Positions 1 to 64,000 of a DNA stretch of 64,000 nucleotides are shown here, piece by piece. Source of the DNA: Candidatus Saccharimonadota bacterium (GTDB taxonomy: Bacteria > Patescibacteriota > Saccharimonadia > Saccharimonadales > JACDBH01). The notes beneath the pieces are model-generated. The model had not been told where the DNA came from and did not search any database. It saw only the letters and a program-made list of their open reading frames with translations. How positions within the stretch are numbered: position 1 is the stretch's first letter; each line of letters begins with the position of its first letter. The position numbers and the translations under genes were made by a program. Location: positions 34,385 to 98,384 of the forward strand of contig JAQGGW010000008.1 in NCBI GenBank assembly GCA_028289135.1, given 5' to 3'.

Positions 1-25
1 AGCTAAACAATATAAGGAGCAAGTA

Positions 26-436
26 ATGGGATACATATTTATTGCCGGCTACATTTTACTGGTAGGTATCGCTACGTTCTTAATGAAGGTCAGCCTAAAA
101 AGTCTTAGCCCATACCAGCTAAATTTCCTGATGGGCATCGGCATGCTTATCACCGGACTTCCAGCACTATTAATCGCTCATAGGTCTTTTAAAATGCCGG
201 TCAAAGAACTGCCGATGGGCATAGTTATTGGCATCATGATGGCCGTAGGCTCTATCCTGTTTGTGCTGGCAATTAACAAACTATCGGCTAGTGTTGCCTC
301 CGTCATGGCAGCAACCTATGTTGGCGTAGTAATTATTCTTTCGTGGCTTTTTCTCAAAGAAAGTTTTGATGCGATTAAGTTAGTTGGTGTTGCTTTAACG
401 TTTATCGGCGCACTGCTACTAACATACAAGGCTTAG
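26..436 (+). CDS. small EamA/DMT-type membrane transporter (half-size, multi-TM)
   Basis: 136-aa ORF made almost entirely of hydrophobic helices. AAGGAG lies 6 nt upstream of the ATG. The layout resembles single-EamA-domain drug/metabolite transporters. Confidence 0.6.
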   Translation: MGYIFIAGYILLVGIATFLMKVSLKSLSPYQLNFLMGIGMLITGLPALLIAHRSFKMPVKELPMGIVIGIMMAVGSILFVLAINKLSASVASVMAATYVGVVIILSWLFLKESFDAIKLVGVALTFIGALLLTYKA

Positions 437-1036
437 TTATAATTCGGCAACAACGCGGGCGGGTGCCCCGTCTAGGCCAAGTTTTATTGGCAAGGCGTAG
501 AGCTTAAACTCTTTACCAATTAGCTGTATCATATTTGTAAGGTTTTCGATGATTAATATATCGTTTCCAAGCAAAATTTTATGTATCGGAAAGTCATCTT
601 TATTATCAACGCTGCAGGCATCAAGCCCTACCATTTTTAGCTTTTTAGTGACGAGGTAATTTGCAACTTCTTCTGACATGACTGGGTAGTTTTCGTAATA
701 GGCTTTATCAAAATATTTATCACTCATTTTTGTGCAAAACAGCACTATTCCGCCTTCTTGAATACCGGCCGTTTTTACTGCGTCAAAACCGTCTGAAACA
801 TCAATGCACTGGGCACTGCCCGCAAAACGATCCAGCTCAAACTTATCCAATGATTTCCCGCTCTCAATCATATGCATAGGCGCGTCAATATGCGTCCCGA
901 CATGCGTACCAACAGAAACGTAGTGGTCACACCAACCATCCTTTGCCAGCACACCAGCGGGCTTGATAGCTGTCTTTGGGTCGCCAGGATAAACGGGCGT
1001 TTGTTCATTTAGCAGGACAGAGAGGTCTATAAACAT
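437..1036 (-). CDS. cyclase-family protein (kynurenine/arylformamidase-like)
   Basis: 199 aa with the motif VGTHVGTHIDAPMHM (HxGTHxDxPxH metal site) and a DxS..D tail, typical of the putative cyclase / formamidase family. Confidence 0.7.
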   Translation of the reverse strand: MFIDLSVLLNEQTPVYPGDPKTAIKPAGVLAKDGWCDHYVSVGTHVGTHIDAPMHMIESGKSLDKFELDRFAGSAQCIDVSDGFDAVKTAGIQEGGIVLFCTKMSDKYFDKAYYENYPVMSEEVANYLVTKKLKMVGLDACSVDNKDDFPIHKILLGNDILIIENLTNMIQLIGKEFKLYALPIKLGLDGAPARVVAEL

Positions 1037-1066
1037 GTTGGTATTGTAGCAAACGCTTGCTGCTAT

Positions 1067-1582
1067 TTAATCGATTTGTATAATCCCTAAAAGAGCTTCC
1101 ATTTTGTTTGTTGAATCAATAAATGCGAACCCATCATCTTTGATATCTTCACGCCCCTCGTATTTATGCGTTACTTGCTGCATTTGATTGGCATCATAAA
1201 TCATCACGATGTCGATACGGACTGGGTAGCCATGGATGGCTTTGGCGCTGTGATAAAAACCCCATACTATTTTAGAAAAAACTTCACTTCCGGGCGTGAT
1301 AGTTTCGGGGAATGCGAAAAGGTCGATATGCTTGCCTTCTACATTTTCGTACCTATCGCCTGTTCTTTGTGGGTCATACCGGTCTGTACCAGTTTTCTGG
1401 ATTATCTCAACAAGTTCATCAACGGTTTTACCTTGGTGTTCAGATGATGCTACACCGCGTACCAAAATTGATTTGCCCATAAAGTTTTTCTTTAATTCGT
1501 CGTCAACTATTTTCCCAATAGCTTTGTCGTCCGGCTCAGAATCAACGGTATATTGCGGGATATTTAACTTGATGAGCTTCAT
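1067..1582 (-). CDS. hypothetical protein
   Basis: 171-aa ORF with balanced, protein-like composition. The overlapping plus-strand ORFs look like antisense shadows. No recognisable motif. Confidence 0.5.
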   Translation of the reverse strand: MKLIKLNIPQYTVDSEPDDKAIGKIVDDELKKNFMGKSILVRGVASSEHQGKTVDELVEIIQKTGTDRYDPQRTGDRYENVEGKHIDLFAFPETITPGSEVFSKIVWGFYHSAKAIHGYPVRIDIVMIYDANQMQQVTHKYEGREDIKDDGFAFIDSTNKMEALLGIIQID

Positions 1583-1632
1583 GACATCATCATAGCAAAT
1601 GTTTAAATCCAGTTAGCATGGCCTTACAAGGC

Positions 1633-2253
1633 TTAACCACCGCAGCCACAAGATGTATATTTCTTGTATGACACATGGCTTAAATCTACTGCTTGCATAG
1701 AATCAAAGACTTGGTCCCAATTGTAATCAAGATATTTAACTATAACAGAGTCATTTACCTGAATATTAATATCGGTTTTTCCCTCAGTCCAGCTAAGCTC
1801 CAGGCCGAATGGCTTGCTATTATAATTGTTATACCAAATGCGGTATGAGCGACCTTTGGGTGTTTGGTGGATAGCGCAAAATCCACCATAGCCCCGGCAA
1901 GTTACCGTATCAGGTGCTGAGTCCGTCTTTTGGTTTTCATTAATTGTTAAGTCCTTACTGTTTAGCAATAATGAGTAGTGAAAGTCCCAGATATCCATAC
2001 CGGGAATATGTTGCCTGGTTAATGATTGCCCTGTGATTTTAATATTGTTAGGCAATACGGTAGGTCTGTAGCCTGCAAAACCCGGATGCGCAGGGGCGCC
2101 GAAACCAACGTAGGTGTCGTACATAAAAAACGAGATAACTACGACTATCAAGGTTAATATAGCCACGGCAGTCCATATAATAATCTTAGTGGGCTTTTTT
2201 AGTTGTTTAAATCTAGATAGTAACTTCATTTGGCTAAATTTCTCCGGCTTCAA
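1633..2253 (-). CDS. hypothetical N-terminally membrane-anchored protein
   Basis: 206 aa with a basic N-terminus followed by one TM helix (IIIWTAVAILTLIVVVISFFMY). The extracytoplasmic domain ends in ...SCGCGG. No family recognised. Confidence 0.5.
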   Translation of the reverse strand: MKPEKFSQMKLLSRFKQLKKPTKIIIWTAVAILTLIVVVISFFMYDTYVGFGAPAHPGFAGYRPTVLPNNIKITGQSLTRQHIPGMDIWDFHYSLLLNSKDLTINENQKTDSAPDTVTCRGYGGFCAIHQTPKGRSYRIWYNNYNSKPFGLELSWTEGKTDINIQVNDSVIVKYLDYNWDQVFDSMQAVDLSHVSYKKYTSCGCGG

Positions 2254-2386
2254 TTAATCTTGGGTCTATTTGCATACCTTAATCTTAGCAGTTGTATATT
2301 CGGGATTGGGTAACCCTTCGTGTCTATGGTCCATGCCGTACAATGAAGCCGTATGCCAAAGAGTTAAAAACTGCCCAAAATTAGAA

Positions 2387-2406
2387 GAACACCCCGAAGA
2401 GTGTTC
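2387..2406 (-). terminator. candidate intrinsic terminator downstream of the DUF3800 gene
   Basis: On the minus strand GAACACTC-TTCG-GGGTGTTC forms an 8-bp stem (one G.U) with a UUCG loop, followed by TTCTAATTTTGG. The plus-strand version has a C/A mismatch, which favours minus-strand function. Confidence 0.55.
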
Positions 2407-2497
2407 GTTGTTGCGTCCGTGTTAGTAATAAATTACTAAACTCGTTCGGCTTACACTACTGATATTATACAGAACCATATAATACATTACAAGAACA

Positions 2498-3130
2498 TTA
2501 TTTTCCAAATTTACCAACTGGGAACTCAATGATCTCCTCTATTCTTGGAGCAACAATGCTTAAAAGGTGTTTGTTATTATCGGCATACCTCCTGTAAGCC
2601 ACATGAGTTAAAAGATCAGCCGCCTGCAGACAATAAACAAGATGCGATTCTTTTCTTTTGACCTCAAGTTTGTGAGTAAATCCCCAATCTACGGCCGCTT
2701 TTATCATAAGGTAATCTGCGATTGAGGTTAGGGAGGTCTGCTTCACGTCTCGTGCATCAAAGGTTATGGTTATGTCATCATTGTACTTTTTAAGTATTCG
2801 TTTTATTAGAACCCCGCTAAGATACATATAGTCCAGGTTAGTACCAAGCCCTGTTTTAAGGTGTTTTTTATCAAGAGCCATGATGAAAATCTCATGATCA
2901 GTTCTTAAGGCAACTTTGTTAAGCAACGTTTGTAGCTGCTCAAAGGACAAACTGCTACTTTTAATTTCTCTAAGAGGAATACCGTCTTCGCTAAATTTTA
3001 AACATGCTTTTTTGAAGATTCTTTTGAGTCTTTCCTTTGAATGCGGCTCGGAACAAACCACAGCAGAAATAATAAAATATTTCCCTCGCTTCCCTTGGTT
3101 GCCTGACTCATCAATAAATACTTCAATCAT
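2498..3130 (-). CDS. DUF3800-family protein
   Basis: 210 aa starting MIEVFIDESGN..., the characteristic N-terminal DExG motif of DUF3800 proteins. It lies in a visibly AT-rich patch. Confidence 0.7.
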   Translation of the reverse strand: MIEVFIDESGNQGKRGKYFIISAVVCSEPHSKERLKRIFKKACLKFSEDGIPLREIKSSSLSFEQLQTLLNKVALRTDHEIFIMALDKKHLKTGLGTNLDYMYLSGVLIKRILKKYNDDITITFDARDVKQTSLTSIADYLMIKAAVDWGFTHKLEVKRKESHLVYCLQAADLLTHVAYRRYADNNKHLLSIVAPRIEEIIEFPVGKFGK

Positions 3131-3253
3131 TAAAATATTATACCATATGCATTATTATCATAATTTTGTTTATAACGCACTCAAAAAAATTTATGTTATA
3201 ATATTATTTACAGATTAAATAAGTTAAAAAAACACATTTTATAATATACTTTT

Positions 3254-3417
3254 AGGACTGAGCAGGCCATGTATCTGTGCGCCGAGTGGACTCGGGCACG
3301 AGACTCATGAACGAACTCAGCGACCTTATCCCGCCTTTGGCGGGACGGTCGACAGTTTCGGGACCAGCCCAGAAGCCAAAGAAAAAGACCCACCTTTCGG
3401 TGAGTCTTTTTCTTTGG
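3254..3417 (+). ncRNA. candidate structured RNA, copy 1 (unknown class), ending in a terminator
   Basis: Nested stems: 3258-3262/3316-3320, 3268-3271/3306-3309 and 3277-3286/3291-3299. A second hairpin pairs 3321-3325/3347-3351 and 3329-3335/3339-3345. A terminator hairpin follows. It is homologous to 3765-3926 with compensatory changes. TATAAT at 3240-3245 would place a start near 3253-3254. Confidence 0.4.
3376..3417. terminator. bidirectional intrinsic terminator-like hairpin
   Basis: CCAAAGAAAAAGAC..GTCTTTTTCTTTGG: an A-tract, a GC core (GACCCACC-TTTC-GGTGAGTC, one mismatch) and a T-tract. It reads as stem plus U-run on both strands. Confidence 0.6.
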
Positions 3418-3445
3418 CTCTCGGTAGTGGACGACGTTAGAACTA

Positions 3446-3715
3446 CTATTCTGGATGTTGTTCATGTCTAAATATGTTTGTGACCGTTGCGATGTGTGTT
3501 GGGGCGGGGCTTATTTCCGGTTCCGTATTTCTAAACGGACAGCTTAAACAGCCCAGAGCATTAGCTATAGTAAGCATCTTATCATTGGTATCAAAATCTA
3601 GAGGAATTAAATCCACACCTTCCGGAAATCTCATGCACTTAAATAATGGTCCGTTTTCCATTGTTCGATTCGGACAATTACGTAGCGCCTTAAGTGCTTT
3701 CCTATCTTCAAACAT
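3446..3715 (-). CDS. hypothetical small Cys-containing protein (start uncertain)
   Basis: The ORF track gives 3446..3784. The internal Met (MFEDRKALKALRNCPNRT...) avoids overlap with RNA-like copy 2. Composition is more protein-like than the antisense 3474..3740 ORF. There is no SD and no family. Confidence 0.3.
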   Translation of the reverse strand: MFEDRKALKALRNCPNRTMENGPLFKCMRFPEGVDLIPLDFDTNDKMLTIANALGCLSCPFRNTEPEISPAPTHIATVTNIFRHEQHPE

Positions 3716-3755
3716 AAAACAAAAAATACCACAAAAGTGATATTTTGTAAAGTCC

Positions 3756-3774
3756 TTGGCTCGGGGGACTGGGC
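3756..3774. repeat. 19-nt exact duplicate of the tRNA-Asn 3' end (att-like direct repeat)
   Basis: ttggctcgggggactgggc at 3756-3774 is identical to 3923-3941. That span is the complement of the last 16 nt of tRNA-Asn, its encoded CCA, and one flanking nt. Confidence 0.8.
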
Positions 3775-3926
3775 AAGGCGGCAAATCTGTGCGCCGAGAG
3801 GCTCGGGCACGAGACTTGCCAACGAACCTAGCGACCTTAAATTTTGCCAGAGCAAAATTTGGTCGCTGGTCGGGCCAATCTCAGAGCCAAATAAAAACCA
3901 CCTCCGGAGAGGTGGATTTTATTTGG
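3765..3926 (+). ncRNA. candidate structured RNA, copy 2 (paralog of 3254-3417)
   Basis: Same architecture as copy 1: stems 3769-3773/3827-3831 (contains a G.U that would be A/C on the minus strand), 3780-3784/3816-3820 and 3789-3798/3802-3810. The second hairpin pairs 3830-3838/3861-3867 around AAATTTTGC/GCAAAATTT. A terminator lies at 3887-3926. Confidence 0.4.
3887..3926. terminator. bidirectional intrinsic terminator between RNA-like copy 2 and tRNA-Asn
   Basis: CCAAATAAAA-A-CCACCTC-CGGA-GAGGTGG-A-TTTTATTTGG: a perfect 7-bp GC core flanked by complementary A and T tracts. It abuts the 3' end of the tRNA. Confidence 0.7.
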
Positions 3927-3998
3927 CTCGGGGGACTGGGCTCGAACCAGCGACCTAGACGTTAACAGCGTCCCGCTCTACCACTGAGCTACCCCCGA
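3924..3998 (-). tRNA. tRNA-Asn (anticodon GTT) with encoded CCA
   Basis: The reverse complement reads TCGGGGG-TA-GCTC-AGTGGTA-GAGC-G-GGACG-CTGTTAA-CGTCT-AGGTC-GCTGG-TTCGAGC-CCAGT-CCCCCGA-G-CCA. This is a full cloverleaf with a GTT anticodon. Confidence 0.9.
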
Positions 3999-4129
3999 TT
4001 ATACCGCTTTTGCTTGCCGGCAGTTACAACAAGTTACAGAGAGAGATTATAGTTCCTTATCTGTAAATCGTCAATCTGTTTTATGGGACATACTTGCAAT
4101 TATATGCTTTTTATTTTAAAATCTATATT

Positions 4130-4666
4130 ATGATTCATTTGCCTGAGTTTAACTATGTTGGCATTGGAGCCAATAGTGAAGCCGAGATGATAGAGGCAAT
4201 TACCGGTATGCCGCCTCTTAGAATTGGCCAGGCAGCCATTGTTGCAAACGTTGAGCTATGCACTCAAACTATCAAAGAAATCCCGTCCACACCTCCTACG
4301 CCTGGTATGCCTTCAGCCGTTGATGTTTTGACGCGCGGCTGGGGTGAAGATATAAATATGGATAAGTTTGAAGCTTATACGCCAAGACAAATACGGTGGG
4401 CTACAACAAAAGGAACACTTTTTGCGCTAGAACGTGAAGCCTTGGATGCTGTTTGGAATTGGCAGCTAGTCGAATTTGATTGGTTTGAGCCAGTAAGGGT
4501 AGAAGCAGCCCCTGTTACGCGCGGGGAAAGCATACAGGTTTGGACTGAGTTAATTAAAGGAAACCAACCGGTAGCTAGGACCCCTGACGGCAGGAACTAC
4601 CGCCCCTACTTGATGGGTGAAAAGTTAACGCTCGCAAAAGCTGTAAAAGCCCGCTTAGCTGCTTAA
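4130..4666 (+). CDS. hypothetical protein
   Basis: The ORF track starts at a TTG (4094); the ATG at 4130 (MIHLPEFNYVG...) is more plausible. It is Trp-rich, soluble-looking, and has no recognisable family. Confidence 0.5.
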   Translation: MIHLPEFNYVGIGANSEAEMIEAITGMPPLRIGQAAIVANVELCTQTIKEIPSTPPTPGMPSAVDVLTRGWGEDINMDKFEAYTPRQIRWATTKGTLFALEREALDAVWNWQLVEFDWFEPVRVEAAPVTRGESIQVWTELIKGNQPVARTPDGRNYRPYLMGEKLTLAKAVKARLAA

Positions 4667-4672
4667 AACTAG

Positions 4673-5143
4673 TTAACTTTCTGAACCCGCAATCGGCGCG
4701 TTTTCCTTAACCAAAGTAAGCCGTGGCACTAGTGCGCGCACAGCATCGTCAAGACCAAGTACGTGCAGCGCGCCGATTAATACATAGGCATCGTCCATCT
4801 TTTTGGCGGCCGGGGCGGTACTGGCTTCAAGCTCTGCCAGCACGGCGTGGACTTGCTCAACCAACCACTTAGCCTCATGCTCCAAGATCGACGCCGCTTT
4901 GTCGCCAAGGCCCAGCTCAACACCAACGACTTCCAAAGACCGCGCCGAACGGTCGCGCTTGCGCAGATGCCCGCGTTTGATCAAATTGTTAACATGAAGC
5001 GCAACAGTCGCAACAGAGGTGTAGCCAAGCCCGTTCATGATTTCACGATAGCTGGGACTATAACCATTTTCTTTGATAAAAGACTCAATAAAGCCCAAAA
5101 GTTCACGCTGTTTTTTGGTTGGCCGAACGGTATTTGGATCCAT
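4673..5143 (-). CDS. LexA-N-terminal-like winged-helix transcriptional regulator lacking the S24 peptidase domain
   Basis: From Met39 of the ORF: MDPNTVRPTKKQRELLGFIESFIKENGYSPSYREIMNGLGYTSVATVALHVNNLIKRGHLRK matches the LexA DNA-binding domain pattern. The C-terminal ~80 aa are helical with no Ser/Lys protease motifs. A start at 5143 abuts the gtrA-like stop at 5145. Confidence 0.6.
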   Translation of the reverse strand: MDPNTVRPTKKQRELLGFIESFIKENGYSPSYREIMNGLGYTSVATVALHVNNLIKRGHLRKRDRSARSLEVVGVELGLGDKAASILEHEAKWLVEQVHAVLAELEASTAPAAKKMDDAYVLIGALHVLGLDDAVRALVPRLTLVKENAPIAGSES

Positions 5144-5144
5144 A

Positions 5145-5615
5145 TTAACGCTTCCTCCGCGGCTTAACGCCTTTTTTATGACTCTCTGGGAAAACCCAAA
5201 ACCGGTACCAGCAATAGTTCCAAACCGTAAAGAACCCGCTCGATACAAACTGGCCAAGATACGGTGTTAGCCCGGCACTCTTTAGCATAGCAACAATTAA
5301 GTAATCCAGCACAAAATCGACGAGCGTAATAAAAATATAGCGGGCGTTTGTCTTGGCCAAATGTTCTTTGAGGTGCGGGTTTTTAAATACCCAGAAGCGC
5401 TGGAGCAGGTAGTTGATGACCCAGCCAAAAACGTTGGCTGCAAGCTTTGCCCACCAAAGGCTGAGGTGAAGACCCTTGTCGGCCGCAAAAAAGATGAGGT
5501 AGCCAGTCCAGAAATAGGCCCCGCCGCTGATCATATACTCAACGAACTGGATAATAAGGCGCTTTTTGCGCTTTTGCGAGGCCTTGGACGGTTTCGAAGA
5601 TTTGGACGTTTTCAT
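5145..5615 (-). CDS. GtrA-family membrane protein (polyprenyl-sugar handling)
   Basis: 156 aa with a basic N-terminus and 4 TM helices. FVEYMISGGAYFWTGY...VINYLLQRFWVFKN is typical of the GtrA-like family. Confidence 0.7.
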   Translation of the reverse strand: MKTSKSSKPSKASQKRKKRLIIQFVEYMISGGAYFWTGYLIFFAADKGLHLSLWWAKLAANVFGWVINYLLQRFWVFKNPHLKEHLAKTNARYIFITLVDFVLDYLIVAMLKSAGLTPYLGQFVSSGFFTVWNYCWYRFWVFPESHKKGVKPRRKR

Positions 5616-5831
5616 AATTTTCTTAAAATTCGTTACGGCTTACGTACAATAGTGCAGTCCAGGATGAAAGCCGAGCACAAAAGTTGAGATGTATTTAACA
5701 TACATTGAGACTTTTTGACGCAGGCTTTCGCCTGGAATGTGCATTGTACGTAAGCCATAACTAAGAGCTTACGGTTATCTAATGGTAGCATATGCCTAGG
5801 TGCTTGAGATACAATACCCCTATAAATACTC

Positions 5832-7223
5832 ATGAAAAAACTTGACCTGCATAAACTCCGATTCTGGCTTTTTACCACCCTGCTAGTTACCGCGCCCCTG
5901 TCAAAATATCCTTCCATAGCCTCCCCGCTGTACAATTTTAGCTCTTTTAGGATCGGTTTTTACCCTGTTCTGTCCCTGTTATTTGTACTTTGCACTTTCC
6001 CATTTAGTCTCAAATCGTTATCAAAGCTATACCAGCAGTCCCGTACTAGCATTTTAAGTATTGCAGTATTAGTATTTGTATCTCTTATGGGACTGACGAC
6101 AGCAATATATAAAGCCCGCTCTATCCTTTTGGTGTTATCCGTATTGATGCTGCTTTGTTTGCTTGTATCGGCATGGTCATACATTAAAAGTGAACTCTCT
6201 CCTAACAAATACCCTCAACTCGTTAAAGCAGTCTTGATTGCAGGGTGCGTTTATGGAGTAGTTTCCGTGCTTCAATTTAGTTTTGCGGGCTTTGGCCACG
6301 AATCTTTTGGCCTGTTATGTAGTGGCTGTAACAGCCAGGTGTTTGGCTTCCCTCGTATTAGTGGTTTTGCTGCCGAGCCGCAGTTCCACGCGAATGCTCT
6401 TTTGATTTACTACTTTATTGGACTGGGTGTTTTTTATAGCTCACGCTCAAGGCTTGCGCTTAGCTCCGCTGTTTTGTCACTAATTGGGATTGGTCTAACA
6501 TTTTCCAGAGGAGCCTACTTAGCAGCCGGCCTCAGCTCTGTACTCTTTTTTATTTTGCTACGCCTACAGAAGCTGGTACAAATAAAGACCGTTGCATTGC
6601 ATTTCGGCATACTAGTTGTTGCCGTATTTATTGTGGCCGGCTTGTTTATCGCCTCTTCAAGCTACCGCTACCGTTCTACGCCGGATATAGCCTATAAAAC
6701 CTTCCGTAGTATGGTGCAGCAGGCGAGTCTGAATGTAATAAAACTACCTGAGAGCAAAAGTACTATCGGCTTTATGCCTTCTGGTTTGGTACAGGCATCA
6801 GGACAGGAGCGGATAGGCGCAGCAAACTTGGCTATTAAAGCCTGGAACTTTAACTTTCGCACAAGAGTGTTTGGGGTCGGACTTGGTAACTTAGGTCCGT
6901 TTACTATCCAAAATATCTCTGCGAACGTTCCTGAAAACCTTACTGTTTATATATACTACATCCTAGTTCTGAGCGAGCTTGGGATTGTAGGACTTTTTGC
7001 ACTCCTAAGTATGTTTGCGGGTACGCTTAAAGGTTTTATGAAACGATTTTGGAATAGTAAGAATGCGGCTGTGTATTCTGGCATATTTTGCCTTGGTATA
7101 GCGTTTTTAATACAATATTGCTTCTTCGGCAGCTATATTAATGTGCCTTACATTTGGCTCTGGTTCGGAATAATCCTTGGGCTTAGTCCAAAAGTGCGTA
7201 ATAGCGCTACACTTGAGATCTAA
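5832..7223 (+). CDS. O-antigen ligase/polymerase-like (Wzy_C domain) polytopic membrane protein
   Basis: 463 aa with more than 10 TM helices. The central TFSRGAYLAAGLSS motif and following loop are typical of the Wzy_C / WaaL / PglL family. Confidence 0.65.
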   Translation: MKKLDLHKLRFWLFTTLLVTAPLSKYPSIASPLYNFSSFRIGFYPVLSLLFVLCTFPFSLKSLSKLYQQSRTSILSIAVLVFVSLMGLTTAIYKARSILLVLSVLMLLCLLVSAWSYIKSELSPNKYPQLVKAVLIAGCVYGVVSVLQFSFAGFGHESFGLLCSGCNSQVFGFPRISGFAAEPQFHANALLIYYFIGLGVFYSSRSRLALSSAVLSLIGIGLTFSRGAYLAAGLSSVLFFILLRLQKLVQIKTVALHFGILVVAVFIVAGLFIASSSYRYRSTPDIAYKTFRSMVQQASLNVIKLPESKSTIGFMPSGLVQASGQERIGAANLAIKAWNFNFRTRVFGVGLGNLGPFTIQNISANVPENLTVYIYYILVLSELGIVGLFALLSMFAGTLKGFMKRFWNSKNAAVYSGIFCLGIAFLIQYCFFGSYINVPYIWLWFGIILGLSPKVRNSATLEI

Positions 7224-7244
7224 TATATAATCAGGCTTCTCTGG

Positions 7245-8576
7245 CTAGTTAACCGGCTTTTTAATACTATACTTTAGTATTTTTTTGCTTTTTGTACTGG
7301 TTCCTACTATTGCTATACCAGCCATTCCAAAAAACACATACGCTAAAGTATCATCAGCCCAAGCATGCGTAAGCATATTTATAAATATAGTACCAACTAG
7401 TATTGCCAACACTGCCCTTGGCAATACTTCGGTATGTTTATCCCATAAACTCTTGCCTAACATAGCTATAAACAACATAAACAAGCCTAATCCTATGAGT
7501 CCTGCCTCTTGCCCTATTTGTAAAAAATAGTTTTCGGCAATTCTTGACATTTTCGTATTACGCAGAGAAGCAGGCCCCGCACTACCTACGCCTTTGCCTA
7601 GTGGTGTATTATAAATATCTTTGACTCCAGATTTTAATGCGCTCGAATGCTGTTCATTTGAACTCTGAAGAGATGTGGATTTTTCATTAGTATGAAATAA
7701 CATGTTTTGAGCAATATCATTATTACGGAGGCTAACTGTGACAATACCGACAAATAAAACCGCTAAAGCCGTAACAATATAAACCTGCTTCTTTTTTGTG
7801 GGATCCTGGATTGACCATAACGAAAAGCACACTAGTGATACCATCAATCCTATCCATGCGCCCCTAGAATAGCTACCATAAAGGGCAATTAGACTTGCCG
7901 CACTTGTAATATAAACGTAAATTCGCTTCTTCCTGGTTTTAATAACCTCAGCAAAAAGCAATGTGCATATTAACATCATATAGGCTCCAAAAGCATTAGG
8001 CCCTCTGAGTGTAGACTGTACTCGGAAGAAGCTTTGTTTTCCGTCAATAGTTTCGAATAAAGGTATAGTATTTCTCCCGTACCCAAAGTGTGCAAGAAAC
8101 TCTTTTGGCAATATAGTCATTTGAAGAATGCTAAAAATAATGACTAAGATAGCGGGTATAAAAACCAGCTTTTCCCAATGAAAACGATATCTATGAGCTG
8201 CCAAAGATACAACACCTAGAAATAGTACATATCTTGTGTCAATTATGAACCCATAGATTGCAGCGTTACGATTTACGTTTCCGACTAGCAGGCCATAAAT
8301 AGTTGCTATAGCAATTGCAGTTAGGTATAAAATTCCAGCTTGTACAACCCTATTTTTAATCGACTTTTTCAAAAGTGTAAGATCTTTAAATAAGATAATA
8401 ATCGCAACAATGCATAGACCTAAGAGTAGTATTTCTTTCCAGATACGTATTAGATCAAAATGTGCAAAATGACTTGCAAAAAAAGTGGTAAATAATGCAT
8501 GAAAAGGGAGTAGCACTAGTATTATTGATGAGCCAACTCCAATGATTCTGTAATAAAGGTCGTTTCGCTTCTGCAT
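7245..8576 (-). CDS. second O-antigen ligase/polymerase-like (Wzy_C domain) membrane protein
   Basis: 443 aa, polytopic, with a YGSYSRGAWIGLMVS motif. It is a divergent paralog of 5832..7223. Confidence 0.65.
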   Translation of the reverse strand: MQKRNDLYYRIIGVGSSIILVLLPFHALFTTFFASHFAHFDLIRIWKEILLLGLCIVAIIILFKDLTLLKKSIKNRVVQAGILYLTAIAIATIYGLLVGNVNRNAAIYGFIIDTRYVLFLGVVSLAAHRYRFHWEKLVFIPAILVIIFSILQMTILPKEFLAHFGYGRNTIPLFETIDGKQSFFRVQSTLRGPNAFGAYMMLICTLLFAEVIKTRKKRIYVYITSAASLIALYGSYSRGAWIGLMVSLVCFSLWSIQDPTKKKQVYIVTALAVLFVGIVTVSLRNNDIAQNMLFHTNEKSTSLQSSNEQHSSALKSGVKDIYNTPLGKGVGSAGPASLRNTKMSRIAENYFLQIGQEAGLIGLGLFMLFIAMLGKSLWDKHTEVLPRAVLAILVGTIFINMLTHAWADDTLAYVFFGMAGIAIVGTSTKSKKILKYSIKKPVN

Positions 8577-8600
8577 ACTCCCTAGTATACTTGTTATTGG

Positions 8601-10037
8601 ATGAAGAATAATACTTCTTTAATATATGGTTTTTTCCTCATTGTTGGTGACTTTTTAGCGCTTATCGGTGCGTTTATTAGTGCTTTCATCCTTCGCGTTA
8701 CGCTCGACAACCGCCCTACCATTGCCCGCATTACATCCGCCCAGTATCTTAAAGTTTTCTTGCTACTATTGCCTTTTTGGCTGATTATATTTGGCCTACT
8801 AGGACTTTATAACAAAAATACTTACGAAAACCGGTTTTCGGAATTTGGCCGGCTAATAATTGGTTCATTCATCGGCATTTTATTTGTAATTAGTTATGGT
8901 TATATTACTAATACCCCCATCTTTCCGGCCCGGCTCGTTACTGTCTATGGCTTTTTGTTAGCACTCTGTTTTATGTTGCTTTTTCGAACACTGGCCAGAG
9001 TAATCCGCCGCGGCTTATTTAGCTATGGTTATGGGGTTAATCATGTCCTGATTGTAGGCAATACCATCGTTACGGACGAACTTATAACCTCTTTAGAAAA
9101 CACAGAAGTTACGGGATATAAAGTGGTGGGGATTGTCAGCACCAACACTAAGCACGGCAGCAAACACAAACAACACATTTTTGAATCCTTTGAAGAAGCT
9201 ATAAAAAAGCTTAAAAACGAATCGGTGCATAGCATAATCCAAACCGAACTTTACGTTATGGCCGGCCAAAACAGCGAAATCTTAACCTATGCCCAAGAAA
9301 ACCACATCGCCTACAGGTTTGTGCCGGGCAACAGCGAGCTTTTTGTCGGTAATATTGAAGTGGATTTGTTCCAATCTATCCCTGTTATTGCCGTGCACCA
9401 GACGGCACTGGTCGGCTGGGGGCGGATTGTAAAGCGCATTTTCGACATTTTCGCGTCACTTATTTTTATTATTATTGCGTCCGTTCCAATGCTGCTAATT
9501 GCCTTTGTTATTAAAATTACCGACCCGCGCGGCAAGATTTTTTATAAACCAAAGCGTCTGGGCCGGTTTGGCAACACATTTAACTGCTACAAATTCCGCA
9601 GTATGTACCAAAAATACAATATGAGCCCAGAAGAAGGCTTTGCCAAAATGGGACGCTTGGACTTGCTTAAGCAATACCGGGAAAATGGCGACAGACTGCC
9701 GCGTGATCCGCGCATTACGCCGATTGGCCGCTTTATCCGCAAGTTCTCTCTGGACGAGCTTCCGCAGCTCTTTAACGTGCTTAAGGGCGATATTAGCCTG
9801 GTTGGCCCGCGCGCGCTTGACCATTTTGAGCTTGACCAGTACGCCAAGAAAAACCTTATTTTATCGGTTAAAACCGGCCTGACTGGCCTGGCCCAAATCT
9901 CGGGCCGCAGTGATATCCCGTTTGAAGAACGCCGCAAGCTTGACCTGTACTACGTCCAAAACTGGAGCTTCTGGAACGACCTAGTGATTGTCGCCAAAAC
10001 TGTGTCCGTGGTACTTTTTCACCGAGGGGTACGCTAA
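8601..10037 (+). CDS. polyprenyl-phosphate glycosyl-1-phosphate transferase (WbaP/CpsE-type initiating enzyme)
   Basis: 478 aa with N-terminal TM helices and a central Rossmann-like region. The C-terminal Bac_transf motifs are KRIFDIFASL..., KFRSM, DPRITPIGRFIRKFSLDELPQLFNVLKGDISLVGPRA. Confidence 0.85.
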   Translation: MKNNTSLIYGFFLIVGDFLALIGAFISAFILRVTLDNRPTIARITSAQYLKVFLLLLPFWLIIFGLLGLYNKNTYENRFSEFGRLIIGSFIGILFVISYGYITNTPIFPARLVTVYGFLLALCFMLLFRTLARVIRRGLFSYGYGVNHVLIVGNTIVTDELITSLENTEVTGYKVVGIVSTNTKHGSKHKQHIFESFEEAIKKLKNESVHSIIQTELYVMAGQNSEILTYAQENHIAYRFVPGNSELFVGNIEVDLFQSIPVIAVHQTALVGWGRIVKRIFDIFASLIFIIIASVPMLLIAFVIKITDPRGKIFYKPKRLGRFGNTFNCYKFRSMYQKYNMSPEEGFAKMGRLDLLKQYRENGDRLPRDPRITPIGRFIRKFSLDELPQLFNVLKGDISLVGPRALDHFELDQYAKKNLILSVKTGLTGLAQISGRSDIPFEERRKLDLYYVQNWSFWNDLVIVAKTVSVVLFHRGVR

Positions 10038-10039
10038 AA

Positions 10040-11131
10040 GTGAAGGTAGCTATTGTCCACGACTGGCTGGTGGGCGGGGGAGCGGAGCGCGTGGTTGAGG
10101 AAATCCATAAGCTCTACCCTGATGCTCCCATTTACACGTCCTACTGCACGCCCGAATGGCGCGAGCGTTTGGACGGCAAAGTAGTTACCGGCTGGCTGCA
10201 GCATTTAGGACGGATTCGGAAATTTATCCCGGTTTTAAGGATTTGGTGGTTTACGCATCTGGACTTTACAGGGTATGACATGGTCATTAGCAGTTCCGGC
10301 AATGGCGAAGCTTTTGGTATTAAAACCCCGCGCGATACTTTACATGTTAACTATTGCCACGCTCCAACTCATTTTTATTGGCGATTTTATGATAAATATC
10401 TTGAACAGCCCGGTTTTGGGGCTTTTAACCCGCTGGCGCGCTTGGGCCTAAAGATTTTAGTAAAACCCCTGCGTGCATGGGATTATAAAGCTGCACAGCG
10501 TGCTAATTACTTCATTGCCAATTCAAACCATATTAAAGATGAAATTAAAGAGTTTTATGGACGTGATTCGGTTGTAATTTTTCCTCCCGTGAATACTTAT
10601 CGTTTTTCAAAAGTTACAACAAAAAAAAGAGCGGGTTTCGTTACGGCGTCACGCCAAGTACCTCAGAAGAAACTTGATATTATTATTGGTGCTGCCAACG
10701 AGCTTAAACTTCCCCTATTAGTCATTGGACGCGGGCCCGAGCATGAAAGGCTTGCAAGTCTCGCAGGGGATACCGTGACGCTTCGTAATGACGTGAGTGA
10801 TGAAGAAATGCCAATCCTGTTTGCATGTGCTGAGGCGTTCTTATTTGCTGCCTACGAAGACTTTGGCGTGACGCCGGTGGAAGCATTGGCTTCCGGAACT
10901 CCCGTACTTGCTTATAAGCTTGGGGGAGCACTTGATTATATTCAGCCTGGTGTTAATGGTGAATTCTTCAACATCCAAAGCGTGCCATCTTTATGTGCGG
11001 CAATACAAAAGTTTGATTTGGCAAAATTTTCAGAATCTGCCGTACGTGAATCAGCTCAGAAATTTAGTTCGCAAGCTTTTGCTGCTTCTTTAACTAAATA
11101 TATTCAACTCATAACGAAAGGAATGTCATGA
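10040..11131 (+). CDS. glycosyltransferase, GT4 family
   Basis: GTG start. MKVAIVHDWLVGGGAERV N-terminus and a C-terminal E..FG.TPVEALASGTPV motif (the GT-B EX7E region). Confidence 0.7.
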   Translation: MKVAIVHDWLVGGGAERVVEEIHKLYPDAPIYTSYCTPEWRERLDGKVVTGWLQHLGRIRKFIPVLRIWWFTHLDFTGYDMVISSSGNGEAFGIKTPRDTLHVNYCHAPTHFYWRFYDKYLEQPGFGAFNPLARLGLKILVKPLRAWDYKAAQRANYFIANSNHIKDEIKEFYGRDSVVIFPPVNTYRFSKVTTKKRAGFVTASRQVPQKKLDIIIGAANELKLPLLVIGRGPEHERLASLAGDTVTLRNDVSDEEMPILFACAEAFLFAAYEDFGVTPVEALASGTPVLAYKLGGALDYIQPGVNGEFFNIQSVPSLCAAIQKFDLAKFSESAVRESAQKFSSQAFAASLTKYIQLITKGMS

Positions 11132-12144
11132 AAAACATACTAGTAACTGGCGGTGCTGGATTTATTGGTAGTCATACGGCAGTAGAACTTATTGCAGCCG
11201 GCTACAATGCAGTCATTGTCGATAATCTAAGTAATTCTAAAGAGAGTGCACTGACAGGAATAAAAGAAATTTCTGGAGCTACTCCTTCTTTTTACAATCT
11301 TGACTACAGCAATGACGAAAAATTAAAAGAAATTATCTTAAAGGAATCTGTTGATGGAGTCATACATTTTGCAGCGTTTAAAGCCGTAGGCGAATCAACT
11401 GAAACACCTCTTAAGTATTATGCTAATAACGTTGCTGGATTCGTAGGGCTATTGAGCACTTTAGAAAAACTTGGGATCCCGATTGTATTCTCGTCCTCAT
11501 GTACGGTATACGGTGAGCCAGACAGCCTGCCGGTCAATGAGCAAGCCCCTATAAAGCCTGCTGAGTCACCTTACGGCACTACCAAGCAGATGGATGAGAC
11601 TATTCTGAGAGACGCTACAAAGGCTAGCAAAAAACTCAAGAGCATAGCCCTTCGTTATTTCAACCCAGTAGGCGCGCATCCGTCGGGGCTTATTGGTGAA
11701 TTGCCGCTTGGTCGGCCAAGCAATCTTTTTCCAGTGGTCACACAAGCAATTGCTGGGGTTGGAAAGGAACTCACAGTGTTTGGAACCGATTATGATACGC
11801 CGGACGGTAGTTGTGTACGTGATTATATACATGTAGTAGACCTTGCGAAAGCGCATATAAAAGCACTGGAGTATTTAAACGGTCAGCAGCAAGGGTTTTA
11901 TGATGTGTTTAATATCGGCTCCGGTAAAGGCAATACGGTTCTTGAGGTCATTAAAGCTTTTGAGGAAACAACGGGTAAAAAAGTACCACACATACTTGGA
12001 GCAAGGCGGGATGGTGACATTGTTGCAACCTATGCAAATTGCAGCAAGGCAAATGAATTATTGGGCTGGAAAACTGAAAAGACTCTAACTGACAGTTGTC
12101 GTGATGCCTGGAACTGGCAAACTAAAATTACACCTGCGCTTTAA
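11128..12144 (+). CDS. galE: UDP-glucose (or UDP-GlcNAc) 4-epimerase
   Basis: 338 aa with TGGAGFIGSH, an SSS..YG region, and the YGTTK catalytic YxxxK. The ATGA overlap with the upstream GT indicates coupling. Confidence 0.85.
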   Translation: MKNILVTGGAGFIGSHTAVELIAAGYNAVIVDNLSNSKESALTGIKEISGATPSFYNLDYSNDEKLKEIILKESVDGVIHFAAFKAVGESTETPLKYYANNVAGFVGLLSTLEKLGIPIVFSSSCTVYGEPDSLPVNEQAPIKPAESPYGTTKQMDETILRDATKASKKLKSIALRYFNPVGAHPSGLIGELPLGRPSNLFPVVTQAIAGVGKELTVFGTDYDTPDGSCVRDYIHVVDLAKAHIKALEYLNGQQQGFYDVFNIGSGKGNTVLEVIKAFEETTGKKVPHILGARRDGDIVATYANCSKANELLGWKTEKTLTDSCRDAWNWQTKITPAL

Positions 12145-12637
12145 AATCAAAGTAACTTTTGAGGGCCTGGCTTATAAATCCGCGTTGTGATTCCATTAGT
12201 AATTCTGGTAGTTGGGATGCTTTGTAAAAACTGCCTGCACGTGGCTCACTCTTTACTTCAACCCAAAATATCAGTATCTGTTCCATGCCGCGTTTGCTTT
12301 TATTTAAACTACTTCCGACATAGTGTGGCTCGCCTATTGCTGTGTCCTTAAGCTCATTTTTAGTAATACGTCCAAACGCCGTGTGCCTGCCCTCGTCTGT
12401 ATCAGTTGCCCTGATGACCGTACCTGGTGTATGGAGTTGTCCGGGCCAAAATTTATCATCTTGGCTGCGAGGCAATAATAAAACTTCTACTTTACCGTCG
12501 TACATGCGCAGCGGAACAAATTCAATGATTGGCAAAACAGTCAGTCGGGCGATTTCAATAAAAATATCAAACGGCAAAAAACCAGGTTTTAATTTGCGAA
12601 GCAGCGACGTGAGTTGTTGGATGTCGGTATCATTCAT
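12128..12637 (-). CDS. hypothetical protein, possibly a degenerate Nudix-fold protein
   Basis: 169 aa. The ...VLLLPRSQDDKFWPGQLHTPGTVIRATDTDEGRHTAFGRITKNELKD region resembles a Nudix-box position but lacks the full GX5EX7REUXEEXGU signature. It lies directly downstream of manC. Confidence 0.4.
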   Translation of the reverse strand: MNDTDIQQLTSLLRKLKPGFLPFDIFIEIARLTVLPIIEFVPLRMYDGKVEVLLLPRSQDDKFWPGQLHTPGTVIRATDTDEGRHTAFGRITKNELKDTAIGEPHYVGSSLNKSKRGMEQILIFWVEVKSEPRAGSFYKASQLPELLMESQRGFISQALKSYFDFKAQV

Positions 12638-12646
12638 CTATAATCT

Positions 12647-13678
12647 TTATTTTTGCAATCGCTTGGCAACGTCACCAACGTTTTGGGCATAGTTTTTATT
12701 AGTGACCAAAACCCCATGCTGAGTATTAATTACCACCACGTTATCGAGCCCAATTACTGCCACCGGAACTTCAGTGTCATTACGAACATAACTATTTGTT
12801 GCACTCTCGATTTCAATCTTTTCTCCTCTAGTGTGATTGCCAGAGTCATCCTTGCCACTGATATCATGTAAATCTTTAAATGAACCAATGTCTGCCCAGT
12901 CAAAACTGCCAGTTACTACAATTGCGTCTTTTACTTTTTCTGAAAGTGCCAGCTCTAAGGGTTCTGTAATAAAACTAAGGTACGTTTCGTCGCGGTTTTT
13001 TGACGCAAACAATGCTTCGTAGTCTGAAGTCATCCGTTCGGAATTATTAGCCATTTCGCGCTCAAACGTTTTAAGTGTTCCAACTAAATACCCCGTATTC
13101 CAAAGATATTTACCGCTCGCTATAAATTTTTCGGCAGTTCGTTTGTCCGGCTTTTCTTTGAAGCTCATCAAGTTGTGCGCGTCACGCCATCCCTTTAATT
13201 TACCATCGCGTTCCATATAACCAAGTCCCGTCGAAGGATAACTTGGGTTCACTCCAATAAAAACAAGCTTTTCCTCTGTCTCAGCTATTTCGCCCGCCTT
13301 AAGCATTGTAGCCGCAAATCCATCTGCATTACGTACCAAGTGGTCGGCCCATAAAAATAGAATTGGCTCGTCGGCCCATTTACGCTTTTTAATTTCGGTT
13401 AGTGCAAGAAGTAAGCAAGATGCAGTACCGCGGCGGCCAGGCTCAGGAATAATATTTTTCTTGCCTATATCTTTAAGCTGTTCAAGAACATGATGTACGT
13501 GGGAAACTTCCGGAATAACTATTACTTTGTCTGCACTGGTAATCTGCAGTACCCGGTTAACGGTATTTTGGAGTAGGCTCTTATCGTTTACTAAACTCAG
13601 TAAGTGTTTTGGGTAACTATGAGTAGACAAAGGCCACAGTCTTGTTCCCGAACCCCCAGCAATTATTACGACTATCAT
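12647..13678 (-). CDS. manC: mannose-1-phosphate guanylyltransferase (nucleotidyltransferase domain only)
   Basis: 343 aa starting MIVVIIAGGSGTRLWPLSTHSYPKHLL, the typical GDP-mannose pyrophosphorylase signature. There is no C-terminal cupin/PMI domain. Confidence 0.8.
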   Translation of the reverse strand: MIVVIIAGGSGTRLWPLSTHSYPKHLLSLVNDKSLLQNTVNRVLQITSADKVIVIPEVSHVHHVLEQLKDIGKKNIIPEPGRRGTASCLLLALTEIKKRKWADEPILFLWADHLVRNADGFAATMLKAGEIAETEEKLVFIGVNPSYPSTGLGYMERDGKLKGWRDAHNLMSFKEKPDKRTAEKFIASGKYLWNTGYLVGTLKTFEREMANNSERMTSDYEALFASKNRDETYLSFITEPLELALSEKVKDAIVVTGSFDWADIGSFKDLHDISGKDDSGNHTRGEKIEIESATNSYVRNDTEVPVAVIGLDNVVVINTQHGVLVTNKNYAQNVGDVAKRLQK

Positions 13679-13817
13679 TTGCCATAATAATAACAGAATT
13701 TTTTATTAGCATCAGCTCAAATTAGATAAGTTAGCGAATGATACAACAATCTGGCCATATATTTGAAATAGTTATGCTTTTTTGATAATATAAATATGAT
13801 ATTTTAAAATAAATAGT

Positions 13818-14384
13818 ATGCACAAAACAAGCTCTCGTCCATCTTCTAAGCACCTCCCCAAGAACACTTTTGTAAAAATAGTGATAATACTATTAGTTAT
13901 ACTAATTTTACTGGTCTCTTTAGGTCATAGGACTCTGAATAAAAAGCAAAAAACTAACCCGCCGAAAATTACCACGGCTGCACCGAGCACTAACATAAAT
14001 CTTGACCCTCCAACACAAGAAGAAAAGAAAATTACCGAAGAAAATAAAACTAAAAATCTTAATGAAAGTGTCGCTCCTCCAACTATTGATTCAAATGGCC
14101 TTAGGGCTGTAACTCCTGTAATTTCATATGCTGATAAAAATGGGGCTTCAGCATATATAAACGGGATCTTTGAAGAAGGTGGTACATGTATGGCAGAATA
14201 TTCTCACGGCGATGATAAAATCACGACTACGTCGACGGGTTTTCAAAATTCCAATTACACCAGTTGCGAACCTTTGACCCTTCCTGGGCCTTTAAATATA
14301 AAAGGTGACTGGAGTCTAATTGTTAGTTATAAATCCACTACCTCTAGCGGCAAATCGGCATCAATGCTCGTTAGGGTCGATTAA
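13818..14384 (+). CDS. hypothetical N-terminally membrane-anchored protein
   Basis: 188 aa with a basic N-terminus, one TM helix (FVKIVIILLVILILLVSL), a Pro/Thr/Lys-rich linker and a small Cys-containing domain. Confidence 0.45.
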   Translation: MHKTSSRPSSKHLPKNTFVKIVIILLVILILLVSLGHRTLNKKQKTNPPKITTAAPSTNINLDPPTQEEKKITEENKTKNLNESVAPPTIDSNGLRAVTPVISYADKNGASAYINGIFEEGGTCMAEYSHGDDKITTTSTGFQNSNYTSCEPLTLPGPLNIKGDWSLIVSYKSTTSSGKSASMLVRVD

Positions 14385-14388
14385 AGCT

Positions 14389-16365
14389 ATGTCACGCCGT
14401 TTTAACTACCTAGCATATTTTTTTGTAGTTACTATTTTTGTTTTATCATTTTCTGTATTTAACTCTTATACCATCCCTAAGGCAAACGCTCTAGCTAACA
14501 GCGAATTTGATGCATCACGTATCATTGATGATTCTGTTTTTTTTAATCCTAACAGTATGAATACTGATGAAATTCAAGTTTTCTTAAATAGTAAAGTTCC
14601 TGTTTGTGAAACTAATCACAGTCAAGATGGATACCCCTATCCACCACCTTATACGTGCTTAAAAGACTTTGTACAAGTGACGGATTCTATGGCAGGTGAC
14701 AGTTTTTGTGGGCCAATTGCTGGTGGATCAAAAAGTGCCGCAACTATAATTAAGGAAGTTTCAGCAGCATGCTCTGTAAACCCTCAAATTCTTTTGATAC
14801 TTCTGCAAAAAGAACAGTCCCTTATAACAGATACATGGCCGCTTCCTTCGCAGTACACAAAAGCAACTGGATACGGTTGTCCAGATTCTACGGTACCTTC
14901 GCAATACGATAGCAATAGTAACAACTGTTACGATGAATACGAAGGTTATTTTAAACAGGTTTACTATGGCGCAAGACAATATCAAAAATATGCTAAACAA
15001 CCCCTGCAATTTAATTTTCGTGCAGGTCAAACAGCGAATATAGCTTTCAATCCAAGTGCATCATGCGGCTCGAGCAGTGTGACTATACAAAATCAGGCAA
15101 CCGCGGGGCTCTATAATTACACGCCTTACCAGCCTAATGCAGCTGTTCTTAATTCTACACACGGTGAAACGGTACCATGTGGCGCTTACGGTAATATAAA
15201 TTTTTGGTGGCAGTTCTGGAATTGGTTTGGAAATCCAATAGGCTCACCTTATGCTTGGTTAATAGATAGTTTCACATATTCTGGCGGCGACAACCTCATT
15301 GCACAAGGAGAAACGGAAACTATTACCTTAAAAGCGAAGAATGTTGGAAGGTTACCGTGGTATAACCATGGTAATAATCCCGTACGATTAGGCACATGGG
15401 AAAATCCAGACCACAGTAGTGCGCTCCTAAACGGAGGAAATCGCTTTGCTACCTTAACTGAAAGTGTAGTGCAACCAAACTCTATTGGTACTTTTACATT
15501 TACGGTAACCCCATCAACTATTGGTACATATATAGAATCGATGAATTTAGTTGTTGAGAATAGCCAGTGGATGTCGTGGCCAGGTTTTAGACCTACAATA
15601 AATGTAACAAGTCCTTACAACTGGCAGATACAAGATGTTATTTATGAAAATGGTACTGGTGTAATGGACCCCGGCACGAGACAACTTATAACTGTGAAGG
15701 CAAAAAATACAGGTAATACAACATGGGTTAAAAATTCAACTACCCCTGTCCGTCTTGGCACCTGGTTACCGGATAGAAAAAGCGCAGTTAGCAGTTCATG
15801 GTTAAGCCAGGTTCGTGCCGCCGACATGAATGAGCAAAGTGTTGCCCCAGGTCAAACCGCAGGATTTCAGTTTTATATAAATATGCCTTCTTCTGGTAAC
15901 TTTTACGAACGCTTAAACCTTGTAGCAGAAGGGCAAACCTGGCTTAACGATCCTGGTTTAACTTTGTATCTGAGAGGTAGGTCGTACCAGTGGCAGCCTG
16001 TCTGGTCCTCATTAAGTACCGGCACAGTTGATATACCGCGTAACACTAACTTTACCTATACCCTGAAGGTCAAAAACGTTGGTGAGGCATCATGGACAAG
16101 AACTTCAGGTAAGCCACCAGTGCGATTAGGGACATCTGGGCCGTTGAATCGAGGGAGCAGCTTATATACACCAAGCTGGATAAACGATACTCGCCCAAGT
16201 GGGCTTATAGAAGACACTGTCGCTCCTGGAGACGAAGGCACCTTCACGTTTAACGGCAGGACACCAAGTACACCCGGACAAAGAATTGAGCGTTTTAACT
16301 TAGTTGCCGAAGGTGTTGCATGGTTTTCAAGTCCTGATGTCTTGCTTTATATTAACGTTCTATAG
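14389..16365 (+). CDS. secreted/anchored surface protein with three tandem Ig-like (NBR1-like) repeats and an N-terminal possible glycoside-hydrolase-like domain
   Basis: Start moved to MSRRFNYLAYFFVVTIFVLSF (signal/anchor). The N-terminal region contains ...NPQILLILLQKEQSLITD. Three repeats of ~120 aa each carry W..(x)PVRLGT. Confidence 0.6.
   Translation: MSRRFNYLAYFFVVTIFVLSFSVFNSYTIPKANALANSEFDASRIIDDSVFFNPNSMNTDEIQVFLNSKVPVCETNHSQDGYPYPPPYTCLKDFVQVTDSMAGDSFCGPIAGGSKSAATIIKEVSAACSVNPQILLILLQKEQSLITDTWPLPSQYTKATGYGCPDSTVPSQYDSNSNNCYDEYEGYFKQVYYGARQYQKYAKQPLQFNFRAGQTANIAFNPSASCGSSSVTIQNQATAGLYNYTPYQPNAAVLNSTHGETVPCGAYGNINFWWQFWNWFGNPIGSPYAWLIDSFTYSGGDNLIAQGETETITLKAKNVGRLPWYNHGNNPVRLGTWENPDHSSALLNGGNRFATLTESVVQPNSIGTFTFTVTPSTIGTYIESMNLVVENSQWMSWPGFRPTINVTSPYNWQIQDVIYENGTGVMDPGTRQLITVKAKNTGNTTWVKNSTTPVRLGTWLPDRKSAVSSSWLSQVRAADMNEQSVAPGQTAGFQFYINMPSSGNFYERLNLVAEGQTWLNDPGLTLYLRGRSYQWQPVWSSLSTGTVDIPRNTNFTYTLKVKNVGEASWTRTSGKPPVRLGTSGPLNRGSSLYTPSWINDTRPSGLIEDTVAPGDEGTFTFNGRTPSTPGQRIERFNLVAEGVAWFSSPDVLLYINVL
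15270..16362 (+). repeat. three tandem ~360-nt (~120-aa) intragenic domain repeats
   Basis: The PVRLGTW/PVRLGTS cores recur near 15380, 15745 and 16115, with the shared context W(Y/V/T)..(N/S/G)..PVRLGT...S(S)... and ...FxFxV/I...G.Y.E...LV.E. The repeats are divergent at the DNA level. Confidence 0.5.
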
Positions 16366-16503
16366 CAAAAATGAATCAAATAAGCCCAGCCATGGAATTA
16401 ATGTTTACTAAGTTTAGAAGAAAGTAATATTTACATTATACTGCTCATGCAATTCAAAAGTAGCGAGTGGTCTGGTATCATTAGATAACAATCAAAGGAA
16501 GTC

Positions 16504-17574
16504 ATGAACAGTAAAAGTAAAATTTTTGTTGCTGGCCATAATGGCTTAGTCGGAAGTGCGATTGTACGCAAGCTTGTATCTCAAGGATACACTAATATTA
16601 TAGTAAAGACTTCGAGCGAACTGGATTTAAGGGATCAGCTAGCTACTGAGAATTTCTTTGAGAATGAGAAGCCTGAGTATGTATTTTTATCTGCCGCTAA
16701 AGTAGGCGGGATAATGGCAAACAATACTTATCGGGCAGATTTTATTTACGAAAACCTTTTAATACAAAATAATGTCATTGGATCAAGTTATAAAAATAAT
16801 GTAAAAAAATTATTATTCTTAGGAAGCAGTTGTATCTATCCAAAAAATGCTCCACAGCCACTTAAAGAAGACAGCCTACTAACTAGTGACCTCGAATATA
16901 CTAACGAACCTTATGCAGTAGCTAAAATTGCGGGAATAAAACTTACTGAAAGTTTCAATATCCAGTACGGCACAAACTACCTTTCTGTTATGCCTACAAA
17001 CCTGTACGGTATTAATGACAATTTTGATTTAGAAAAATCCCATGTCATGCCAGCGCTAATTCGTAAAACAATACTTTCAAAAATGCTAGAAGAAAAAGAA
17101 TACGAAGAAGTGGCTAACAATTTAAATATTGGATTTGAATCAAAAGAACAAATTATTGAAGTACTAAAAAAATACGGCATTACAATTACAGGCCAAGGAT
17201 CCGTCGATATTGCCGTTTGGGGAACTGGTACGCCATACCGCGAGTTCATGCATGTAGATGATATGGCTGATGCGTGTGTATTTGTAATGAATAACATCAG
17301 TTTCAGCGATGTATCAAAGGGTATGGCTGAAGTTAAGAATACCCATCTAAATGTCAGCACAGGTTCGGATATAACAATCAAAGAATTAGCTGAGTTGATT
17401 AAGCAAATAGTTGGCTTCAGTGGTACTATTACATTTGATCCAAGTAAACCCGATGGCACGCCTCGTAAATTGATGAGTCCAGATAAACTTAGTAAACTTG
17501 GTTGGAAATATCAGATAAATCTTAATGATGGCTTAAAGCGCACGATTGAATGGTACCAAGGAAAAAATGCGTAG
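16504..17574 (+). CDS. fcl: GDP-L-fucose synthase (GDP-4-keto-6-deoxymannose 3,5-epimerase/4-reductase)
   Basis: 356 aa with KIFVAGHNGLVGSAI, LGSSCIYPK, NEPYAVAKIAG (YxxxK) and VWGTGTPYREFMHVDDMA. It carries an internal ~35-aa insertion relative to typical Fcl length. Confidence 0.8.
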   Translation: MNSKSKIFVAGHNGLVGSAIVRKLVSQGYTNIIVKTSSELDLRDQLATENFFENEKPEYVFLSAAKVGGIMANNTYRADFIYENLLIQNNVIGSSYKNNVKKLLFLGSSCIYPKNAPQPLKEDSLLTSDLEYTNEPYAVAKIAGIKLTESFNIQYGTNYLSVMPTNLYGINDNFDLEKSHVMPALIRKTILSKMLEEKEYEEVANNLNIGFESKEQIIEVLKKYGITITGQGSVDIAVWGTGTPYREFMHVDDMADACVFVMNNISFSDVSKGMAEVKNTHLNVSTGSDITIKELAELIKQIVGFSGTITFDPSKPDGTPRKLMSPDKLSKLGWKYQINLNDGLKRTIEWYQGKNA

Positions 17575-18400
17575 CGTTACCCAAGACATCTATATAGAAG
17601 CTAATAAGCGTCAAAGTGTAAGCGTAAGAGAGCTATGGCTATATCGCGAATTATTTTTCTTTTTTGCTTGGCGCGATATCAAAGTTCGTTATAAACAAAC
17701 CTTTCTAGGTGCGGGCTGGGCTATACTGCAACCATTTTTAGCGACTGGAGTTTTTACATTATTCTTTAACAAAGTAGCAGGCATACAATCAGGAAACCGG
17801 GCAGTACCGTATGCCGTATTCGCATATCTCGGACTCATGTACTGGAACTGTTTTAACTCTTCAATTAACACTGTTGCTAATTCACTTGTTGCTAGCCAGG
17901 GTGTCATTACCAAAATTTATTTCCCACGACTTATACCATGCCTTGCTGCAGCTGCTTTAAGTATCGTAGATTTCTTTTTCGCTGCTAGCATTTTCTTTGT
18001 TTTCCTCATTGTTTACCATATAACACCTCATCTAAGTGGGATAATCTTTTTTCTACCTGCACTTGCTATTCTTGTTGCGTCATCGCTTGGTATCGGCATC
18101 TTTTTCGCTGCGTTAAATGTTAAGTATCGCGATGTACGCTCGGCATTACCATTTATCACCCAAATGCTTCTATTTGTGACACCAGTCATTTATCCAATTA
18201 CTTCCATCCCTGCAAAATATCGGACTTTTGCTTTTCTAAATCCCGCAGCAGGTGCGATCAGCGGAATACGGGCTGCAATGTTCGGTGAACCAATTAGCTG
18301 GATTGGCGTGCTGCTTTCTTGCATTAGTACGGTTATAGCTATTATTATCGGCATTTGGTATTTTAATAAAACAGAAAAGAATTTTGCGGATATTATATGA
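17567..18400 (+). CDS. wzm: ABC-2 type polysaccharide export permease
   Basis: Start chosen at the ATG preceded by AAGGA (the track start 17546 is also possible). It has 6 TM helices and the FFAWRDIKVRYKQTFLGAGWAILQP signature of Wzm/TagG permeases. Confidence 0.75.
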   Translation: MRSVTQDIYIEANKRQSVSVRELWLYRELFFFFAWRDIKVRYKQTFLGAGWAILQPFLATGVFTLFFNKVAGIQSGNRAVPYAVFAYLGLMYWNCFNSSINTVANSLVASQGVITKIYFPRLIPCLAAAALSIVDFFFAASIFFVFLIVYHITPHLSGIIFFLPALAILVASSLGIGIFFAALNVKYRDVRSALPFITQMLLFVTPVIYPITSIPAKYRTFAFLNPAAGAISGIRAAMFGEPISWIGVLLSCISTVIAIIIGIWYFNKTEKNFADII

Positions 18401-19671
18401 GCAAGAGCTATAAAGACAATGAGACAGTCATTAGAGTTGAGAATATTAGTAAAAGTTATCATATCAGCCATCAAAATAAACCTGGTTATGGCACAATAAA
18501 GGATGGTTTTTCAAACTTTCTGCATAAACCCAGATTTGGTATGGGTAAATCTAACCCAGAAAATGATGAGACATTTTGGGCTCTAAAAGATATTAATTTT
18601 GCAGTTAAAAAAGGTGAAGTTTTTGGAATAGTGGGTAAGAATGGCTCAGGCAAATCTACGATGCTTAAAATATTATCACGCATCGTTGACCCAACTACTG
18701 GAAGCATCAGCATGCATGGACGTGTTGCCAGCATGCTCGAAGTTGGCACTGGTTTTCACCCAGAGCTTACTGGACGTGAGAATATATACTTCAATGGATC
18801 AATGATAGGTATGAGCCGGCAGGAAATTAAATCAAAATTTGATGATATTGTTGCCTTCTCTGAAATCGAAAAGTTTCTTGATACGCCAGTTAAATTCTAC
18901 TCATCTGGAATGTATGTGAGACTTGCTTTTTCAGTCGCTGCACACCTTGATCCCGATATTTTGATTATCGATGAAGTACTAGCAGTTGGTGACGCACAGT
19001 TCCAGAAAAAATGCTTGGAACGTATTCTTTCAGGTGCAAAACGTGGCCAGACTATTCTATTCGTGAGCCATAGTATGACCATAGTAAAACAAGTGTGTGA
19101 TCGAGCAATGTACTTAGAAAAGGGTATTGCCAAATATATTGGTGAAACAGAATTTGCAACAGAAAAATATATGGAAAAAAATATTGCGTCTGTTACAGAA
19201 AGTACTTTTGCGGACAATCCAAAAAAAGACGCACAGTTTAAAGAGATAAACATATATGATTCTGATAATAAGGTAGTGGAGGCGCTTGACATCGGAGAAC
19301 CTTGGAAAATAGCCCTACAATATACCGTTAAGGAAAAATCAATCGATACTATAGTTGCCGTTGAAGTTTTAAGTAACGAAGGCCAACCAATATTTATGAG
19401 TACAGATACTGATTTTGATAAAAAAATGGGCGATTTAGAAGCTGGTAAATATTCTGCGTCTATAAATATTAACGATTTGCATCTTCTTCCTGGTGTTTAT
19501 TACTTGCGATGTTCTATACAATCCCCAGGAAAAGTAGCACATGATGTGCGTGAAAATATCCCACTCAGAATACGTCAAGCCAAAAATGATGTCCGTTCAC
19601 AATATTTCGGGGGCAAATATATGGGATATATTGCAGACAAGGTTAAATGGCAAATCGACAGGAGCGACTAG
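18397..19671 (+). CDS. wzt: polysaccharide ABC exporter ATPase with C-terminal Wzt_C-like carbohydrate-binding domain
   Basis: Walker A GKNGSGKST, signature YSSGM, Walker B ILIIDEVLAVGD, H-loop VSHS. An extra ~160-aa beta-rich C-terminal domain follows, as in Wzt/TagH proteins that recognise capped glycans. Confidence 0.85.
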   Translation: MSKSYKDNETVIRVENISKSYHISHQNKPGYGTIKDGFSNFLHKPRFGMGKSNPENDETFWALKDINFAVKKGEVFGIVGKNGSGKSTMLKILSRIVDPTTGSISMHGRVASMLEVGTGFHPELTGRENIYFNGSMIGMSRQEIKSKFDDIVAFSEIEKFLDTPVKFYSSGMYVRLAFSVAAHLDPDILIIDEVLAVGDAQFQKKCLERILSGAKRGQTILFVSHSMTIVKQVCDRAMYLEKGIAKYIGETEFATEKYMEKNIASVTESTFADNPKKDAQFKEINIYDSDNKVVEALDIGEPWKIALQYTVKEKSIDTIVAVEVLSNEGQPIFMSTDTDFDKKMGDLEAGKYSASININDLHLLPGVYYLRCSIQSPGKVAHDVRENIPLRIRQAKNDVRSQYFGGKYMGYIADKVKWQIDRSD

Positions 19672-20667
19672 GTGAATGGATCTAAAAAGTTCGTAGTTAT
19701 TACATCGATTTTCGCTCCAACGGAATCAGTTATTAAATTTGCAGCCATAGAGGGTTGGCAACTCATTGTAGTAGGTGACAAGAAAACACCCGCCAATTGG
19801 CATCAAGATGGGGTGATTTATTTAGGACCAGAAGATCAAGTAAACCTTGGTTATAAAATTATTGATTTACTACCCTGGAACCACTACTGCAGGAAAATGG
19901 TCGGATATTTATATGCTATGGAGCATGGAGCTGAGTTAATAGCAGACACAGATGATGACAATATTCCTTATGAAAATTGGCCATTTATTCCAGATGAATC
20001 AACTAAGCATAAGACTATTTCGAATGCTAAATTCGTAAATATCTATAAATATTTTACAGATCAGTTTATTTGGCCACGCGGATATCCACTCAATCGTATT
20101 TTAGAAAAAGAATCACCTGTTGAAACTGTTGAAAATATAAATGTAGGCGTATGGCAGTTCTTGGCAGACGAAGATCCAGATGTAGATGCTATATATCGCC
20201 TAACAAGTAATAAACTTGTCACCTTTGATAAATCCGAACCTATAGCGTTGAATAAAGGCACGGTTTCACCATTTAATTCTCAGAATACAATATTCAACAA
20301 AGAGCTCTTCGTACTACTTTACTTACCTTCTTTTGTCACCTTCCGCTTTACTGATATATTACGCGGCTTGATTGCACAGCCAATTATGTGGGAGCAGGAA
20401 CTTCACTTAGGAATTGGTGCTGCAACGGTAATCCAAAAACGCAATCCCCATGATTATCTCAGAGATTTTGAATCAGAAATACCAGTATATATTCATTCCG
20501 AGAGAGTAATTGATCTTATCACTGCTGTCGCTAAAAATAGTGGTGCTAAGCCTGCCGAATTACTTGTAAGTGCTTACACGAAACTCTGCGAAGAAAAGAT
20601 CGTCACTAATGACGAAGTTGAGCTCATTCATGCTTGGGCAAAAGATGTAAGCAGGATTATTGGCTGA
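19672..20667 (+). CDS. putative glycosyltransferase, STELLO/DUF288-like
   Basis: GTG start with CAGGAG upstream. FVVITSIFAPTESVIKFAAIEGWQLIVVGDKKTPANW...YLGPEDQVNLGYKIIDLLPWNHYCRKMVGYLYAMEHGAELIADTDDDN matches my recollection of the STELLO/DUF288 N-terminal pattern. Confidence 0.5.
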   Translation: MNGSKKFVVITSIFAPTESVIKFAAIEGWQLIVVGDKKTPANWHQDGVIYLGPEDQVNLGYKIIDLLPWNHYCRKMVGYLYAMEHGAELIADTDDDNIPYENWPFIPDESTKHKTISNAKFVNIYKYFTDQFIWPRGYPLNRILEKESPVETVENINVGVWQFLADEDPDVDAIYRLTSNKLVTFDKSEPIALNKGTVSPFNSQNTIFNKELFVLLYLPSFVTFRFTDILRGLIAQPIMWEQELHLGIGAATVIQKRNPHDYLRDFESEIPVYIHSERVIDLITAVAKNSGAKPAELLVSAYTKLCEEKIVTNDEVELIHAWAKDVSRIIG

Positions 20668-21836
20668 TGAAAATCGGCATGCTTGTAAACAACCTGGAAG
20701 TAAGCGGGGGATATCAAAAGCTTGTCATCCGATTAGCACAGCAGTTAATGCGGCTTAAGCATGAGGTCATCGTCTATTCACCGGTAGTTGATAAAAATCA
20801 GTGTTATCCAGATAGTATAGGTGATCTCAATATCGTAACTATAGAGAATGGCTCAAATAAGCCACTCTCTGAAAGATTCCGTGAGCTCGCCCAGAAAGTC
20901 GCACCCGATACACAGGCTATAATAATTCATGATGAGCTTAGCCTAATCGCAATAGCATGCCTCCCGAAGACGCAGATTAAATCTATCGTATGGATGCTCA
21001 ATAACCAATTCCCCGAAGGTCTTGGCAAGTATAAGGCAGAGCTTACTTCGATTGCCAAAACCAAGTATGTATCAAATAAAGATAAACGCACAGATCTGAT
21101 TAATAATGCGAACCGGATTCATTTGATGAAAAAGGGCCTGCGTAAGATTACTAGCTTTGCAGTATACGACTCATTCAATGGGTCGCTTGTTGAGAAACAC
21201 CTTGGTAAAAAAGCAGATTTCGTAGCTGCAGGCGCCGATCTAGACCAGTTCATACCTCTATCTAAAGCTAGAAAATACATAGAGAAGTCTGAATATACTA
21301 TCCTATCAGTTGGAGTATTGTTTCCGCATCGCAGATATGAAGACCTCATCCTCGCTACCAAGCTTTTGGTAGATGAAAACAAGCCGATGAAAACAATAAT
21401 CGTAGGACGGCAAGACCTATCGCCTGAATATTTTACATTGCTTAAAAATCTAACAAAAGAACTTGGCGTACAAAAGCATGTAACTTTTATGAATTACGTT
21501 ACTGATAAAGAAATGACTGAACTTTATAAGAAAAGTGATGCTTTTATATTTATTAATGACGGTTTTACCTGGGGTATTTCCGTATTTGAAGCAGTTGCCG
21601 CAGGGCTACCATGTGTCATTACTGACAATATCGGTGCCGCAGATTTAATAACTAACCGTAAGACGGGATGGATCGTAAAACCGCAGAGCCCAAGAGAAGT
21701 TGCTGATGCTATCAATGATATAGTCACAGACCGTAAACACACTGACTCGGTCGCTAAAGAAGCAAATAAAACATTGGCAGAATTCGTTTCATGGAGCGCT
21801 TATACGCAAAGGATGCTAAAGTTAATTAAAGCTTAA
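20667..21836 (+). CDS. glycosyltransferase, GT4 family
   Basis: Start at MKIGMLVNNLEVSGGYQK (TGATG overlap with the upstream stop). C-terminal FIFINDGFTWGISVFEAVAAGLPCVITD GT-B motif. Confidence 0.7.
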   Translation: MKIGMLVNNLEVSGGYQKLVIRLAQQLMRLKHEVIVYSPVVDKNQCYPDSIGDLNIVTIENGSNKPLSERFRELAQKVAPDTQAIIIHDELSLIAIACLPKTQIKSIVWMLNNQFPEGLGKYKAELTSIAKTKYVSNKDKRTDLINNANRIHLMKKGLRKITSFAVYDSFNGSLVEKHLGKKADFVAAGADLDQFIPLSKARKYIEKSEYTILSVGVLFPHRRYEDLILATKLLVDENKPMKTIIVGRQDLSPEYFTLLKNLTKELGVQKHVTFMNYVTDKEMTELYKKSDAFIFINDGFTWGISVFEAVAAGLPCVITDNIGAADLITNRKTGWIVKPQSPREVADAINDIVTDRKHTDSVAKEANKTLAEFVSWSAYTQRMLKLIKA

Positions 21837-21845
21837 GGAAAAAAC

Positions 21846-22691
21846 ATGAGCACTATCTTCAAGTGGGACAAGAATAATATGGACACACTCCTCGCAACCT
21901 GCGAGACAGATGGCATATTACCTTACATAGAGAAATACATGCCTGCACCATCACGGGTCTTGGAATCTGGTTGTGGGGCAGGACGTTATGTAAAATACCT
22001 TTACGATCGCGGATGGGATGTTATAGGTCTTGAATGGGATCAGGATGCTGTAGATATGATTAAGGACTATTGGCCTGAAGTAAATGCCGTCCAGGGCGAC
22101 AGTGCCAATTCACCGTTCCCTGACAATCATTTTGATGGCATCATTTCCTTGGGCGTCATCGAGCACTGGATTGAGGGGCCTGAAGCTCCGCTCAAAGACA
22201 TTTACCGGACCTTGAAGCCTGGGGCGGCAGCTATAATTACAGCCCCTTGCTTAAATACTATACGTAAGATCAAAAAAACAGTATGGTGGAATGAAAAAGT
22301 AACCGAGAAGGCAGCAACTAAGAACTGGAGAGAGAATGCTGGCCCGCAACCAAATCGTCTAGATAGCAAATTCAAATACTGGCCATACCCGACATATGGT
22401 GAGTTCTTTGAATATCGTTTTACAAAAAAAGAGTTTATTGATGAGATTAAAAAACAAGGGTTTGAAATCGTCGAGCATAATCCTGTAGCAATCATAGACG
22501 GCGTATATCATGAGTTGAACCCGAAACATAAACTGGTAAAATACGAAGATAGGCAATTCATACCGACAACGATGGGTAAACTAGTGAATAAAACGTTTTC
22601 TGCCGTACCATTTTTTCACCCGCATCATCAAATCGCAATCGTACGTAAACCTCTGAAAAAAACCAAGAAGCATGCTACGACAAAGAAATAA
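21846..22691 (+). CDS. class I SAM-dependent methyltransferase
   Basis: Motif I VLESGCGAGRY, then DVIGLEWD and FDGIISLGVIEH (post-I/II motifs). Confidence 0.7.
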   Translation: MSTIFKWDKNNMDTLLATCETDGILPYIEKYMPAPSRVLESGCGAGRYVKYLYDRGWDVIGLEWDQDAVDMIKDYWPEVNAVQGDSANSPFPDNHFDGIISLGVIEHWIEGPEAPLKDIYRTLKPGAAAIITAPCLNTIRKIKKTVWWNEKVTEKAATKNWRENAGPQPNRLDSKFKYWPYPTYGEFFEYRFTKKEFIDEIKKQGFEIVEHNPVAIIDGVYHELNPKHKLVKYEDRQFIPTTMGKLVNKTFSAVPFFHPHHQIAIVRKPLKKTKKHATTKK

Positions 22692-23814
22692 AGCGATAAT
22701 TCACACGGATACTGGGCTGTCGTACGTTGAATCATTTAGTAGATTCTTACCATCGCTAAAACGAAGGAAGAAAGCCCTACTCTCATATTTGACGGGTCCA
22801 GTGATTGCCGAGCTGCAAAATGAAGAGCTTGTACGATTCAGTAATCATGGCCTAGCCGTATCGTGGGCACGTGTTTTGAATGAACTTGGATATATTGTAG
22901 ATATAATAGATTGGGATAATACCGAATTCGTTCCTAAAAAAAAGTACGATCTTATAGTTTTTCATGGCGGCAAAAATTTTGAACAAATCATGCATAATGT
23001 TAAAAACCAGCCACGAATTATTCATTGGCTTACTGGAAGTTATTGGAAGTTTAATAATAGCGAAGAAGATAAACGTTTGGCAGATTTCAAGAAACGCCAT
23101 GGTACTACTATTGCCCGCGACCGCTATATCATTGATTCTGAGGAATTAGTTAATGAAACTTCAGACATGATTATTGTGCTTGGCGACCCTTCAATGCGTA
23201 GTGTATATCCTTCTAAGTACAAAAAAGTATTTACCGTGAACAACGCGAGCTACCCAGATAATCATTATGATACGCATCCAAAGGATTACGTATCAGCCAA
23301 AGAAAATTTTCTTTTTTTTGCAGGTAGCGGTAGCATACACAAAGGTCTTGACCTCCTGATTGACAGCTTTAAAGACCTAACTCAACATCTATATATAGTT
23401 GCTAATACCGACAGAGCTGTGATGAATGTCTTCAAAAAAGAATTACAGCTTCCCAATATCCATCTTATCGGTGAAGTGGGTATGCGTACTAAGGAATTTT
23501 ATGATGTCATGGGTACTTGTGCATATGTTATTTTACCTTCATGTAGTGAAGGTCAAGCTGGGTCAGTAGTAGAAGCTATGAACCAAGGGCTAATTCCTAT
23601 AGTATCTAAGGAGACTAGGCTTGATGCTACAGGTTACGGCTATGTTCTCAAAAATAACACCATCGCAGAGATAACAAGTGCTGTAAAGCATTTTTCCTCG
23701 CTCACGCCCGCTAAAGTACACTCCATGTCCCGCGAAGTCCGCTTAGTCACACAGGCATATCATTCACCAGAATTCTTCCGCAAACAATTGAAAGCAATAT
23801 TGAAGAAACTATAA
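22672..23814 (+). CDS. glycosyltransferase (GT-B fold, GT4-like)
   Basis: 380 aa. The C-terminal half has FLFFAGSGSIHKGLDLLI and ILPSCSEGQAGSVVEAMNQGLIPIVS. A 20-nt overlap with the upstream gene leaves the start uncertain. Confidence 0.6.
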   Translation: MLRQRNKAIIHTDTGLSYVESFSRFLPSLKRRKKALLSYLTGPVIAELQNEELVRFSNHGLAVSWARVLNELGYIVDIIDWDNTEFVPKKKYDLIVFHGGKNFEQIMHNVKNQPRIIHWLTGSYWKFNNSEEDKRLADFKKRHGTTIARDRYIIDSEELVNETSDMIIVLGDPSMRSVYPSKYKKVFTVNNASYPDNHYDTHPKDYVSAKENFLFFAGSGSIHKGLDLLIDSFKDLTQHLYIVANTDRAVMNVFKKELQLPNIHLIGEVGMRTKEFYDVMGTCAYVILPSCSEGQAGSVVEAMNQGLIPIVSKETRLDATGYGYVLKNNTIAEITSAVKHFSSLTPAKVHSMSREVRLVTQAYHSPEFFRKQLKAILKKL

Positions 23815-23831
23815 ACATCAAGGTAATCAAG

Positions 23832-23880
23832 GCAAAAACCTTGAGAATATTCAAAAATGGCTTTTGCTTTTTATTTATTA
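23832..23880 (+). terminator. candidate intrinsic terminator splitting the glycan operon
   Basis: GCAAAAACC (23832-23840) pairs with GGCTTTTGC (23859-23867) with one mismatch and a large loop. TTTTTATTTATT follows. It lies in the only sizeable gap (118 bp) of the 16.5-34.6 kb gene train. Confidence 0.4.
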
Positions 23881-23932
23881 GTTAGTGCAAATCATATCCG
23901 TACTTTAGTTTATAGTATAAAATAAGGAGTAC

Positions 23933-24739
23933 ATGAGCAAACCTATTGTTTCAGTTGTTATCGGGAGCTATAACAGACTGCCATTCCTACAAGCTGTCAT
24001 CGAAACTGTCCGTGCCGATCTTAAAAAAACGCCCCACGAACTCATTATTATTGACGGAGGCTCAACAGACGGATCTATCGAATGGCTCACATCACAAAAA
24101 GATATTATTACCATTCTGCAGCACAACCGTGGTGAGTGGAAGGGCAAAACAATTGAACGTCGTAGCTGGGGGTACTTTATGAACATGGGCTTCCGCGCTG
24201 CCAGCGCGCCCTATATCTGCATGTTAAGCGATGACTGCCTCGTCGTTCCCGGTGCGATAACAAAAGGTATTAATCATATAATGAAGTTGCAAAAAAAGGG
24301 GAACAAGATAGGCGCGGCGGCATTCTACTGGCGGAACTGGCCAGAACAAAAAGATTACTGGGTTGGACTAGCCTGGGGCAATCGAATGTTCGTCAATCAT
24401 GGCATATACGCCCGTGAGGCACTTGAAGCTATCAACTATATAGATGCTGACAACTTTACGTTCTATCACGCCGACGGAGATATTTGTCTACGCATGGCGG
24501 ATGCCGGTTTTATGTGTGTTGATTCGCCTAATTCATATATAGAACATTACTCTGATGCCAACCTCGAAGTCAGAGCCACAAACCAAGAAAAACAAAAACT
24601 AGATTGGAATACATATGAAAAACGGTGGAAGCATTTAAAGATGCCCGAGAATGACTGGCTTATGAAAAAATTTAAAGACAAGCATAAGACTGCGTCAAAA
24701 TACTGGAACAAATTAACCCCCGAAAGGAACATCAAATGA
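23933..24739 (+). CDS. glycosyltransferase, GT2 family
   Basis: VSVVIGSYNRLPFLQAVIETV...IIIDGGSTDGS and the DD of ...MLSDDCLV (DxD). AAGGAG lies upstream. Confidence 0.7.
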   Translation: MSKPIVSVVIGSYNRLPFLQAVIETVRADLKKTPHELIIIDGGSTDGSIEWLTSQKDIITILQHNRGEWKGKTIERRSWGYFMNMGFRAASAPYICMLSDDCLVVPGAITKGINHIMKLQKKGNKIGAAAFYWRNWPEQKDYWVGLAWGNRMFVNHGIYAREALEAINYIDADNFTFYHADGDICLRMADAGFMCVDSPNSYIEHYSDANLEVRATNQEKQKLDWNTYEKRWKHLKMPENDWLMKKFKDKHKTASKYWNKLTPERNIK

Positions 24740-25392
24740 AACTACACCTAGGCTGCGGACAGGTTTACCTAGAGGGATACGTAAACATTGACTACCCACT
24801 CGACAAGCATACGGTACAAGAAAAAACTGTGGCAGATGAATTCCATGATCTCACTAAATTACGTTATAAAGCCAAAACAATAGACGAGGTACGACTGCAC
24901 CATGTTTACGAACATTTTCCGCGTCATATCGCATTGGCACTGCTCGCGTCATGGCAAGGCTGGCTCAAAAAGGGCGGTAAGATTCATATTGAAGTGCCGG
25001 ACTTTGATGAAAGCGCGAAGCTCGTCATCGACCCGTCATTGCCCGAACGCGACCGTAAAGTAGCGCTCCGTCACATCTTTGGCTCAAATGAAGCTCCATG
25101 GGCTACGCACTATGAAGGCTGGTCTGCAGAACGATTGCGTGAAGCTATGAAGTTATTTGGTTTTAAGAATATTAAAATCGAACAGACAGCTTACTTAGCA
25201 ACCAGGAATGTTATCGTCACCGCTAACAAAGCTGGTTTGACTGAAATTAGTACTCAGAAAGCCCGTGAACTCACCAAGAAATACCTTCGCAACTTTACAC
25301 TCAATGAAAGCAAATTTGAAACCTCGCTACTCGAAATATGGCTCGATGAATACGACGCACAGTATAAGCTGACTGCATCAAAAAATAAATGA
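24736..25392 (+). CDS. putative SAM-dependent methyltransferase (Methyltransf_11/23-like)
   Basis: MKLHLGCGQVYLEGYVNID... N-terminus and VRLHHVYEHF, typical of small LPS/glycan-locus methyltransferases. ATGA overlaps on both sides. Confidence 0.5.
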   Translation: MKLHLGCGQVYLEGYVNIDYPLDKHTVQEKTVADEFHDLTKLRYKAKTIDEVRLHHVYEHFPRHIALALLASWQGWLKKGGKIHIEVPDFDESAKLVIDPSLPERDRKVALRHIFGSNEAPWATHYEGWSAERLREAMKLFGFKNIKIEQTAYLATRNVIVTANKAGLTEISTQKARELTKKYLRNFTLNESKFETSLLEIWLDEYDAQYKLTASKNK

Positions 25393-27146
25393 GATACATT
25401 AGCGTTATCATACCAACCTTCAATAGGGCGGCCTACATAAAAGAAGCGATAGATAGCGTGCTAGAGCAAAATGTTCCGAAAGACTGGGGACTGGAAGTTA
25501 TCGTTACTGATGACGGCTCCACCGACGACACCGCTTATGTTTTAGAGCCCTATTATGACAAGATTACATTTCTCAAACTACCACATTCAGGCAAACCATC
25601 AGTTCCTCGCAATGCGGCAATACGTGCCGCAAAAGGGGAGTTAATTGCTTTCCAGGATTCAGACGATTTATGGGCACAAGACAAACTCGTGAAGCAACTA
25701 CCATTTTTTGATGATGCAACCGTAATGATGTCATTTGGTAATGCGGAGATCATGAACATGGCAGGTGATAAATCGGGCAAAAAAATTGCCGATAGTAAAA
25801 GTCTAGACGCAGCCGAAGATTTTCGTAAACTACTAAAACAAAATACCATTTCCACACTTACCGTCATGGTGCGGGCTTCCGCCTTTAGAAAAACTGGCCT
25901 ATTTGATGAAGCGGACAGCTTACGCGCAGTCGAAGATTACGAACTATGGCTACGAATCGCAGCCAGTTTTCCTCGCGGTCTTCGTAATATTGATTCTGTC
26001 TTGGCCTACTACCGTGTTCACGATCAGAACATAAGTACAAGCGACGACTTGATTTCAATTGAGCGGCTCTGTAACGTCTATGAAACCCTGCTTGATTTCA
26101 ATGGCCTCACAGTAGCCCAGAGATCAAAAGTCGACATTCAGCTTGCAAGCATGCAAGAAAATTGGTCACGTCTTAAGAATGAGCTTGATCCGGCCAGCCA
26201 GCCAAAAGTGTCGGTTGTTATGGGTGTTTATAACGGCGATAAATATTTGCATGCCGCAATCGACAGCATATTGGGTCAAACATTCAGCGACTTTGAATTT
26301 ATTATTATCAATGACGGTTCAACTGATTCCGCACCTAGCATTATGAAAAGTTATAAGGACAAACGCATAAGAGTTATTAACCAGAGCAACCACGGCCTTG
26401 TCTACACGCTTAACAAAGGCGTCCGACTTGCAAGAGGACAGTACATAGCTCGTCAAGATGCCGACGACATTTCCCTACCCTCACGACTCAAAAAAGAAGT
26501 CGCGTTACTTGATAACGATCAAAGCCTCGGCCTTGTCGGTACTTTCTTTACGTATATAGATGATCTAACTGAAAAGAAAGATTTGACTATTTGTATGCCT
26601 ACTAAAAGTCTTGATATCAAAAGAGCGCTCTATGTAACTAATCCGATCGGTCATGGCACATCAATGTATCGTCGGAGCGTTTTTACGACAACTGGCTACT
26701 ACACTTCCGACTACGGGCCTACTGAGGATTTAGAATTGTGGCGCCGCATTGCCGATAGTTGGGAGATCGCAATCATACCCGAGTCATTGTATCTTTACCG
26801 CATAAATAAGCAGAGTATATCTCATACGAAAGGTGAAGTTCAGCACGCTAATACCGCTAGGATCATTAACGAGCAGTGGTCAAAACCTTTTTATAGTAAA
26901 TCTGCAGGTGCGATTATTGCAGATGGCAAGTATTATAAGAGTATGGATTCAGAATTTGCATCACTTACCTTTGACCAATACGCAGCCCACCAGATAGATA
27001 TTGGTAAAGCACTCCTGAATACAGGCGCCATAAAGCCAGGAGTCCTCACCGCATATGCGGCTATACGGCTAAAACCAAAATCTTACAAGCTATTTATTAA
27101 GCCTATATTTAACTGTGTATTAGATTTATTAGGAGTTAGAAATTGA
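25389..27146 (+). CDS. two-domain GT2 glycosyltransferase (tandem GT-A domains)
   Basis: Two separate GT2 N-terminal signatures: ISVIIPTFNRAAYIKEAIDSVLEQ...DDGSTDDT...QDSDD and VSVVMGVYNGDKYLHAAIDSILGQTF...NDGSTDS...QDADD. Confidence 0.75.
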   Translation: MRYISVIIPTFNRAAYIKEAIDSVLEQNVPKDWGLEVIVTDDGSTDDTAYVLEPYYDKITFLKLPHSGKPSVPRNAAIRAAKGELIAFQDSDDLWAQDKLVKQLPFFDDATVMMSFGNAEIMNMAGDKSGKKIADSKSLDAAEDFRKLLKQNTISTLTVMVRASAFRKTGLFDEADSLRAVEDYELWLRIAASFPRGLRNIDSVLAYYRVHDQNISTSDDLISIERLCNVYETLLDFNGLTVAQRSKVDIQLASMQENWSRLKNELDPASQPKVSVVMGVYNGDKYLHAAIDSILGQTFSDFEFIIINDGSTDSAPSIMKSYKDKRIRVINQSNHGLVYTLNKGVRLARGQYIARQDADDISLPSRLKKEVALLDNDQSLGLVGTFFTYIDDLTEKKDLTICMPTKSLDIKRALYVTNPIGHGTSMYRRSVFTTTGYYTSDYGPTEDLELWRRIADSWEIAIIPESLYLYRINKQSISHTKGEVQHANTARIINEQWSKPFYSKSAGAIIADGKYYKSMDSEFASLTFDQYAAHQIDIGKALLNTGAIKPGVLTAYAAIRLKPKSYKLFIKPIFNCVLDLLGVRN

Positions 27147-28327
27147 AAATACTACACACGGTTGAATTTTATTACCCATCAATAGGTGGTGCACAGGAAG
27201 TCGTAAGGCATTTAAGCGAACGTATGGTACGGCTTGGGCATGACGTTACAGTAGTGACTACCGCAATACCAAATCGTACAAACCGTATCCATAATGGCGT
27301 TAAGATTGTAGATTTTGAGATAAGTGGCAATACAGTTAATGGTATCAAGGGTGAAAAAAAGAAATATCATGACTTCCTTAGAAAAGAGAAGTTCGATGTA
27401 GTCATGAACTATGCGGCTCAGCAGTGGACAGCAGATGCGTTTTTTGAAGTTATAGACGACATCAAAGCAAAAAAGATTTTTGTGCCTTGTGGCTATTCGG
27501 CCTTATACGACCCAGCATATATTAACTACTTCAAAAAACTTCCAGCCATACTTAAGAAATACGACGCTACCGTCTATCTTTCGAGTAATTACCGTGATAT
27601 CAACTTTGCTCGTGATAATAAACTGAGGAACATAACCATAATTCCAAACGGAGCTAACGAAGAGGAGTTCACCGATCCATTATCACCCGAACGCATACGT
27701 TACTTGCGGACTAAATACGGTATAGGTGGCCTTACAATAATGACCATCGGGTTGTACGGCGAAAAGGGCCACATGGATGTTCTACGCGTATTTAGAAAGT
27801 TGCCAGTTTCCAAAGCTACATTTATTTCTGCAGGGAGTATACGCCCTCAGGATGGACATTATACTGATTTTGAGGCCGCCGCCGAGCGCCTTAACCTCAG
27901 TAGAAAAATGATAGGTAAACGAGTTGTGATGGTAGATGGCGGAAACCGAGAGGATGTACGCGATTTGCTTAAGATGTCAGACATATACGTATTTCTATCT
28001 AACATAGAATGCAGCCCGCTAGTTTTGTTTGAAGCTGCAGCTGCAGGCGTACCGTTTATTGCCACACCAGCTGGCAACAGTGCAGAAATCGCAAAATGGA
28101 CCGGTTCTGGGATAATTGTAAAAAGTCATCCTGCCGAAAACAGCCGTGTACGTGCCGACCTTAAGGACACCTTATGGCAACTAACTAAACTAGCCCACAG
28201 CCCAAAAAAACGAAAAATACTCGGGGAAAAAGGCCATGATGCTTGGAAGATGAAATATACCTGGGATAGGCTTACTGAGGAATATCTGACTCTCTACGAA
28301 GATGTACTTAAAGGCATAAGTCGATGA
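27143..28327 (+). CDS. glycosyltransferase, GT4 family
   Basis: TTG start with AGGAG upstream. MKILHTVEFYYPSIGGAQEVV and FLSNIECSPLVLFEAAAAGVPFIAT. Confidence 0.7.
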   Translation: MKILHTVEFYYPSIGGAQEVVRHLSERMVRLGHDVTVVTTAIPNRTNRIHNGVKIVDFEISGNTVNGIKGEKKKYHDFLRKEKFDVVMNYAAQQWTADAFFEVIDDIKAKKIFVPCGYSALYDPAYINYFKKLPAILKKYDATVYLSSNYRDINFARDNKLRNITIIPNGANEEEFTDPLSPERIRYLRTKYGIGGLTIMTIGLYGEKGHMDVLRVFRKLPVSKATFISAGSIRPQDGHYTDFEAAAERLNLSRKMIGKRVVMVDGGNREDVRDLLKMSDIYVFLSNIECSPLVLFEAAAAGVPFIATPAGNSAEIAKWTGSGIIVKSHPAENSRVRADLKDTLWQLTKLAHSPKKRKILGEKGHDAWKMKYTWDRLTEEYLTLYEDVLKGISR

Positions 28328-29211
28328 TAGTCGTACGATTAATGGGGGGCCATAGCAACCAGCTTTTCCAATACGCGATTGGGAAAAATTTATCTAAAAA
28401 GCTAGGCACAAATTTAATGTTAGACCTAAGCTGGTTCAAGGATTTTGCTGATGTTGATACGCCACGGTTCTATGAGATTGGTTGTTATCCACTTGAGGCA
28501 ACTGTATGTGAGGATCTTAGTCGGTTACGCATTGTAGATCCACGCCAACCCATCCGAGTTACTAACCGGCTGCTACGTAAGATGCACTTAGGAAGCGCCA
28601 TCTGGATGTACTACGAGCAGGGTCAAGGCTATAACCCAGAAGCCTTAGAACAACCCGATAACACTATGCTTATAGGTTACTGGCAGACAGAAAAGTATTT
28701 TAAAGACATCCGCAATGAACTGATTGCAGAACTTGAACCAACCTCAAAGTTATCTGACAAAAATTTAGCAATTATGAGTAAGATCAAAAACTCTGAATCT
28801 GTGTCAATCCATGTAAGGCGTGGTGACTATATCACCAATAAAAATGCCAATACTTTTCATGGTTCTCTTGGAGCTGACTACTATCAAAAAGCGCAGGAGT
28901 ATATCCAAAAAAAAATTGGTATAAAAAATATACAAGTTTTTGTATTTTCGAATGATATTCCATGGTGTAAAAAGAATCTCAAGTTTGACGTGCCGGTAAC
29001 ATTCGTGGAGGGCAACGACAAAGGGTCTGATGATATGCGCCTAATGAAAAACTGTAAGCACTTCGTAATGGCCAACAGCTCGTTTAGCTGGTGGGGTTCA
29101 TGGTTATGTACCAATCCTAATAAAATTGTAGTGGCACCAAAAGTATGGTTCAAGGATAAAACAGCTAATGATGCAATAGACATCATGCTTAATTCTTGGG
29201 TGCGATTATAG
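28324..29211 (+). CDS. alpha-1,2-fucosyltransferase (GT11 family)
   Basis: GGHSNQLFQYA, HVRRGDY and ANSSFSWWGSWL are the three hallmark GT11 motifs. This fits the GDP-fucose genes in the locus. Confidence 0.8.
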   Translation: MIVVRLMGGHSNQLFQYAIGKNLSKKLGTNLMLDLSWFKDFADVDTPRFYEIGCYPLEATVCEDLSRLRIVDPRQPIRVTNRLLRKMHLGSAIWMYYEQGQGYNPEALEQPDNTMLIGYWQTEKYFKDIRNELIAELEPTSKLSDKNLAIMSKIKNSESVSIHVRRGDYITNKNANTFHGSLGADYYQKAQEYIQKKIGIKNIQVFVFSNDIPWCKKNLKFDVPVTFVEGNDKGSDDMRLMKNCKHFVMANSSFSWWGSWLCTNPNKIVVAPKVWFKDKTANDAIDIMLNSWVRL

Positions 29212-29214
29212 CTT

Positions 29215-30138
29215 ATGGCAACGCCAGTATTATCTATCGTAATGAGTGTATTTAACGCAGAGGCGTACATTAAAAATGCTATAGATAGTATTCTTAATCA
29301 AACATTTACCAACTATGAACTAATTGTGATAAATGATGGTTCAACAGATAATACTGCCAGCATATTAAATCAATACAAAGACTCACGGATCGTAATAACG
29401 ACTCAGCATAATAAAGGTTTGGTAGCGTCGCTAAAAACTGGAATAAAAATTGCACAGGGAAAATATATTGCACGACAAGATGCGGACGATATGTCCGAAC
29501 CAACACGGCTAGAAAAACAAGTTAAGGTTCTTGAGGATACCGCCGGAGTAATTATTGTTGGTTGTTCGATAAAAGTCATGAACATGAGTGGGAAAATCAC
29601 ACATCAACATCACGTTCTGATAAATAGCCCAGAATTAAAACAAGAGCTTTTACTACGTTCGCCATTTGCTCATGGATCAGTAATGATGAGAAGGGACGCT
29701 TATTTGGAGTCTGGAGGATACCATGATGCCGATTGGCCAGCCGAAGATTATGGCTTATGGTTACGAATGTCACCGCTAGGTGATTTTAAAAATATCGACG
29801 AGCCACTTTACATCTACAGAGAGAACAAAAAAGGAATTTCTTCCACTAACTCAGGTCTTCAAACTCAAAAAGTAATAAAGATCCAGGATGAAGCATGGGA
29901 ACAAAAGACAAGACTTTTGAGAAGCGGACGAATAAACTTAACCTACTATTTAGATCTAGAGAATAGTCATGAAAGAATTGAACGCATTATCCGTACAAAT
30001 GCTTGGATTAGTCGTAAATCTATAGCTTGCCTGGATGCAGTAACAGCGATTCGGGCTGCTGGTACTATCTACAGCAATAAGGTTACGTACACAAAATTAG
30101 CTGGTAAACTTAAGCGTAGGATTAAGAAACATATATGA
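29215..30138 (+). CDS. glycosyltransferase, GT2 family
   Basis: LSIVMSVFNAEAYIKNAIDSILNQTF...NDGSTDNT...RQDADD. It is a paralog of the second domain of 25389..27146. Confidence 0.75.
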   Translation: MATPVLSIVMSVFNAEAYIKNAIDSILNQTFTNYELIVINDGSTDNTASILNQYKDSRIVITTQHNKGLVASLKTGIKIAQGKYIARQDADDMSEPTRLEKQVKVLEDTAGVIIVGCSIKVMNMSGKITHQHHVLINSPELKQELLLRSPFAHGSVMMRRDAYLESGGYHDADWPAEDYGLWLRMSPLGDFKNIDEPLYIYRENKKGISSTNSGLQTQKVIKIQDEAWEQKTRLLRSGRINLTYYLDLENSHERIERIIRTNAWISRKSIACLDAVTAIRAAGTIYSNKVTYTKLAGKLKRRIKKHI

Positions 30139-31034
30139 TTACCCCTGACATCTGCATCGCAATACCTACTTACAACCGGGAAGAAGTTTTAATTGACACC
30201 ATACACGGAGTGTTGATGCAAACATATAAAAATCTCGAATTATTAGTTGTTGATCAAACTTTAGAACATAAATACGAAACTAAAGATGCACTTGAAAAGA
30301 TTAAAGACCCACGATTCCGTTATATAAAGGCAGGACCGCCTTCACTTCCGGCAGCTCGAAATTTTTCCCTGCGCGCTTCAAAAGCACCTATAGTATTATT
30401 TTTGGATGATGATGTCGTATTGCAACCAGACATGGTAGCCTGGCATTTAAAAACATTCGAAGATTTTCCAGATGTAAGTGCGGTTGGCGGTCGGGTACTA
30501 CAAAAAGATTTTCCAATCAAAAAGGATGTTTTAAAGTTTGACGATTTTGCCGTATCTCATGGAGTATTTACCGCCACAAAAGCAAGCTACACTAATGCGT
30601 TCCCTGGGGGTAACCACTCAATCATTGTTAAAGACGCACTTAAGGCTGGGGGGTACGACACTCGTTTTTATGGTAATGCATTCCGCGAAGAAAGTGATAT
30701 GTCTCTCAGGTTAATAAATAGTGGTAAAAAAATATATTATGAACCTCGTGCCGAATTACTGCACTTGGCAGCGCACTACGGCGGTGTTGAATCACGCGTA
30801 AAAGGTCATATTTACGACAACAGGCTTTTTTACCGAAATGAACTATTTTTTACAATCCGCAATGTAAAAAAATCTCACACTATTCGCGCATTACACCGAA
30901 AATACAGCGAGTATTGCAAAGTGCCTGGTAAAAAGATTCGATTACGCCGTAGTGTATATTTTTTTGAAGGATTAATTGCAGCTGTATGGCGTCAAGTTTT
31001 TGGAGTACAGATAATTACGAAAGAGATAAAATAA
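30135..31034 (+). CDS. glycosyltransferase, GT2 family
   Basis: ICIAIPTYNREEVLIDTIHGVLMQ...FLDDDV (DxD). Confidence 0.7.
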   Translation: MITPDICIAIPTYNREEVLIDTIHGVLMQTYKNLELLVVDQTLEHKYETKDALEKIKDPRFRYIKAGPPSLPAARNFSLRASKAPIVLFLDDDVVLQPDMVAWHLKTFEDFPDVSAVGGRVLQKDFPIKKDVLKFDDFAVSHGVFTATKASYTNAFPGGNHSIIVKDALKAGGYDTRFYGNAFREESDMSLRLINSGKKIYYEPRAELLHLAAHYGGVESRVKGHIYDNRLFYRNELFFTIRNVKKSHTIRALHRKYSEYCKVPGKKIRLRRSVYFFEGLIAAVWRQVFGVQIITKEIK

Positions 31035-32240
31035 ATGCGTATCGGAGTTGATTTACGATCACTTGAAGGCGGAGCCCAGCACCGAGGTATTGGGCGTTAT
31101 GCGAGCGAGCTATTGTACTCACTAAGTGAAATAGATCAGGTAAACGAATATGTATTTTTTACCTCTGCCCCTAAAGCAAAGACGCCAGATTTGAAGTTAC
31201 ATGGTAGATTTAAGTATTCCAACGCCGCAGGTAGGGGTGATGGATTACGTGGCGTTAAATACATAAGGATTTTATATATTACTCCGCGCCCGATCTCAAT
31301 AGATAAGTATAATCTTGATGTATTCTTCCATATCGATACATCACAACCGCTGCAAACTCGTAAGACGCCAATTGTCAGTGTTGTATATGATTTAATTCCA
31401 TATATTTATAAAGATCTTTACCAGCACGTGCATCTTGGTGGCTATACACCCGGCCACCTAATTGGTTACTCACGCATGCGGCTTAAGTGGCGCGTAATGG
31501 AAGGTTGGTTGCAACGTTATAAAAAAGATGCCCGCATAATCAGTATTTCAGAACATACTAAAAAAGATCTTCTAAACTATGTGCCAGGAATTAATGCCAA
31601 AAAGGTTATAGTGATACCTCTCGCAGCAGGTAAATTACCTCAGATAGATAAAAATTCTAAAGACGCCATGGAAAAACTTGGATTAAAACAATTCTTATTT
31701 TATGTAGGAGGGGCGGATCCAAGAAAAGGACTAGTTAACTTAGCTTCTACACTAGAGAAAGTGTGGGAAGAATTCCCAGATACCCAGATTGTGTTTGCCG
31801 GCAAGGAAATAAATAATACTGAAGTTCCGGAAGCTGTAAAATTGCATAAGACTATCGCTAATCTTAGCAAGCCTAAGCAGGTACGGTTAATCGGTTTTGT
31901 TAGCGACGGTGAACTTGCATGGTTATATAAAAATGCCGTTGCTTTTGTCTTTCCGAGCCGCTACGAAGGCTTCGGATTGCCTATCCTCGAGGCAATGCAA
32001 GCTGGTTGCCCAGTAATTACTTATGACAACTCGTCTTTGCCAGAAGTGGCTGGCAAAGGGGCTATGGTGCTTAAGGATGGGTTACCTATGAACAAAGCTA
32101 TTTGTAAACTTCTGGGTGACAGCGAATTACGTCGAAAGCTAATAGTAAACGGCAAAAAACAAGCAGCTAAATTTACGTGGCAATATACTGCCGAACAAAC
32201 ACTTCAAGTACTTGAGTCGGCTGCAAAGGAAAAATCATGA
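31035..32240 (+). CDS. glycosyltransferase, GT4 family (WbdA-like mannosyltransferase type)
   Basis: MRIGVDLRSL...RGIGRY N-terminus and FPSRYEGFGLPILEAMQAGCPVIT. Confidence 0.75.
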   Translation: MRIGVDLRSLEGGAQHRGIGRYASELLYSLSEIDQVNEYVFFTSAPKAKTPDLKLHGRFKYSNAAGRGDGLRGVKYIRILYITPRPISIDKYNLDVFFHIDTSQPLQTRKTPIVSVVYDLIPYIYKDLYQHVHLGGYTPGHLIGYSRMRLKWRVMEGWLQRYKKDARIISISEHTKKDLLNYVPGINAKKVIVIPLAAGKLPQIDKNSKDAMEKLGLKQFLFYVGGADPRKGLVNLASTLEKVWEEFPDTQIVFAGKEINNTEVPEAVKLHKTIANLSKPKQVRLIGFVSDGELAWLYKNAVAFVFPSRYEGFGLPILEAMQAGCPVITYDNSSLPEVAGKGAMVLKDGLPMNKAICKLLGDSELRRKLIVNGKKQAAKFTWQYTAEQTLQVLESAAKEKS

Positions 32241-33439
32241 ATATAGGCATAGACATAAGACCGCTACAAGCCGAAACTAAACACCGAGGAATTGGAAAGG
32301 CATTGAGCAGAACATTGAGACCCCTTCTTAAATTTGGTAGTGCCTCAGGTGATAAGTTTACATTTTTTTATGATCCTCTTTTAGCAATGCCCGAAATTGC
32401 TACTGATGCTTACATAAAATACCTACCCGTAAGAACACCAAATATAAATAAGAAGAAATACATTCGTATACTGCTAAGACCGATGAAAAAAATAAACATA
32501 AAGAGTGGAGTAGTTGATGTATTACTACAGTTTGACTTTGGTTTGGGCATACTAAAAAATATTCCCACGGTAACTATGTTTCATGATATGATCCCCGTAC
32601 TTTTTAGACAAGCAGATGTAGACAGACAAAATGCAAAGAAAACTATCCGGCGAATAAAGGGAAAGTTAGGCGATGGACTAAACTGGCAACGCTATTTATC
32701 GGATTTAAGAAAATACAATAATGCTGCATCAATTTTGGCAATTTCCGAGAACTCTAGAAACGATTTATTGAGCTATGATAAAAAAATAGATCCATCAAAA
32801 ATTAAAGTTGCGCTTTTAGGAATAGATTCTGTACTTGATGCAAAAAAAAGAAATATAGAAAATGAAATCGTAAAAAAAATAATCAACACAAAGTATTTAT
32901 TATATGTTGGCGGCATTGATACTAGGAAAAATGTCATACAGTTGGTTAGAGAATTTCATGAGCTAAAACCGAATTATCCTAGCTTAAAACTGGTTGTCGT
33001 CGGAAAGGAGTTCGAGTTATTTAACAACCTAGAAAATCTAGGCTGGCATAAAGAAATAGACAAAATTCCCGAATATAAAAAAGACATTATTTTGCCAGGT
33101 TATGTTTCTGACTTTGATCTACAGTTATTGTACTGTCATGCCCAAGCTTTTATATTCCCTAGTTTATATGAAGGTTTTGGTATGCCACTTCTTGAAGCAA
33201 TGGCGTTAGGTTGCCCTTGTATTGCTTACAGTAATTCATCCATAACAGAAATAGCGGGTGATGCGATAGTATTAGTTGAAAGTGGTAAAAGTATGGCGCA
33301 AGAAATAAAAACTATATTAGATTCAGAAAGTATAAGACGTGACTTAATAAGAAAAGGTGTCCTGCAGTATAAGAAATTCCCGTGGGAGAACACTGCCAGG
33401 ATAATACTAGACGAAATACATAGTATAAGCAAAAAATGA
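32237..33439 (+). CDS. glycosyltransferase, GT4 family (paralog of 31035..32240)
   Basis: MNIGIDIRPL...RGIGK and FPSLYEGFGMPLLEAMALGCPCIA. ATGA overlap. Confidence 0.75.
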   Translation: MNIGIDIRPLQAETKHRGIGKALSRTLRPLLKFGSASGDKFTFFYDPLLAMPEIATDAYIKYLPVRTPNINKKKYIRILLRPMKKINIKSGVVDVLLQFDFGLGILKNIPTVTMFHDMIPVLFRQADVDRQNAKKTIRRIKGKLGDGLNWQRYLSDLRKYNNAASILAISENSRNDLLSYDKKIDPSKIKVALLGIDSVLDAKKRNIENEIVKKIINTKYLLYVGGIDTRKNVIQLVREFHELKPNYPSLKLVVVGKEFELFNNLENLGWHKEIDKIPEYKKDIILPGYVSDFDLQLLYCHAQAFIFPSLYEGFGMPLLEAMALGCPCIAYSNSSITEIAGDAIVLVESGKSMAQEIKTILDSESIRRDLIRKGVLQYKKFPWENTARIILDEIHSISKK

Positions 33440-34578
33440 AAACTAAAAGTCTTAAAATTTTCTTTGATATTGACGCAGCTGCTCAGCCAAACAAGTCTGG
33501 CATAGGTTATTATTCTTTAGGTTTGCTGCAGTCTATTTCCGAGGAAGAAGATATAACAGTGTACGCTCATTATTTTAATTTTTTTGGATTATCAAATCCT
33601 AACTTACCAAAATTAAAAAACGTCATCTACAAAGAAAGTAGGTTTATTCACCGAAAAGTATATAATTTTTTTAGACGCTTTGGAATACAAATTCCTTATG
33701 AAATACTTTCAAAAGTTAAGTCTGATTTTGCTATTTTCCCAAACTTTACTCATCGCCCAAGTATATTTAATACACCCTTCGCTTTAGCAGTGCATGATCT
33801 TACTTACATAAATTACGCATCTACAGTAAGCCCCAGAAACCAGAAAGATTTATCAAAATTCGTTCCAAAGTCAATTGCCAAAGCAAAGTTTATCATATGC
33901 ATTTCCGAAACAATAAAAAAAGAATTAACTGAATATTATCAAGTACTGCCTCATAAAGTAATAGTTACATTAATTCCGCCGCCAGCTTATAAACCAAATG
34001 TTAATTTTAGTATTTCACAGGCTTTGAAGGAAATGAATATACAGAAAAAATTTATTTTATTTATTGGAAACTCTGAACCCAGAAAGAATATATATAACTT
34101 AGTGAAAGGGTATAACCTGCTAGATAAAAAACTACGCGATACATACTTACTTGTTATCTCTGGCGCAAAGGGATGGGGTAGTGGTCAAGAACATAACTTT
34201 AATATTAATAATGAAATTATTAATACCGGTTACGTTACCGAAGAAGAAAAATATGCCTTATTTTCCAGTACAACTTTGTTGGTAATGCCTTCATTATATG
34301 AAGGCTATGGTATGCCTATCATTGAGGCAATGCAGCATAATAAGCCCGTCGCAGTTAGTGATATTGAAGTCTTTCATGAAGTAACTAATGACGCGGCATT
34401 TTTCTTTGATCAAACTAATCCAATTTCGATTGCCCAATCACTTACAGAAAGTTTGACTAACAAACAAAAGCGCGCATCTTTTCTGGATCAGAATAGTAAA
34501 CTACTCAAAGAACTAACATGGAGTAATACTGCCAAGATTGTAACTAACAGGATAAAAGAAACCTTAGGCATTAATTAA
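33436..34578 (+). CDS. glycosyltransferase, GT4 family (third tandem paralog)
   Basis: IFFDID...SGIGYY and MPSLYEGYGMPIIEAMQHNKPVAVS. ATGA overlap. Confidence 0.75.
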   Translation: MKTKSLKIFFDIDAAAQPNKSGIGYYSLGLLQSISEEEDITVYAHYFNFFGLSNPNLPKLKNVIYKESRFIHRKVYNFFRRFGIQIPYEILSKVKSDFAIFPNFTHRPSIFNTPFALAVHDLTYINYASTVSPRNQKDLSKFVPKSIAKAKFIICISETIKKELTEYYQVLPHKVIVTLIPPPAYKPNVNFSISQALKEMNIQKKFILFIGNSEPRKNIYNLVKGYNLLDKKLRDTYLLVISGAKGWGSGQEHNFNINNEIINTGYVTEEEKYALFSSTTLLVMPSLYEGYGMPIIEAMQHNKPVAVSDIEVFHEVTNDAAFFFDQTNPISIAQSLTESLTNKQKRASFLDQNSKLLKELTWSNTAKIVTNRIKETLGIN

Positions 34579-34589
34579 TCCTGCATGGT

Positions 34590-35942
34590 CTATTCGAGAT
34601 AGTCACCGGTAGACCAGTCAGCAATTTTGCTCATATACTGCGCAAAATCTGCATGGTCTTTTGAGTTTCGATATTTCTCAAAACTATCAACACTATCAAA
34701 TACTGTATTTTGAATAAAAATTCTGCCTTTACGAAAATCCATACTTTTACTTACATTCCATAGCCTAGCGCCATTAGTTTTTTTACCAATTTTTTTTAGT
34801 CTCCCTATTGCTTCATCCATTTCTTCATCACTTGCACTAGTCTTCATAGAGAAGAAAACAATATGTCTTAGCGGACCTTCATCGGTAATGTCGGTGTAGA
34901 GAGAGCCAGATTCTTCGGCAAGATCATGATCAACCATTAGCTTAACCAAATTAGGGAAGTTTACCTTACGCTTCCAGCCTAAAACCTTCTCGGCTTTTGA
35001 CGGATCTCCCGTCAAAACGTCAACTTCTGCTGGACGATAAAATTCGGGGTTAATTTTAATTAGAGTTGTTCCGGTTTTAGTATCAACTCCTACTTCTTTT
35101 TCGCCTTTACCATGCCATTTAATATCAATACCAATATTTGCAAAAGCTAGCTCACAAAATTCTCTTATTGAATGTGTCTCACCAGTCGCCAAAACAAAAT
35201 CATCCGGTTTATTGTGCTGCAGGATTCGCCACATACCCTCTACATAATCGCCGGCATATCCCCAATCTCGTTTTGAGTCTACATTACCCAGTTCAATATA
35301 TTCCTGTTTACCTAATTTGATTCTAGCGACTGCTTTACTAATTTTGCGTGTTACAAATTCAGGACCGCGGCGTTCGCCTTCGTGGTTAAAGAGAATTCCG
35401 CAAGCTGCGAACATACCATAACTCTCGCGGTAATTACGGGTTATCCAATGTCCGAATAATTTTGCAACACCGTAGGGGCTACGTGGATGAAAAGGGGAAT
35501 CTTCGTTATAGCCGACATCTGGTCGGTTGTAATCAAGGCCACCAAACATTTCAGAAGTCGAAGCTTGATAAAAACGAGTAGTTTTTTCAAGTCCCGATAA
35601 CCTAATAGCTTCTAGTACATTTAACACGCCCTTGCCAGTTACATCGGCCGTTAAAATTGGATCCTTGAAAGAGTAACCAACGTGGCTAATTGCAGCTAAA
35701 TTATATACTTCGTCTGGTTTTACTAATTGCATGGTTCTTACTAAAACAGCCAGGTCGAGCAAATCAGCCATAACAAATTCTACATATGGCATTTCATTTT
35801 TTAGCTTTTGGTACCGCGGATGAGAAGTTTCCATCTGACCACGAATGACGCCGTAAACTTTATACCCTTTAGAATGCAGTAAAGCTGCTAAGTGTCCTCC
35901 GTCTTGTCCTGCAATGCCGGTAATAAGTGCGCTTTTGGCCAT
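34590..35942 (-). CDS. gmd: GDP-mannose 4,6-dehydratase fused to a C-terminal Dabb (stress-responsive alpha/beta-barrel) domain
   Basis: Start moved to MAKSALITGIAGQDGGHL, which is preceded by AAGGAG. Gmd motifs STSEMFG, SPYGVAKL and NHEGERRG are present. An extra ~95 aa (LRHIVFFSMKTSASDEEMDEAIGRLKKI...FEKYRNSKDHADFAQYM) resembles Dabb. Confidence 0.85.
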   Translation of the reverse strand: MAKSALITGIAGQDGGHLAALLHSKGYKVYGVIRGQMETSHPRYQKLKNEMPYVEFVMADLLDLAVLVRTMQLVKPDEVYNLAAISHVGYSFKDPILTADVTGKGVLNVLEAIRLSGLEKTTRFYQASTSEMFGGLDYNRPDVGYNEDSPFHPRSPYGVAKLFGHWITRNYRESYGMFAACGILFNHEGERRGPEFVTRKISKAVARIKLGKQEYIELGNVDSKRDWGYAGDYVEGMWRILQHNKPDDFVLATGETHSIREFCELAFANIGIDIKWHGKGEKEVGVDTKTGTTLIKINPEFYRPAEVDVLTGDPSKAEKVLGWKRKVNFPNLVKLMVDHDLAEESGSLYTDITDEGPLRHIVFFSMKTSASDEEMDEAIGRLKKIGKKTNGARLWNVSKSMDFRKGRIFIQNTVFDSVDSFEKYRNSKDHADFAQYMSKIADWSTGDYLE

Positions 35943-35995
35943 CAGATGTCTCCTTAATGTATCCACTATTCTAACAGATATCGTATAGTTATAAT

Positions 35996-37087
35996 ATGAG
36001 TAGGATAGTTATTGACGCGCGGGAGTCGGGGACAAGCACCGGCCGGTACATCGACAAGCTGATCGAGCATATGCACACGCTTAAGCCGCAGCATGAGATA
36101 GTTGTCCTCGCCAAAAAACACCGCCTTGATTTTATGAAATCTGTCGCGCCAGGTTTTCAGACCGTCGAAACGCCTTTTAAAGAGTTTTCGCTGGGCGAAC
36201 AGCTTGGTTTTAGAAAACAAATAAAGTCGCTTAAGCCCGACCTCGTCCATTTTGGCAAAGTCGAGCAGCCAATCCTGTACACGGGCAGGGCGGTCACGAC
36301 CATGCACGACCTAACCACCGTCCGTTTTCGAAATCCGACCAAAAACGCCATTGTTTTTAAGCTCAAACAGCAGGTATATAAGATTGTTAATATTATAGCC
36401 GCGCATAAAAGCAGGGTGCTCATCACCCCAACCCAATATGTAAAAAATGATGTCGTAAAGTTCGCGCACATTAAGCCCGCCAAGGTTACCGTAACGCTGG
36501 AGTCGGCCGATGCCATAACCGGCCCAGCCACTCCAGTTGAAGCGCTCAAAGGCAAGCAGTTTATCATGTACATCGGCCGGCCAATGCTGCACAAAAACCT
36601 CGGCCGCCTGATGGACGCTTTTAAGATCATGCAGGAGACAAACCCTGAGCTTTATTTGGTATTAGCCGGCAAAAAAGACCCTTTATACGACGCACACGAG
36701 AAAAATGCGAAAGAAAAGGGCATCAAAAACATTATTTTTACCGGTTTTATCTCTGATGGCGAGCTAAAATGGCTCTATCAAAACACTGCCTGCTATGTTT
36801 TCCCAAGCCTCAGCGAGGGGTTTGGGCTGCCACCTCTGGAAGCCATGATCCACGGCGCCCCTGTTGCTAGCAGTAATGCGACCTGCCTCCCAGAGGTAAA
36901 CGGCGATGCCGCGGATTACTTTGACCCACTGGATAGCAGGGGAATGGCCGAAGTAGTACTGAACATTATTAACAACAACGCGCATGCAGAAGAATTAAAA
37001 CAACGCGGCAAAGTCCAGGTAGCCAAGTACTCGTGGGACCGCATGACCAAACAGACTTTAGAGGTCTATGACCGTGCCTTATCTTAA
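35996..37087 (+). CDS. glycosyltransferase, GT4 family (WbdA-like type), GC-richer than the tandem trio
   Basis: MSRIVIDARESGTSTGRYI and FPSLSEGFGLPPLEAMIHGAPVAS. Confidence 0.75.
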   Translation: MSRIVIDARESGTSTGRYIDKLIEHMHTLKPQHEIVVLAKKHRLDFMKSVAPGFQTVETPFKEFSLGEQLGFRKQIKSLKPDLVHFGKVEQPILYTGRAVTTMHDLTTVRFRNPTKNAIVFKLKQQVYKIVNIIAAHKSRVLITPTQYVKNDVVKFAHIKPAKVTVTLESADAITGPATPVEALKGKQFIMYIGRPMLHKNLGRLMDAFKIMQETNPELYLVLAGKKDPLYDAHEKNAKEKGIKNIIFTGFISDGELKWLYQNTACYVFPSLSEGFGLPPLEAMIHGAPVASSNATCLPEVNGDAADYFDPLDSRGMAEVVLNIINNNAHAEELKQRGKVQVAKYSWDRMTKQTLEVYDRALS

Positions 37088-37175
37088 AGTTATCCCCAGC
37101 TGAACAAAAAGCGAACTAGAATAGGGGGCTAATATTTGTATTTTTTACGTTTTTATATATAAATATGTTTTTTTG

Positions 37176-37664
37176 TTATTCTTCTGTTTCGGCGTCAGTT
37201 TCAGAACTTTTATTTTGCGCAGGCTTCAGCACCACGTGCCTATCCCTTCCCTCTCCCACTGAGACGGTAATTAAACCCGCCTCGTCAGCCGCCTTGTGCA
37301 CCGTACGCCTGTCAGCGGCGTTCATAGGGTCCAAAGCCAGCTCCTTACCGCTGTCTCTCACCTGCTTGATCCAATCCGCCGCCTGCTCCGCTACCTGGTG
37401 CGCACGCTGTTTTTTATAATCGGCGATGTCCACGTTTACCCTGGTGTACTCGTACCCCTGGTTTTTAAGCGCATTGCTCACTATAAACTGTAAAGAACGC
37501 ATCGTATCCCCTCTTTGGCCGATCAAGAAGCCGTTCAAGTGGGTCGACGGCACGCTGAGCTCAATCATGTCGTCTTCGCTTGTGGCGTAAACATCGGTGT
37601 TAAGACCAAAAAATGACAACAAATCTTCTAAATACTTCTTTGCGTACAGAATCGCCTCTTCCAT
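37176..37664 (-). CDS. jag: Jag/KhpB RNA-binding protein (KH + R3H domains)
   Basis: 162 aa. The R3H region is PMNAADRRTVHKAADEAGLITVSVGEGRDRHVVLKP. It is adjacent to yidC in the conserved order. Confidence 0.8.
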   Translation of the reverse strand: MEEAILYAKKYLEDLLSFFGLNTDVYATSEDDMIELSVPSTHLNGFLIGQRGDTMRSLQFIVSNALKNQGYEYTRVNVDIADYKKQRAHQVAEQAADWIKQVRDSGKELALDPMNAADRRTVHKAADEAGLITVSVGEGRDRHVVLKPAQNKSSETDAETEE

Positions 37665-38636
37665 CTAGCGTCTCCTTTTTTTACCTTTTGAAGACTTTTT
37701 AGCGGCTGCGGTGTTTGTTTTTGGTTTTTCAATAATTTCGCCTTCGATAATAGTGCGTGTAACAGTCGATTTCTTAGAGTTTTTTGAAGTTTTTCTAGAG
37801 ACCGGCTTAACTTCAACCGATGCTTCAAGCTCATCCTCGTCACGCCCAAGCACCTTGTTTTGCTGGATAATTGCCACAATTCCGCTCACCAGCCAGTAAA
37901 GGCTGAGGGCTGAAGCAATGTTAACGGTTAGGAAAAAGATCATAACAGGGATAAAAAAGCGGGTGCTGCGGCCAACGGCAGCGTTTACTTCGCTCTGGTC
38001 AGCCTTTTCCCCGCCCCCGGCGTTCTTTAAAATGTCACGCAATTTGCGGGCGTTTTTGTCGTTTGGCATCAGCTGCTTACTCTGGTAGTACTGGCTGATT
38101 GCGCTGCCAAGCACCAAAATCATGGCCGGCCAATAGACACCGCCGCCCTTTTCAAGCGCGCTGCGCGTTAGGTCAACGACCCCAAACAAGGTGTGGTCAA
38201 ATTTGCCGATGTTGCCCGCTAACTCCTTGAGCCAGCCCATATGCTGCACAAACGGATACGAAAAGGCCACGATGTTGTGCGGATTGGTGATAATCCGGCG
38301 GATACCAGAGTAGAGCCCAATCAGGATTGGCAGCTGCAAAATGACAATACCGAGCGAGCTAAAGGGGTTAACTCCGCGTTCTTTGTATAGCTCCATGACC
38401 ATAGCCGACTCTTTTTGCTTGTCGCCAGCGGCTTCTTTTTTAATCCGCTTCATCTCCGGCTGGAGCTCGCGCATGGCTTTGGCGTTGTGGAGCTGTTTCT
38501 TAACAAGCGGCCACATAATGAGGCGCACAGCGATGGTAAACAGAATAATCGCAAAACCAAAGTTATGGCCTGGCAGCAAGGTATAAATAAGTACAAGAAG
38601 GTTAAAAATTGGGCGTACGATAATCGTGGTAAACAT
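37665..38636 (-). CDS. yidC: membrane protein insertase YidC (short, monoderm type)
   Basis: 323 aa with ...RLIMWPLVKKQLHNAKAMRELQPEMKRIKKE..., 5 TM helices and a Lys/Arg-rich C-terminal tail. Confidence 0.85.
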   Translation of the reverse strand: MFTTIIVRPIFNLLVLIYTLLPGHNFGFAIILFTIAVRLIMWPLVKKQLHNAKAMRELQPEMKRIKKEAAGDKQKESAMVMELYKERGVNPFSSLGIVILQLPILIGLYSGIRRIITNPHNIVAFSYPFVQHMGWLKELAGNIGKFDHTLFGVVDLTRSALEKGGGVYWPAMILVLGSAISQYYQSKQLMPNDKNARKLRDILKNAGGGEKADQSEVNAAVGRSTRFFIPVMIFFLTVNIASALSLYWLVSGIVAIIQQNKVLGRDEDELEASVEVKPVSRKTSKNSKKSTVTRTIIEGEIIEKPKTNTAAAKKSSKGKKRRR

Positions 38637-38807
38637 GAGCTTTTTCCGGGACCTTACCTTTTAGTTTGTGGCTTTACTATACCACACTACCCCATAAAAT
38701 AGGTTTTATGGGGACCCCTGGTGGAGGATTTTGTTAACTCCTTACGCTTTGTGGGCGGTTACAGACGCTTTCGTATCAGAACCGGGGCTGCAGAAACCGT
38801 TTTAAAA

Positions 38808-39152
38808 TTATAAAATTTTGGAGCGTTCGAGGAGGTTTTTGACTTCTGCGGCCAGCTTTTCGGCCGGCATGCTGGCCGCTTCCAGTTGGTAGATAGTAAA
38901 AACCAGGTTTGCCTGCTGCTTGAACTCCGCCATGTGGACGCGCACCAGCTCATAAACACGCCGCCTAATCCGGTTGCGCACCACGGCCGACTTATGAACC
39001 TTTTTGCTCACCACTACCGCCACGTGCACCGCAGGATGCTTTGGGTCCACATAAACATGCAGGCTTCCGAGCTCGTTGCGCTGGGATCTGCCTTGTTTAT
39101 AAATGCGGCGGACTGATTGGTGACCGTGGAAACGGTTTAGCTTGGCTAACAT
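38808..39152 (-). CDS. rnpA: ribonuclease P protein component
   Basis: 114 aa, basic, with LAKLNRFHGHQSVRRIYKQG... and VVVSKKVHKSAVVRNRIRRRV (RNR motif). Confidence 0.8.
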   Translation of the reverse strand: MLAKLNRFHGHQSVRRIYKQGRSQRNELGSLHVYVDPKHPAVHVAVVVSKKVHKSAVVRNRIRRRVYELVRVHMAEFKQQANLVFTIYQLEAASMPAEKLAAEVKNLLERSKIL

Positions 39153-39262
39153 ATGTACAGTGTACCTTTTTTACTTAACAGTGGTAAATCCGGACGTCAA
39201 TGCCCTTCTGAGGCCATTTCTAGGGCCTGTAGGGCTGTTTAGGGGTCAAAACAAGAAAAACA

Positions 39263-39279
39263 CCGCCCTCAAAAGGCGG
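39263..39279 (-). terminator. candidate terminator hairpin downstream of rpmH
   Basis: On the minus strand CCGCC-TTTTGAG-GGCGG is followed by TGTTTTTCTTGTTTTG. It is nested inside a longer AGGGGTCA/TGACCCCT pairing. Confidence 0.4.
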
Positions 39280-39313
39280 CATTCTCTCTGTTAAGGCTAA
39301 AACTGACCCCTGT

Positions 39314-39451
39314 TTAGGCAGTGAGTTTTTTGCGGCCCTTGGCACGGCGGCGGGCAAGCAAGTTGCGACCGGTGCGGTTGGCCATGCGCTTCAAGAAACC
39401 GTGCTCTTTTGCACGTGAGCGTTTCTTGGGCTGGAATGTTCGTTTTGGCAT
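39314..39451 (-). CDS. rpmH: 50S ribosomal protein L34
   Basis: Not in the ORF track (45 aa). The minus-strand translation [45 protein letters not shown] is the canonical L34 sequence. Confidence 0.9.
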
Positions 39452-39579
39452 AATTTATCCTGTTATCTCTTATTAATTTAACTCTTAGTATACAGTAGCG
39501 GCTATTGTCTGTAGAGTCTTGTTATTTTGACAATAAATGACCGCTATATCTTAACAGGTTTTCCCCTGTTTTCAAAGCG

Positions 39580-39725
39580 TTATCCCCAGTTTTGTCAGAT
39601 ACAAAGCCTGCCTGTGTATAAATAAGCACAAAAATCACATATTTTACGGTGCGTTAATTTTACATCTTATTACTTGTGGAAAACTCCGCAACTTTTGCTA
39701 TAGTATTAGTTAGAAACGTGGATAA
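39580..39725. promoter_or_regulatory. DnaA-box cluster upstream of dnaA (candidate oriC / dnaA autoregulatory region)
   Basis: Four 8-of-9 matches to TTATCCACA/TGTGGATAA: TTATCCCCA 39580-39588, TGTGTATAA 39613-39621, TGTGGAAAA 39675-39683 and CGTGGATAA 39717-39725. They sit between the divergent rpmH and dnaA. Confidence 0.55.
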
Positions 39726-39740
39726 AGAGAGGGTAACCAG

Positions 39741-41129
39741 ATGCAGGACGACCACTTGTGGCAAGCAGTGCTCGGCGAGATAGAGCTTAGTATCTCGAGG
39801 GGTAACTATGTCACGTGGTTTAAAAACACCCGCCTGCTCCGCTTTAAGGACAACGTTCTGACCATCGGCGTCCCCAACGTTTTTGTAAAACAGCAGCTTG
39901 AGCGCAAATATAACGACATTATTATGGAGCTGCTCGCCAAAAACCGCACCACTCCCGACAAAATCGAATATAAGATCCACACCGACCTGTCCAAAAACAG
40001 CGCCAACCAAGAGGAAGAGTCAATCTCACTCAACCCCTCTTCCTCACCAAGCTCAGTAGCCACCCACGCCCAAATGCCGATGAGCAACGGCAACTCACTG
40101 AGCCATTCTTACCGCCTTGGCCTCAATGAGCGCTACACTTTTGACAATTTTATCGTCGGCGGCGGCAACGAACTGGCTTATGCCGCCTGCCAGGCAATTG
40201 CCGCCAACCCGGGCACCAAATACAACCCGCTATTTATATATGGCGGCGTTGGGATCGGCAAAACCCACCTTATCCAAGCTGTCGGCAACGCGATTATCGC
40301 TAACAAACCCGGCACGCGCGTGGTTTATGTCTCGACCGAACAATTTGTCCAGGAATTCATCGATGCTGTCCGCTATAAGAAAAACACCGACTTCGCAGGC
40401 TATTACCGCAACGCCGACGTGCTGATTATCGACGACATGCAGTTTATTGCCGGCAAAGATAAAACCCAAGAAGAATTTTTCCACACCTTTAATGCCCTGC
40501 ACCAGGCCAACAAGCAGGTCATTATTAGCTCCGACAAGCCGCCAAAAGATATCCCGACCCTCGAGGAACGTTTGCGCAGCAGGTTTGCCTGGGGCATGAG
40601 TATCGACATGCAAAACCCAGACTTCGAAACCCGCTGCGCGATTGTCCAGTCCAAGGCCGAAATGAAGGGCATGGTTTTGCCGCCCGACGTTGTTGAATAT
40701 TTGGCCAACCACATCCAGACAAACATCCGCGAGCTCGAAGGCGCGCTTAACCAATTAATTGCCTTTTGTGAAATGCGCGGCCTGGAGCCGGACGCCAATA
40801 TTGTCTCGAGCCTGCTTAGCGCCAACAAGTCCCGGCCAAAACATTTAAGCGCCCGCCAGGTGATTGAGCGGATTTCCAAACATTTCCAGGTGCCGATGGA
40901 CGATCTGCTTGGGCCAAAACGCGACAAAGACATTGTTGTCCCCCGCCAAGTGGCCATGTATATGCTTAGATCAGAGCTACATTTAAGCTTCCCCAAGATT
41001 GCCCGCGAGCTTGGACGTAAGGACCACACGACAGCCATCCACTCGGTCGAGAAGATCGAGCAAGAGCTAACATTCGACGCCATCATGCGCCAGCACATTT
41101 CCGAGATCAAGGAGCGCTTATATGCCTAA
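39741..41129 (+). CDS. dnaA: chromosomal replication initiator protein DnaA
   Basis: 462 aa with LWQAVLGEIELSIS, Walker A GGVGIGKTHL, Walker B LIIDDMQF, and the domain IV motif RQVAMYMLRSELHLSFPKIARELGRKDHTTAIHS. Confidence 0.95.
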   Translation: MQDDHLWQAVLGEIELSISRGNYVTWFKNTRLLRFKDNVLTIGVPNVFVKQQLERKYNDIIMELLAKNRTTPDKIEYKIHTDLSKNSANQEEESISLNPSSSPSSVATHAQMPMSNGNSLSHSYRLGLNERYTFDNFIVGGGNELAYAACQAIAANPGTKYNPLFIYGGVGIGKTHLIQAVGNAIIANKPGTRVVYVSTEQFVQEFIDAVRYKKNTDFAGYYRNADVLIIDDMQFIAGKDKTQEEFFHTFNALHQANKQVIISSDKPPKDIPTLEERLRSRFAWGMSIDMQNPDFETRCAIVQSKAEMKGMVLPPDVVEYLANHIQTNIRELEGALNQLIAFCEMRGLEPDANIVSSLLSANKSRPKHLSARQVIERISKHFQVPMDDLLGPKRDKDIVVPRQVAMYMLRSELHLSFPKIARELGRKDHTTAIHSVEKIEQELTFDAIMRQHISEIKERLYA

Positions 41130-41426
41130 TTTACAAACTCATGTTGCGCGTATGTGGAGTGCTTGTGCACAAACCGCTCATAACTGCCCGCTTGCTACTG
41201 GTATAACTACCCAAAACAACCACAGGCCTGCATACATTAGTAATGCTCCAGTGTATAAAGTCCCCCAGTTTGCCGGTTTTAACACCCCGTCTAACCACCG
41301 CTTTACCCACGAAGCCCAGATGCTAATTAACAGAGTAAAGCCGGCACTTATACCCACTGTCCACATGGCTTATATAGAGAATAAAAAGTTAAATTTAATT
41401 AAATATTATTAGAAAGGGCATATACA
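41130..41426. promoter_or_regulatory. dnaA-dnaN spacer with weaker DnaA-box-like sites and an AT-rich block (possible second origin half / DUE)
   Basis: 297-bp non-coding gap with several 7-of-9 box matches (TTGTGCACA, AGTGTATAA, CTGTCCACA, TTATACCCA). A strongly AT-rich stretch follows at about 41371-41415, just before dnaN. Confidence 0.35.
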
Positions 41427-42518
41427 ATGAAGCTTCAAGTCACCCAGGAAAATCTTTCAAAAGCACTCAGCACCGTTGCCCGTGTAGCTAATACCCGCAA
41501 TACATTACCGATTCTTGGAAACGTATTACTTAAAACCGTCGACAACCGTTTAAGTGTTTCGGCAACAAACCTCGACATTGCCATCACGCACTACATCGGG
41601 TCAAAAGTGAGCGAAGAAGGCGCCATTACTGTTCCTGCCCGGCTAATGCAGGATTTTGTGAGCAGCTTGCCTAGTGGAGTGATTGACCTGGAGCTAGACG
41701 AAAACAAACTTCATATTGCTACCGACCAGTACAAATCAACCATTAACGGCGTCAGTGCCGAGGATTTCCCGGTTATGCCGGCCATTACCGGTGGCACTTC
41801 GTGGCAGATTTCAACTAGCGTATTTAAAAAAGGCTTGCAGCAAACCGTGTTGGCAGCTTCAACCGATGAAGCCCGCCCAGTATTAACGGGGGTGTTTTTA
41901 CATAGTTTTGATGGGGATCTGCATATGGTCGCCACCGACAGCTACCGCCTGGCCGAAAAAACCCTGCAAAAATCTAAAAGCGATACTTCCCTGCTGGTCC
42001 CAGGCTCGGCACTCCAGGATATGCTGCGAATTTTAGGCGACACCGAAGAACAGGTTATGATCACCCACGACGAACAGCAAGTCTTGTTCCAGGTTGGCGA
42101 AGTTGAGCTGGTCAGCCGTCTGATCGAAGGTGCTTACCCAGATTACCGCAAGCTTATCCCAAAATCTTTCGAGGTTACGGCCACGCTGAGCAAGGCCGAC
42201 TTTACGAATATTACTAAAGTTTCATCACTATTTGCGCGCGAAAGTGCCGGCAGCGTCACAATTAAGATCGACGAAGCCGCCAAACAAGTCAGCATCCGTT
42301 CGGTCGCCTCACAACTTGGCGAAAACACGGCTAGCGCTACCGCGGAAGTCACAGGCAGCGGCGAAGTAACGCTAAATTCACGCTACTTGCTGGACGCTTT
42401 GCACGTCTTTAACGGCGACAAAATAACATTTAGCTTTAACGGCAAGCTTGACCCGTGCCTGCTTACCGAACCATCAGCCAAGGGTTACAAGCACATAATT
42501 ATGCCGCTTCGCTCTTAA
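41427..42518 (+). CDS. dnaN: DNA polymerase III beta sliding clamp
   Basis: 363 aa starting MKLQVTQENLSKALSTVARVANTRNTLPILGNVLL, with the three-domain length and a ...IMPLRS end. Confidence 0.9.
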   Translation: MKLQVTQENLSKALSTVARVANTRNTLPILGNVLLKTVDNRLSVSATNLDIAITHYIGSKVSEEGAITVPARLMQDFVSSLPSGVIDLELDENKLHIATDQYKSTINGVSAEDFPVMPAITGGTSWQISTSVFKKGLQQTVLAASTDEARPVLTGVFLHSFDGDLHMVATDSYRLAEKTLQKSKSDTSLLVPGSALQDMLRILGDTEEQVMITHDEQQVLFQVGEVELVSRLIEGAYPDYRKLIPKSFEVTATLSKADFTNITKVSSLFARESAGSVTIKIDEAAKQVSIRSVASQLGENTASATAEVTGSGEVTLNSRYLLDALHVFNGDKITFSFNGKLDPCLLTEPSAKGYKHIIMPLRS

Positions 42519-42557
42519 GCTCTTGCCGATGCGCCAACTCTTCACTACCCTTATAAG

Positions 42558-43616
42558 ATGCTAAGCAACATTGAGCTTAAACAGTTCCGCTCCTACCAGG
42601 ACGACAGTTTTGAATTTAGCCCAGGCGTTAATATTATCGTTGGGCCGAATGCCAGCGGTAAATCAAACTTGCTTGAAGCGGTGCTGGTTATGGCGCGCGG
42701 TGCATCATACCGGGCGGCCGACACGGATTTGATTATGTTCGGCAAACCATGGGCACGCCTTGATGCCGCACTGTCGGACGGGGTTAAAAGAACGCTCAAA
42801 ATTACTAAAAGCGGCGATAAAAGCACTAAGGCATACGTGTTTGACGAAAAGCCCTACGCCCGGCTTTCCTACGCCCATACTTTGCCGGTAGTATTGTTTG
42901 AGCCCAATAACCTTTTGCTGCTTCATGGCCAGCCGGACGCCCGCAGGCTCTATATGGATGACCTTTTAGAACAGTTAGAGCCTGGGTTTGCAGCCACGCG
43001 TAAACATTACCGCCGGGTTCTAAGCCAACGCAATGCCCTTTTAAAACGCCAACCGCACGACATTGAACAGCAAATATTTGTCTGGAATGTGCGTCTTAGC
43101 GAACTGGGCGGGCATATTGCCAGCCAGCGCATTGCCCTTGTCGAAAAACTAAACCAAAAACTGGGCGGCATTTATAAAAACATTGCCCAGGCCAAAACTA
43201 AAGTAACTGCAGAGTACGAAAGCCAGCTGCCATTTGAAAATTATGAAACTGCCCTGCTCCGCAAGCTTGAAGCCTCACTAGAAAAGGATATTTTGCGCGG
43301 TTTCACTGCCGTAGGGCCGCACCGCGACGACTTGGTGCTGCGGTTCGACAATGTAGCGGCCAGCGAAACGGCGTCCCGCGGCGAGACCCGTACGGCGCTA
43401 CTGGCGCTAAAAGTATTTGAACTAGAACTACTAGAAAGTGTCCGCGGCCAAAAGCCGCTTTTGCTGCTGGACGACGTCTTTAGCGAGCTGGATGGCAAAC
43501 GCCGCCATGCCCTGACCGAATACCTCCAAAACTACCAAACATTTATAACCACCACCGACGCCGACGTTGTACTTCACAGCTTCGCCCAGTCCGCCAACCT
43601 GATTGCACTTAAATAA
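42558..43616 (+). CDS. recF: DNA replication/repair protein RecF
   Basis: 352 aa with FRSY, Walker A GPNASGKSNLLEA, and the signature/Walker B LLLLDDVFSELD. Confidence 0.9.
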   Translation: MLSNIELKQFRSYQDDSFEFSPGVNIIVGPNASGKSNLLEAVLVMARGASYRAADTDLIMFGKPWARLDAALSDGVKRTLKITKSGDKSTKAYVFDEKPYARLSYAHTLPVVLFEPNNLLLLHGQPDARRLYMDDLLEQLEPGFAATRKHYRRVLSQRNALLKRQPHDIEQQIFVWNVRLSELGGHIASQRIALVEKLNQKLGGIYKNIAQAKTKVTAEYESQLPFENYETALLRKLEASLEKDILRGFTAVGPHRDDLVLRFDNVAASETASRGETRTALLALKVFELELLESVRGQKPLLLLDDVFSELDGKRRHALTEYLQNYQTFITTTDADVVLHSFAQSANLIALK

Positions 43617-44288
43617 CTAGCCAGCCGGTGCGCCGTCTCCCAAACTAGACGGGGTTAAGAAATGATAATTCTCCCCCGTCAGTGAATGAAGCATAAGTTT
43701 AGACTGTAATTCTTTTAATGCCGCATCTTGGGCGGAAGTGTCGTTAAGAGTAATAATAAAACTGTCGTCACTACTTACGTAGTCGATAACGTAAGTATCG
43801 TGGTTGGCCGGGAGGGTCCCAATATATTGGTTACGGATGCTGTTTGAAGGAAGTAAAGTATCGAGGTTCGCACCTGTAGACTCGTTTAAGATAGCTGTTT
43901 TAATATGGTTATTTTTTAGCAAAGTTGCCGTAACCACTATTTTGTCTGACGATTTAGCAAAAGTGCCGCTTAGTGTCAGGGTGTTTCCCTTCTTACTTGG
44001 CTTGCCGCCAACATCAAACTCAACCGTTGGATGCTTGGCGGGGTTGTAGGCGTTAAAATTTTTACGTGCAAAGAAGGCGATGTCATCCCGCAACAGGCTA
44101 TCTGCCCGCGTGCCAAACGGCGAATACGTGTCGTTCTTGTATATAAGAAACGCTCCCGAAGTCGGGGAGACATACTCGTCGCCATTAGCAATGTCGGCTG
44201 GCTTGTGCGAACGAAGGCCTGCGATTAACAGAATCACGATACCGAGAATGAGGACGGCACTAATAATAATTCGTCGCCTACTCATCAT
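43617..44288 (-). CDS. hypothetical N-terminally membrane-anchored protein (last gene of the T4SS-like cluster)
   Basis: Start moved to MMSRRRIIISAVLILGIVILLIAGL (ATGATGA overlap with the upstream stop). Single TM helix plus a ~190-aa beta-rich domain. No family. Confidence 0.5.
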   Translation of the reverse strand: MMSRRRIIISAVLILGIVILLIAGLRSHKPADIANGDEYVSPTSGAFLIYKNDTYSPFGTRADSLLRDDIAFFARKNFNAYNPAKHPTVEFDVGGKPSKKGNTLTLSGTFAKSSDKIVVTATLLKNNHIKTAILNESTGANLDTLLPSNSIRNQYIGTLPANHDTYVIDYVSSDDSFIITLNDTSAQDAALKELQSKLMLHSLTGENYHFLTPSSLGDGAPAG

Positions 44289-46375
44289 TTTGTAGTCTCC
44301 ACCGGTATGGTTGTTGCTGGCGGTGGTGGATTCCTTGGCCCGGTGTAATGTACTGCCCATTCAAAAGTGCCGCCTTTGCCATCACCAACAAAACCGCGGT
44401 TTTTACGCACCCCGGACAAAACGTCAGGATTAGACGCCTCCATGGTTTTAAGCTCTTTGGTGGTTTTGTCGTAACTTACGACGACTGCAATATGGCCCGT
44501 GCCACCATCGGCTGTATGGCAAAGCCGCCCGATCCCAACCAAGTCTCCGGGCTGTACCGTAGTAAGGTCCTCTATCTCTTTAAAATGAGGGTCAGTTAAG
44601 TATTGGGCAGAACAAATTCCAAGCAGATCGACACTAAAAGCCCTGTAAATAGCCATCCCAGTAAGTGCGCTACAGTCTAGGATGGTTGGGTTTGGAATCT
44701 TAGGATCACGCGGCCCAGATCCGTACGCAATGCCAGTAAGCTGGTTAATTGCCGCGCAAGCTATTGCTGCATTACCCTCGTTTGCGCCGCAATCTGTAAT
44801 ATACTGAGCCGCCGCTCCTGTTGCTGGCTGGCTGGCGTTACCACAGACAGTATTAACTGTTGTTGCTGGCGACCCAGAAGTAAGGCCCGCCGTAATAGCG
44901 TCGATAGTTTCTAATACCCCAGACTTGTAAGCGTTTTCATTATTCCCATCACCGTTTGGCGCATAGTGGCTAAAGTAGACAGAAAAGTTTGGTGAAACGT
45001 AAGTGCTATCAGGGTTGAGATAGTTACGCCTTATGTAGGCAAACCAGTTGTCGTCCGCAATCAAGCTGCCCCCCCATGACTGCCACTGATACACTAGCCG
45101 GTCTCTCGTCCCATGGTAAACAGTGTGCGGCTGTGAGGCGCTGGCCGAGCGCCCGAATGCATTATAGCTTGGCGGTGTCGTGGCGCTCCAACCTTCTTTG
45201 GCGGTTCCATACTGGCTTTCGCGCTGGATGTGTCCTACTGCTAAAAATGGATTTACATTGTTTTGTTTGCCGCTTGCTACAAAGTCTTTGCCGAGTCCTA
45301 CAAAAGGACTAGTGGGTGCCTTTTTCTGGATGTAGTCATCAATTGCTTTGGCTGTGGCTTGCTGGTCAGTAAGAGCCGAAGGATACGTCAGTATGTGATA
45401 CGGGTTCCCGTCCTCACTGGTGTCGCCAACGGTTGGACCTGTTGCCCCGACGCCGTTCCCGCTAGCAATCGTGCAGCATCCGGGAGTGCTCACGGGGGGT
45501 ACGTTGGTCGATACTAAGGCCCCCGGCTTCGGGAGCTGGGAGACTATCCAGTCGGCCTTTTTTTGCCTGCCTTCCGAGGTGCCAACATGGATCCCGTCTG
45601 CTCCATTAGGGGCATAAACATCCGGTGCAATCGTTGCATCAGCAGCTGCAGCCGTAGCATAGTCGATCACATGAAAATTATCACGAGCGGCAGCTGTAGC
45701 GATTACATCATTAACCGACTGATAAGAGGTGCTTTTTATTGTGTCGGGCGTAGACCAGTACGTGTTTACCCAATAAATAGCCGGGCTATTATTGGCTCTT
45801 ACGGCAGCAACAATCGCGTCTATTTCGTTCGTCAGGTCACTTTTTGGTATCTCACTGTTTGTGCCAAGCGCAATAACAACTATATCCGCATGATCTTTGT
45901 CAAAATCAGTTGCCCCGCCTGTCAGTGCATGATCCTCTAGGTGCGCAATACTTCCAGCAATATTAATGCCTCCTTGCGCTTCAACCGAATGGCCGTTTAC
46001 GCGCGGTGAATTTCCGTCCAGCCCAGTAGCCGTATAAGTTGTATCTACCGAGTAGTTTGCTGCCGCGGTTTTTTCTAGCAGATTGCCTGTTACGGTATGG
46101 GCCTTATTCCCCTGGGTCATGTGATATGTTAGCGAATCGCCAATATAAAAAACCTTATTCCCCGCGGCGGTAACTGTTGGCTGCGGTGTCGATACTTTTG
46201 TTGTGCATTCCGTAGATGTTGGGTCATACATTGGCGTGTTTACGATGGCGTTAAGTTCGTTTACGCTTATCGCATGCGCGCTTGGGACTGCCACCACAAC
46301 CAGCAATGTAGCTATGGTGCCCGCAAGTCTAGTACCAAAACGAAGTTTATGGGAAAAGTGCAGCAAGTACTTCAT
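44285..46375 (-). CDS. secreted three-domain peptidoglycan hydrolase: SGNH/GDSL esterase + lysozyme/glucosaminidase-like + NlpC/P60 endopeptidase (CwlT-like)
   Basis: Signal peptide ...VVAVPSAHA. SGNH blocks FYIGDSLT, IALGTNS, DGIH. The middle region is FLAVGHIQRESQYGTA...YNAFGRS. The NlpC/P60 part has LDCSALTG (Cys) and GTGHIAVVV (His). The start at Met7 is preceded by AGGGGA. Confidence 0.7.
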   Translation of the reverse strand: MKYLLHFSHKLRFGTRLAGTIATLLVVVAVPSAHAISVNELNAIVNTPMYDPTSTECTTKVSTPQPTVTAAGNKVFYIGDSLTYHMTQGNKAHTVTGNLLEKTAAANYSVDTTYTATGLDGNSPRVNGHSVEAQGGINIAGSIAHLEDHALTGGATDFDKDHADIVVIALGTNSEIPKSDLTNEIDAIVAAVRANNSPAIYWVNTYWSTPDTIKSTSYQSVNDVIATAAARDNFHVIDYATAAAADATIAPDVYAPNGADGIHVGTSEGRQKKADWIVSQLPKPGALVSTNVPPVSTPGCCTIASGNGVGATGPTVGDTSEDGNPYHILTYPSALTDQQATAKAIDDYIQKKAPTSPFVGLGKDFVASGKQNNVNPFLAVGHIQRESQYGTAKEGWSATTPPSYNAFGRSASASQPHTVYHGTRDRLVYQWQSWGGSLIADDNWFAYIRRNYLNPDSTYVSPNFSVYFSHYAPNGDGNNENAYKSGVLETIDAITAGLTSGSPATTVNTVCGNASQPATGAAAQYITDCGANEGNAAIACAAINQLTGIAYGSGPRDPKIPNPTILDCSALTGMAIYRAFSVDLLGICSAQYLTDPHFKEIEDLTTVQPGDLVGIGRLCHTADGGTGHIAVVVSYDKTTKELKTMEASNPDVLSGVRKNRGFVGDGKGGTFEWAVHYTGPRNPPPPATTIPVETTK

Positions 46376-46376
46376 A

Positions 46377-46946
46377 TTAATCCCCTGCCACATCTGTTAA
46401 AAATGTAACTAAGTCTTTTGGAGCGTTCTTGTAAGTGCTCTTTGAGGTATCAAAAAGGCCGTCTGGATTAGTAAGAACCCACGAAGCCTTCTCGTAGTCG
46501 TACTGTAGTGCGTAGGATAAGCTATTGCCTTCTGTGCCATCGACTATCGCGCCAATCCAACCGCCATCAAACTGCCGGGCGGAACTAATTCCGCTTTCAT
46601 CTTTAAGCCCTAATGTTTTTTGAACGACGGTGCGGGCACTATCCCCCGCCGAAACCGCAATAATTACTTTTCCGCCAAGCAGCGGTTTAATACTTAGGCT
46701 TGTTTTTACTGCCTTAATTCCTGGCCCGCTTACCAATACCGGATAGGTGCCCGTTTTGCCATATGTGAAAGTTCGTACGCCCAAGTCCTTGGTAGTAATA
46801 CGCGTATTATCTATGTAGACATAAGTTGTTGTCGGATCAAAACTGCCTGTTAAAATCACGGTAACGCGAGGCTTAATAAGGCCTTTAACACCCAGAGCAA
46901 GTACTATAAATATGACAATAATAACAATGAGGCGTATGTATTTCAT
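46377..46946 (-). CDS. hypothetical N-terminally membrane-anchored protein
   Basis: 189 aa starting MKYIRLIVIIVIFIVLALGV (anchor), followed by a beta-rich domain. It is packed tightly between two hydrolase genes. Confidence 0.5.
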   Translation of the reverse strand: MKYIRLIVIIVIFIVLALGVKGLIKPRVTVILTGSFDPTTTYVYIDNTRITTKDLGVRTFTYGKTGTYPVLVSGPGIKAVKTSLSIKPLLGGKVIIAVSAGDSARTVVQKTLGLKDESGISSARQFDGGWIGAIVDGTEGNSLSYALQYDYEKASWVLTNPDGLFDTSKSTYKNAPKDLVTFLTDVAGD

Positions 46947-46948
46947 TG

Positions 46949-49900
46949 TCAGATCTTTCCGCTTGTTAGCAGCTGCATAATAGCGTTGGCATGCTGCTTA
47001 ATAACGCCCGCCGATTGGTCATCGCTCAGTTCAATAAGAATCGATGGGCTGCCGGTCTGTTTGTTAAACCAGGCGTCTAATGAACCGTGCTGGCTGACGG
47101 TCTTGGTCTGCCCTTTTGCTGTCATGTCTTGTCCATGCATACCAACGCTCGCAGCATAGGCGTTTCCAATGTCCACGGAAGTGCCTCCAACCGGCGCGAC
47201 GTAGTTCAGGTTGTCATGGTAGATGGCAAATAGGCTTACTTTGCCGATCGATAACAAGAAACTATCAAGCGCCTTAGTTTCAGGTTCGCTGCCAACAGAG
47301 CTACCTTTATAGAACATGCAGCTTATATTACTTTCAGAGCAACTCTCTGGCGTTCCCCCACCCCAGTTGTAGTCTTCATTGCGGTTTAGATCAACGTTAT
47401 TCTTATTTTTTCTAGCTGCGTTATCTATGCCGTAACCATTGATCTCAGGTATAGCTATAACCCGTACATTACTTGGGAGGGTTGGTTCGTTGTAAAGAAG
47501 ATCCCAAGCTATAAGCCCGCCGCCATTCTCGGTTCCATGTATGCCGCCGCCAATAATAATTGTTTTAATGTTGGCGGTGTCCTTGGCTGCGCGGATATAA
47601 ACCTTTATTGGCTGGCCGGCGCTATTGGTGCCAATCGTTCCGCTGTCGGTTACTGACTTGCCTTGGGCATCTTTGCCGAGTTCCGGTGCCTTGCTCCAGT
47701 CCGCATGCGGGCTTCCTTGGGTCAGAACCGTCACTGGTGTCGCTAGGCCGCCAGAAGGCACTAAGAAGCCATTTAGCCCTGTCGCTGTCGGTCCGGTGTC
47801 GGTTGGGCCTGTTGGTGTTGTGGCGGGTGGTGTTGCCGGTGTGTTTACGGAGGCGCCATCATTAAGACCGCCGTCGTTAGTGTAGCCGCTCGTGTAGCCC
47901 AGGCCGCTCATAACGCGTTGATCAAATATCGCACAGTTATATATAGCGCCAGCAATCTCTTCTTGCGAATCGTCCTTGCCGATCTCGTCGTATACTAATT
48001 TCCAAAATTGGGTACTATCTCTTTCGTTTGCATAAGTTAAATTTGGCCGGATTGCATCTATTACGGACTGTGCTTTGCTGGTTTGCGGTGAACCGGCAAC
48101 TACACCAACAGCATCGACAAGATAATTTGAATCTAAAGGGTCGAGTGTCTGGCATGCGGGCGGAATATCATAGGTGTCTATTCCCGCCCATGCAGCTGGG
48201 TTAAAATCTGATGTCGCAGCATACGTATTCCCATTAGCTACAGATGCGAGCGTTTTTGGTATTATGCTCAGCGAACCAAGGAAGTCATTAAGCCCGTTGC
48301 TAATATTGAAGTTCGTCACACTAAATAACATAGTCGAAAATAAGGACGATGTATTGCTTAGAGATGCGTACTTATCAAATAGTGATTCGTTTGTAGCATG
48401 CTCCTTCGTGTAGGCGGCGGCAAGATTATTTGTATACGCAAGGGTTGCCGGAGTTGATATAACACCTCCACTGCCGCGTGTTGACGCTTCTGCCTGCGCC
48501 GCAGACCCAGCAACAAGAAAGTTGGCAGCGCCACTATCTGGCGAGCCATCATACATAGGTCCTGCCCCTAAGAAAGCCATGGCTTTAGTCATTACATACA
48601 CTACGACTTTCCCAATATTTTTCCCAATACCTGTTGCGTTTAGGATTGCTTTAAACGCGTCAGTTATATGTAGGGCGTTAAACACATCTCCCGCTATACT
48701 TGCGGCAAAATCACCAATACTAACAATAAAATTTGATACCGGATTATCTTTTATAGTATTGACAACAGTGGCAATCGGGCAAATAAGCGCGCAAATTGCA
48801 CTGTCCTGATACGTTTTGGTGAAATCCGCGGCGCGGCTTTCGTTTGGATTGCCGCAAAAGTAATGAATCTTATTTGCTTTCTGTTGCTTAAGCGTCATTT
48901 TACAATATGCAACTTTATTAACATTTGTTTCCGCGGTTAATGCGGCCGCAGAAACACTATTGCCAGCAGTTGGATTGCTTAAATTCATCCAACCTTCTGA
49001 TTGTCCTACGTCATTTAGCGTGCCCATAAGATTGCCGAATTCATCGGCGCTTAATTGTCCTGATTTTCCCTGGTCACGTGCCATACTATAGGTTGCGTAT
49101 ATGGCTGCGAGTTGCGCTAAGCGTGCGTTACGTACGATTTTTGCAAGGGTGCCATTTTTAATAGTATTGCTAATTTTAGCAATTCTTTTTAGCCATCTCC
49201 ACACTTTTGAGAATGTAGAGACAGGATTACTTCCAGCAGCGGCATCTTCCTCCACCTCATCTGTCACCACTTTTTCTACTAGCGTGACGCCTTCATTGCT
49301 TGCTTCAGTGGCTGCTTCATCGGTTATCTGGCTTGTTGCGACGCCATCAGCAACTTTTGCTACGTCACCTGCTAGCTCAGCAGTATCGTCGACTGCGGAA
49401 GCGGGAACGGGATTACCTTTTGCGTCAAGAATGGGATTACCATTTGCGTCAACAGCTGGTTGTGGTTCACCGTCATCCTTTATGCCTGCGGGATCATCCT
49501 GGGCTTTATTGGCTGGATCAGGCTCACCCGAAGCGGCTACGCCCCGCTGGTTAGCTGGGGAGTTTTGATCACCGTTAAAATTGCAAGGCCCACTTCCCAA
49601 AAAACAACCAATATATTGCCCAGCTTTATTATCGGGCAGAATTTTATTTAATATTTTTTTTTGAAGCTCCACCTTTTTTGCCGTAATCTTACTTCTTGTT
49701 GTCTCAAAAAGCTTCCATTTCGTAATGCCAGTCTTGTTCTCGATATCTTTTCTAATATGCCGGCGTTTTAGGACATTGTAAAAGTGCGTCTCGTCTTTTA
49801 CTACCTCTTTCACTGCCTTCCGGGCAGATTTACTGTTTTCAAATATATCTTTCGTTACAATGCTATCCGCTTTTTCTCCTAACTTATTTAAATCTTGTAG

Positions 49901-50788
49901 CGCAGCGTTATCTAGCTTTCCACTTTTTAATTTCGCAATCGTATCGGTAGTCAATCCACTCGATTCAGGATCAAGCTTACTGATCTCCTCCCCATTAAAA
50001 GTGAGTTTTACTGGTCTAAGCGTTGTCGTGCCGTCTGCCGCTCTAATGCTCCCAGCACTAAATGCAATGCCGGTATTCTTCTGCAAATCTCTTTCAAAAC
50101 TACCGGTTCTAAGTGTCCTATACCAGTCACGGATTGGGCTATCGGTATCGACCCTATCGCCTTTAAATAGCATAGTGTCAGAAAAAGATCCGTCAGGATT
50201 TTGTATCTCTGTAAGCCGCATTTTTAAATATGCCTTAAAATATGCATCCGACCGGCCAGAAAAGCTGGCATTAAACCTAGAAAAAGTCTTAACATCAATA
50301 TTTTGCAGAATGTGATCTAACTTAAAAACTGCTAAAAAATTACCAAAAGACGCTATAAAGCCAATACTAAGTGTCGTAAGGCCAATACCCGCTCCAATAA
50401 GCAGCTTGTTGCGGCCGGATGATTTCCCCTTTGTCCCAGCGCTGGCCTTGATTTTGCTCTTTGCTTCTTTATAAAATCCTTCGCCTTCAGAATCCTTATC
50501 TCCATCTTCAGAATTCTTGCTACCTCCATTGCCGGCATCCTCTTCTCTAGCTTTTAAAAACCCAGCGCGTACCTGATCTTTTACGTCATCGGTGTCTGCC
50601 TGATCCCTCTCCTGATCACGTTCACGCAGACCTCTGCGTTTTGTTGTCTCTTCGTCTTCGTCGCCGTCCTCATCTGCTTTTCTGTCACGGTCCATGCTTT
50701 TTCGGGAACCATTATACGAATCGCCTGGCTGCTCCCGGAGAGCATTATCTTCTTGGGCTTCAGGACTCTGGTCATCATACACAGCCAT
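46949..50788 (-). CDS. 1279-aa membrane protein with acidic disordered N-terminus and C-terminal M14 zinc-carboxypeptidase domain
   Basis: TM helix LLIGAGIGLTTLSIGFIASFGNFLAVF after a D/E/K-rich ~130 aa. The C-terminal ~230 aa carry M14 motifs IHGTENGG (HxxE), DLNRN, AIYHD and ILIELSDD. The central ~850 aa are unassigned. Confidence 0.65.
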   Translation of the reverse strand: MAVYDDQSPEAQEDNALREQPGDSYNGSRKSMDRDRKADEDGDEDEETTKRRGLRERDQERDQADTDDVKDQVRAGFLKAREEDAGNGGSKNSEDGDKDSEGEGFYKEAKSKIKASAGTKGKSSGRNKLLIGAGIGLTTLSIGFIASFGNFLAVFKLDHILQNIDVKTFSRFNASFSGRSDAYFKAYLKMRLTEIQNPDGSFSDTMLFKGDRVDTDSPIRDWYRTLRTGSFERDLQKNTGIAFSAGSIRAADGTTTLRPVKLTFNGEEISKLDPESSGLTTDTIAKLKSGKLDNAALQDLNKLGEKADSIVTKDIFENSKSARKAVKEVVKDETHFYNVLKRRHIRKDIENKTGITKWKLFETTRSKITAKKVELQKKILNKILPDNKAGQYIGCFLGSGPCNFNGDQNSPANQRGVAASGEPDPANKAQDDPAGIKDDGEPQPAVDANGNPILDAKGNPVPASAVDDTAELAGDVAKVADGVATSQITDEAATEASNEGVTLVEKVVTDEVEEDAAAGSNPVSTFSKVWRWLKRIAKISNTIKNGTLAKIVRNARLAQLAAIYATYSMARDQGKSGQLSADEFGNLMGTLNDVGQSEGWMNLSNPTAGNSVSAAALTAETNVNKVAYCKMTLKQQKANKIHYFCGNPNESRAADFTKTYQDSAICALICPIATVVNTIKDNPVSNFIVSIGDFAASIAGDVFNALHITDAFKAILNATGIGKNIGKVVVYVMTKAMAFLGAGPMYDGSPDSGAANFLVAGSAAQAEASTRGSGGVISTPATLAYTNNLAAAYTKEHATNESLFDKYASLSNTSSLFSTMLFSVTNFNISNGLNDFLGSLSIIPKTLASVANGNTYAATSDFNPAAWAGIDTYDIPPACQTLDPLDSNYLVDAVGVVAGSPQTSKAQSVIDAIRPNLTYANERDSTQFWKLVYDEIGKDDSQEEIAGAIYNCAIFDQRVMSGLGYTSGYTNDGGLNDGASVNTPATPPATTPTGPTDTGPTATGLNGFLVPSGGLATPVTVLTQGSPHADWSKAPELGKDAQGKSVTDSGTIGTNSAGQPIKVYIRAAKDTANIKTIIIGGGIHGTENGGGLIAWDLLYNEPTLPSNVRVIAIPEINGYGIDNAARKNKNNVDLNRNEDYNWGGGTPESCSESNISCMFYKGSSVGSEPETKALDSFLLSIGKVSLFAIYHDNLNYVAPVGGTSVDIGNAYAASVGMHGQDMTAKGQTKTVSQHGSLDAWFNKQTGSPSILIELSDDQSAGVIKQHANAIMQLLTSGKI

Positions 50789-50792
50789 AAAA

Positions 50793-52712
50793 TTACATTC
50801 CTGGGCTTAAGCGGTTACTAAGATCAATCGTCCCCTGTTGGTTAAAGTCACCCTGTTCAATCGCCGCCACCTGCGCCGGATTCGTTGTAATCAAACTAGT
50901 TTCGGTTGCGCTGGCAATAATCTGGATATGCACGTGGTTTTGGCCGGCAAAGAAAAGCCCTTGGCCAACCGGGAACTGGCTCAAACGCTTCTTTTCTTCG
51001 CTTGTGAGCTTAAAGACATCCGCCAAAACATCCACGGCCGAAGGAGACTGCTTGAGGAGCAATTGCATCGATGCGTTAGCAACAATTGCCCGGCCCATGC
51101 GGGAGCCCATAAAGTCTTCAACGTCCTGGCTAATAGTTGTAATACCCAGGTTATATTTGCGGGCGCGCTTGGCCAAAGAAAAGATAAAGTTAGCCGAATC
51201 TTCGTACTTCATAAGCTGCCAGGCTTCATCAACGATCAAAATGCGCTTTTTCTTGTCGCTCTTGGTCTTGTTCCAGATGTAGTTGAGCACAATGTACATA
51301 GCCACAGGGCGTAATTCATCCTCGAGATCGCGGACATTAAATACCACCATTGGGTTGTTAATGTTGATGTTGCTCTGCTGGCTGAATATGCCCGCAAACG
51401 TACCGCTGGTGTATTTGCGCAGGCGCTGAGCCAATTGCGGACCGGTACCGCCCATGTGAAGCAAGGTGTCATAGAGCTCGGTAATAGTTGGCGGCGGAGA
51501 CTGGTGTGTAAGCGGATCGTTAGTAATACCAGCGCGAGCATATGTTTCGATCAAGGCCGCATCCAGGTCCGACTCCTCGACAGGTGTTAGTGCGGGCTGG
51601 ATAATACCCTGGGCTCCGGAGGCCTGCGAAGCCATCTGCGCCTGCGCTCCGCCCATCATAAGCCGCAGTAGGCCATGCAGAGTAATGAGGTTACTGCGAA
51701 GCGCGTTGTCGGCCTCTTCGGCGTCCACGACTTGCGGCAGGTCAAACGGGTTAATCCGCGTATTAGAACTTAAACTTAGGCGTACATAGGCTCCGCCAAC
51801 CGCGTCACACATCCGCTGGTATTCGTTTTCTGGGTCAATAATAAATATCTCGGTCCCAAACATCAACGAACGCAGTGCTTCAAGCTTTACAGCAAAACTC
51901 TTGCCAGCACCAGACTTCGCAAACACCACCGAGTTGCCGTTTTCCAGACTAAACCTGTCAAACAAAACCAGGCCGGAGTTATGCATGTTAATGCCGTACA
52001 AAATGCCTGTGTCCTGGCTAAGATCCGCGGAAGTAAATGGAAATGAAGTCGAAAGCGCGCCGGTGTTCATGTTGCGGCGGATCTGCAGCTGGTCGACAAA
52101 CTGCGGCAATGTGCTGTTTAGCCCCTGTTCTTGCTGGGCGCTGGCGGGTTTGGAATAAATCAACTGCTGGCCAAGCATCGACTCCACCTTGTGGCTGACA
52201 AATTCCAGCTCGTCCTGTGATTCGCCATAAATTGTAAAATACAGCCCAAAACGGAAGAAACGCTCTTCGCCCACCTGCAGCTTGTCGCGCATTTCCTCGG
52301 CGTCGATGATGCTGGCCTGCTTGCCCGGGTCACGCACCCTGCCCTTTTCGTTGTCAATCTGGATCCCGGCTTCTAGCTGAGACACCTTTTTACGAAGGTT
52401 TTCGAGCACCACCTGGCTTTCAACCGGATAAATAAACATACTGAGATCGATCACTTCGTCCAGGTTAACCATACCGCTCAACCAGCCGGTAAAAATCTGC
52501 CGCGGGTAGCCATACACATAAAAAGTCCGGGCGTAGCGGGTGCCAATCCTAAAAAACCCGCTCTGGAATTCAATGGAGCTTGGCGCGATAAAATCACGTA
52601 GCGCGGTAATACCTTTTTGAAAAGCGCTGCTGACCTCTTGCTCTTCTTGCATGCGCTGGGCTTGGGCAAGCGCTACCGGGTCGGTCATATCCTTTTTTTT
52701 GCCAAACGCCAT
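50793..52712 (-). CDS. virB4: VirB4/TrbE-family type IV secretion ATPase
   Basis: 639 aa with Walker A VFAKSGAGKSF, Walker B RILIVDEAWQL, and TTISQDVEDF. The N-terminal domain ...FIAPSSIEFQSGFFRIGTRYARTFYVYGYP is typical of monoderm VirB4. AAGGAG lies upstream. Confidence 0.85.
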   Translation of the reverse strand: MAFGKKKDMTDPVALAQAQRMQEEQEVSSAFQKGITALRDFIAPSSIEFQSGFFRIGTRYARTFYVYGYPRQIFTGWLSGMVNLDEVIDLSMFIYPVESQVVLENLRKKVSQLEAGIQIDNEKGRVRDPGKQASIIDAEEMRDKLQVGEERFFRFGLYFTIYGESQDELEFVSHKVESMLGQQLIYSKPASAQQEQGLNSTLPQFVDQLQIRRNMNTGALSTSFPFTSADLSQDTGILYGINMHNSGLVLFDRFSLENGNSVVFAKSGAGKSFAVKLEALRSLMFGTEIFIIDPENEYQRMCDAVGGAYVRLSLSSNTRINPFDLPQVVDAEEADNALRSNLITLHGLLRLMMGGAQAQMASQASGAQGIIQPALTPVEESDLDAALIETYARAGITNDPLTHQSPPPTITELYDTLLHMGGTGPQLAQRLRKYTSGTFAGIFSQQSNININNPMVVFNVRDLEDELRPVAMYIVLNYIWNKTKSDKKKRILIVDEAWQLMKYEDSANFIFSLAKRARKYNLGITTISQDVEDFMGSRMGRAIVANASMQLLLKQSPSAVDVLADVFKLTSEEKKRLSQFPVGQGLFFAGQNHVHIQIIASATETSLITTNPAQVAAIEQGDFNQQGTIDLSNRLSPGM

Positions 52713-52734
52713 CAGGTTTTACTCCTTAAATTCA

Positions 52735-53751
52735 TCATGCCGGCAGCTCCTTCTCAAGCTCTGGCTGCGGCGCAAAACCAGCGCCCTTGGTAATTACAGG
52801 CGCGCTTAAATCATTAAAGTTCTTCAGCTTTTGGCGGGTAGCAGTGTCGGGGTTATAGGCGTCATAATAAAGTTCAATCAACTCCTGGGTATCTAGCGGC
52901 AGCCCCTGGACGCCGCACTGCAAAAGCCCGCCCAATGTGGCCTGCACGCGGTTACGCAGCTCGGTTTTGGCGGCTTCCAGGTCAGCCTCATTAATGGTAA
53001 CGTGGACTTCTTTTTTAGAAAAAGACCCTAAGAAATTCGTAACAAAGTTCTTGCTGGCTTCAACTGCCTTCTGGCCGTCAATAACAGGGATAAACGGTAC
53101 CACAACATAAAACTTCTTGTCCATAATGCTGGTCTGCGTGGCCAGGTCGCTCATAAACCCGATGTAGTCTTCCATGAGGAGCGCCAAGAGCATGTTGTCG
53201 TGCTCACTTCGGATTTTATCGAGCTTCTCAATATAAGGCCGCAAATCAACCTTCTGTGAACGGGTAAAGATCTGGATCGGGAAATATAGCGAGTTCAAAA
53301 AGCCTTGGTAGCTATACTCAACCGCTTCACGCTCCTGCGGGCTCATGAGGTCAAAGTTAATGCTTTTAACCATAATCACCGAGCGGAAAGAGCCGTCCTG
53401 CATAATCACAATGCCGTCGCGAATTTCGGCAATCTGCAAAGAGTTCTGGGTGCTGTTGGGGTTGGACTTCGGCGCGGCTGGGCCAGATACGCCCTGTGGT
53501 CCGGCTTGTCCCGGCTGGGCAATCTGCGGGCCATAAGCTTGGGCGTTTTGCGGGTTATACCCCTGCACTCCCGCCTGGAAAGATGGCGCAAACTGGGTCG
53601 CGGCGGCACCGCCTAGATTAGCCGGCTGGATAAAAGGTGTTGGTCCAGCAACAGCTTGGTTGGGGTTATAGTCAGGTGGCCGGGCAGGACCAGCAGAGAC
53701 TGGCACCGGTATATTCGGCAATTGGTTCGGTTGTATACTATTTGGATTCAT
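52735..53751 (-). CDS. hypothetical T4SS-associated protein: Pro/Gln/Gly-rich N-terminus + domain resembling a VirB4 N-terminal domain without ATPase
   Basis: 338 aa. The first ~95 aa are low complexity. Then IAEIRDGIVIMQDGSFRSVIMVKSINFDLMSPQEREAVEYSYQGFLNSL...ELIELYYDAYNP parallels the N-terminal half of the adjacent VirB4. There are no Walker motifs. Confidence 0.5.
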   Translation of the reverse strand: MNPNSIQPNQLPNIPVPVSAGPARPPDYNPNQAVAGPTPFIQPANLGGAAATQFAPSFQAGVQGYNPQNAQAYGPQIAQPGQAGPQGVSGPAAPKSNPNSTQNSLQIAEIRDGIVIMQDGSFRSVIMVKSINFDLMSPQEREAVEYSYQGFLNSLYFPIQIFTRSQKVDLRPYIEKLDKIRSEHDNMLLALLMEDYIGFMSDLATQTSIMDKKFYVVVPFIPVIDGQKAVEASKNFVTNFLGSFSKKEVHVTINEADLEAAKTELRNRVQATLGGLLQCGVQGLPLDTQELIELYYDAYNPDTATRQKLKNFNDLSAPVITKGAGFAPQPELEKELPA

Positions 53752-53801
53752 TATTACCGTTTTCCACCCTCAGAAATTCCCTCAAGATAAACCATTAAAC
53801 G

Positions 53802-55004
53802 TTAATGCAGCGATATCACCACTTCGTCATCCGCTTCGCTAATACGCTGGGCTTGGCGGGCGATCGTTGCCACGTTTAAATCGTCATTATTGGCAAGATT
53901 AAGTATAGCAGGATTAGAGGTAGTTCCGCCAGTTGGCTGGCCAGTCTGATAAGCGTTTTGAACAGGTGTAGCTGGCGGGTACGCCACCCGGGGTAAAATG
54001 CTTGTGTCAACTGCTGGCTGGGCTGCTTGAGGCGCCGTGACCGGGCTAGGCGTCGCCGGAGCCGCTGCAGGTGTGGGTTGCTGGTGGCTAAGCGGCTGCA
54101 GGGTCTTAATATGAGAATTAACCCCTTGCTTTTCCTTGGCTTTCTCGGCCTCAATTTTGGCAATCAACGCCTTCTCGTCGGCTGTTGCCTCAACGATGGC
54201 CGTATCGGCTGAGCCCGGAGCCACCACTTTCGTATTCTGAAAGGTCGAAAGGTTTTCTGGAACGTCCGGTGCCGCGCCGTTTTGCCCATTCAAAAACCAA
54301 TAATCAGCCGGCGGCGTTGCTTGTGCTGCCGGCGCTGCCCGCCCCTGTACAATCTGCCGCGCCAACTGTTGCTGCTGCGCCGCAGAAGCCTGCACCATTT
54401 GGTCCAAATGCTGGGCCGTCAGGTTGTTGCTGGCATCCATAATATCATCTTCCGCCTTAACATCCGTAACCGGCTCGCTTATCAAGGTGCTAGGCGCCAC
54501 AAGCCTGTCGGTGCCGTCGCTAGTGTTTAAATATCCTGGCTGGGCAAACAGGTTAACATCCACGTTTTTAATAGCCCACCCGCGGCTATCCAGCGTGCTA
54601 GCTAGTGCCGTCAACCGGCTTTCTACCTCTGTTTGGTCGAGCCCGTTAGTAAAAACTTTTATTAGTTTTTTGGGCACCGTAATAGTCACCAGCTGGCTGA
54701 GCCCATCTTGGTTCCAAACCCGTACATGCGGCTTTATGAGGAAGCGTATCCGCGCCAAAAGCCAAATATCATTCGGCTGGTCGCGGCTAATCGGCGCCGC
54801 CAAAAATCCAAAAACAATCATTGGCAGCAAAAGCACGATAACAAACGGCCAGCGTACCACGCTCAGCGCCGTTGTTGTAGCAAGCTTAAACTCAATAAAC
54901 CCAATCCCTATTGTAATAATGGCAAAAATAAACTGCTTGAGCGTCAACGGCCCAAGAAGCTTGTCTTCTGCCTCAATATCCTGCAAAACCTTATACGTCG
55001 CCAT
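53802..55004 (-). CDS. PrgI-family (VirB3-like) membrane protein with long Ala/Pro/Gln-rich C-terminal extension
   Basis: MATYKVLQDIEAEDKLLGPLTLKQFIFAIITIGIGFI plus a second TM helix matches the PrgI-family N-terminus common in monoderm/CPR T4SS loci. About 250 extra residues are largely low complexity. Confidence 0.6.
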   Translation of the reverse strand: MATYKVLQDIEAEDKLLGPLTLKQFIFAIITIGIGFIEFKLATTTALSVVRWPFVIVLLLPMIVFGFLAAPISRDQPNDIWLLARIRFLIKPHVRVWNQDGLSQLVTITVPKKLIKVFTNGLDQTEVESRLTALASTLDSRGWAIKNVDVNLFAQPGYLNTSDGTDRLVAPSTLISEPVTDVKAEDDIMDASNNLTAQHLDQMVQASAAQQQQLARQIVQGRAAPAAQATPPADYWFLNGQNGAAPDVPENLSTFQNTKVVAPGSADTAIVEATADEKALIAKIEAEKAKEKQGVNSHIKTLQPLSHQQPTPAAAPATPSPVTAPQAAQPAVDTSILPRVAYPPATPVQNAYQTGQPTGGTTSNPAILNLANNDDLNVATIARQAQRISEADDEVVISLH

Positions 55005-55080
55005 GTCTACCTAAGTATACAGGAAACAGGTTATGGCTGGAACTGGTCGAATGCGTAAGTGACTATCAAGAATTTAAGAA

Positions 55081-56610
55081 CTAATATCCAAGTATCGCCT
55101 GGGCGATCGCCGCCCTGTCAGGACTGGTTGGATCTAAATCCGCTACCATATCAACAACTGTCTGCAAAAGCTCAAGGTTTTCACCGCGGTCGATATATTC
55201 TTTAATACTTTTGGCGAGTGTAATACGCTCCAGTACGGGCAGCTGTGCGCTAATCTGAGCTACTGGAGCATATTTATTAACGGCCGCCGCCGCTTCTTGT
55301 ATTGCCGCCACCGGTTGTGCTTCGGTCGGTTGGGCTGGCGTAGGAGCGTGCCGACCTCTACCAATCAGACCCTGACTGTGCAGCGTAGGCCTGATCCGCT
55401 TTAGGAGTAAATGGTTAACTGCGTCATTGCTAAATGCAGCTTCCAATAAACCCGACTCCATATCGTGTAAATTGCCCTGAACCTCAGTATTAACGGATTC
55501 TAAATCCAAGATTGGTTCAGGATTCTGCTGGACTAATATCTGTACCATAATATCTGCAACTTCATTGTCTGAGTACTTATGACGCGTTTCAAGCAACCCC
55601 TCAATCTTTTGCAATAAAGCCGAAGTGCCTCCACCGTTCTGTGTATTGTCGGCCTCATCTTTGCCGATCTTCTTAACATCCGGCGCAGTACCTGAGTTTA
55701 CGATAAATCGTCCAAGCCGTCCTACGCTCTGATTTGCCGGCTTGCTTAGTTCCGTCAGTATCCCTTGCAAGCCCTTGTCTTCCTTGTCGCCCGGTTTTCC
55801 GTAATTAATTTCCTGGACAAACCTAGCAACTGCTTGCTGTTTGATAGCGGTCGTAATCTTGCCGTCAATTACAATACTGTGAGCGTCAAGGAGATCCTTA
55901 ATCTTGGCGTCTAGCCCCTCGGCACCTTCTTGGTAGTGTGTGCGTAAATGTTCAGTTAATACGTCCTTGATTTCAGTAAGTCGCAGGGTTTTTTCGGCTT
56001 CACTTTCTAAGGCAAAATTAGCACTATCAACTTCATCGGCCTTTGCTTCAATAACGCCCGCATTTGCAGCCATAAACTCTTCGCCGGCCTGTGCACTATC
56101 TTTTTTAAACTGCTCAGTCTTTTCGTTCTTCGCCTTGTCTAATACAGAAGTTTTGTAATCCGCCTGTGCTTTTTTAGTTGCATCCCCAAGCTCAACTTCG
56201 TCTATCTCTCCTGTGGCGACGTTTTTGAATAATAAGTCCAGGATGTCACTATACGTTAGCTTTATATTCTTTATTACTTTTTCTTGGTCTTTACTCAGCT
56301 TAACTCCGCGCAGGCTTTTATCGAGCTGCTTGTTGAGCTCAGCAGAGCTTATGACGGGCCTGGCGTCTGTCATAACTTGCCCGGGTGCTGCAACTCTATC
56401 TCCCGCCACTTCAGCGGGAGCGGTCTGGTCTTCCGAAGCTTCTGGAGCTGCAAGCGCTAAAGTCTCGGGGGCTGGAGGCTCAGTAATAAAAGTCGGCGCT
56501 GGCAGAGCCTCGGGGATTATGGGGGGCAGCCCGGAGCCTTCAGCAAGAGGAGCTGGTATGCCGTTTGCGGGTAATTCTGCGTGTGGGTTGGCTTCGTTTG
56601 AATTTGTCAT
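55081..56610 (-). CDS. hypothetical soluble protein (Pro/Ala-rich N-terminus, helical body)
   Basis: 509 aa with no TM helix or signal peptide and no recognisable family. It is the first gene after an internal terminator. Confidence 0.5.
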   Translation of the reverse strand: MTNSNEANPHAELPANGIPAPLAEGSGLPPIIPEALPAPTFITEPPAPETLALAAPEASEDQTAPAEVAGDRVAAPGQVMTDARPVISSAELNKQLDKSLRGVKLSKDQEKVIKNIKLTYSDILDLLFKNVATGEIDEVELGDATKKAQADYKTSVLDKAKNEKTEQFKKDSAQAGEEFMAANAGVIEAKADEVDSANFALESEAEKTLRLTEIKDVLTEHLRTHYQEGAEGLDAKIKDLLDAHSIVIDGKITTAIKQQAVARFVQEINYGKPGDKEDKGLQGILTELSKPANQSVGRLGRFIVNSGTAPDVKKIGKDEADNTQNGGGTSALLQKIEGLLETRHKYSDNEVADIMVQILVQQNPEPILDLESVNTEVQGNLHDMESGLLEAAFSNDAVNHLLLKRIRPTLHSQGLIGRGRHAPTPAQPTEAQPVAAIQEAAAAVNKYAPVAQISAQLPVLERITLAKSIKEYIDRGENLELLQTVVDMVADLDPTSPDRAAIAQAILGY

Positions 56611-56700
56611 AACTAATCACTATATTAGCATAGTTTTGCTAATTAAGCAATAGCATTATGATTCAATCTTACCTTCTTTTATTCTTCTGAACTTAAAAAA

Positions 56701-56725
56701 AGACAGCCCATAGACCAGGCTGTCT
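56701..56725 (-). terminator. intrinsic terminator inside the T4SS-like cluster
   Basis: On the minus strand AGACAGCC-TGGTCTATG-GGCTGTCT (a perfect 8-bp stem) is followed directly by TTTTTTT. It lies 21 nt after the stop of 56747..58333. Confidence 0.7.
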
Positions 56726-56746
56726 TACTGATTTAATACAGAAAGT

Positions 56747-58333
56747 TTAACGCTCCAAAGCACGCTTCATCTTGGCGGCTTTTTCTAGTAAGTTAATCAT
56801 CCATCCATCCGCGACCTTAGTGCCCTTAACGGATGCTACGTATGCTTCGATTTCCGCTGGAGTTTTAGCAAAATAATCATTAAAGTCTTTTAGTACTCCA
56901 GGTTCCGGCGAAGTACCATAGAACTTTTGTTTGGCCTTTTCAAAATCTTCTTTAAGTCGATCTGCCTCGGTATTGATCTTTATTCGGGTCTCTACGCGCT
57001 CCGCACCGCGTTCAACATTTTGCTGGATGCGCACTACAGCTGCAGAAGCAAGCAGCGCCGTCTTAAGTTCATGAGAAATGTTTGCAGTGTTTGCAAGTCT
57101 TTCAAGAGCAATTGCATCACCCATTTCAAAAGGTTTCCCCGCTTCAGTAAATATTCTTTTGTCATGCCTGCTTGGCTTGCCGTTAACGTAGCTGGTAATA
57201 GCCGTTTTAAGGTCGGCGTTCAACGTCTCTAGTTCGATATGGCGTTTTAGCTGGCCAACGGCATTGACGGCAAGCTCCATTTTTTGTGTAACTAACGGAC
57301 GGCCTGTTGCTGCAGCGTGGCGGTCCGCAATGTTAACATCAGGAAGAGTCACCAAGTTATCAAAAATAATGAGGTCTGCTGGAGTTGCATCTGCCTGAAA
57401 ACTATCAAGTGCCTCATTTGCTGTTTTTTGGGCTGCTTCCAACGGCGTTGGCTTGGGGTGTGCCGGATCATGGTCATGCCCGTGCTCGTCGTGCCCATGC
57501 CCATGCCCGCCTTGGTTCCATGTCCATGGCTTGTAAGCTACTTTGTGATGGCCGTGGTTTTGCACAATGGCATGGTACTTAGTACCCTTTTCCATTGCTT
57601 TTTCAAATCTCGCGAGTGCGCTTCGAACAAGTTTTGCATCTTGCGAGTTAGGGCCAGTTGCTAAATACATCCGCAATTTTTCGGGGTGGGTCAGCTGGTT
57701 AAACGAACGAAGTTCGGGGTTTGTAGGATCTGCAGCGACTAGACGGCCAGTGCTGTCATACATTGGCCGTGTTTCGTCCTTTATGCCTAATCCCTCTGGG
57801 TTCACATAGCTCCTTGTAATTAGCCAAAGTATCCGGGCCTCCGACAAGCTGGCATCTCGTACATTAGCCGCATGATCCATATGCTCGGCAGTTTTACGGG
57901 AAGCGTCGGTTGGGTCAGCATGAAAACGTACTACGTTCGGCCTAGTGAACACTGGTCGTCTTACCCTATAGTCGATTATATTTCCTGATTGGCCGTATAT
58001 TGGTTCGGTCGACACTTCGTAAGTTATATTACCCCTTTCATCAGTGCCTGAAGGCCTCATCAATACAGGCTGGCCTTTGGGATCCTTTGCAACAATCTCA
58101 TTAGGACCGTGCGGAGAGTCGCTTGGAACCCTAGCTCCAGACTGTGGAACTCCCTCGGTGTATATCTTTAAGAGGTTCTCTCCAGCCAGCTTGGATCTAT
58201 CACCCTCGGTTGCTGTTGGGTCTTTTTTTATCTCTAACCCATCATAATGAGTGAACCCATCTTGTAGAATGATGTTTGGTAGGAGATTGCCGTCTGCGTC
58301 ACTGATTGAACTGTTTATGTTTTTTTCTGCCAT
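56747..58333 (-). CDS. hypothetical soluble protein with His-rich metal-binding-like tract
   Basis: 528 aa with no TM helix or signal peptide. It contains NHGHHKVAYKPWTWNQGGHGHGHDEHGHDHDPAHP. No family recognised. Confidence 0.5.
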   Translation of the reverse strand: MAEKNINSSISDADGNLLPNIILQDGFTHYDGLEIKKDPTATEGDRSKLAGENLLKIYTEGVPQSGARVPSDSPHGPNEIVAKDPKGQPVLMRPSGTDERGNITYEVSTEPIYGQSGNIIDYRVRRPVFTRPNVVRFHADPTDASRKTAEHMDHAANVRDASLSEARILWLITRSYVNPEGLGIKDETRPMYDSTGRLVAADPTNPELRSFNQLTHPEKLRMYLATGPNSQDAKLVRSALARFEKAMEKGTKYHAIVQNHGHHKVAYKPWTWNQGGHGHGHDEHGHDHDPAHPKPTPLEAAQKTANEALDSFQADATPADLIIFDNLVTLPDVNIADRHAAATGRPLVTQKMELAVNAVGQLKRHIELETLNADLKTAITSYVNGKPSRHDKRIFTEAGKPFEMGDAIALERLANTANISHELKTALLASAAVVRIQQNVERGAERVETRIKINTEADRLKEDFEKAKQKFYGTSPEPGVLKDFNDYFAKTPAEIEAYVASVKGTKVADGWMINLLEKAAKMKRALER

Positions 58334-58385
58334 AACTGAATTGTAGCATATTATTGCTTAAAAAGCAACCCCCTACGTACGCCCG

Positions 58386-61300
58386 TTAAAGAGCTGGGGT
58401 AACAGGTGGCAGATCTCCTGGAGCAGCAGGGCGGCCACCCTGCTCGTAGTCCGTTCCATACTGACGGGAGACTTCCCTGACTTCCTTACTGTTGCGGGCA
58501 AGTTCTGCCATTCGTGCTTTAGTTATTGTAGAGTCCTTAAGCACTCGTCGGCCAGTAGGACGAGTATGAGGTGAACCATCAGGAGTAGGCCCTGGGATGA
58601 CCTCGGTCTCTTCTGTCCATATGCTTGGCCCCAACATTTCTAGCTGAGCAGGGCTTAGTTTAGTAAGGTCTTGTACTTCCCTACCAAACCCTTTAGCCAG
58701 CATTTCTCTTTTCTGGCTGGTTGTTGCGCCTTCAACTCCTTCGTAATATTTAACAAGTGAATCTGCCAAGCTTCGTGAATCGCCGGTTGTAACAGCATCT
58801 TCTACGTCTTTATTGACAAAGTTAACAAACTTTTGGGTGGCTGGGTCTTTGACGTTAGGGCCCATCCACTGCGAACCGTGCGACTGGGCAAAGGATCGCC
58901 TAGCTACGGCCTCGGCTAAGATGCTTGGATCTTCTCTGACGTCTAGCCGGGGAGCATCAGCTGCTAACCTGTTACCCGCAATATCCGAAGCGAACATTTC
59001 TCCAGTTGTTTCGTCATAGCCCATCAAAGTACCGGTTCGCTCGGACTCCGCAATTGCCTCTGCGGAACCATGGCTTAACAGGCCTTCGTCCGGCCGGCCG
59101 GCGTTAGTGGAAACAGAACGGATACGACCGTTCAAATATGCCCTTAGTCCAGCATCCCCATGACCTACTTCGGCTGTAAGGTGTCTTGCTGCTGCCATAG
59201 AGCTGAGCCTGGTCTGCTCTTTGCCATCTTTATCTATATACTTGTAACCATACATAGTTCCGCCGGCGGCAGCTTTGTCAAATGCAGCCAGCTTCATCCC
59301 GGCCATACCGTATTCCTTGACCAGGTTATCGTAATCAATTCCGTTATTTTTTAAGGATTCGCCATTCCGTCCTGTGTCCCCAAGCATTTTTAAGAACTCT
59401 TCACGGTTGGTCGCAATTGACGCTGCGTACATAAAGTTATCATCCCCAAGCACCCTTTGTCCTATCTCGCTTTTATCCTGTAGCATTCTTTGGGATTGTG
59501 AAAGGGCATGACCCATATGGTTAACCCCAAGTTCATTTTTCCATTTTCGTGGATCAGCACCAAGCTTATTAATATTAGATGCCTTGCCTAATGCGCTGTT
59601 AACCCTATTCTTAAAAGCGCTGCTTCCAGGCCTCTTGAAGAACTGGTCGTTTTGCAGGCGATGGAATTTGGCTTGCCGGCCCTTCTTCTGACGGTCGAAC
59701 AAGCCCTTGCTCTTGTCGTTGGCCATGCCGGAGATGGTTGCAAAGGCTCCGCCAGCGAACTTGAAGGCAGCCGGGATGAATACAAGCGGCAATATATATG
59801 CAGCAATCTTAAACAAGAAGCTTGCTATGCCCCCAGCGTTGGTGGTGTCGATAATATAGGCAAAGACGTGTCCTACGGATATAAGAATCATCATAAGCGG
59901 ATATACAAGCAGTAGCCTGCTAAAGCTGTCCCACCAAGCTTTCCAAAGCTTATTATTCATAGGGAATATCCACGGTAATATGGCTAATGGCGACACGAGC
60001 AGCAACGCTACTAGAAAAATTTGCCGCAGCACAATGACACCGTATGTTACCGCTAGGAATAGTAATATGGTGCCCAGGAAGAACCACACGATTAGTATCA
60101 GTGCCGCAATAGCAGGCAGTAATAAGATAACATTGTTAACAAAGGACTCGACTCCGCCGTCGAATACGCAGGATAAAGTAATCTCGGTTGGACAACGGCC
60201 TGTGGAGCTTACGAACGGCTGTTCTATAATGCCCTTCACTCCTCCTCCGACGACGTTTGTTAAGTTAATGACAAACAAGCATAAATACCATGACAGCGCG
60301 ATAAAGATGACGCCAACTACCATGCGTGGCAAAGCCTTTTTAACGGTATATGCATCAAATGGCCCAACGTTGATTGCGGTGCCAATAACCATTACGAGCA
60401 TGATGGGTATCAAAATTAAATAAGCCAGGTCACGCATGCGAACCCAGGTTACTTTTAGCTGGCGCGTGCTTTCCGAGGTGCCACTTGTGCAACCCGTTGT
60501 ATTATCCTTACAATTACTTGCATTGCCGCTCACTATGTCTGAAGCCAGCTGGTTTTGGATCAAGTCGTCAACCGCTTTCAAGCCTTTAGAGATTGAGTCG
60601 ATAACCGGACAAGCTATCCAACCTATAAAGCCGTTAAGTGATTCGCATGAACTTGCCCCGCCGCCTATATCGCCATTCCCTGGTAGCTGATTGGCTGGAT
60701 TATTTGGATCCACATTGCCCCCAGGGTTAGTCGCCGTATCATCATCAAAGGCAAGGATAATAGTACTAGTTCCGTTATCCCTCACCTCTTCAACATATGT
60801 ACAAGAACCTTTTGGTGACGCGTTGTATTTATACAAGATATTCGGAATGGCGGAGGATTCGTATGCGTAAACCACATCATTATTACAGGCATCAGATTTA
60901 TTGCCGAAGACAACAGCCGCGCTCCCTTCCAATACGTCTCCGCCTGTTTTTTGGAGCGTAGTACCCGTAATTTTAGCGAGTTTCCCAATGCCAAAGTGTG
61001 AACCTTTAACCTCGTTAATGCCGCCATCGGCAGTGTAGTAAAAGCTAAAAGCAGCCCGGTGATAACTCGTATCGTTGCCCGCGCTATTTATATACTCTTC
61101 ATTTAGTACATCTTCGTAATTCAGCCCCCAAAGCGGAATACCCGGAATGGCTGGTAGTGCCGCCAAACTTGATAATGCCCCTGAGGATTTCGTATCATCA
61201 GTAAGCCCAGATATGAGCGTAATACACGTACTGCTTGCGCTCGGAAGCGATAAAGCGCTGGTTGGAATCTTAATTTCAAATTTCCTGTCCCTATTCTCGA

Positions 61301-62303
61301 TAATTTTATAGATACTACTTTCTGTGGAGCTATTAATAGCACCCTCTATACTTAGCGAAGAACTACACGATCCTGTCGTATCGGTAAATTGGTTGTCGGT
61401 ATCATCGGTGTAATTATCAAAAAGATGGCGCGTAATATCAAAAGGCACGGTCGAGCCGTTAACGGTAAGGGTGCCTGTTATCTTTAAGTCAATTTGGCTT
61501 CTTGAGTAGAACTTAAAGGTAAAAGCACTGAGGCTCGTAACATTGTCGGCGGCCGGAGGCGTAGGGCTCGGAGCCCCAGGGCTTCCACCGCTGCTGATTA
61601 CGGTGAGCTTTAAGATATCGCGTAATGCTTTGACCTTGTCCCCACCCGATATAGTCTGTGGCTTGGGTGTGATATTACCGTCGCCGGTGGCTGTCGTACC
61701 GCTGTTGTGTCCTGGTTTGGCAATTACCATGTCGGCAATTGCGCCAGCCGCATTAACGGTTACCGATCCGTGATCAGCCCTGCTGCCACGGTCATCGCTT
61801 ATAAACCTCCAATCTGAAGTTCCTTGCCCATTCCTGATATAGTCACCCGGCGGGAACGCCTGTCCGCTCCTGCTGCCGCACCCACCGCCACCTACATTTA
61901 TTTGAACAAGGTTTGTAATGCCTTGCGCTATCAAAACCTTTTTTATATCAGAAACTTTGAGATAATCAGCGCTTGACGCGTCAGCGTGGGCAATATAGAT
62001 ACTCCCGTAAAGGGTATTTGAGGTTGCCACTCTAGTCGCTCCTCCGTTACGAGACCCTCCATTATTAAGGATAGTTGCTAGATCAATTGCGGCGTCAGAG
62101 AGGCCGCTGACAGCTGGGTTGACTATCAATAAGTCGCAGCTGCCTGCAATTATCTTGCCGTTGCTGTCTAGGGTAAGCGGTGTTGCAAAGACTTTTTGGT
62201 AAGAGATAAGCATAACAAAAGATAAGGCTGCGATAGTCCAGAGAATAGAACTTCCCTTCCGCAAGCTTCTTGTTCGTGTCTTAATGCTATTGCGTAATTT
62301 CAT
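58386..62303 (-). CDS. 1305-aa polytopic membrane protein: large extracytoplasmic N-domain + VirB6/TrbL-like multi-TM core + ~430-aa cytoplasmic C-domain
   Basis: N-terminal anchor SILWTIAALSFVMLISY, then ~600 aa Gly/Ser/Thr-rich with scattered Cys. About 7-8 TM helices follow (LAYLILIPIMLVMVIG ... IAAYILPLVFIPAAFKFAGG), in the position and topology expected for VirB6-like channel proteins. The C-terminal domain is unassigned. Confidence 0.6.
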   Translation of the reverse strand: MKLRNSIKTRTRSLRKGSSILWTIAALSFVMLISYQKVFATPLTLDSNGKIIAGSCDLLIVNPAVSGLSDAAIDLATILNNGGSRNGGATRVATSNTLYGSIYIAHADASSADYLKVSDIKKVLIAQGITNLVQINVGGGGCGSRSGQAFPPGDYIRNGQGTSDWRFISDDRGSRADHGSVTVNAAGAIADMVIAKPGHNSGTTATGDGNITPKPQTISGGDKVKALRDILKLTVISSGGSPGAPSPTPPAADNVTSLSAFTFKFYSRSQIDLKITGTLTVNGSTVPFDITRHLFDNYTDDTDNQFTDTTGSCSSSLSIEGAINSSTESSIYKIIENRDRKFEIKIPTSALSLPSASSTCITLISGLTDDTKSSGALSSLAALPAIPGIPLWGLNYEDVLNEEYINSAGNDTSYHRAAFSFYYTADGGINEVKGSHFGIGKLAKITGTTLQKTGGDVLEGSAAVVFGNKSDACNNDVVYAYESSAIPNILYKYNASPKGSCTYVEEVRDNGTSTIILAFDDDTATNPGGNVDPNNPANQLPGNGDIGGGASSCESLNGFIGWIACPVIDSISKGLKAVDDLIQNQLASDIVSGNASNCKDNTTGCTSGTSESTRQLKVTWVRMRDLAYLILIPIMLVMVIGTAINVGPFDAYTVKKALPRMVVGVIFIALSWYLCLFVINLTNVVGGGVKGIIEQPFVSSTGRCPTEITLSCVFDGGVESFVNNVILLLPAIAALILIVWFFLGTILLFLAVTYGVIVLRQIFLVALLLVSPLAILPWIFPMNNKLWKAWWDSFSRLLLVYPLMMILISVGHVFAYIIDTTNAGGIASFLFKIAAYILPLVFIPAAFKFAGGAFATISGMANDKSKGLFDRQKKGRQAKFHRLQNDQFFKRPGSSAFKNRVNSALGKASNINKLGADPRKWKNELGVNHMGHALSQSQRMLQDKSEIGQRVLGDDNFMYAASIATNREEFLKMLGDTGRNGESLKNNGIDYDNLVKEYGMAGMKLAAFDKAAAGGTMYGYKYIDKDGKEQTRLSSMAAARHLTAEVGHGDAGLRAYLNGRIRSVSTNAGRPDEGLLSHGSAEAIAESERTGTLMGYDETTGEMFASDIAGNRLAADAPRLDVREDPSILAEAVARRSFAQSHGSQWMGPNVKDPATQKFVNFVNKDVEDAVTTGDSRSLADSLVKYYEGVEGATTSQKREMLAKGFGREVQDLTKLSPAQLEMLGPSIWTEETEVIPGPTPDGSPHTRPTGRRVLKDSTITKARMAELARNSKEVREVSRQYGTDYEQGGRPAAPGDLPPVTPAL

Positions 62304-62733
62304 AGTAGCTCACTAGTGATTTCTTATTACTCTCTATTACGTAGACGGTCATTACATAGCTTGGATTTACGGCCTTATCCTCTAGGTGGATTATTTGAAC
62401 CCCAAATTTAGTTTCTTGTGATTTGTAGATAAACTTACCCGTTCCTATTAAGGCGTGAAGCCGTGCCGATTCATTTTTAAACGTACTGAGTGGGGTATTT
62501 TTCTGAAAAGAAGTGGTAGTTAGCGCATAGGCCGCATCGGGCTTCTGGTCTTTTATAAAGCTGCCAGTAAACTTTTTGGCTACTTGTTGCTGGGGCGTCC
62601 CGCTACTTTTTACGCTAAAGGCTAGCAGCAAAATGAATAATAAAGCTACAAACGCTCCTATTATAAGCAAAGCTTTGCGAGACAAGCCTCTTCTGGGCGT
62701 TCGAACACCACCATACTGTGCTTCAGGGTTCAT
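62287..62733 (-). CDS. small N-terminally anchored protein (first gene of the cluster; VirB8-like candidate by topology only)
   Basis: 148 aa with the anchor ALLIIGAFVALLFILLLAF plus a ~100-aa helix-then-sheet domain. A 17-nt overlap with the next gene. Confidence 0.5.
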   Translation of the reverse strand: MNPEAQYGGVRTPRRGLSRKALLIIGAFVALLFILLLAFSVKSSGTPQQQVAKKFTGSFIKDQKPDAAYALTTTSFQKNTPLSTFKNESARLHALIGTGKFIYKSQETKFGVQIIHLEDKAVNPSYVMTVYVIESNKKSLVSYYEITQ

Positions 62734-62740
62734 TCCCTAT

Positions 62741-62769
62741 ATTTTAGCAGTCAGATGCACTATAGCCAA
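62741..62769 (-). promoter_or_regulatory. candidate sigma70-type promoter giving a leaderless mRNA for the T4SS-like operon
   Basis: The minus strand reads TTGGCT-17 nt-TAAAAT, then 7 nt (ATAGGGA), then the ATG at 62733. There is no SD. Confidence 0.35.
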
Positions 62770-62799
62770 AATAAAGCTTATGCTACCTTGCATCTAACT

Positions 62800-62829
62800 T
62801 TGACACTTTTTCTATTCATGAAGTAAAAT
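62800..62829 (+). promoter_or_regulatory. candidate promoter for the pilin-like genes (near-leaderless)
   Basis: TTGACA (62800-62805), an 18-nt spacer, TAAAAT (62824-62829), then 9 nt to the ATG at 62839. There is no SD. Confidence 0.4.
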
Positions 62830-62838
62830 GCTTACAGT

Positions 62839-63525
62839 ATGTTATATAAACAGATACAAAAAATAACCAAAATCAAAATAATTATAGGAATGGCCGTAGT
62901 TTTATGGTTACTTATTACACCTTCTTTTGCTTATGCGGCTGCTACTTGTCCTGATGGATCAGCTGCGGCTCCTGGAACCGCTTGTTCGGATGGCACATAT
63001 CCTGTAGGCGATCCAACCCTACCGATACGTTGTCCTGGTGGCCCGGCCGGTCCCGAGCCTGCCGCGTATAAAACTAACTGCCCTACTCGTCCAGGACGAT
63101 CGGCTTGCACCTACACGGAAGCAACCATGAAATGTATTAGTAGTTCTGGGACTGATGTTAGTCATGGTGATGCTTATGCCGCCAACGGTGGACCAGTCGT
63201 TTCTAGTGATACCGACCCCGCATCCAACGTTTCAATCTCTGAGCCAAACGCTAAGACCAACGACTGTACTGGCGCGGCCATTAACCGGGATAATTGCGGT
63301 ATTGTAAAGTATTTAGCGTTTTTTATTAATATACTTTCTGCGGTTGTTGGGATTGTGGTAACGGGCGTAATCATTTGGGGTGGTATTGAATACTCCACAT
63401 CTGGCGGCGACCCCGCTAAGGTGCAGGCCGCTAAAAAGAAAATTTATAATGGAGTATTCTCGCTCATAGCCTTTATCTTCACCTATGCATTCTTGCAGTA
63501 CATTATACCTGGAGGCGTTCTGTGA
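62839..63525 (+). CDS. T4SS pilin-like (TrbC/VirB2-type) protein with a long Cys-rich N-terminal extension
   Basis: Signal peptide ...ITPSFAYA. A ~125-aa Pro/Gly/Cys-rich segment (8 Cys) follows. The two-helix pilin core is YLAFFINILSAVVGIVVTGVIIWGGIEYSTSGGDPAKVQAAKKKIYNGVFSLIAFIF. Confidence 0.6.
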   Translation: MLYKQIQKITKIKIIIGMAVVLWLLITPSFAYAAATCPDGSAAAPGTACSDGTYPVGDPTLPIRCPGGPAGPEPAAYKTNCPTRPGRSACTYTEATMKCISSSGTDVSHGDAYAANGGPVVSSDTDPASNVSISEPNAKTNDCTGAAINRDNCGIVKYLAFFINILSAVVGIVVTGVIIWGGIEYSTSGGDPAKVQAAKKKIYNGVFSLIAFIFTYAFLQYIIPGGVL

Positions 63526-64000
63526 TTCTTATTAAAAAGTTTGCGGCAACGGGGGTCATATCTTTTTTCATGCTTCTAGTCGGAGCGTCGTCACTACCTA
63601 TGCATGCTAGTGCCGCTGTTGATCCGTTATGCGACAAATCCAGTTTCCTTTTAGGGCTGCCTACCTGGTATGAATATCTTGAGGTCGGCAAAGAGTTTGC
63701 GCCAGACGGGATAACAGTTGTCGATAAGTGTGCGGTTATAGGTCCAGCAAAGGAAGGATCGACGGATCTAGACTTAGCAAAAGTGATCCCACTCGTAGGG
63801 CTGGCGGTTCTCGAGATAATGCTTCGGATAGGCGGGCTCGCAGGCTTCTTCTTCGTAATTTACGGTGGTTTTAGATACATTACCTCTCAGGGCGAGCCAG
63901 ATAAAACCAAGCAAAGCCGCCAAACCATAACTAACGCACTTATTGGCATGGTCATTAGTATTATCGCCGCCGCCGCCGTATCATTTATTGCAAATACCCT
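63522..64000 (+). CDS. T4SS pilin-like protein (3'-truncated by the window end)
   Basis: Not in the ORF track. GTG at 63522 is preceded by GGAGG (63511-63515). Signal peptide MILIKKFAATGVISFFMLLVGASSLPMHASA, two Cys, then the core IPLVGLAVLEIMLRIGGLAGFFFVIYGGFRYITSQGEPDKTKQSRQTITNALIGMVISII, parallel to the previous gene. Confidence 0.65.
   Translation, partial: MILIKKFAATGVISFFMLLVGASSLPMHASAAVDPLCDKSSFLLGLPTWYEYLEVGKEFAPDGITVVDKCAVIGPAKEGSTDLDLAKVIPLVGLAVLEIMLRIGGLAGFFFVIYGGFRYITSQGEPDKTKQSRQTITNALIGMVISIIAAAAVSFIANT

Follow-up and report, generated by a model that had tools for sequence, protein, structure and literature searches.

A folded module built from the 3' half of tRNA-Asn as a possible marker of cassette insertion at this gene in Saccharibacteria

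The tRNA-Asn gene and its neighbors

The window, which is the whole 64-kb stretch of DNA that was analyzed, codes for a tRNA-Asn (anticodon GTT) on the minus strand (3924-3998), detected by ARAGORN and by Rfam (tRNA, 67 bits). This gene is the source and the anchor of the modules described here. Its last 18 nt, GCCCAGUCCCCCGAGCCA, are referred to as the core. A promoter-like sequence at 4074-4046 (TTGACG-17-TATAAT) matches 11 of 12 consensus positions. The gene has a bidirectional intrinsic terminator, T2 (3885-3928, both strands). The extended stem of T2, AGCCAAAU...AUUUGGCU, includes the tRNA's own 3' end.

Two related elements follow the tRNA gene, E2 (3765-3926) and E1 (3254-3417); a third copy was not found in the 64-kb window. 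Between the two units lies a small ORF, p89 (3446-3715, minus strand, 89 aa), and the cargo after unit 1 is a gene with a DUF3800 domain (2498-3130, minus strand, assigned by Pfam). p89 is possibly a cargo gene as well. It is preceded by a promoter-like sequence at 3751-3723 (TTTACA-17-TATTTT, with TG), from which the mRNA would be leaderless. p89 has no Pfam match and just three weak relatives among 1.84 billion representatives. The idea that it is a DUF3800 fragment was dropped, as a comparison found the two unrelated.

Two paralogous structured elements

A sequence-only reading had picked out E1 and E2 as two paralogous structured elements of ~165 nt, and this holds. They align with 79% column identity, and each contains all four conserved blocks. 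E1 has CATG/CATG in the compensatory 4-bp stem and CTGAG/CTCAG in the outer stem; the corresponding stems of E2 are GGCA/TGCC and CTGGG/CCTAG. The sequence at the apex of the second hairpin is swapped entirely. Each element ends in a bidirectional terminator hairpin, as had been described; for E2, this hairpin is T2, which belongs to tRNA-Asn. On either strand, the fold energies of both elements are far below those of shuffled sequences (z from -7.5 to -10.4). The elements are paralogs, and selection on their secondary structure is supported.

Other parts of that reading need revision. The four blocks are present but were considered single-stranded, while blocks 1 and 2 pair with each other as a conserved hairpin. 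For AACGAAC and AGCGACCTTA, the complementary sequence is that of the tRNA-Asn T-loop and T-stem/variable loop, UAAGGUCGCU..GUUCGUU. What had been called the outer stem is the T stem of a tRNA-like copy. The tRNA-Asn origin of both elements had been overlooked.

With Rfam 15 at the gathering threshold, tRNA-Asn is the sole match in the region of the window, so that no family was found for E1 and E2. At E<=10, only hairpin-like miRNA or leader noise is added, and the same applies to the related locus L038. The sequence-only reading had matched the elements to no RNA known to it. This stands as far as Rfam families are concerned; independence from tRNA is not upheld, because each element contains an inverted and a direct copy of the tRNA-Asn 3' half. 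Two further assignments were rejected. The elements are not coding sequence: the loop between the conserved blocks differs by 1 nt (TGGA versus AGG), and the substitutions are paired stem changes. They are also not full tRNA pseudogenes with a T-loop insert, since the 5' half is closer to the reverse complement of the 3' half than to the tRNA 5' half.

Anatomy of the units

E1 and E2 are folded modules of ~170 bases that are built from the 3' half of tRNA-Asn. On the tRNA-sense strand (minus strand of the window), a unit opens with ...GAGCCA, the end of either the tRNA or the preceding unit. The order is long bidirectional terminator, arm L, variable apical hairpin (Hv), arm R with a hairpin in its T-loop (usually Hc, which is highly conserved and doubly bulged), and core. 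In the core, 17-18 nt from the very end of the resident tRNA are repeated, exactly so in E2.

Arm L is an inverted tRNA-Asn 3' half. In E2 (3861-3889, minus strand, GGCUCUGAGAUUGGCCCGACCAGCGACC, found by blastn), 24 of 31 positions equal the reverse complement of tRNA positions 43-75, and none of 1000 shuffles is as good. In E1 (3347-3378, minus strand), 24 of 33 positions are identical (1/1000 shuffles). When relatives are included, arm L is the reverse-complemented 3' half of the local tRNA in six of seven copies, a score that is reached by 0-2 of 1000 shuffles. Hv follows at 3839-3860 in E2 (AAAUUUUGC/GCAAAAUUU, a perfect hairpin) and at 3329-3345 in E1 (UCCCGCC/GGCGGGA). Every copy has a perfect hairpin at this position, with sequences that are unrelated among copies.

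Arm R matches the variable loop and T arm of tRNA-Asn. Its 5' part in E2 (3821-3838, minus strand, UUAAGGUCGCUAGGUUCGUU) corresponds to the variable loop, the 5' strand of the T-stem and the start of the T-loop, as aligned with relatives. Hc is inserted at the T-loop position (3780-3820 in E2; 3268-3309 in E1, with the outer stem CAUG/CAUG). In E2, Hc has the covarying 4-bp outer stem GGCA/UGCC, an A-U pair, and then GUCU/AGAU, which opens with an invariant G.U. This is followed by a C bulge, GUGC/GCAC, another C bulge, CCGAG/CUCGG and a 3-nt loop. Unit 2 is closed by the core C (3757-3774, minus strand), in which the last 18 nt of tRNA-Asn recur without mismatch as a direct repeat. With the flanking A, this gives 19 nt just ahead of E2 (TTGGCTCGGGGGACTGGGC, 3756-3774) that exactly repeat the tRNA-Asn 3' end at 3923-3941.

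The bidirectional terminator of unit 1, T1 (3374-3419, extended stem AGCCAAAG...CUUUGGCU), is the ortholog of the tRNA-Asn terminator of a related genome (L027), with a GAAA loop and a CUCAC(C)/(G)GUGGG stem common to both. T1 is preceded by B (3415-3432, minus strand), a degenerate copy of the tRNA-Asn 3' end, GUCCACUACCGAGAGCCA, which stands where L027 has its true tRNA end. B is probably a displaced older tRNA-Asn 3' end. Its local alignment score is 20 compared to 14 +/- 2.5, a score reached by 14 of 500 shuffles; at this weak support (about p = 0.03), B as a tRNA remnant was listed among the rejected readings. At the other end, unit 1 has A (3254-3267, minus strand), a decayed core-like end. 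In A, GCUCAGUCCU inside GCCUGCUCAGUCCU is the counterpart of tRNA GCCCAGUCCC, GCCU is the linker, and a C-to-U change completes the T-like stem.

Copies in related genomes

Loci of relatives (designated by L numbers) were located with the LexA-like neighbor gene as synteny anchor. Six further copies were found in four related Saccharibacteria (L027, L030, L032 and L038), which gives a total of eight copies in five genomes. All eight are directly downstream of tRNA-Asn, with one or two per locus; overall, relatives have 0-2 copies at this site, amid variable accessory genes. A covariance model search of 512 kb of related loci returned five strong and three weak matches and no others. There is no copy behind the tRNA-Asn of L028/29, L031, L033 and L061, and the tRNA-Asn of L033 is identical. 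The extended terminator design of T2 is found ahead of every copy in relatives and is missing at loci without a copy.

The pairings are kept in the relatives, and compensatory changes reach them. Among five sequences, eight pairs have both sides changed, a score that none of 500 shuffles reaches, and 93% of the cells are paired, compared to 26-39% in slid controls. Five pairs within Hc are changed on both sides (five sequences compared). The Hc position is occupied by three unrelated hairpin types across copies, and a hairpin is maintained at two positions despite complete sequence replacement. All long-type copies retain the G.U and both single-base bulges. Hc is ~90% identical between genomes whose LexA-like proteins are 66% identical. 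It also has 29 bases that stay invariant beside diverged flanks.

In each genome, the end repeats agree with the acceptor sequence found there; over three acceptor types, they deviate from it at 0-2 positions. They are exact over 18-19 nt in the window and over 18 nt in L038, and have 1-2 mismatches in L030 and L032. In L032, the T stem of the unit is GCUGG/CCAGU versus GCCGG/CCGGC in the local tRNA. The unit finishes with ...GAGCCA and in L038 has its own terminator next; copy L038a has terminators on both flanks. L038b, A and B are decayed copies.

The accessory genes after the units differ from locus to locus. The cargo is accessory in type and includes DUF3800, LRR and an HTH_17 excisionase-like protein (Pfam), the latter followed by an apparent HD-domain ORF (read by eye). 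The window and L027 have an E1-type unit in common but differ in cargo; homology between them returns 18 nt ahead of the next shared gene. Neither the gene lists nor Pfam scans contain an integrase or recombinase within 3-10 kb around each copy. All that L032 offers in this respect is the HTH_17 excisionase-like ORF, 360 nt short of the contig end.

Wider searches used patterns from the two window copies. They gave four matches in GTDB genomes, all by chance and in high-GC organisms, and none in JGI metagenomes. Scans of IMG/VR gave 0, 2 (by chance), 0 and 3 matches, the last within coding sequence. The patterns are too strict, as single-base differences occur in true relatives even within the "invariant" blocks. 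Look-ups of exact neighbor proteins mostly had no match, and the loci retrieved via the LexA homolog P0062 are devoid of tRNA-Asn.

Strand preference

A single plus-strand-specific G.U in the outer stem of E2 had been taken as an indication of plus-strand RNAs. This is offset by G.U pairs on the tRNA-sense strand: one internal G.U, which the plus strand would turn into A.C, is invariant in all five sequences, and L027 has an additional U.G. The tRNA-sense strand is also the more stable one in all seven copies, by up to 15 kcal/mol. The strand bias is small in the core helices (8 G.U and 9 mismatches for sense; 6 G.U and 11 mismatches for antisense). For a discrete transcript, the promoter evidence is weak on either strand. 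Overall, the strand evidence leans toward the tRNA-sense strand.

A candidate end module of cassettes inserted at tRNA-Asn

The reading that we favor, tentatively and with not quite even confidence, is that of a lineage-specific, tRNA-derived, structure-selected end piece of small cassettes inserted at tRNA-Asn. The module would mark cassette insertion at the 3' end of this gene and probably serve it. Units would arise through site-specific recombination at the T-loop/3' end of tRNA-Asn. Each insertion would restore the tRNA end and its terminator and push the old end away. This would call for a recombinase supplied in trans, as in tandem tRNA/tmRNA-targeted islands and in cis-mobilizable elements. 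Selection would act on the folded single strand, either as read-through RNA from the tRNA promoter or as single-stranded DNA, with Hc as a putative protein-recognition site.

Several features are those of a genomic island. The tRNA gene is one boundary of the unit and a direct repeat of the gene's 3' end is the other, and close relatives have occupied and empty sites (empty in L033, L028, L031 and L061). An element-encoded integrase or recombinase was not found around any copy. Cis-mobilizable elements have att repeats and are devoid of recombination genes, and E2 and L038a have this form, with a terminator and a body between exact core repeats. Streptococcal CIMEs are an example of such elements at tRNA/tmRNA 3' ends. 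The ssrA islands of Dehalococcoides occur in tandem, have 20-bp repeats as boundaries and an insertion point in the T-loop, and some units lack integration genes (PMC3146451). The units described here resemble tRNA/tmRNA islands in their boundaries, which are direct repeats of the RNA gene's final ~18-20 nt, the junction within the T-loop, the tandem units (some without recombination genes), the variable cargo with presence/absence differing by strain, and a conserved non-tRNA motif immediately upstream of the repeat. In contrast to such islands, units can be as short as ~170 nt, have an extra inverted tRNA 3' half and covariation-supported hairpins, and show no recombinase at any locus.

This cassette reading has to cope with several difficulties. 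E2 and L038a have ~150 nt between the repeats, which is too small for an autonomous element, and there is no recombinase gene within 3-10 kb. A free attP-form copy was not found in phage, plasmid and viral collections (pattern scans; blastn on the phage and plasmid sets). A double-stranded att site has no need of covarying hairpins, so that a folded RNA or a single-stranded DNA form must be assumed. Simple end duplication would not predict that arm L and the tRNA-like 5' part of arm R often follow the local tRNA, as they do in L038a. At its right-hand boundary, the window cargo has no tRNA fragment, and the data comprise just 5-8 sequences from a single lineage.

Recombination sites that act as folded single strands are known from integrons (attC) and from CTX phage (the attP(+) hairpin). 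The likeness of the modules to these sites is an analogy: structure is conserved above sequence, a variable apical hairpin is combined with conserved extrahelical bases, two inverted target-like copies can adopt a fold that mimics the duplex target, and successive cassettes are lined up at one site. Unlike these sites, the modules are built from a tRNA gene and have no evidence of IntI or Xer. The R boxes of attC (RYYYAAC / GTTRRRY) are absent, the modules having GTTCGTT / AACGAAC, and there is no integrase gene in the neighborhood that would indicate an intI/attI platform. It is tempting to speculate that the module, as a folded single strand, mimics the 3' half of the tRNA-Asn gene and is used by a trans-acting recombinase for the serial capture of integrase-less cassettes, or that the transcribed module guides recombination. 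The mimic would combine two inverted target copies with a bulged hairpin placed right at the T-loop crossover point. We consider this a long shot.

Alternative explanations

A structured noncoding RNA on the tRNA-sense strand is an alternative that we judge unlikely but take seriously. It might result from read-through of the tRNA-Asn terminator or from processing of the tRNA 3'-trailer, and might act as a mimic of the tRNA-Asn 3' half or as an anti-tRNA (decoy, sponge or protein binder); the link to cassettes would then be incidental. A fold supported by covariation in five sequences is what characterizes a structured noncoding RNA. The invariant G.U and the U.G of L027, the higher stability of the sense strand and the high identity of Hc compared to the LexA-like proteins also fit. 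So do the strong tRNA promoter upstream and the tRNA-like ...GAGCCA end, with the unit's own terminator next in L038. However, such an RNA has no promoter of its own and sits behind a strong intrinsic terminator. It is missing in close relatives with the same tRNA, varies in copy number, has three unrelated hairpin types at the Hc position, and the strand bias of its core helices is small. tRNA-like structures include the tRNA-like domain of tmRNA, YrlA and viral TLS. The modules share with them a T-arm-like segment, an acceptor 3' strand and an encoded CCA, but have no cloverleaf: the 5' half complements the 3' half, and in the window copies the T-loop is split by a hairpin of 41-42 nt. Both ARAGORN and Rfam detect only the true tRNA-Asn and not the elements.

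The elements could also be nonfunctional debris, with palindromes left by integration scars and by a fold-back event that duplicated the tRNA 3' half in inverted orientation; intrastrand template switching would then maintain the complementarity without selection for function. They are indeed palindromes made from the neighboring gene, their distribution is patchy, and L038b, A and B are decayed. Quasipalindrome correction is able to produce paired changes. This explanation seems improbable, as 29 bases of Hc are invariant despite diverging flanks and a hairpin is kept at two positions though its sequence is wholly replaced. Template-switch correction would also erase the two single-base bulges and the G.U found in all long-type copies. 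Stacked, interchangeable hairpin modules near terminators are also known from modular intergenic palindromic repeats (REP/BIME, pneumococcal BOX, Correia elements). Such repeats are dispersed, whereas the modules occur only behind tRNA-Asn: there are two copies in 64 kb, both at this gene, and none elsewhere in the 512 kb of related loci.

The original proposal was that of two free-standing plus-strand sRNAs of ~165 nt with promoters of their own, ending at terminators. This is quite improbable. A TATAAT is found at 3240-3245, 8 nt ahead of E1, and an extended -10-like sequence, TGATATTTT, ahead of E2. A plus-strand terminator with a U tract follows each element, the plus strand folds well too (z of -7.5 and -8.3), and the plus-strand RNA of E2 would run antisense to the 3'-terminal 18 nt of tRNA-Asn. 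A -35 element is absent, however, and both sites failed the promoter scan. The promoter also lacks conservation, and L038a is enclosed by terminators, one of them at the place required for the promoter. On this strand, which is the less stable one in all seven copies, the invariant G.U and the U.G of L027 become A.C mismatches. A free-standing sRNA gene is also not supported, with copies that come and go among close relatives and have tRNA 3'-end repeats on either side.

DUF3800-associated RNA motifs (Weinberg et al. 2017) are diverse, with frequent terminators and frequent UAA (PMC5737381), and E1, which lies 124 nt upstream of the DUF3800 gene, resembles DUF3800-I to DUF3800-XI in being structured, with a terminator hairpin. 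That it is such a motif acting with this gene is very improbable and largely refuted by absent co-occurrence: orthologs of the gene occupy other neighborhoods without the element (L006, L008, L012 and L018) and have no specific tie to it, the element-bearing L027, L030, L032 and L038 have no nearby DUF3800 gene. No Rfam DUF3800 model matches even at E<=10, and another small-RNA-like unit accompanies the DUF3800 gene.

Implications

For genome annotation, the lesson is that an apparently novel structured RNA beside a tRNA calls, before anything else, for a check of whether it derives from that tRNA. If the module acts as RNA, it would be an unusual tRNA-derived noncoding RNA, with one half being tRNA-antisense and the other half a tRNA mimic. 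Saccharibacteria and other CPR bacteria have tiny genomes with few recognizable mobile elements, and their gain of accessory and defense genes is poorly understood. A tRNA-built, structure-selected module that recurs at the boundaries of variable cassettes without a nearby integrase provides a testable handle on cassette capture. Should the module turn out to mimic the tRNA gene as a folded single strand, CPR bacteria would have a cassette platform resembling that of integrons or of CTX/IMEX.

Two elements derived from tRNA-Asn

The elements E1 (3254-3417) and E2 (3765-3926) are paralogous, as the sequence-only reading held (79% column identity in their alignment), and each is adjoined by a bidirectional terminator. 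They differ where that reading had placed the differences: in the 4-bp stem (CATG/CATG versus GGCA/TGCC), in the sequence of the outer stem, and in the second hairpin, whose apex is wholly different. Its four quoted blocks are common to both, but blocks 1 and 2 are not single-stranded, being the two strands of an inserted hairpin (Hc). Both elements fold far better than shuffled controls on both strands (z -7.5 to -10.4). The locus tags of the window are JWO47_939-942 (Candidatus Saccharibacteria MAG). No further copies were found in the 64-kb window.

On sequence evidence, E1 and E2 are built from tRNA-Asn (3924-3998, minus strand), a point that had been missed. The 19 nt TTGGCTCGGGGGACTGGGC at 3756-3774, just before E2, exactly repeat the tRNA-Asn 3' end (3923-3941). 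On the minus (tRNA-sense) strand, E2 reads ...UUAAGGUCGCUAGGUUCGUU, then a 41-nt hairpin, then GCCUUGCCCAGUCCCCCGAGCCA; this is the order of tRNA variable loop, T arm and acceptor 3' strand with CCA, the hairpin being inserted in the T-loop. The supposed outer stem is the T stem; complementing the blocks AACGAAC and AGCGACCTTA gives GUUCGUU and UAAGGUCGCU. Over its remaining half, each element matches the tRNA-Asn 3' half in reverse complement (24 of 31-33 positions match, a score reached by 0-2 of 1000 shuffles). In each unit the terminator is followed by arm L, an inverted 3' half, and by the variable apical hairpin Hv; next comes arm R, a 3' half in direct orientation whose T-loop holds Hc, and the core (last 18 nt of the tRNA) closes the unit. 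The terminator stems AGCCAAA...UUUGGCU draw on the preceding ...GAGCCA end, which is that of the real tRNA-Asn for E2 and that of a degenerate, weakly significant copy, B (3415-3432), for E1.

Copies in related genomes

Exact-pattern scans built from E1 and E2, with a pattern that was too strict, recovered no relatives. A conserved LexA-like neighbour gene was used as a synteny anchor, and the tRNA-Asn loci of relatives were then inspected. The module was found there in four more genomes, with one copy each in L027 and L032 (LexA identity 94% and 81%) and two each in L030 (87%) and L038 (66%; directly tandem). Downstream of tRNA-Asn, it is absent in L033 (90%, identical tRNA), L028/29 (89%), L031 (81%) and L061 (58%). 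A covariance model trained on five copies was searched against 512 kb; it recovered these at 73-110 bits and matched three divergent copies weakly (E 0.2-1.7), with nothing beyond the eight on either strand. All eight copies are from a single lineage, and the statistics rest on five. The family is real and lineage-restricted; it is linked to the 3' flank of tRNA-Asn, and both its presence and its copy number vary.

In L033, a 20-nt stretch (CTTTTGGGCTGGTTGCGAAC, ~3810-3835), ~135 nt past the tRNA-Asn, resembles arm L of the E1/L027 unit and may be what is left of a lost unit. L028 has, downstream of its tRNA-Asn (3582-3800), a segment of ~170 nt between two ~40-nt direct repeats (AGCAAGCAG...GGTTCC(C/T)AGACCTG); this is an insertion-like feature of another kind at that hot spot. 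An independent assembly (L001, Logan SRR13312994 contig) is identical to window 1-3668 and stops inside the E1-E2 spacer, as a repeat-induced assembly break would do.

Genomic context and neighbouring genes

The end repeats match each genome's own tRNA-Asn (three acceptor types, 0-2 mismatches). The L032 unit has a T-like stem GCUGG/CCAGU versus GCCGG/CCGGC in the local tRNA, and identity to that tRNA begins only at the acceptor strand. Window unit 1 is the ortholog of the single L027 unit, terminator included, but the downstream genes differ: the window has DUF3800, a small-RNA-like unit and p206, and L027 has p100. Homology resumes 18 nt ahead of the shared p171 gene. In L030 an LRR protein and p134 come after the units, and in L032 an HTH_17 excisionase-like protein and then a putative HD-domain ORF (assigned by eye). 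No recombinase gene was seen near any copy. The overall pattern is like that of tandem islands or cis-mobilizable elements at tRNA/tmRNA genes. In the Dehalococcoides ssrA islands, one such case, the end repeats measure 20 bp, the insertion point is in the T-loop, a conserved motif adjoins the repeat, and some units lack integration genes (PMC3146451).

The small-RNA-like unit (2377-2492, minus strand) lies downstream of the DUF3800 gene (2498-3130) and accompanies it into four other neighbourhoods (L006 4640-4750, L008 ~4690-4800, L012 4640-4750, L018 ~4640-4750). The DUF3800 orthologs (65-80% identity) are in wholly different gene neighbourhoods of related genomes, which fits a mobile cassette of gene plus RNA. 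The parts of the unit, in order, are a promoter (TTGTAA-17-TATAAT), GUGUAAGCCGRRCG, a hairpin with covariation (RNAalifold gives 4 doubly changed pairs in five sequences), ACGNRCGCAAC and an intrinsic terminator. It matches nothing in Rfam, motifs DUF3800-I to XI included, and is probably an undescribed DUF3800-associated RNA. In L006, a related Saccharibacteria genome, a 3-kb island (1842-4916) consists of an AAA_21 ATPase, RloB, DUF3800 and this unit; it lies between tRNA-Thr and a ~60-nt direct repeat of the 3' part of that tRNA, contains no integrase, and is another integrase-less tRNA-anchored cassette. For the DUF3800 gene and the 89-aa ORF between E1 and E2 (p89, 3446-3715, minus strand), leaderless mRNAs are suggested because -10-like hexamers end ~6-7 nt ahead of the ATG (3130-3160 and 3713-3751, minus strand).

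Between tRNA-Asn and the LexA-like gene, an orphan 190-aa protein is encoded (4094-4666, plus strand). It belongs to no Pfam family, and a protein search returned only its own sequence; tblastn found one relative, in L027 (6468-7031, 53% identity). Both loci carry an E1-type unit.

Fold, strand and possible function

The compensatory changes were borne out: in the five-sequence alignment eight pairs are altered on both sides, 0/500 shuffles reach the covariation observed, and 93% of cells are paired, versus 26-39% with partners slid. Hv is a perfect hairpin in every copy, its sequence unrelated each time. Hc starts with a variable 4-bp outer stem, A-U, GUCU/AGAU and a bulged C or U, and continues with GUGC/GCAC (AUGC/GCAU in L038a, GUGC/GCGC in L027), a bulged C and CCGAG/CUCGG. 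In L030a and L038b a short hairpin, UCCGYC-N4-GGCGGA, stands in its place, and in L032 a long hairpin of unrelated sequence. For the stem GCGACC/GGUCGC, L038a has GGCAACC/GGUUGCC and L038b has GGUAA/UUACC. Several helices exclude one another: arm L has two possible partners, the upstream and the downstream tRNA-like half, and the T-like stem is in competition with long-range pairing, so the fold is one candidate among alternatives.

We tentatively favour, at somewhat below even confidence, that the module is a conserved terminal part of small cassettes, selected for its structure, and that these cassettes insert at tRNA-Asn, in its T-loop/3' end, via an in-trans recombinase. A tRNA-sense non-coding RNA (tRNA mimic or anti-tRNA) is a less probable but serious alternative. 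The tRNA-sense strand of the unit bodies folds better in 7/7 cases (by 0.8-15 kcal/mol), and one internal G.U (alignment columns 56/89), which on the plus strand would be an A.C mismatch, is invariant in 5/5 sequences; in L027 the conserved stem includes a U.G when read in the tRNA sense. The core helices, taken by themselves, show a small strand bias. In the tRNA-sense direction the unit sits downstream of a strong terminator, L038a has terminators on both sides, and promoter evidence is weak for both strands. Palindromic debris without function is unlikely. The plus-strand sRNA originally proposed is a shade less likely still. The outer-stem G.U behind that strand call faces an inserted A and is offset by opposite-strand G.U pairs, and the TATAAT (3240) taken as the copy-1 promoter lacks a -35 and fails a promoter scan. 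A DUF3800-associated motif is very improbable. In the proposed Rfam check (Rfam 15), tRNA-Asn was the sole match for the region, whether at gathering thresholds or at E<=10.

Integron attC and CTX attP(+) are sites that act as folded single strands. The inverted-target-plus-bulge design of the units recalls them, and by this analogy a site of that sort is conceivable, if doubtful. The cassette module is compatible with a tRNA-sense non-coding RNA, because such a module could act as RNA. As a cassette end, it would be used by a recombinase supplied in trans, which would insert cassettes at the T-loop/3' end of tRNA-Asn; E2 with p89 would have been inserted later and would have displaced B, the older tRNA end, outward together with unit 1.

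Follow-up and report, generated by a model that had tools for sequence, protein, structure and literature searches.

How does a bacterium without LPS and with a reduced genome build and export a surface glycan, and what do two WaaL-like membrane enzymes contribute to it? This question is raised by a ~32-kb gene cluster at positions 5145-37087 of a 64-kb stretch of DNA (the window) from a Saccharimonadales (Saccharibacteria, CPR) MAG. The description of the host in an earlier note fits its close relatives, which are all Candidatus Saccharibacteria/Saccharimonadales MAGs and whose complete genomes measure 0.90-0.96 Mb. All 29 ORFs of the cluster were scanned against Pfam and NCBIfam, and every gene listed in that note was present (Table 1). 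The cluster is an envelope-glycan locus that consists of two layers, an order-wide cassette and a lineage-specific ABC module. On sequence grounds, the production of a fucose-containing surface polymer via an ABC-transporter route is well supported, and the two WaaL-like enzymes may serve either in attaching the polymer to an acceptor or in polymerising sugar units.

Table 1. Features of the locus, with positions in the window and supporting matches
Feature	Position	Strand	Evidence
LexA-like HTH protein, DNA-binding domain only, 156 aa from Met39	4673..5143	-	PF01726 LexA_DNA_bind 58 bits
GtrA-family small membrane protein	5145..5615	-	PF04138 64.7 bits, full-length; kept beside PGT cassette
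Wzy_C type 1, putative WaaL-fold membrane enzyme	5832..7223	+	Pfam Wzy_C 27.7 bits, below GA 31.7
Wzy_C type 2, putative WaaL-fold membrane enzyme, usual form in Saccharimonadales	7245..8576	-	Pfam Wzy_C 46.1 bits, GA 31.7
WbaP-type polyprenyl-phosphate hexose-1-phosphate transferase (PGT)	8601..10037	+	Bac_transf 199.5 bits, CoA_binding_3; TIGR03025 366 bits, above cut-off 295 (NCBIfam)
GT4 conserved with PGT	10040..11131	+	Glycos_transf_1 65.8 bits
GalE, UDP-glucose 4-epimerase	11128..12144	+	TIGR01179 395 bits, cut-off 262
Conserved hypothetical protein, 169 aa, adjoins ManC	12128..12637	-	Homologues in L004, L013 at 53-54%; no match in Pfam, NCBIfam or PDB
ManC, mannose-1-phosphate guanylyltransferase, without PMI domain	12647..13678	-	NTP_transferase 134 bits, ManC beta-helix; TIGR01479 N-terminal match
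Membrane-anchored protein, 188 aa, Pro/Thr/Ser-rich linker	13818..14384	+	One N-terminal TM segment; homologue in L066; no Pfam match
Membrane-anchored surface protein, 658 aa, NBR1-type Ig repeats	14389..16365	+	N_BRCA1_IG 46.7 bits; ORF opens at 14320
Fcl, GDP-L-fucose synthase with insertion; opens 18-kb operon	16504..17574	+	NF047922 455.6 bits in two stretches, just below cut-off 500
Wzm, ABC-2 permease	17546..18400	+	PF01061 (ABC2_membrane) 62.9 bits
Wzt, nucleotide-binding subunit with C-terminal Wzt_C (~residues 270-424)	18397..19671	+	ABC_tran 77 bits; Wzt_C 50 bits, above GA 30.4 (Pfam)
STELLO-like GT	19672-20667	+	PF03385 41.6 bits
GT4	20634-21836	+	Glycos_transf_1 115.9 bits
MT11, class I SAM methyltransferase	21846..22691	+	Methyltransf_11 65.3 bits
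GT4 (GT4c)	22672-23814	+	Pfam; 55-63% identical in L066-L068
GT2 (GT2a)	23933-24739	+	Pfam; 66-69% identical in L066-L068
MT23, small probable SAM methyltransferase	24736..25392	+	Methyltransf_23 29.6 bits vs GA 27; marginal
Two-domain GT2, 585 aa	25389..27146	+	Two Glycos_transf_2 stretches, 211 bits
GT11 fucosyltransferase	28324-29211	+	126 bits
Six other GTs: GT4 27143, GT2 29215, GT2 30135, GT4 31035, GT4 32237, GT4 33436	within 27143..34578	+	Pfam
Gmd, GDP-mannose 4,6-dehydratase fused to C-terminal Dabb (stress-responsive A/B-barrel)	34590..35966	-	TIGR01472 428.7 bits, cut-off 415; Dabb 35.9 bits, residues 366-449
Last GT4 of locus	35996..37087	+	Glycos_transf_1 96.7 bits; adjoins jag-yidC

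The cassette is found in more than 60 Saccharimonadales loci and comprises the genes for a LexA-like HTH protein, GtrA and a Wzy_C protein and, in divergent orientation, for the PGT and a GT4, often together with GalE and ManC. The LexA-like gene is preceded by GGAGG and is syntenic with the GtrA gene in most of 59 related loci; it starts 1 nt past the GtrA stop codon, and the left edge of the locus should be moved to position 4673 so as to take it in. At the other end, the locus adjoins the replication origin region, and Jag, YidC, DnaA, DnaN and RecF come after the last GT4. Members of the GtrA family flip polyprenyl-phosphate sugars in other systems. The PGT is the sole initiating enzyme in the locus and is 52-82% identical across 58 Saccharimonadales-type loci. 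In nearly all related loci it is followed by the GT4 (47-83% identity), a probable adaptor or second-sugar transferase. This pair is kept in the more than 60 loci whatever the downstream glycan genes and would thus provide a constant reducing end, the kind that ligases recognise.

The ABC module, which is O-antigen-like, is composed of a surface Ig-repeat protein, Fcl, Wzm, Wzt, a GT2, a small methyltransferase and a double GT2. Parts of it are found again in four further contigs from Saccharimonadales, among which L066 is collinear with the window. Fcl-Wzm-Wzt are 68-75% identical in other contigs of the order (Fcl 69-70% and Wzm 71-75% in L066-L068) and GT2-MT23 66-74%, whereas the core genes reach just 43-57% in the relative that shares this better-conserved module. 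The Ig-repeat gene also precedes Fcl-Wzm-Wzt in L066, L067 and L068 (50-56% identity); the encoded protein has a Cys-rich N-terminal domain of ~255 aa, for which there are 3497 cluster representatives but no model in Pfam. Its gene is co-transcribed with that of the 188-aa anchored protein, for which a role as glycan acceptor is speculative. The extra C-terminal domain of Wzt that the earlier note had pointed out is a genuine Wzt_C: residues 58-375 of Wzt align to full-length Aquifex aeolicus Wzt (8dku/7k2t) and reach its C-terminal domain (phmmer, E 6e-71). The domain is 55-63% identical inside the Saccharimonadales group and 14-29% identical to distant Wzt proteins.

From 16504 to 34578, the genes form a tight 18-kb operon with 4-nt overlaps, by which the seven glycosyltransferases of 27143-34578 are mostly linked, too. 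The estimate of about 14 glycosyltransferases held, with 14 genes and 15 GT domains in Pfam. The STELLO-like GT and the GT4 behind it come after Wzt in L066 and L069, and the double GT2 is conserved in L066-L068. Within the PDB, the latter is closest in sequence to a bifunctional chondroitin synthase (2z86/2z87, E 6e-26), which makes it a candidate chain-extending polymerase. The GDP-fucose route described as complete is indeed present as ManC-Gmd-Fcl-GT11, but only from mannose-1-phosphate onward; neither PMM nor PMI is encoded in the locus. Among the 29 ORFs there are one initiating transferase and one exporter, and Pfam detects no Wzx.

The best explanation, which is favoured with modest confidence, is that the locus directs an ABC-exported glycan that is capped and then moved by a WaaL-fold Wzy_C enzyme to an acceptor. 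Judged by homology, the order of steps would be as follows. The PGT would load hexose-1-phosphate onto undecaprenyl phosphate at the cytoplasmic face, and the conserved GT4 would add the adaptor sugar. Soluble glycosyltransferases of the 18-kb operon would lengthen the chain, with the double GT2 as the likely repeat-forming polymerase, and GT11 would attach fucose derived from ManC, Gmd and Fcl. A methyltransferase would cap the non-reducing end, the Wzt C-terminal domain would read the finished end, and Wzm/Wzt would carry the lipid-linked polymer across the membrane. Outside the membrane, a Wzy_C enzyme would move the glycan from undecaprenyl diphosphate to the final acceptor, most likely a surface protein and less likely a lipid; no acceptor protein was found at the locus.

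The assignment of the last step depends on the two Wzy_C proteins. Only type 2 passes the Pfam threshold; type 1 is linked to it by profile-profile comparison of the two families (201 and 506 homologues, respectively; hhalign probability 98.2%, E 3.8e-14), by which they are distant homologues. The WaaL-like nature claimed earlier is supported at the level of predicted fold, as both AF2 models (type 1, pLDDT 87.9; type 2, pLDDT 91.1) match WaaL 7tpg best in the PDB (Foldseek E 1.4e-6, and E 9e-8 with TM 0.58/0.63). According to the alignments, however, the canonical catalytic histidine of WaaL/PglL (E. coli H338) is kept in neither family. In type 1, R175, E182, R226 and R327 are invariant, the alignment contains no invariant His and the H338 position is variable. 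In type 2, R238 aligns to WaaL R215, column 310, aligned to R288, holds Arg in 44 of 55 proteins and His in 11, including that of the window, and E348 takes the place of H338, with Glu in 55/55; this alignment to E. coli WaaL is of low confidence (hhalign 20%), and its register agrees with the Pfam domain boundaries. The PglL-specific domain PglL_A (PF15864) was not matched in either protein by Pfam.

It had been argued that an ABC-dependent pathway needs no polymerase and that the Wzy_C proteins are hence ligases. This argument is not compelling, because the cassette is order-wide and exists without Wzm/Wzt, because Wzy_C marks inverting polymerases too, and because monoderms normally attach ABC-exported polymers through LCP enzymes. 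A ligase role is thus reasonable but unproven, and type 1 is a candidate ligase/O-oligosaccharyltransferase or polymerase. It is conceivable, though doubtful, that two separate pathways are encoded, in which the Wzy_C proteins act as inverting Wzy-type polymerases of a short PGT+GT4 repeat that is flipped by GtrA or an elsewhere-encoded flippase, and the ABC-exported, fucosylated polymer is a polysaccharide of the cell wall, joined to peptidoglycan by LCP enzymes, as are wall teichoic acid and streptococcal rhamnan. Both Wzy_C proteins possess a GN1-like R-X16-20-GXG motif and lack the ligase-required His, and their genes outpace their neighbours in divergence, as those of polymerases do. The Wzy_C domain and its motifs occur in most beta-linking (inverting) Wzy polymerases (PMC12502699). 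In Southlakia epibionticum, also a saccharibacterium, the EPS cluster is of the Wzx/Wzy kind and includes a WaaL/Wzy-like gene, and the LCP protein TagU is encoded nearby (PMC10633639). Such LCP ligases could link an ABC-exported polymer to peptidoglycan with no need for Wzy_C. The absence of Wzm/Wzt near the cassette in most genomes also points to two pathways, but Wzx is rare there, too, occurring within 10 kb in just 1 of 62 loci (L027) in a census of multi-TM proteins; moreover, neither Wzx, Wzz nor a tyrosine kinase lies near the cassette in the loci of the five relatives for which Pfam annotation had been precomputed. A single GT is conserved alongside the PGT, and the 64-kb window contains no LCP gene and no second initiating transferase, so that the two pathways would have to share one primer.

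The capping step of the favoured pathway is plausible. Of the two methyltransferases reported earlier, both located in the same operon, MT11 is clear and MT23 marginal, its orthologues even falling under the Pfam threshold. MT23 is nevertheless the best candidate for a chain terminator, as far as its sequence and gene order indicate: it carries an N-terminal SAM-type motif (LHLGCG), is translationally coupled to the GT2 and the double GT2 on either side and is as conserved as Wzt (70-74% in L066 and L067), with its position kept. MT11 varies among relatives and is missing from the collinear L066. Both enzymes might instead make internal O-methyl sugars, with a Wzt C-terminal domain that recognises something else or merely tethers, and with a chain length not controlled by a cap; this is rather unlikely. 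It would suit the absence of MT11 from L066, the marginal Pfam score of MT23 and the database searches, in which MT11 hit only generic SAM methyltransferases in the PDB, MT23 had no meaningful PDB sequence match and neither resembled WbdD or another chain terminator of solved structure. In L068, an unrelated 292-aa protein without a Pfam match occupies the MT23 position; however, it contains the glycine-rich motif EWGGGYG, typical of SAM binding (motif level only), and in L067 a methyltransferase directly follows Wzt. Furthermore, the Wzt proteins with Wzt_C that have been studied are tied to a terminal modification in the account of Cuthbertson et al. given in PMC2943079.

The two ligases of the earlier note look less like a pair with roles meant to complement each other than like alternative alleles: the tandem Wzy_C genes belong to a single slot and stand side by side, it would seem, by chance. 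Type 2 occurs in 41 of the 62 cassette loci, type 1 is the lone Wzy_C in L002, L063 and L064, the slot is without Wzy_C in ~13 loci, and each of the close relatives carries a single type. That one of the genes is a functionless leftover of allelic replacement is improbable: the genes are convergent and 21 nt apart, and type 2 is cut off from the GtrA-LexA operon, which it usually heads in relatives, and starts merely 24 nt from the PGT start, but both are full length with all family-invariant residues intact, and the identical arrangement is present in an independently assembled SRA run (L060).

Among known systems, the earlier note had likened the locus to the S-layer glycosylation clusters of Geobacillus/Paenibacillus. 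The S-layer glycan (slg) clusters in G. stearothermophilus NRS 2004/3a and P. alvei encode WsaP/WsfP, Wzm/Wzt, WsaE and WsaB/WsfB (PMC2943079). This parallel is based on gene content, with WsaE and WsaB set beside the locus by description, and extends to a WbaP-type five-TM initiating transferase with Wzm/Wzt, a membrane protein with a Wzy_C domain that presumably acts as the final transferase, start codons that overlap stop codons and a GC content below that of the flank (PMC2943079); the methyltransferase and two GT domains fused in WsaE correspond to MT23 and the adjacent double GT2, which overlap by 4 nt. As to the target, the locus yielded neither an S-layer gene nor an SLH domain or a TPR partner. 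Moreover, the locus is based on fucose and mannose instead of rhamnose, its Wzy_C proteins lack the WaaL/PglL His, and its Wzy_C and PGT genes belong to a cassette that is shared across the order and includes GtrA and a LexA-like regulator.

The ABC-transporter-dependent O-antigen pathway of the E. coli O8/O9a type uses WbdA/WbdD, Wzm/Wzt with a carbohydrate-binding domain, and WaaL. As in the proposed pathway, the chain is assembled in the cytoplasm on a single lipid carrier, a methyltransferase modifies its end, the C-terminal domain of Wzt falls into the same Pfam family and a last-step enzyme has the WaaL fold. Initiation is WbaP-type at the locus and depends on WecA in E. coli, no WbdD-like kinase or coiled-coil ruler was detected at the locus, the residue equivalent to WaaL H338 is replaced, and no lipid A-core acceptor is known from the CPR genomes of this phylum. 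With the general and pilin O-oligosaccharyltransferases PglL and PilO(TfpO), the locus shares the Wzy_C domain, and an en bloc transfer from undecaprenyl diphosphate to Ser/Thr of a surface protein would fit; it differs by the missing PglL_A, an incomplete R/R/H triad and the lack of an adjacent pilin gene. For the pilins of Saccharibacteria, O-glycosylation has been predicted, and the machinery behind it is termed unexplored (bioRxiv 10.1101/2024.11.25.624915).

Within the same phylum, the S. epibionticum EPS cluster SEML1_0079-0083 likewise encodes a polyprenyl-phosphate sugar transferase, a GT4, a WaaL/Wzy-like membrane protein and a GT2, and the loss of its late-step genes is costly (Tn-seq, Cell 2023, PMC10633639). 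Unlike the locus, it is Wzx-dependent and has a small monotopic PGT, a tyrosine-kinase-like gene and an LCP gene nearby, whereas Wzm/Wzt, the GtrA/LexA-like pair and the fucose genes are all present in the locus and absent from the EPS cluster (PMC10633639). Wall teichoic acid TagGH and streptococcal rhamnan RgpCD systems are initiated by WecA/TagO-type enzymes and ligated by LCP enzymes, without Wzt_C or Wzy_C. They share with the locus the monoderm-type organism and a Wzt that resembles the TagH/TarH nucleotide-binding domains, and the polymer of the locus is probably wall-associated, as in these monoderm ABC-plus-LCP systems.

Of the 84 ORFs of at least 100 amino acids in the window, the 29 that lie between 5145 and 37087 without being nested were all compared with Pfam, and the key ones also with NCBIfam. 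The gene list of the earlier note was borne out item by item, and GalE, which was absent from it, can be added. Among the 29 ORFs, Pfam identified 14 glycosyltransferase genes, which together encode 15 GT domains. The genes of the fucose branch are ManC, Gmd with a fused Dabb domain, Fcl and the fucosyltransferase GT11; because neither PMM nor PMI was found in the locus, the GDP-fucose route is complete only from mannose-1-phosphate. The Dabb (stress-responsive A/B-barrel) domain forms the C-terminus of Gmd (residues 366-449). Fcl has 356 amino acids against a model of 308 positions; the match falls into two stretches, and ~40 residues near 200-240 are inserted. The Fcl orthologues in three related loci (L066-L068) have the same length. 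Seventeen genes on the same strand, most of them joined by 4-nt overlaps, run from Fcl at 16504 to a GT4 gene ending at 34578. Scanning 4000-20000 for promoters and terminators gave fewer matches than shuffled sequence, and these results were set aside; Rfam matched only the tRNA. All families of the locus are known and similar loci occur in relatives.

Features of the window and of related Saccharimonadales-type loci (L numbers), with their positions
Locus	Feature	Position	Strand	Remarks
window	DUF3800 protein	2498-3130	-	
window	tRNA-Asn	3924-3998	-	
window	LexA-like protein	4673-5143	-	LexA_DNA_bind
window	GtrA	5145-5615	-	Pfam
window	type-1 Wzy_C protein	5832-7223	+	
window	type-2 Wzy_C protein	7245-8576	-	
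window	spacer between type-2 Wzy_C and PGT	8577-8600		24 nt
window	WbaP-type phosphoglycosyl transferase (PGT)	8601-10037		Bac_transf 199.5 bits, CoA_binding_3; TIGR03025 366 bits
window	GalE	11128-12144		
window	658-aa Ig-repeat protein	14389-16365		
window	N-terminal domain of the 658-aa protein	14467-15249		
window	Fcl	16504-17574		
window	Wzm	17546-18400		Pfam
window	Wzt	18397-19671		ABC_tran; Wzt_C (PF14524) 50 bits, cut-off (GA) 30.4
window	MT11, methyltransferase	21846-22691		Methyltransf_11
window	MT23, small probable methyltransferase	24736-25392		Methyltransf_23 29.6 bits, cut-off 27
window	double GT2	25389-27146		585 aa
window	Gmd	34590-35966	-	C-terminal Dabb domain
window	type IV secretion cluster	44285-62733	-	
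window	VirB4-like ATPase	50793-52712		CD1110 family
window	TrsD/TraD-like protein	52735-53751		
L037	BacA/UppP undecaprenyl-diphosphate phosphatase, with ABC-2 permease	3327-4121		
L063	four-helix-bundle gene	12852-13229		
L064	four-helix-bundle gene	12910-13275		
L070	four-helix-bundle gene	7987-8358		
L068	292-aa protein in MT23 position	15247-16125		no Pfam match

A PGT scan over one genome per species returned 59 loci, 58 of them at 52-84% identity and nearly all titled Candidatus Saccharibacteria or Saccharimonadales. Given this affiliation and the genomes of complete relatives (0.90-0.96 Mb), the guess of a reduced organism without LPS is sound. No LPS genes were seen in the window, and CPR bacteria, as far as we know from published genomes, lack LPS. 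To the left, the locus is bordered by a LexA-like gene, a tRNA-Asn gene and a DUF3800 gene. To the right lie jag, yidC, dnaA, dnaN and recF, followed by a monoderm-type type IV secretion cluster adjoining the replication origin, which includes a VirB4-like ATPase, a TrsD/TraD-like protein and two very large proteins (1279 and 1305 amino acids), the shorter of which has an MpaA-like amidase region. In S. epibionticum, the type IV secretion genes SEML1_0006-0019 were found to be essential by Tn-seq (PMC10633639); judging from their low locus-tag numbers, they would lie close to the origin.

Synthesis by an ABC-transporter-dependent pathway, as proposed in the earlier note, is supported by the Wzm and Wzt genes (PF01061 and PF00005), which are adjacent and overlap by 4 nt within the glycan locus, and by the lack of Wzx: none of the 29 ORFs matches Polysacc_synt or MOP families in Pfam. 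The best PDB matches of Wzm and Wzt are O-antigen and teichoic-acid exporters. Using phmmer, Wzt residues 58-375 could be aligned to full-length Aquifex aeolicus Wzt (8dku/7k2t), reaching into its C-terminal domain (E 6e-71). Together with the Wzt_C match above threshold, this shows similarity of the C-terminal domain to carbohydrate-binding Wzt domains; a lack of such similarity would have refuted the proposal of the earlier note. The domain is 55-63% identical between the loci that share the exporter genes; against distant Wzt proteins, identity is 14-29%. An ABC-dependent, fucosylated and probably cap-terminated polymer as the product of the locus is well founded.

The exporter genes belong to a lineage-specific ABC module, which was found in four other Saccharimonadales contigs. 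L066 is collinear with the window from Wzy_C to GT11, while L067 and L068 encode an Ig-repeat surface protein, Fcl, Wzm, Wzt with Wzt_C, GT4 and the triad of GT2, small protein and double GT2. In L069, an Fcl-like epimerase, Wzm, Wzt, a STELLO-like GT and GT4 are present before the contig ends. Between L066 and the window, identity is higher in the module (Fcl 70%, Wzm 75%, Wzt 68%, GT2 69%, MT23 70%) than in the core (Wzy_C 43%, PGT 56%, GT4 57%). Recent transfer from another phylum was rejected, as the closest homologues of Wzt, Wzy_C and PGT are all of Saccharimonadales type. GC content is 0.39 in the operon and 0.43 in the core; this lies below the right flank (0.48), but the left flank is low too (0.42). 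A modest GC dip is familiar from O-antigen and S-layer glycan clusters (PMC2943079).

Comparison of the window proteins with related loci and with Pfam-annotated neighbourhoods of relatives revealed a core cassette in more than 60 loci, in which a LexA-like HTH protein, GtrA and Wzy_C are accompanied by a divergent PGT and GT4. Frequent downstream neighbours are GalE, ManC, UDP-glucose dehydrogenase or GlmS. Because the LexA-like gene begins 1 nt past the GtrA stop codon, the true start of the locus is 4673. The LexA-like protein of ~150-160 amino acids carries the DNA-binding domain without an S24 peptidase domain and is translationally coupled to GtrA. Such a gene occupies the same position beside the cassette in more than 50 related loci throughout the Saccharimonadales, and its product may be a regulator devoted to the envelope-glycan genes. 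When multi-TM proteins were counted across 62 loci, 60 proved to have the PGT, 41 type-2 Wzy_C and 3 type-1 Wzy_C; a Wzx-type flippase appeared once only (L027), and no Wzm recurred. The core therefore stands in most genomes without an obvious dedicated exporter besides the small GtrA. In L037, L043, L044 and L057, a BacA/UppP phosphatase and an ABC-2 permease lie beside the cassette, whose slot contains no Wzy_C. Several relatives (L063, L064, L070), though not the window, have a small four-helix-bundle gene between PGT and the conserved GT4, which matches 23S_rRNA_IVP and bAvd, the accessory variability determinant family of diversity-generating retroelements.

The window encodes two Wzy_C proteins, which share 21% identity only and are convergent, 21 nt apart. 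In Pfam, Wzy_C is matched above its cut-off of 31.7 bits by type 2 (46.1 bits) and below it by type 1 (27.7 bits), so that of the domain matches to be checked, those of Wzt_C and type-2 Wzy_C hold and that of type 1 falls short. The two families (506 matches for type 2, 201 for type 1) are clearly homologous (hhalign 98.2%, E 3.8e-14, 368 columns). Where relatives have a PGT at 67-82% identity to that of the window, one type or the other fills the slot between GtrA and PGT, namely type 1 on the PGT strand (L002, L063) or type 2 on the GtrA strand (L070, L061, L053). Both window proteins have their full length, with every residue retained that is invariant in the respective family. The pair is best explained by two alternative alleles of the slot having come to stand in tandem, rather than by two designed roles. 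Arrival of type 2 together with the ABC module was rejected, its closest relative, in L070, sitting in a standard cassette without that module. The start codons of type-2 Wzy_C and PGT are divergent and separated only by the 24-nt spacer, so that either the promoters of both are located within the adjacent coding sequences or one of the two starts is wrongly placed.

For the confident AlphaFold models of both type 2 (pLDDT 91.1) and type 1 (87.9), the closest solved structure is WaaL (7tpg), with FtsW and RodA, both SEDS proteins, next (Foldseek). The WaaL fold is a GT-C-like, SEDS-related fold with 12 transmembrane helices. PDB searches with either sequence or with a profile of 55 sequences gave no match at E <= 10; the link to WaaL came from the fold comparison only. 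In WaaL, R215, R288 and H338 (E. coli numbering) are reported to be essential, and PglL conserves them (PMC3643930). A type-2 profile of 55 proteins was aligned to E. coli K-12 WaaL, with an hhalign probability of only 20% and a register that agrees with the Pfam boundaries in both. In this low-confidence alignment, R215 corresponds to R238 of type 2, R288 to column 310 (R in 44 of 55 proteins, H in the window) and H338 to the invariant E348. Type 1 keeps two arginines (R226, R327), the histidine position is variable and no histidine is invariant anywhere. Neither type thus has the complete triad, and neither protein matches the PglL_A/PglL_B motifs (PF15864), Wzy_C being the only match at E <= 0.001; strict membership in the WaaL or PglL families therefore does not apply. 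Of the two WaaL/PglL-like ligases proposed in the earlier note, the WaaL fold stands for both, but they appear as alleles of one enzyme slot without these family hallmarks.

Most beta-linking Wzy polymerases likewise have the Wzy_C domain and its two motifs, GN1 (R-X11-24-GXG) and GN2 (HN-X9-G-X2-4-G) (PMC12502699). Both types of the window contain GN1, while GN2 reads EN-X9-G-X2-G in type 2 and is broken by a 5-residue insertion in type 1. Sorting of WaaL, PglL and Wzy roles by motif was abandoned, and homology cannot decide between ligase and polymerase, because domain and motifs are common to both. For a role as ligase or oligosaccharyltransferase, we see about an even chance. The Wzy_C gene stays linked to the conserved PGT and GT4, whose products would provide the same reducing end independently of the glycan genes downstream, just as waaL serves both O-antigen pathways. 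The usual partners of a polymerase are missing: no Wzx flippase, chain-length regulator (Wzz/CpsCD) or tyrosine kinase was found in the 64-kb window, and the loci of five relatives with precomputed Pfam annotation lack Wzx, Wzz and tyrosine kinase as well. Furthermore, the sole exporter in the window and L066 is Wzm/Wzt, which delivers finished chains, and nearby genes offer no rival candidate for the last step. The missing catalytic histidine and ~13 cassette loci whose slot contains no Wzy_C speak against a ligase; moreover, LCP enzymes are the normal attachers of ABC-exported polymers in monoderms. Such enzymes exist in Saccharibacteria, and the Wzx/Wzy EPS cluster of S. epibionticum holds a WaaL/Wzy-like gene (PMC10633639). 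A polymerase role, with LCP enzymes attaching the ABC-exported polymer, seems possible, if rather unlikely; with polymerases, the locus would be a common type of monoderm cluster for cell-wall polysaccharide, found in an unusual host.

Assuming ligase function, a wider and quite tentative reading can be proposed, in which the Saccharimonadales share an order-wide envelope-glycosylation cassette. Its histidine-less, pathway-agnostic WaaL-fold ligases, of two interchangeable types, would load Und-PP-linked glycans on surface proteins, for instance pilins or adhesins; the glycans would be short in most species and long, ABC-exported, methyl-capped and fucosylated here. If true, this would give the CPR bacteria their first general O-glycosylation system, with a strain-variable 'O-antigen' that could affect host recognition and the evasion of phages in epibionts. 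Ligation without the canonical histidine would widen the chemistry of the family and might serve glycoconjugate engineering. Very little is known about the surface chemistry of Saccharibacteria, which live attached to other bacteria. Searches for literature on Saccharibacteria O-antigen ligases and Patescibacteria Wzy found no account of the cassette, and a recent pilus study called glycosylation in Saccharibacteria unexplored (bioRxiv 10.1101/2024.11.25.624915). What is added to current knowledge is the order-wide cassette and the clades of histidine-less WaaL-fold proteins, in a phylum with unstudied surface glycans. About 3% of a ~1 Mb genome is spent on one surface polymer, and EPS genes were costly to lose in one cultured Saccharibacteria species (Tn-seq, PMC10633639). 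The conserved PGT, GT4, Wzy_C and GtrA provide a genetic handle on the surface polymer in most environmental Saccharimonadales.

As acceptors, the only exported proteins of the locus, of 188 and 658 amino acids, are candidates; both travel with the ABC module. The 188-aa protein is membrane-anchored with a Pro/Thr/Ser-rich linker, and the 658-aa protein has a Cys-rich N-terminal domain followed by NBR1-type Ig repeats. This extracytoplasmic domain of ~255 amino acids contains the motifs LLQKEQSLVTD and ATAGLYNYTPYQPN, has no Pfam model and defines a large surface-protein family (3497 cluster representatives at E <= 1e-3, 2003 at E <= 1e-30). It is usually N-terminal, with 3-4 matched stretches in three of the proteins among the matches listed, and is fused to lectins (Ricin B, B_lectin), CARDB, FG-GAP, NBR1-Ig or DUF5648. 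A role of the Ig-repeat protein as glycan hydrolase or S-layer protein was considered and set aside. For the 169-aa conserved hypothetical protein encoded next to ManC, a PDB search returned no specific match. In cultured Saccharibacteria, the pilins are predicted to carry O-linked glycans (bioRxiv 10.1101/2024.11.25.624915).

Two methyltransferases had been suggested to cap the chain, and both candidates are present. MT11 is a clear generic class I methyltransferase, yet it is missing from the collinear L066; MT23, a small protein with an N-terminal LHLGCG motif, is conserved (70-74% identity in L066 and L067, where it likewise lies between GT2 and the double GT2), yet its Pfam score is marginal and its orthologues fall under the threshold. 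PDB searches with either gave nothing specific and no WbdD-type terminator match. A methyl cap at the chain terminus is plausible. In L068, an unrelated protein with a glycine-rich EWGGGYG motif holds the MT23 position and may be a non-orthologous methyltransferase replacement. The best solved relative of the double GT2 is the bifunctional chondroitin synthase, which it resembles as a candidate repeat-building cytoplasmic GT.

The parallel to S-layer protein glycosylation drawn in the earlier note lacks an S-layer target, as Pfam found no S-layer or SLH family in the locus, but stands for the parts list. Compared with the published model rather than by alignment to Wsa proteins, all four part types of the slg cluster are present here, namely a WbaP-type PGT, Wzm/Wzt, a methyltransferase/GT terminator and Wzy_C (PMC2943079). 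In Geobacillus, WsaE combines a methyltransferase with two GT domains, a content that is mirrored here by the pair of MT23 and double GT2 (PMC2943079).

Follow-up and report, generated by a model that had tools for sequence, protein, structure and literature searches.

The closest described counterparts of the genes examined here are the TrsD homologues of Patescibacteria (Quinonero-Coronel et al. 2025, PMC12102498), which belong to the same family and host group and have the same neighbourhood (virB4, PrgI, near dnaA). TrsD has been described as the most abundant T4SS component in Patescibacteria and as a remote homolog of the VirB4 N-terminus, and it is essential in Southlakia ML1 (PMC12102498). 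Fusions are mentioned in that work only for VirB3-VirB4, and no VirB3-VirB4 fusion was found in Patescibacteria. In staphylococcal plasmids of the pGO1/pSK41 type, trsC-trsD-trsE stand in the same order as the PrgI-like, TrsD-like and virB4 genes described below, and staphylococcal TrsD/TraD (NF041427; CONJScan MPF_FATA TrsD) is likewise a domain of ~200-230 aa that has no Walker motifs and is remotely homologous to the VirB4 N-terminus.

We analysed a stretch of 64,000 nucleotides (hereafter the window), whose locus at 44285-63525 is a chromosomal, origin-proximal T4SS typical of Saccharibacteria. The window is an instance of the T4SS set catalogued in PMC12102498, and the component of interest is already known. 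The main text of that paper makes no mention of disorder, low complexity, proline, or split, shorter or truncated forms, so it describes neither the tails considered here nor the fused forms, nor the way in which TrsD complements a truncated VirB4.

The TrsD-like protein and the neighbouring VirB4

The gene at 52735..53751 (reverse strand) encodes a TrsD-like protein of 338 aa, the detached VirB4 N-terminal module according to NCBIfam, hhalign and Foldseek, in which a 105-residue Pro/Gln/Ala/Gly tail precedes a 230-residue domain. A preliminary description of this DNA, made from the letters and their translations, had cited the peptide IAEIRDGIVIMQDGSFRSVIMVKSINFDL...ELIELYYDAYNP from this protein and had reported that Walker motifs are missing; the peptide is present in the 338-aa ORF, and neither Walker A nor Walker B was found in it. 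The folded alpha/beta part (residues 106-297; 52861..53436, reverse strand) is predicted by AF2 as a mixture of strands and helices with block pLDDT of 57-94, and the domain has a nearly constant length of 224-233 aa throughout the 120 homologs listed. Residues 106-218 match positions 20-142 of the 201 in the NCBIfam TrsD profile (E 8.5e-7), but the score of 29.0 bits does not reach the curated NF041427 (TrsD/TraD) cutoff of 200 bits, which makes the protein a distant relative outside this NCBIfam subfamily; the best E-value for NF041427 within 40 family members is 8.5e-13. Two NCBIfam models of VirB4 also align with the protein, CD1110 (752 positions) at 2-100 with E 3.2e-5 and Mbov_0397 (894 positions) at 99-233 with E 2.6e-4. 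Among the 40 family members, all match VirB4_plasma and all match TrsD, 33 match CD1110 and 16 match VirB4_CagE. A PF26593.2 match is precomputed for P0001, which is identical to the 338-aa protein, and for all 120 homologs listed; at E <= 0.001 the number of homologs is 6588. A literature search on PF26593 returned nothing.

When the model of the 338-aa protein was searched against the PDB with Foldseek, the best 14 matches were all TrwK/VirB4 (E 1.5e-4 to 1.6e-2, 143-218 columns), and the first match to anything else appeared only at E 0.4; TM-scores are modest (TMq 0.31 over the whole 338 aa), the model has a pTM of 0.48, and the aligned part of TrwK is left unspecified in the output. Phmmer and profile searches with the same protein against PDB sequences gave no meaningful match, which is attributed to TrwK being too divergent at the sequence level. 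As a separate observation, the TrsD domain matches a PHROG family annotated as 'terminase large subunit' (E 1.8e-5, profile positions 3-89 of 555), most likely because of a VirB4/HerA-like N-terminus within that family.

The next gene, at 50793..52712 (reverse strand), encodes a VirB4 ATPase of 639 aa that is missing the first ~180-230 residues of canonical VirB4, as judged from NF045971 and 4AG5. Its match to NF045971 (CD1110; 351.8 bits, cutoff 325) covers profile positions 180-732 only, and on the Mbov_0397 model it spans positions 279-600. Walker A (AKSGAGKS) is found at residue 265 and Walker B (ILIVDE) at 491, and the VirB4 C-terminal domain 4AG5 matches the protein with E 1.9e-46.

Natural single-chain forms of the two proteins exist. 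About 68 protein clusters in other Patescibacteria, 820-910 aa long, combine PF26593 with PF19044, PF01935 and PF12846, and hhalign of the TrsD-like family against this fused VirB4 family gives 100% probability (E 4e-67) on columns 1-229. One such protein, P0220 (898 aa), consists of a TrsD domain (38% identity), a linker and a VirB4 part (50% identity over 599 aa), and the 639-aa VirB4 of the window is 50% identical to its residues 312-889. The parts of the fused Patescibacteria VirB4s are joined by a Pro/Ala-rich linker of 45-87 aa, which occupies the same module junction as the tails described below. The history of the two arrangements may have been an ancestral fusion that was later split, or a secondary fusion in Berkelbacteria.

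The two-gene arrangement recurs in related loci. The TrsD-like ORF was found in 57 of 57, a separate VirB4 ORF comes next in 51 (all those that reach far enough downstream), and a PrgI-like ORF lies upstream of it in 53, wherever the contig extends far enough. In the window, a GAGGGTGGA of its own precedes the start of the TrsD-like gene, a gap of 22 nt separates this gene from virB4, and AAGGAG lies before virB4. The complementary HMM coverage of the two proteins, the VirB4 model matches of 40/40 family members and the natural single-chain versions show that VirB4 is encoded here in two genes, for the 338-aa N-terminal module and a 639-aa protein holding the remainder of the N-terminal domain together with the ATPase. 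The suggestion of a split VirB4 N-domain devoid of ATPase, raised in the preliminary description, is thereby upheld.

The same description had offered duplication as the other option, with the 338-aa protein paralleling the N-domain of its neighbour. Its gene does adjoin virB4, and the protein does resemble VirB4 N-terminal sequences, as would be expected of a paralogous copy of an N-domain that the neighbour still possesses, or of a pseudogene fragment created by a frameshift or an assembly error. The hhalign comparison proposed for this purpose, between the TrsD family and the split VirB4 family, gave a probability of 1.5%, BLASTP between the 338-aa and 639-aa proteins returned noise only, and the neighbouring VirB4 starts only at profile position 180. 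The thousands of homologs also speak against these variants, as does the recurrence in related loci of two separate genes with a start and an SD-like sequence. We regard both variants as extremely improbable; the recurring arrangement and the hhalign result rule out duplication, pseudogene and assembly artefact for this gene.

Low-complexity segments and conserved motifs

Within the T4SS locus, 7 of 11 ORFs carry segments of 40 aa or more in which P+A+Q+G make up at least 50%, compared with 0 of 43 ORFs in 1-43616 (Fisher p = 1.9e-6), and the P/A/Q/G enrichment of the T4SS locus exceeds chance within the window. These segments occupy residues 1-118 of the 338-aa protein, 187-259 and 288-367 of the 400-aa PrgI-like protein, and 6-86 and 403-466 of a 509-aa protein encoded next to it. 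No tandem repeats were found in the tails, which are compositional. The low-complexity tails ascribed to these three ORFs in the preliminary description are therefore real, but their layout has to be amended: the 338-aa protein carries its tail at the N-terminus, and the supposed tail of the PrgI-like protein is a linker followed by a conserved C-terminal motif.

The TrsD-like tail, delimited by AF2 pLDDT and composition (residues 1-105; 53437..53751, reverse strand), is bounded by two conserved elements, M-[DN]-P-N at its start and NPNSTQNSLQ at its end, and has AF2 pLDDT below 50 at residues 23-105. It was found in 120/120 homologs listed (23-137 aa) and in 46/46 orthologous loci (38-139 aa). 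The tail is rich in P/Q/A/G, with ~23% proline and ~4% spaced aromatics, and is nearly uncharged (median D+E 1.8%, K+R 1.6%). Synonymous sites are saturated, and for this reason pN and pS are given in place of dN/dS. With 0.16-0.20, pN in the tail is 3-4 times as high as in the domain (0.05-0.06) and far below the saturated pS of ~0.8, which indicates that amino-acid change in the tail is constrained. More distant split relatives have the tail at the C-terminus, located at the same TrsD/VirB4 junction, and outside the Saccharimonadia clade many members of the TrsD family are without any tail, so that TrsD function in general does not depend on it.

Upstream of the TrsD-like gene lies the gene for a PrgI/VirB3-like membrane protein (53802..55004, reverse strand; 400 aa, homologs 349-412 aa), which has a long extension. 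Residues 5-96 match Pfam PrgI (PF12666) with 38.7 bits, above the gathering cutoff of 27. They include a two-TM hairpin, with helices at 22-43 and 48-69 (pLDDT 89-97) and a 4-residue loop. Five K/R residues follow TM2 (residues 70-100) versus one in the hairpin loop, and the extension, which follows TM2 on the K/R-rich side, is therefore predicted to be cytoplasmic. Within it, column identity and AF2 delimit a variable P/A/Q/T/S-rich linker (residues 201-360; 53925..54404, reverse strand), with a column identity of 0.04-0.30 relative to the window residue, versus 0.35-0.85 in the flanking blocks. The linker is present in 50/50 orthologous loci, is 76-226 aa long (median 136) in 51 sequences and is conventionally charged (D+E 12%, K+R 7%). 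AF2 predicts it mostly as coil with pLDDT ~50, apart from two isolated helices (195-219 and 275-294), and a Foldseek search of the PDB with the mostly coil model of the protein gave no match. The linker ends in a conserved C-terminal motif of ~40 aa (53805..53924, reverse strand), NPAILxLAxNDDLNVATIARQA...DGEVVISLH, recognised by its column identity of ~0.6; it is gapless, 39-46 aa long in 51/51 sequences, and has a pN of 0.03-0.10.

The preliminary description had proposed to look for the tails in orthologous loci, and there they are retained without exception, in 46/46 loci for TrsD and 50/50 for PrgI. It had also asked whether they are conserved in length rather than in sequence; in these loci both vary: tail lengths differ 3-6-fold among orthologs and sequence identity is very low. 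The lengths of the TrsD tail and the PrgI linker are uncorrelated (rho 0.09, p 0.57), which argues against a matched-spacer geometry, and this idea was dropped.

The remaining neighbours differ in their conservation. The 509-aa protein (55081..56610, reverse strand) has a P/A/E-rich N-terminus (residues 6-86), which corresponds to the ~90-aa N-terminal tail noted earlier (56341-56610), and a second P/A-rich stretch at residues 403-466. It has no match in Pfam, NCBIfam or PHROG. No orthologs of it or of the 528-aa protein were found in 57 related loci, in which the slot between VirB6 and PrgI is empty or holds unrelated ORFs, and both were excluded from the conserved unit. The 509-aa protein is strain-specific and is not a conserved T4SS component, so that of the 'three consecutive genes' with such tails, two conserved genes remain. 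A VirB6-like gene is kept upstream of PrgI in related loci; its product in the window (58386..62303, reverse strand) is a polytopic membrane protein of 1305 aa with eight TM-like segments and a weak match to the CD3337/EF1877 mobilome membrane protein family (E 0.024). Another gene of the locus (46949..50788, reverse strand) encodes a membrane-anchored protein of 1279 aa with one TM segment (128-146), a C-terminal M14 peptidase domain (Pfam Peptidase_M14, E 8.9e-10) and an MpaA-like match, which is likely a cell-wall hydrolase partner of the T4SS. This exported protein and the pilin at 62839-63525 also carry P/A-rich segments.

Possible roles of the tails

In R388, the VirB4 N-terminal domain holds VirB3. 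By analogy, the TrsD-like module may assemble in trans with VirB4 and attach the ATPase to the PrgI/VirB3 hairpin at its cytoplasmic face. Low-complexity segments located at the VirB3/VirB4-N/VirB4-C junctions on the cytoplasmic side would then act as flexible tethers, whose spacers could drift freely in sequence and length, and the likely binding parts would be the TrsD N-terminal M-[DN]-P-N... and the helix-plus-EVVISLH motif formed by the C-terminal 40 aa of PrgI. We consider this overall reading, a split VirB4 in a Saccharibacteria T4SS whose module assembles in trans and whose cytoplasmic flexible tethers carry conserved binding motifs, to be probable, and hold it with moderate confidence. 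In an extended form of it, the essential T4SS would have at its cytoplasmic base a 'fishing-line' platform composed of the uncharged P/Q-rich spacer, the 40-mer at the PrgI C-terminus and the M-[DN]-P-N... motif at the TrsD N-terminus. This platform would recruit substrates or partners and partly replace the missing coupling protein, with the VirB4 split freeing an N-terminus for the tether; we put this extension forward as an unlikely, speculative one.

The tails could instead be functionally neutral low-complexity sequence, remnants or by-products of inter-module linkers that drift in length and are tolerated on cytoplasmic termini. Their very low sequence identity and 3-6-fold length variation would be expected under neutrality, as would the uncorrelated lengths of the TrsD tail and PrgI linker, the tail-less TrsD-like proteins common in other lineages and the switch of position between N- and C-terminus across the TrsD family. 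Such genomes are known to be strongly reduced, and neutral sequence would not be expected to persist in every one of their 46 and 50 orthologous loci, nor to hold its composition so tightly (charge below 2% each, P ~23%) or keep a pN of 0.16-0.20 that is far below the saturated pS of ~0.8. There are also conserved motifs at the distal ends, which suggests that these ends matter. We therefore see neutrality as a possible but doubtful account. In a further reading, which takes up the phase-separating or assembly role raised in the preliminary description, the tails would drive multivalent self-association, as a condensate or scaffold at the cytoplasmic T4SS base, for example concentrating substrates where no coupling protein is encoded nearby: the TrsD tail is prion-like (uncharged, P/Q/N/G, ~4% spaced aromatics), and P/A/Q/G-rich segments occur in 7 of 11 locus proteins. 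Its 23% proline and low aromatic content do not fit this well, since such a combination is typical of extended spacers more than of condensate-forming domains. The PrgI linker, moreover, is conventionally charged, and several other P/A-rich segments of the locus are ordinary linkers of exported proteins. A phase-separating role appears quite improbable.

Wall-spanning spacers, the role first suggested for the tails, would place them outside the cytoplasm. In surface proteins of monoderms, P/A-rich segments are the classic kind of linker across the wall, and such segments are present in the exported pilin and in the 1279-aa peptidase protein. TM segments are absent from the 338-aa and 509-aa proteins, and no signal-peptide-like N-terminus was seen when their sequences were read by eye; the TrsD domain belongs to a cytoplasmic ATPase, and the PrgI-like extension comes after TM2, on the K/R-rich side of a two-TM hairpin whose loop has 4 residues. 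In addition, VirB3-VirB4 fusions (PMC4027160) put the VirB3 C-terminus beside the cytoplasmic VirB4, making it a neighbour of the VirB4 N-terminus on the cytoplasmic side, where both tails would lie. The absence of TM segments and the positive-inside rule predict that the tails are cytoplasmic and do not cross the wall; the wall-spanning role is accordingly very improbable and is not sustained.

Significance and comparison with described systems

Few machines have been shown to be essential to Saccharibacteria living as epibionts, and the T4SS is one of them; Southlakia is genetically tractable. TrsD is reportedly essential in Southlakia epibionticum ML1, as found by Wang et al. in 2023. Our analysis identifies 'TrsD' as the missing front end of a truncated VirB4, with fused and split forms coexisting across Patescibacteria. 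It defines a three-part unit for structural modelling (VirB3-like, VirB4-N and VirB4-C), in which two conserved short motifs on flexible tethers are candidate interaction sites. The gene set itself is already published for Saccharibacteria, and the tails are the only undescribed detail, a modest addition; what the finding offers is a better annotation of a described system, not a new system.

The likeness to the staphylococcal system extends to individual proteins. An hhalign comparison of the family profile (A2) with TrsD of S. aureus SAP069A gave a probability of 86.6% (E 4.5e-6, 174 columns), with profile positions 12-205 aligned to residues 33-217 of 227, and the gene order in SAP069A is a 135-aa ORF, trsD and a 672-aa DUF87/VirB4. 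Unlike the protein of the window, pGO1-type TrsD (227 aa) has no low-complexity tail. PrgI (pCF10/pTEF2) and VirB3/TrwM share with the PrgI-like protein the PrgI Pfam domain, the two-TM hairpin and a place directly upstream of VirB4, but PrgI of pTEF2 has 117 aa versus 400 aa in the window, where a conserved cytoplasmic region (100-200), the 76-226-aa linker and the 40-aa C-terminal motif are added. The tails, called unusual in the preliminary description, are thus unusual beside pGO1-type TrsD and pCF10-type PrgI (117 aa), whereas within Saccharimonadia they are the rule.

The models of full-length VirB4 (PrgJ/CD1110, Mbov_0397, TrwK of R388) are jointly covered by the TrsD-like domain and the 639-aa protein. 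PrgJ has ~220 extra N-terminal residues relative to the latter; a comparison of PrgJ, as a single sequence, with the TrsD family profile by hhalign gave no significant match (0.6%), its sole alignment falling at PrgJ 65-93, in the expected N-terminal register. In contrast to these full-length VirB4s, there are two polypeptides here, and the N-module bears a 105-aa tail predicted to be disordered. Natural VirB3-VirB4 fusions occur in some MPF_T systems (PMC4027160); compared with them, the modules in the window are not fused but further separated.

Gene cluster and genomic setting

The T4SS cluster is operon-like, with all of its ORFs (46949-62303) on the minus strand. They encode a 1305-aa polytopic VirB6-like membrane protein (58386-62303), a 528-aa protein with no family match and no TM segment (56747-58333), a 509-aa protein (55081-56610), a 400-aa PrgI-family protein (53802-55004), a 338-aa TrsD-like protein (52735-53751), a 639-aa VirB4 (50793-52712) and, downstream of virB4, a 1279-aa protein (46949-50788) whose N-terminus is acidic and disordered and which has a single TM segment and, at its C-terminus, an M14 (MpaA-like) peptidase domain. 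A gene for a T4SS pilin (62839-63525) is divergent to the cluster. The genes dnaA, dnaN and recF (39741-43616; Pfam Bac_DnaA, DNA_pol3_beta and SMC_N) are separated by ~0.7 kb from the T4SS-side block, measured to its first gene, and YidC (Pfam 60KD_IMP) is encoded at 37665-38636. The T4SS cluster therefore adjoins the replication origin, as has been reported for T4SS loci of Patescibacteria (PMC12102498).

The M14 peptidase protein is followed by a 702-aa GDSL-lipase-domain protein (44285-46393). Both contain P/A-rich linkers and are likely T4SS partners in envelope remodelling. G+C content steps up at 36 kb, where values of 35-46% give way to values of 44-51%. Judged by N-terminal sequences, positions 1-36000 seem to hold a long run of plus-strand ORFs resembling glycosyltransferase or polysaccharide-synthesis genes, and this low-GC part may be a separately acquired island.

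The 338-aa protein as a detached VirB4 module

The preliminary description, correct in its coordinates and quoted peptide, proposed that the 338-aa protein may be a split or duplicated VirB4 N-domain. Neither Walker A nor Walker B is present in this protein, as had been stated, and both are found in the 639-aa VirB4. The protein is identical to P0001, which is annotated as hypothetical in a Candidatus Saccharibacteria MAG. Its NCBIfam matches are weak but coherent: it matches TrsD/TraD (E 8.5e-7) and the N-terminal parts of two full-length VirB4 models, at positions 2-100 of 752 in CD1110 and 99-233 of 894 in Mbov_0397. The 639-aa VirB4 spans positions 180-732 and 279-600 of the same models, which indicates that the two proteins are complementary, without overlap. 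The proposed likeness to the N-terminal region of the neighbouring VirB4 was not borne out, as the profile of the TrsD-like family compared with that of the short (split) VirB4 family gave a probability of 1.5% (hhalign), and BLASTP between the two proteins gave no match.

An exhaustive HMMER search with the TrsD-like domain recovered 2286 representatives, including P0220, a fused protein of 898 aa in which residues 13-232 share 38% identity with the TrsD-like domain and residues 312-889 share 50% with residues 19-615 of the window VirB4. A follow-up search identified ~68 fused clusters of 820-910 aa combining PF26593, the Pfam family of the TrsD-like domain, with VirB4 ATPase Pfams, most of them labelled Berkelbacteria or Patescibacteria. 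An hhalign comparison places the TrsD-like profile on columns 1-229 of the fused family (probability 100%, E 4e-67). Tail-less family members match VirB4_plasma (40/40), TrsD (40/40), CD1110 (33/40) and VirB4_CagE (16/40). In the AlphaFold model a moderately confident alpha/beta domain occupies residues 106-297, and the only significant PDB matches found by Foldseek are 14 chains of R388 TrwK/VirB4 (E 1.5e-4 to 1.6e-2; aligned TrwK region unspecified), the first other match having an E-value of 0.4. Based on the complementary model coverage, the negative profile and BLASTP comparisons, the fused single-chain relatives, and the family-level and fold matches, we conclude that the 338-aa protein is a detached N-terminal module of VirB4; the split reading is thus supported and a duplicate is rejected.

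Residues 117-217 of the TrsD-like domain also match positions 3-89 of 555 in PHROG 2666, annotated as 'terminase large subunit' (E 1.8e-5), a phage family whose members may include ATPases that resemble VirB4/HerA and share a related N-terminal module. The window VirB4 itself has a short A/Q/G-rich insertion, MMGGAQAQMASQASGAQGIIQPALTPVEES, at residues 347-395 (51528-51674, minus strand), 19 residues of which are missing from P0220 in the BLASTP alignment.

Low-complexity tails and their possible role

P/A/Q/G-rich segments had been noted in three consecutive genes, and this observation is confirmed. Stretches of 40 aa or more in which P, A, Q and G make up at least half of the residues occur at residues 1-118 of the 338-aa protein, 187-259 and 288-367 of the PrgI-like protein, and 6-86 and 403-466 of the 509-aa protein. 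Such a stretch is present in 7/11 ORFs of the T4SS locus versus 0/43 ORFs of the first 43.6 kb (Fisher p = 1.9e-6), so the tails are not due to background composition of the window. No tandem DNA repeats were found in the tails.

Among the 120 best TrsD-like homologs listed, all have an N-terminal tail (23-137 aa, median 75) before a domain whose length stays constant (224-233 aa), and the tail measures 38-139 aa across 46 genome loci; its presence is kept in these orthologs, but its length is not. The tail is rich in P (23%), Q (13%), A (12%) and G (10%) and nearly uncharged (median D+E 1.8%, K+R 1.6%). It starts with M-[DN]-P-N (P at position 3 in 103/116 sequences) and ends at an invariant NPNSTQNxLQ, with which the domain begins; AlphaFold pLDDT is below 50 at residues 23-105. 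The tail is N-terminal in relatives above ~45% identity. Many of the more distant ones carry it at the C-terminus (40-194 aa), a few have tails at both ends and many have none; the TrsD-like representatives P0133, P0143-P0145, P0159 and P0164 illustrate these forms, some with low-complexity tails at both ends. A tail confined to the C-terminus occupies the position where fused VirB4s have their linker, a variable P/A-rich segment of 45-87 aa between the TrsD-like and VirB4 modules.

PrgI-like homologs measure 349-412 aa in all 120 best matches. An alignment of 51 sequences begins with 200 conserved residues, made up of the PrgI hairpin and a further conserved region; from residue ~200 on there is a variable segment of 76-226 aa (median 136), and a conserved C-terminal motif of ~42 aa, NPAILxLAxNDDLNVATIARQA...DGEVVISLH, completes the protein. 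AlphaFold predicts a confident TM hairpin (residues 22-69), the rest being mainly coil interrupted by isolated helices (124-143, 195-219, 275-294 and 365-388).

No orthologs of the 509-aa gene or the upstream 528-aa gene were detectable in 57 related Saccharibacteria loci (L001-L057). Across the 38 loci having both VirB6-like and PrgI-like genes, VirB6 directly abuts PrgI in 17, in 18 the two are separated by unrelated ORFs, one or two per locus and 131-665 aa long (with a P/A/Q/G-rich stretch in only three of these loci), and a gap without any ORF of at least 100 aa is found in three. The three consecutive genes are thus two conserved components and one strain-specific gene. This hypervariable slot (55081-58333 in the window) is a candidate position for effectors or accessory proteins that are specific to a lineage. 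Residues 260-295 of the strain-specific 528-aa protein (57449-57556, minus strand) form a His-rich stretch, HGHHKVAYKPWTWNQGGHGHGHDEHGHDHDPAHPKP, possibly a metal-binding segment; alternatively, the protein is possibly cargo.

The tails had been suggested to act as wall-spanning spacers. No hydrophobic segment was found in the 338-aa or 509-aa protein, and the TM helices of the PrgI-like protein are joined by a 4-residue loop with one K/R versus five in the flank after TM2, so that both of its termini should be cytoplasmic, in agreement with natural VirB3-VirB4 fusions (PMC4027160). A cytoplasmic location is accordingly predicted for the tails; this speaks against the wall-spanning reading, and we reject it. 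In the reading we favour, the TrsD-like module would assemble with VirB4 in trans, docking it to the PrgI/VirB3 hairpin, with the low-complexity segments at the VirB3|VirB4-N|VirB4-C junctions serving as putative flexible tethers and the conserved distal motifs as their functional ends.

The main rival explanation is that the tails are linker remnants under neutral drift. TrsD tail length does not correlate with that of the PrgI-like variable segment (rho 0.09). Compared with the closest loci, nonsynonymous difference amounts to 0.16-0.20 for the TrsD tail and 0.05-0.06 for the domain, and synonymous sites have reached saturation (~0.8). The tail is therefore translated and constrained, but its rate of evolution is 3-4 times that of the domain. 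A role in condensate formation or recruitment is less likely.

Comparison with known systems

Of the T4SS components found in Patescibacteria, TrsD is reported to be the most abundant; it is described as a remote homologue of the VirB4 N-terminus, usually encoded beside virB4, and as essential in Southlakia epibionticum ML1 (Quinonero-Coronel et al. 2025, PMC12102498). The core interpretation thus holds but had been published before, and the 338-aa protein is a known kind of component, TrsD/PF26593 of the Patescibacteria T4SS. In the main text of that paper we found no complementarity with a truncated VirB4, no fused forms and no disordered or low-complexity regions; the fused VirB4 forms, together with tails that are conserved in presence and in their terminal motifs but variable in sequence, add modest new descriptive detail. 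The gene order of the window is the same as in S. aureus plasmid SAP069A (a small VirB3-like ORF, trsD of 227 aa and a 672-aa VirB4), whose TrsD aligns with the window family over 174 columns (hhalign, 86.6%, E 4.5e-6). E. faecalis pTEF2 encodes a PrgI of 117 aa and a PrgJ of 796 aa, and the alignment of the window VirB4 to this PrgJ begins only at ~residue 220 of PrgJ.
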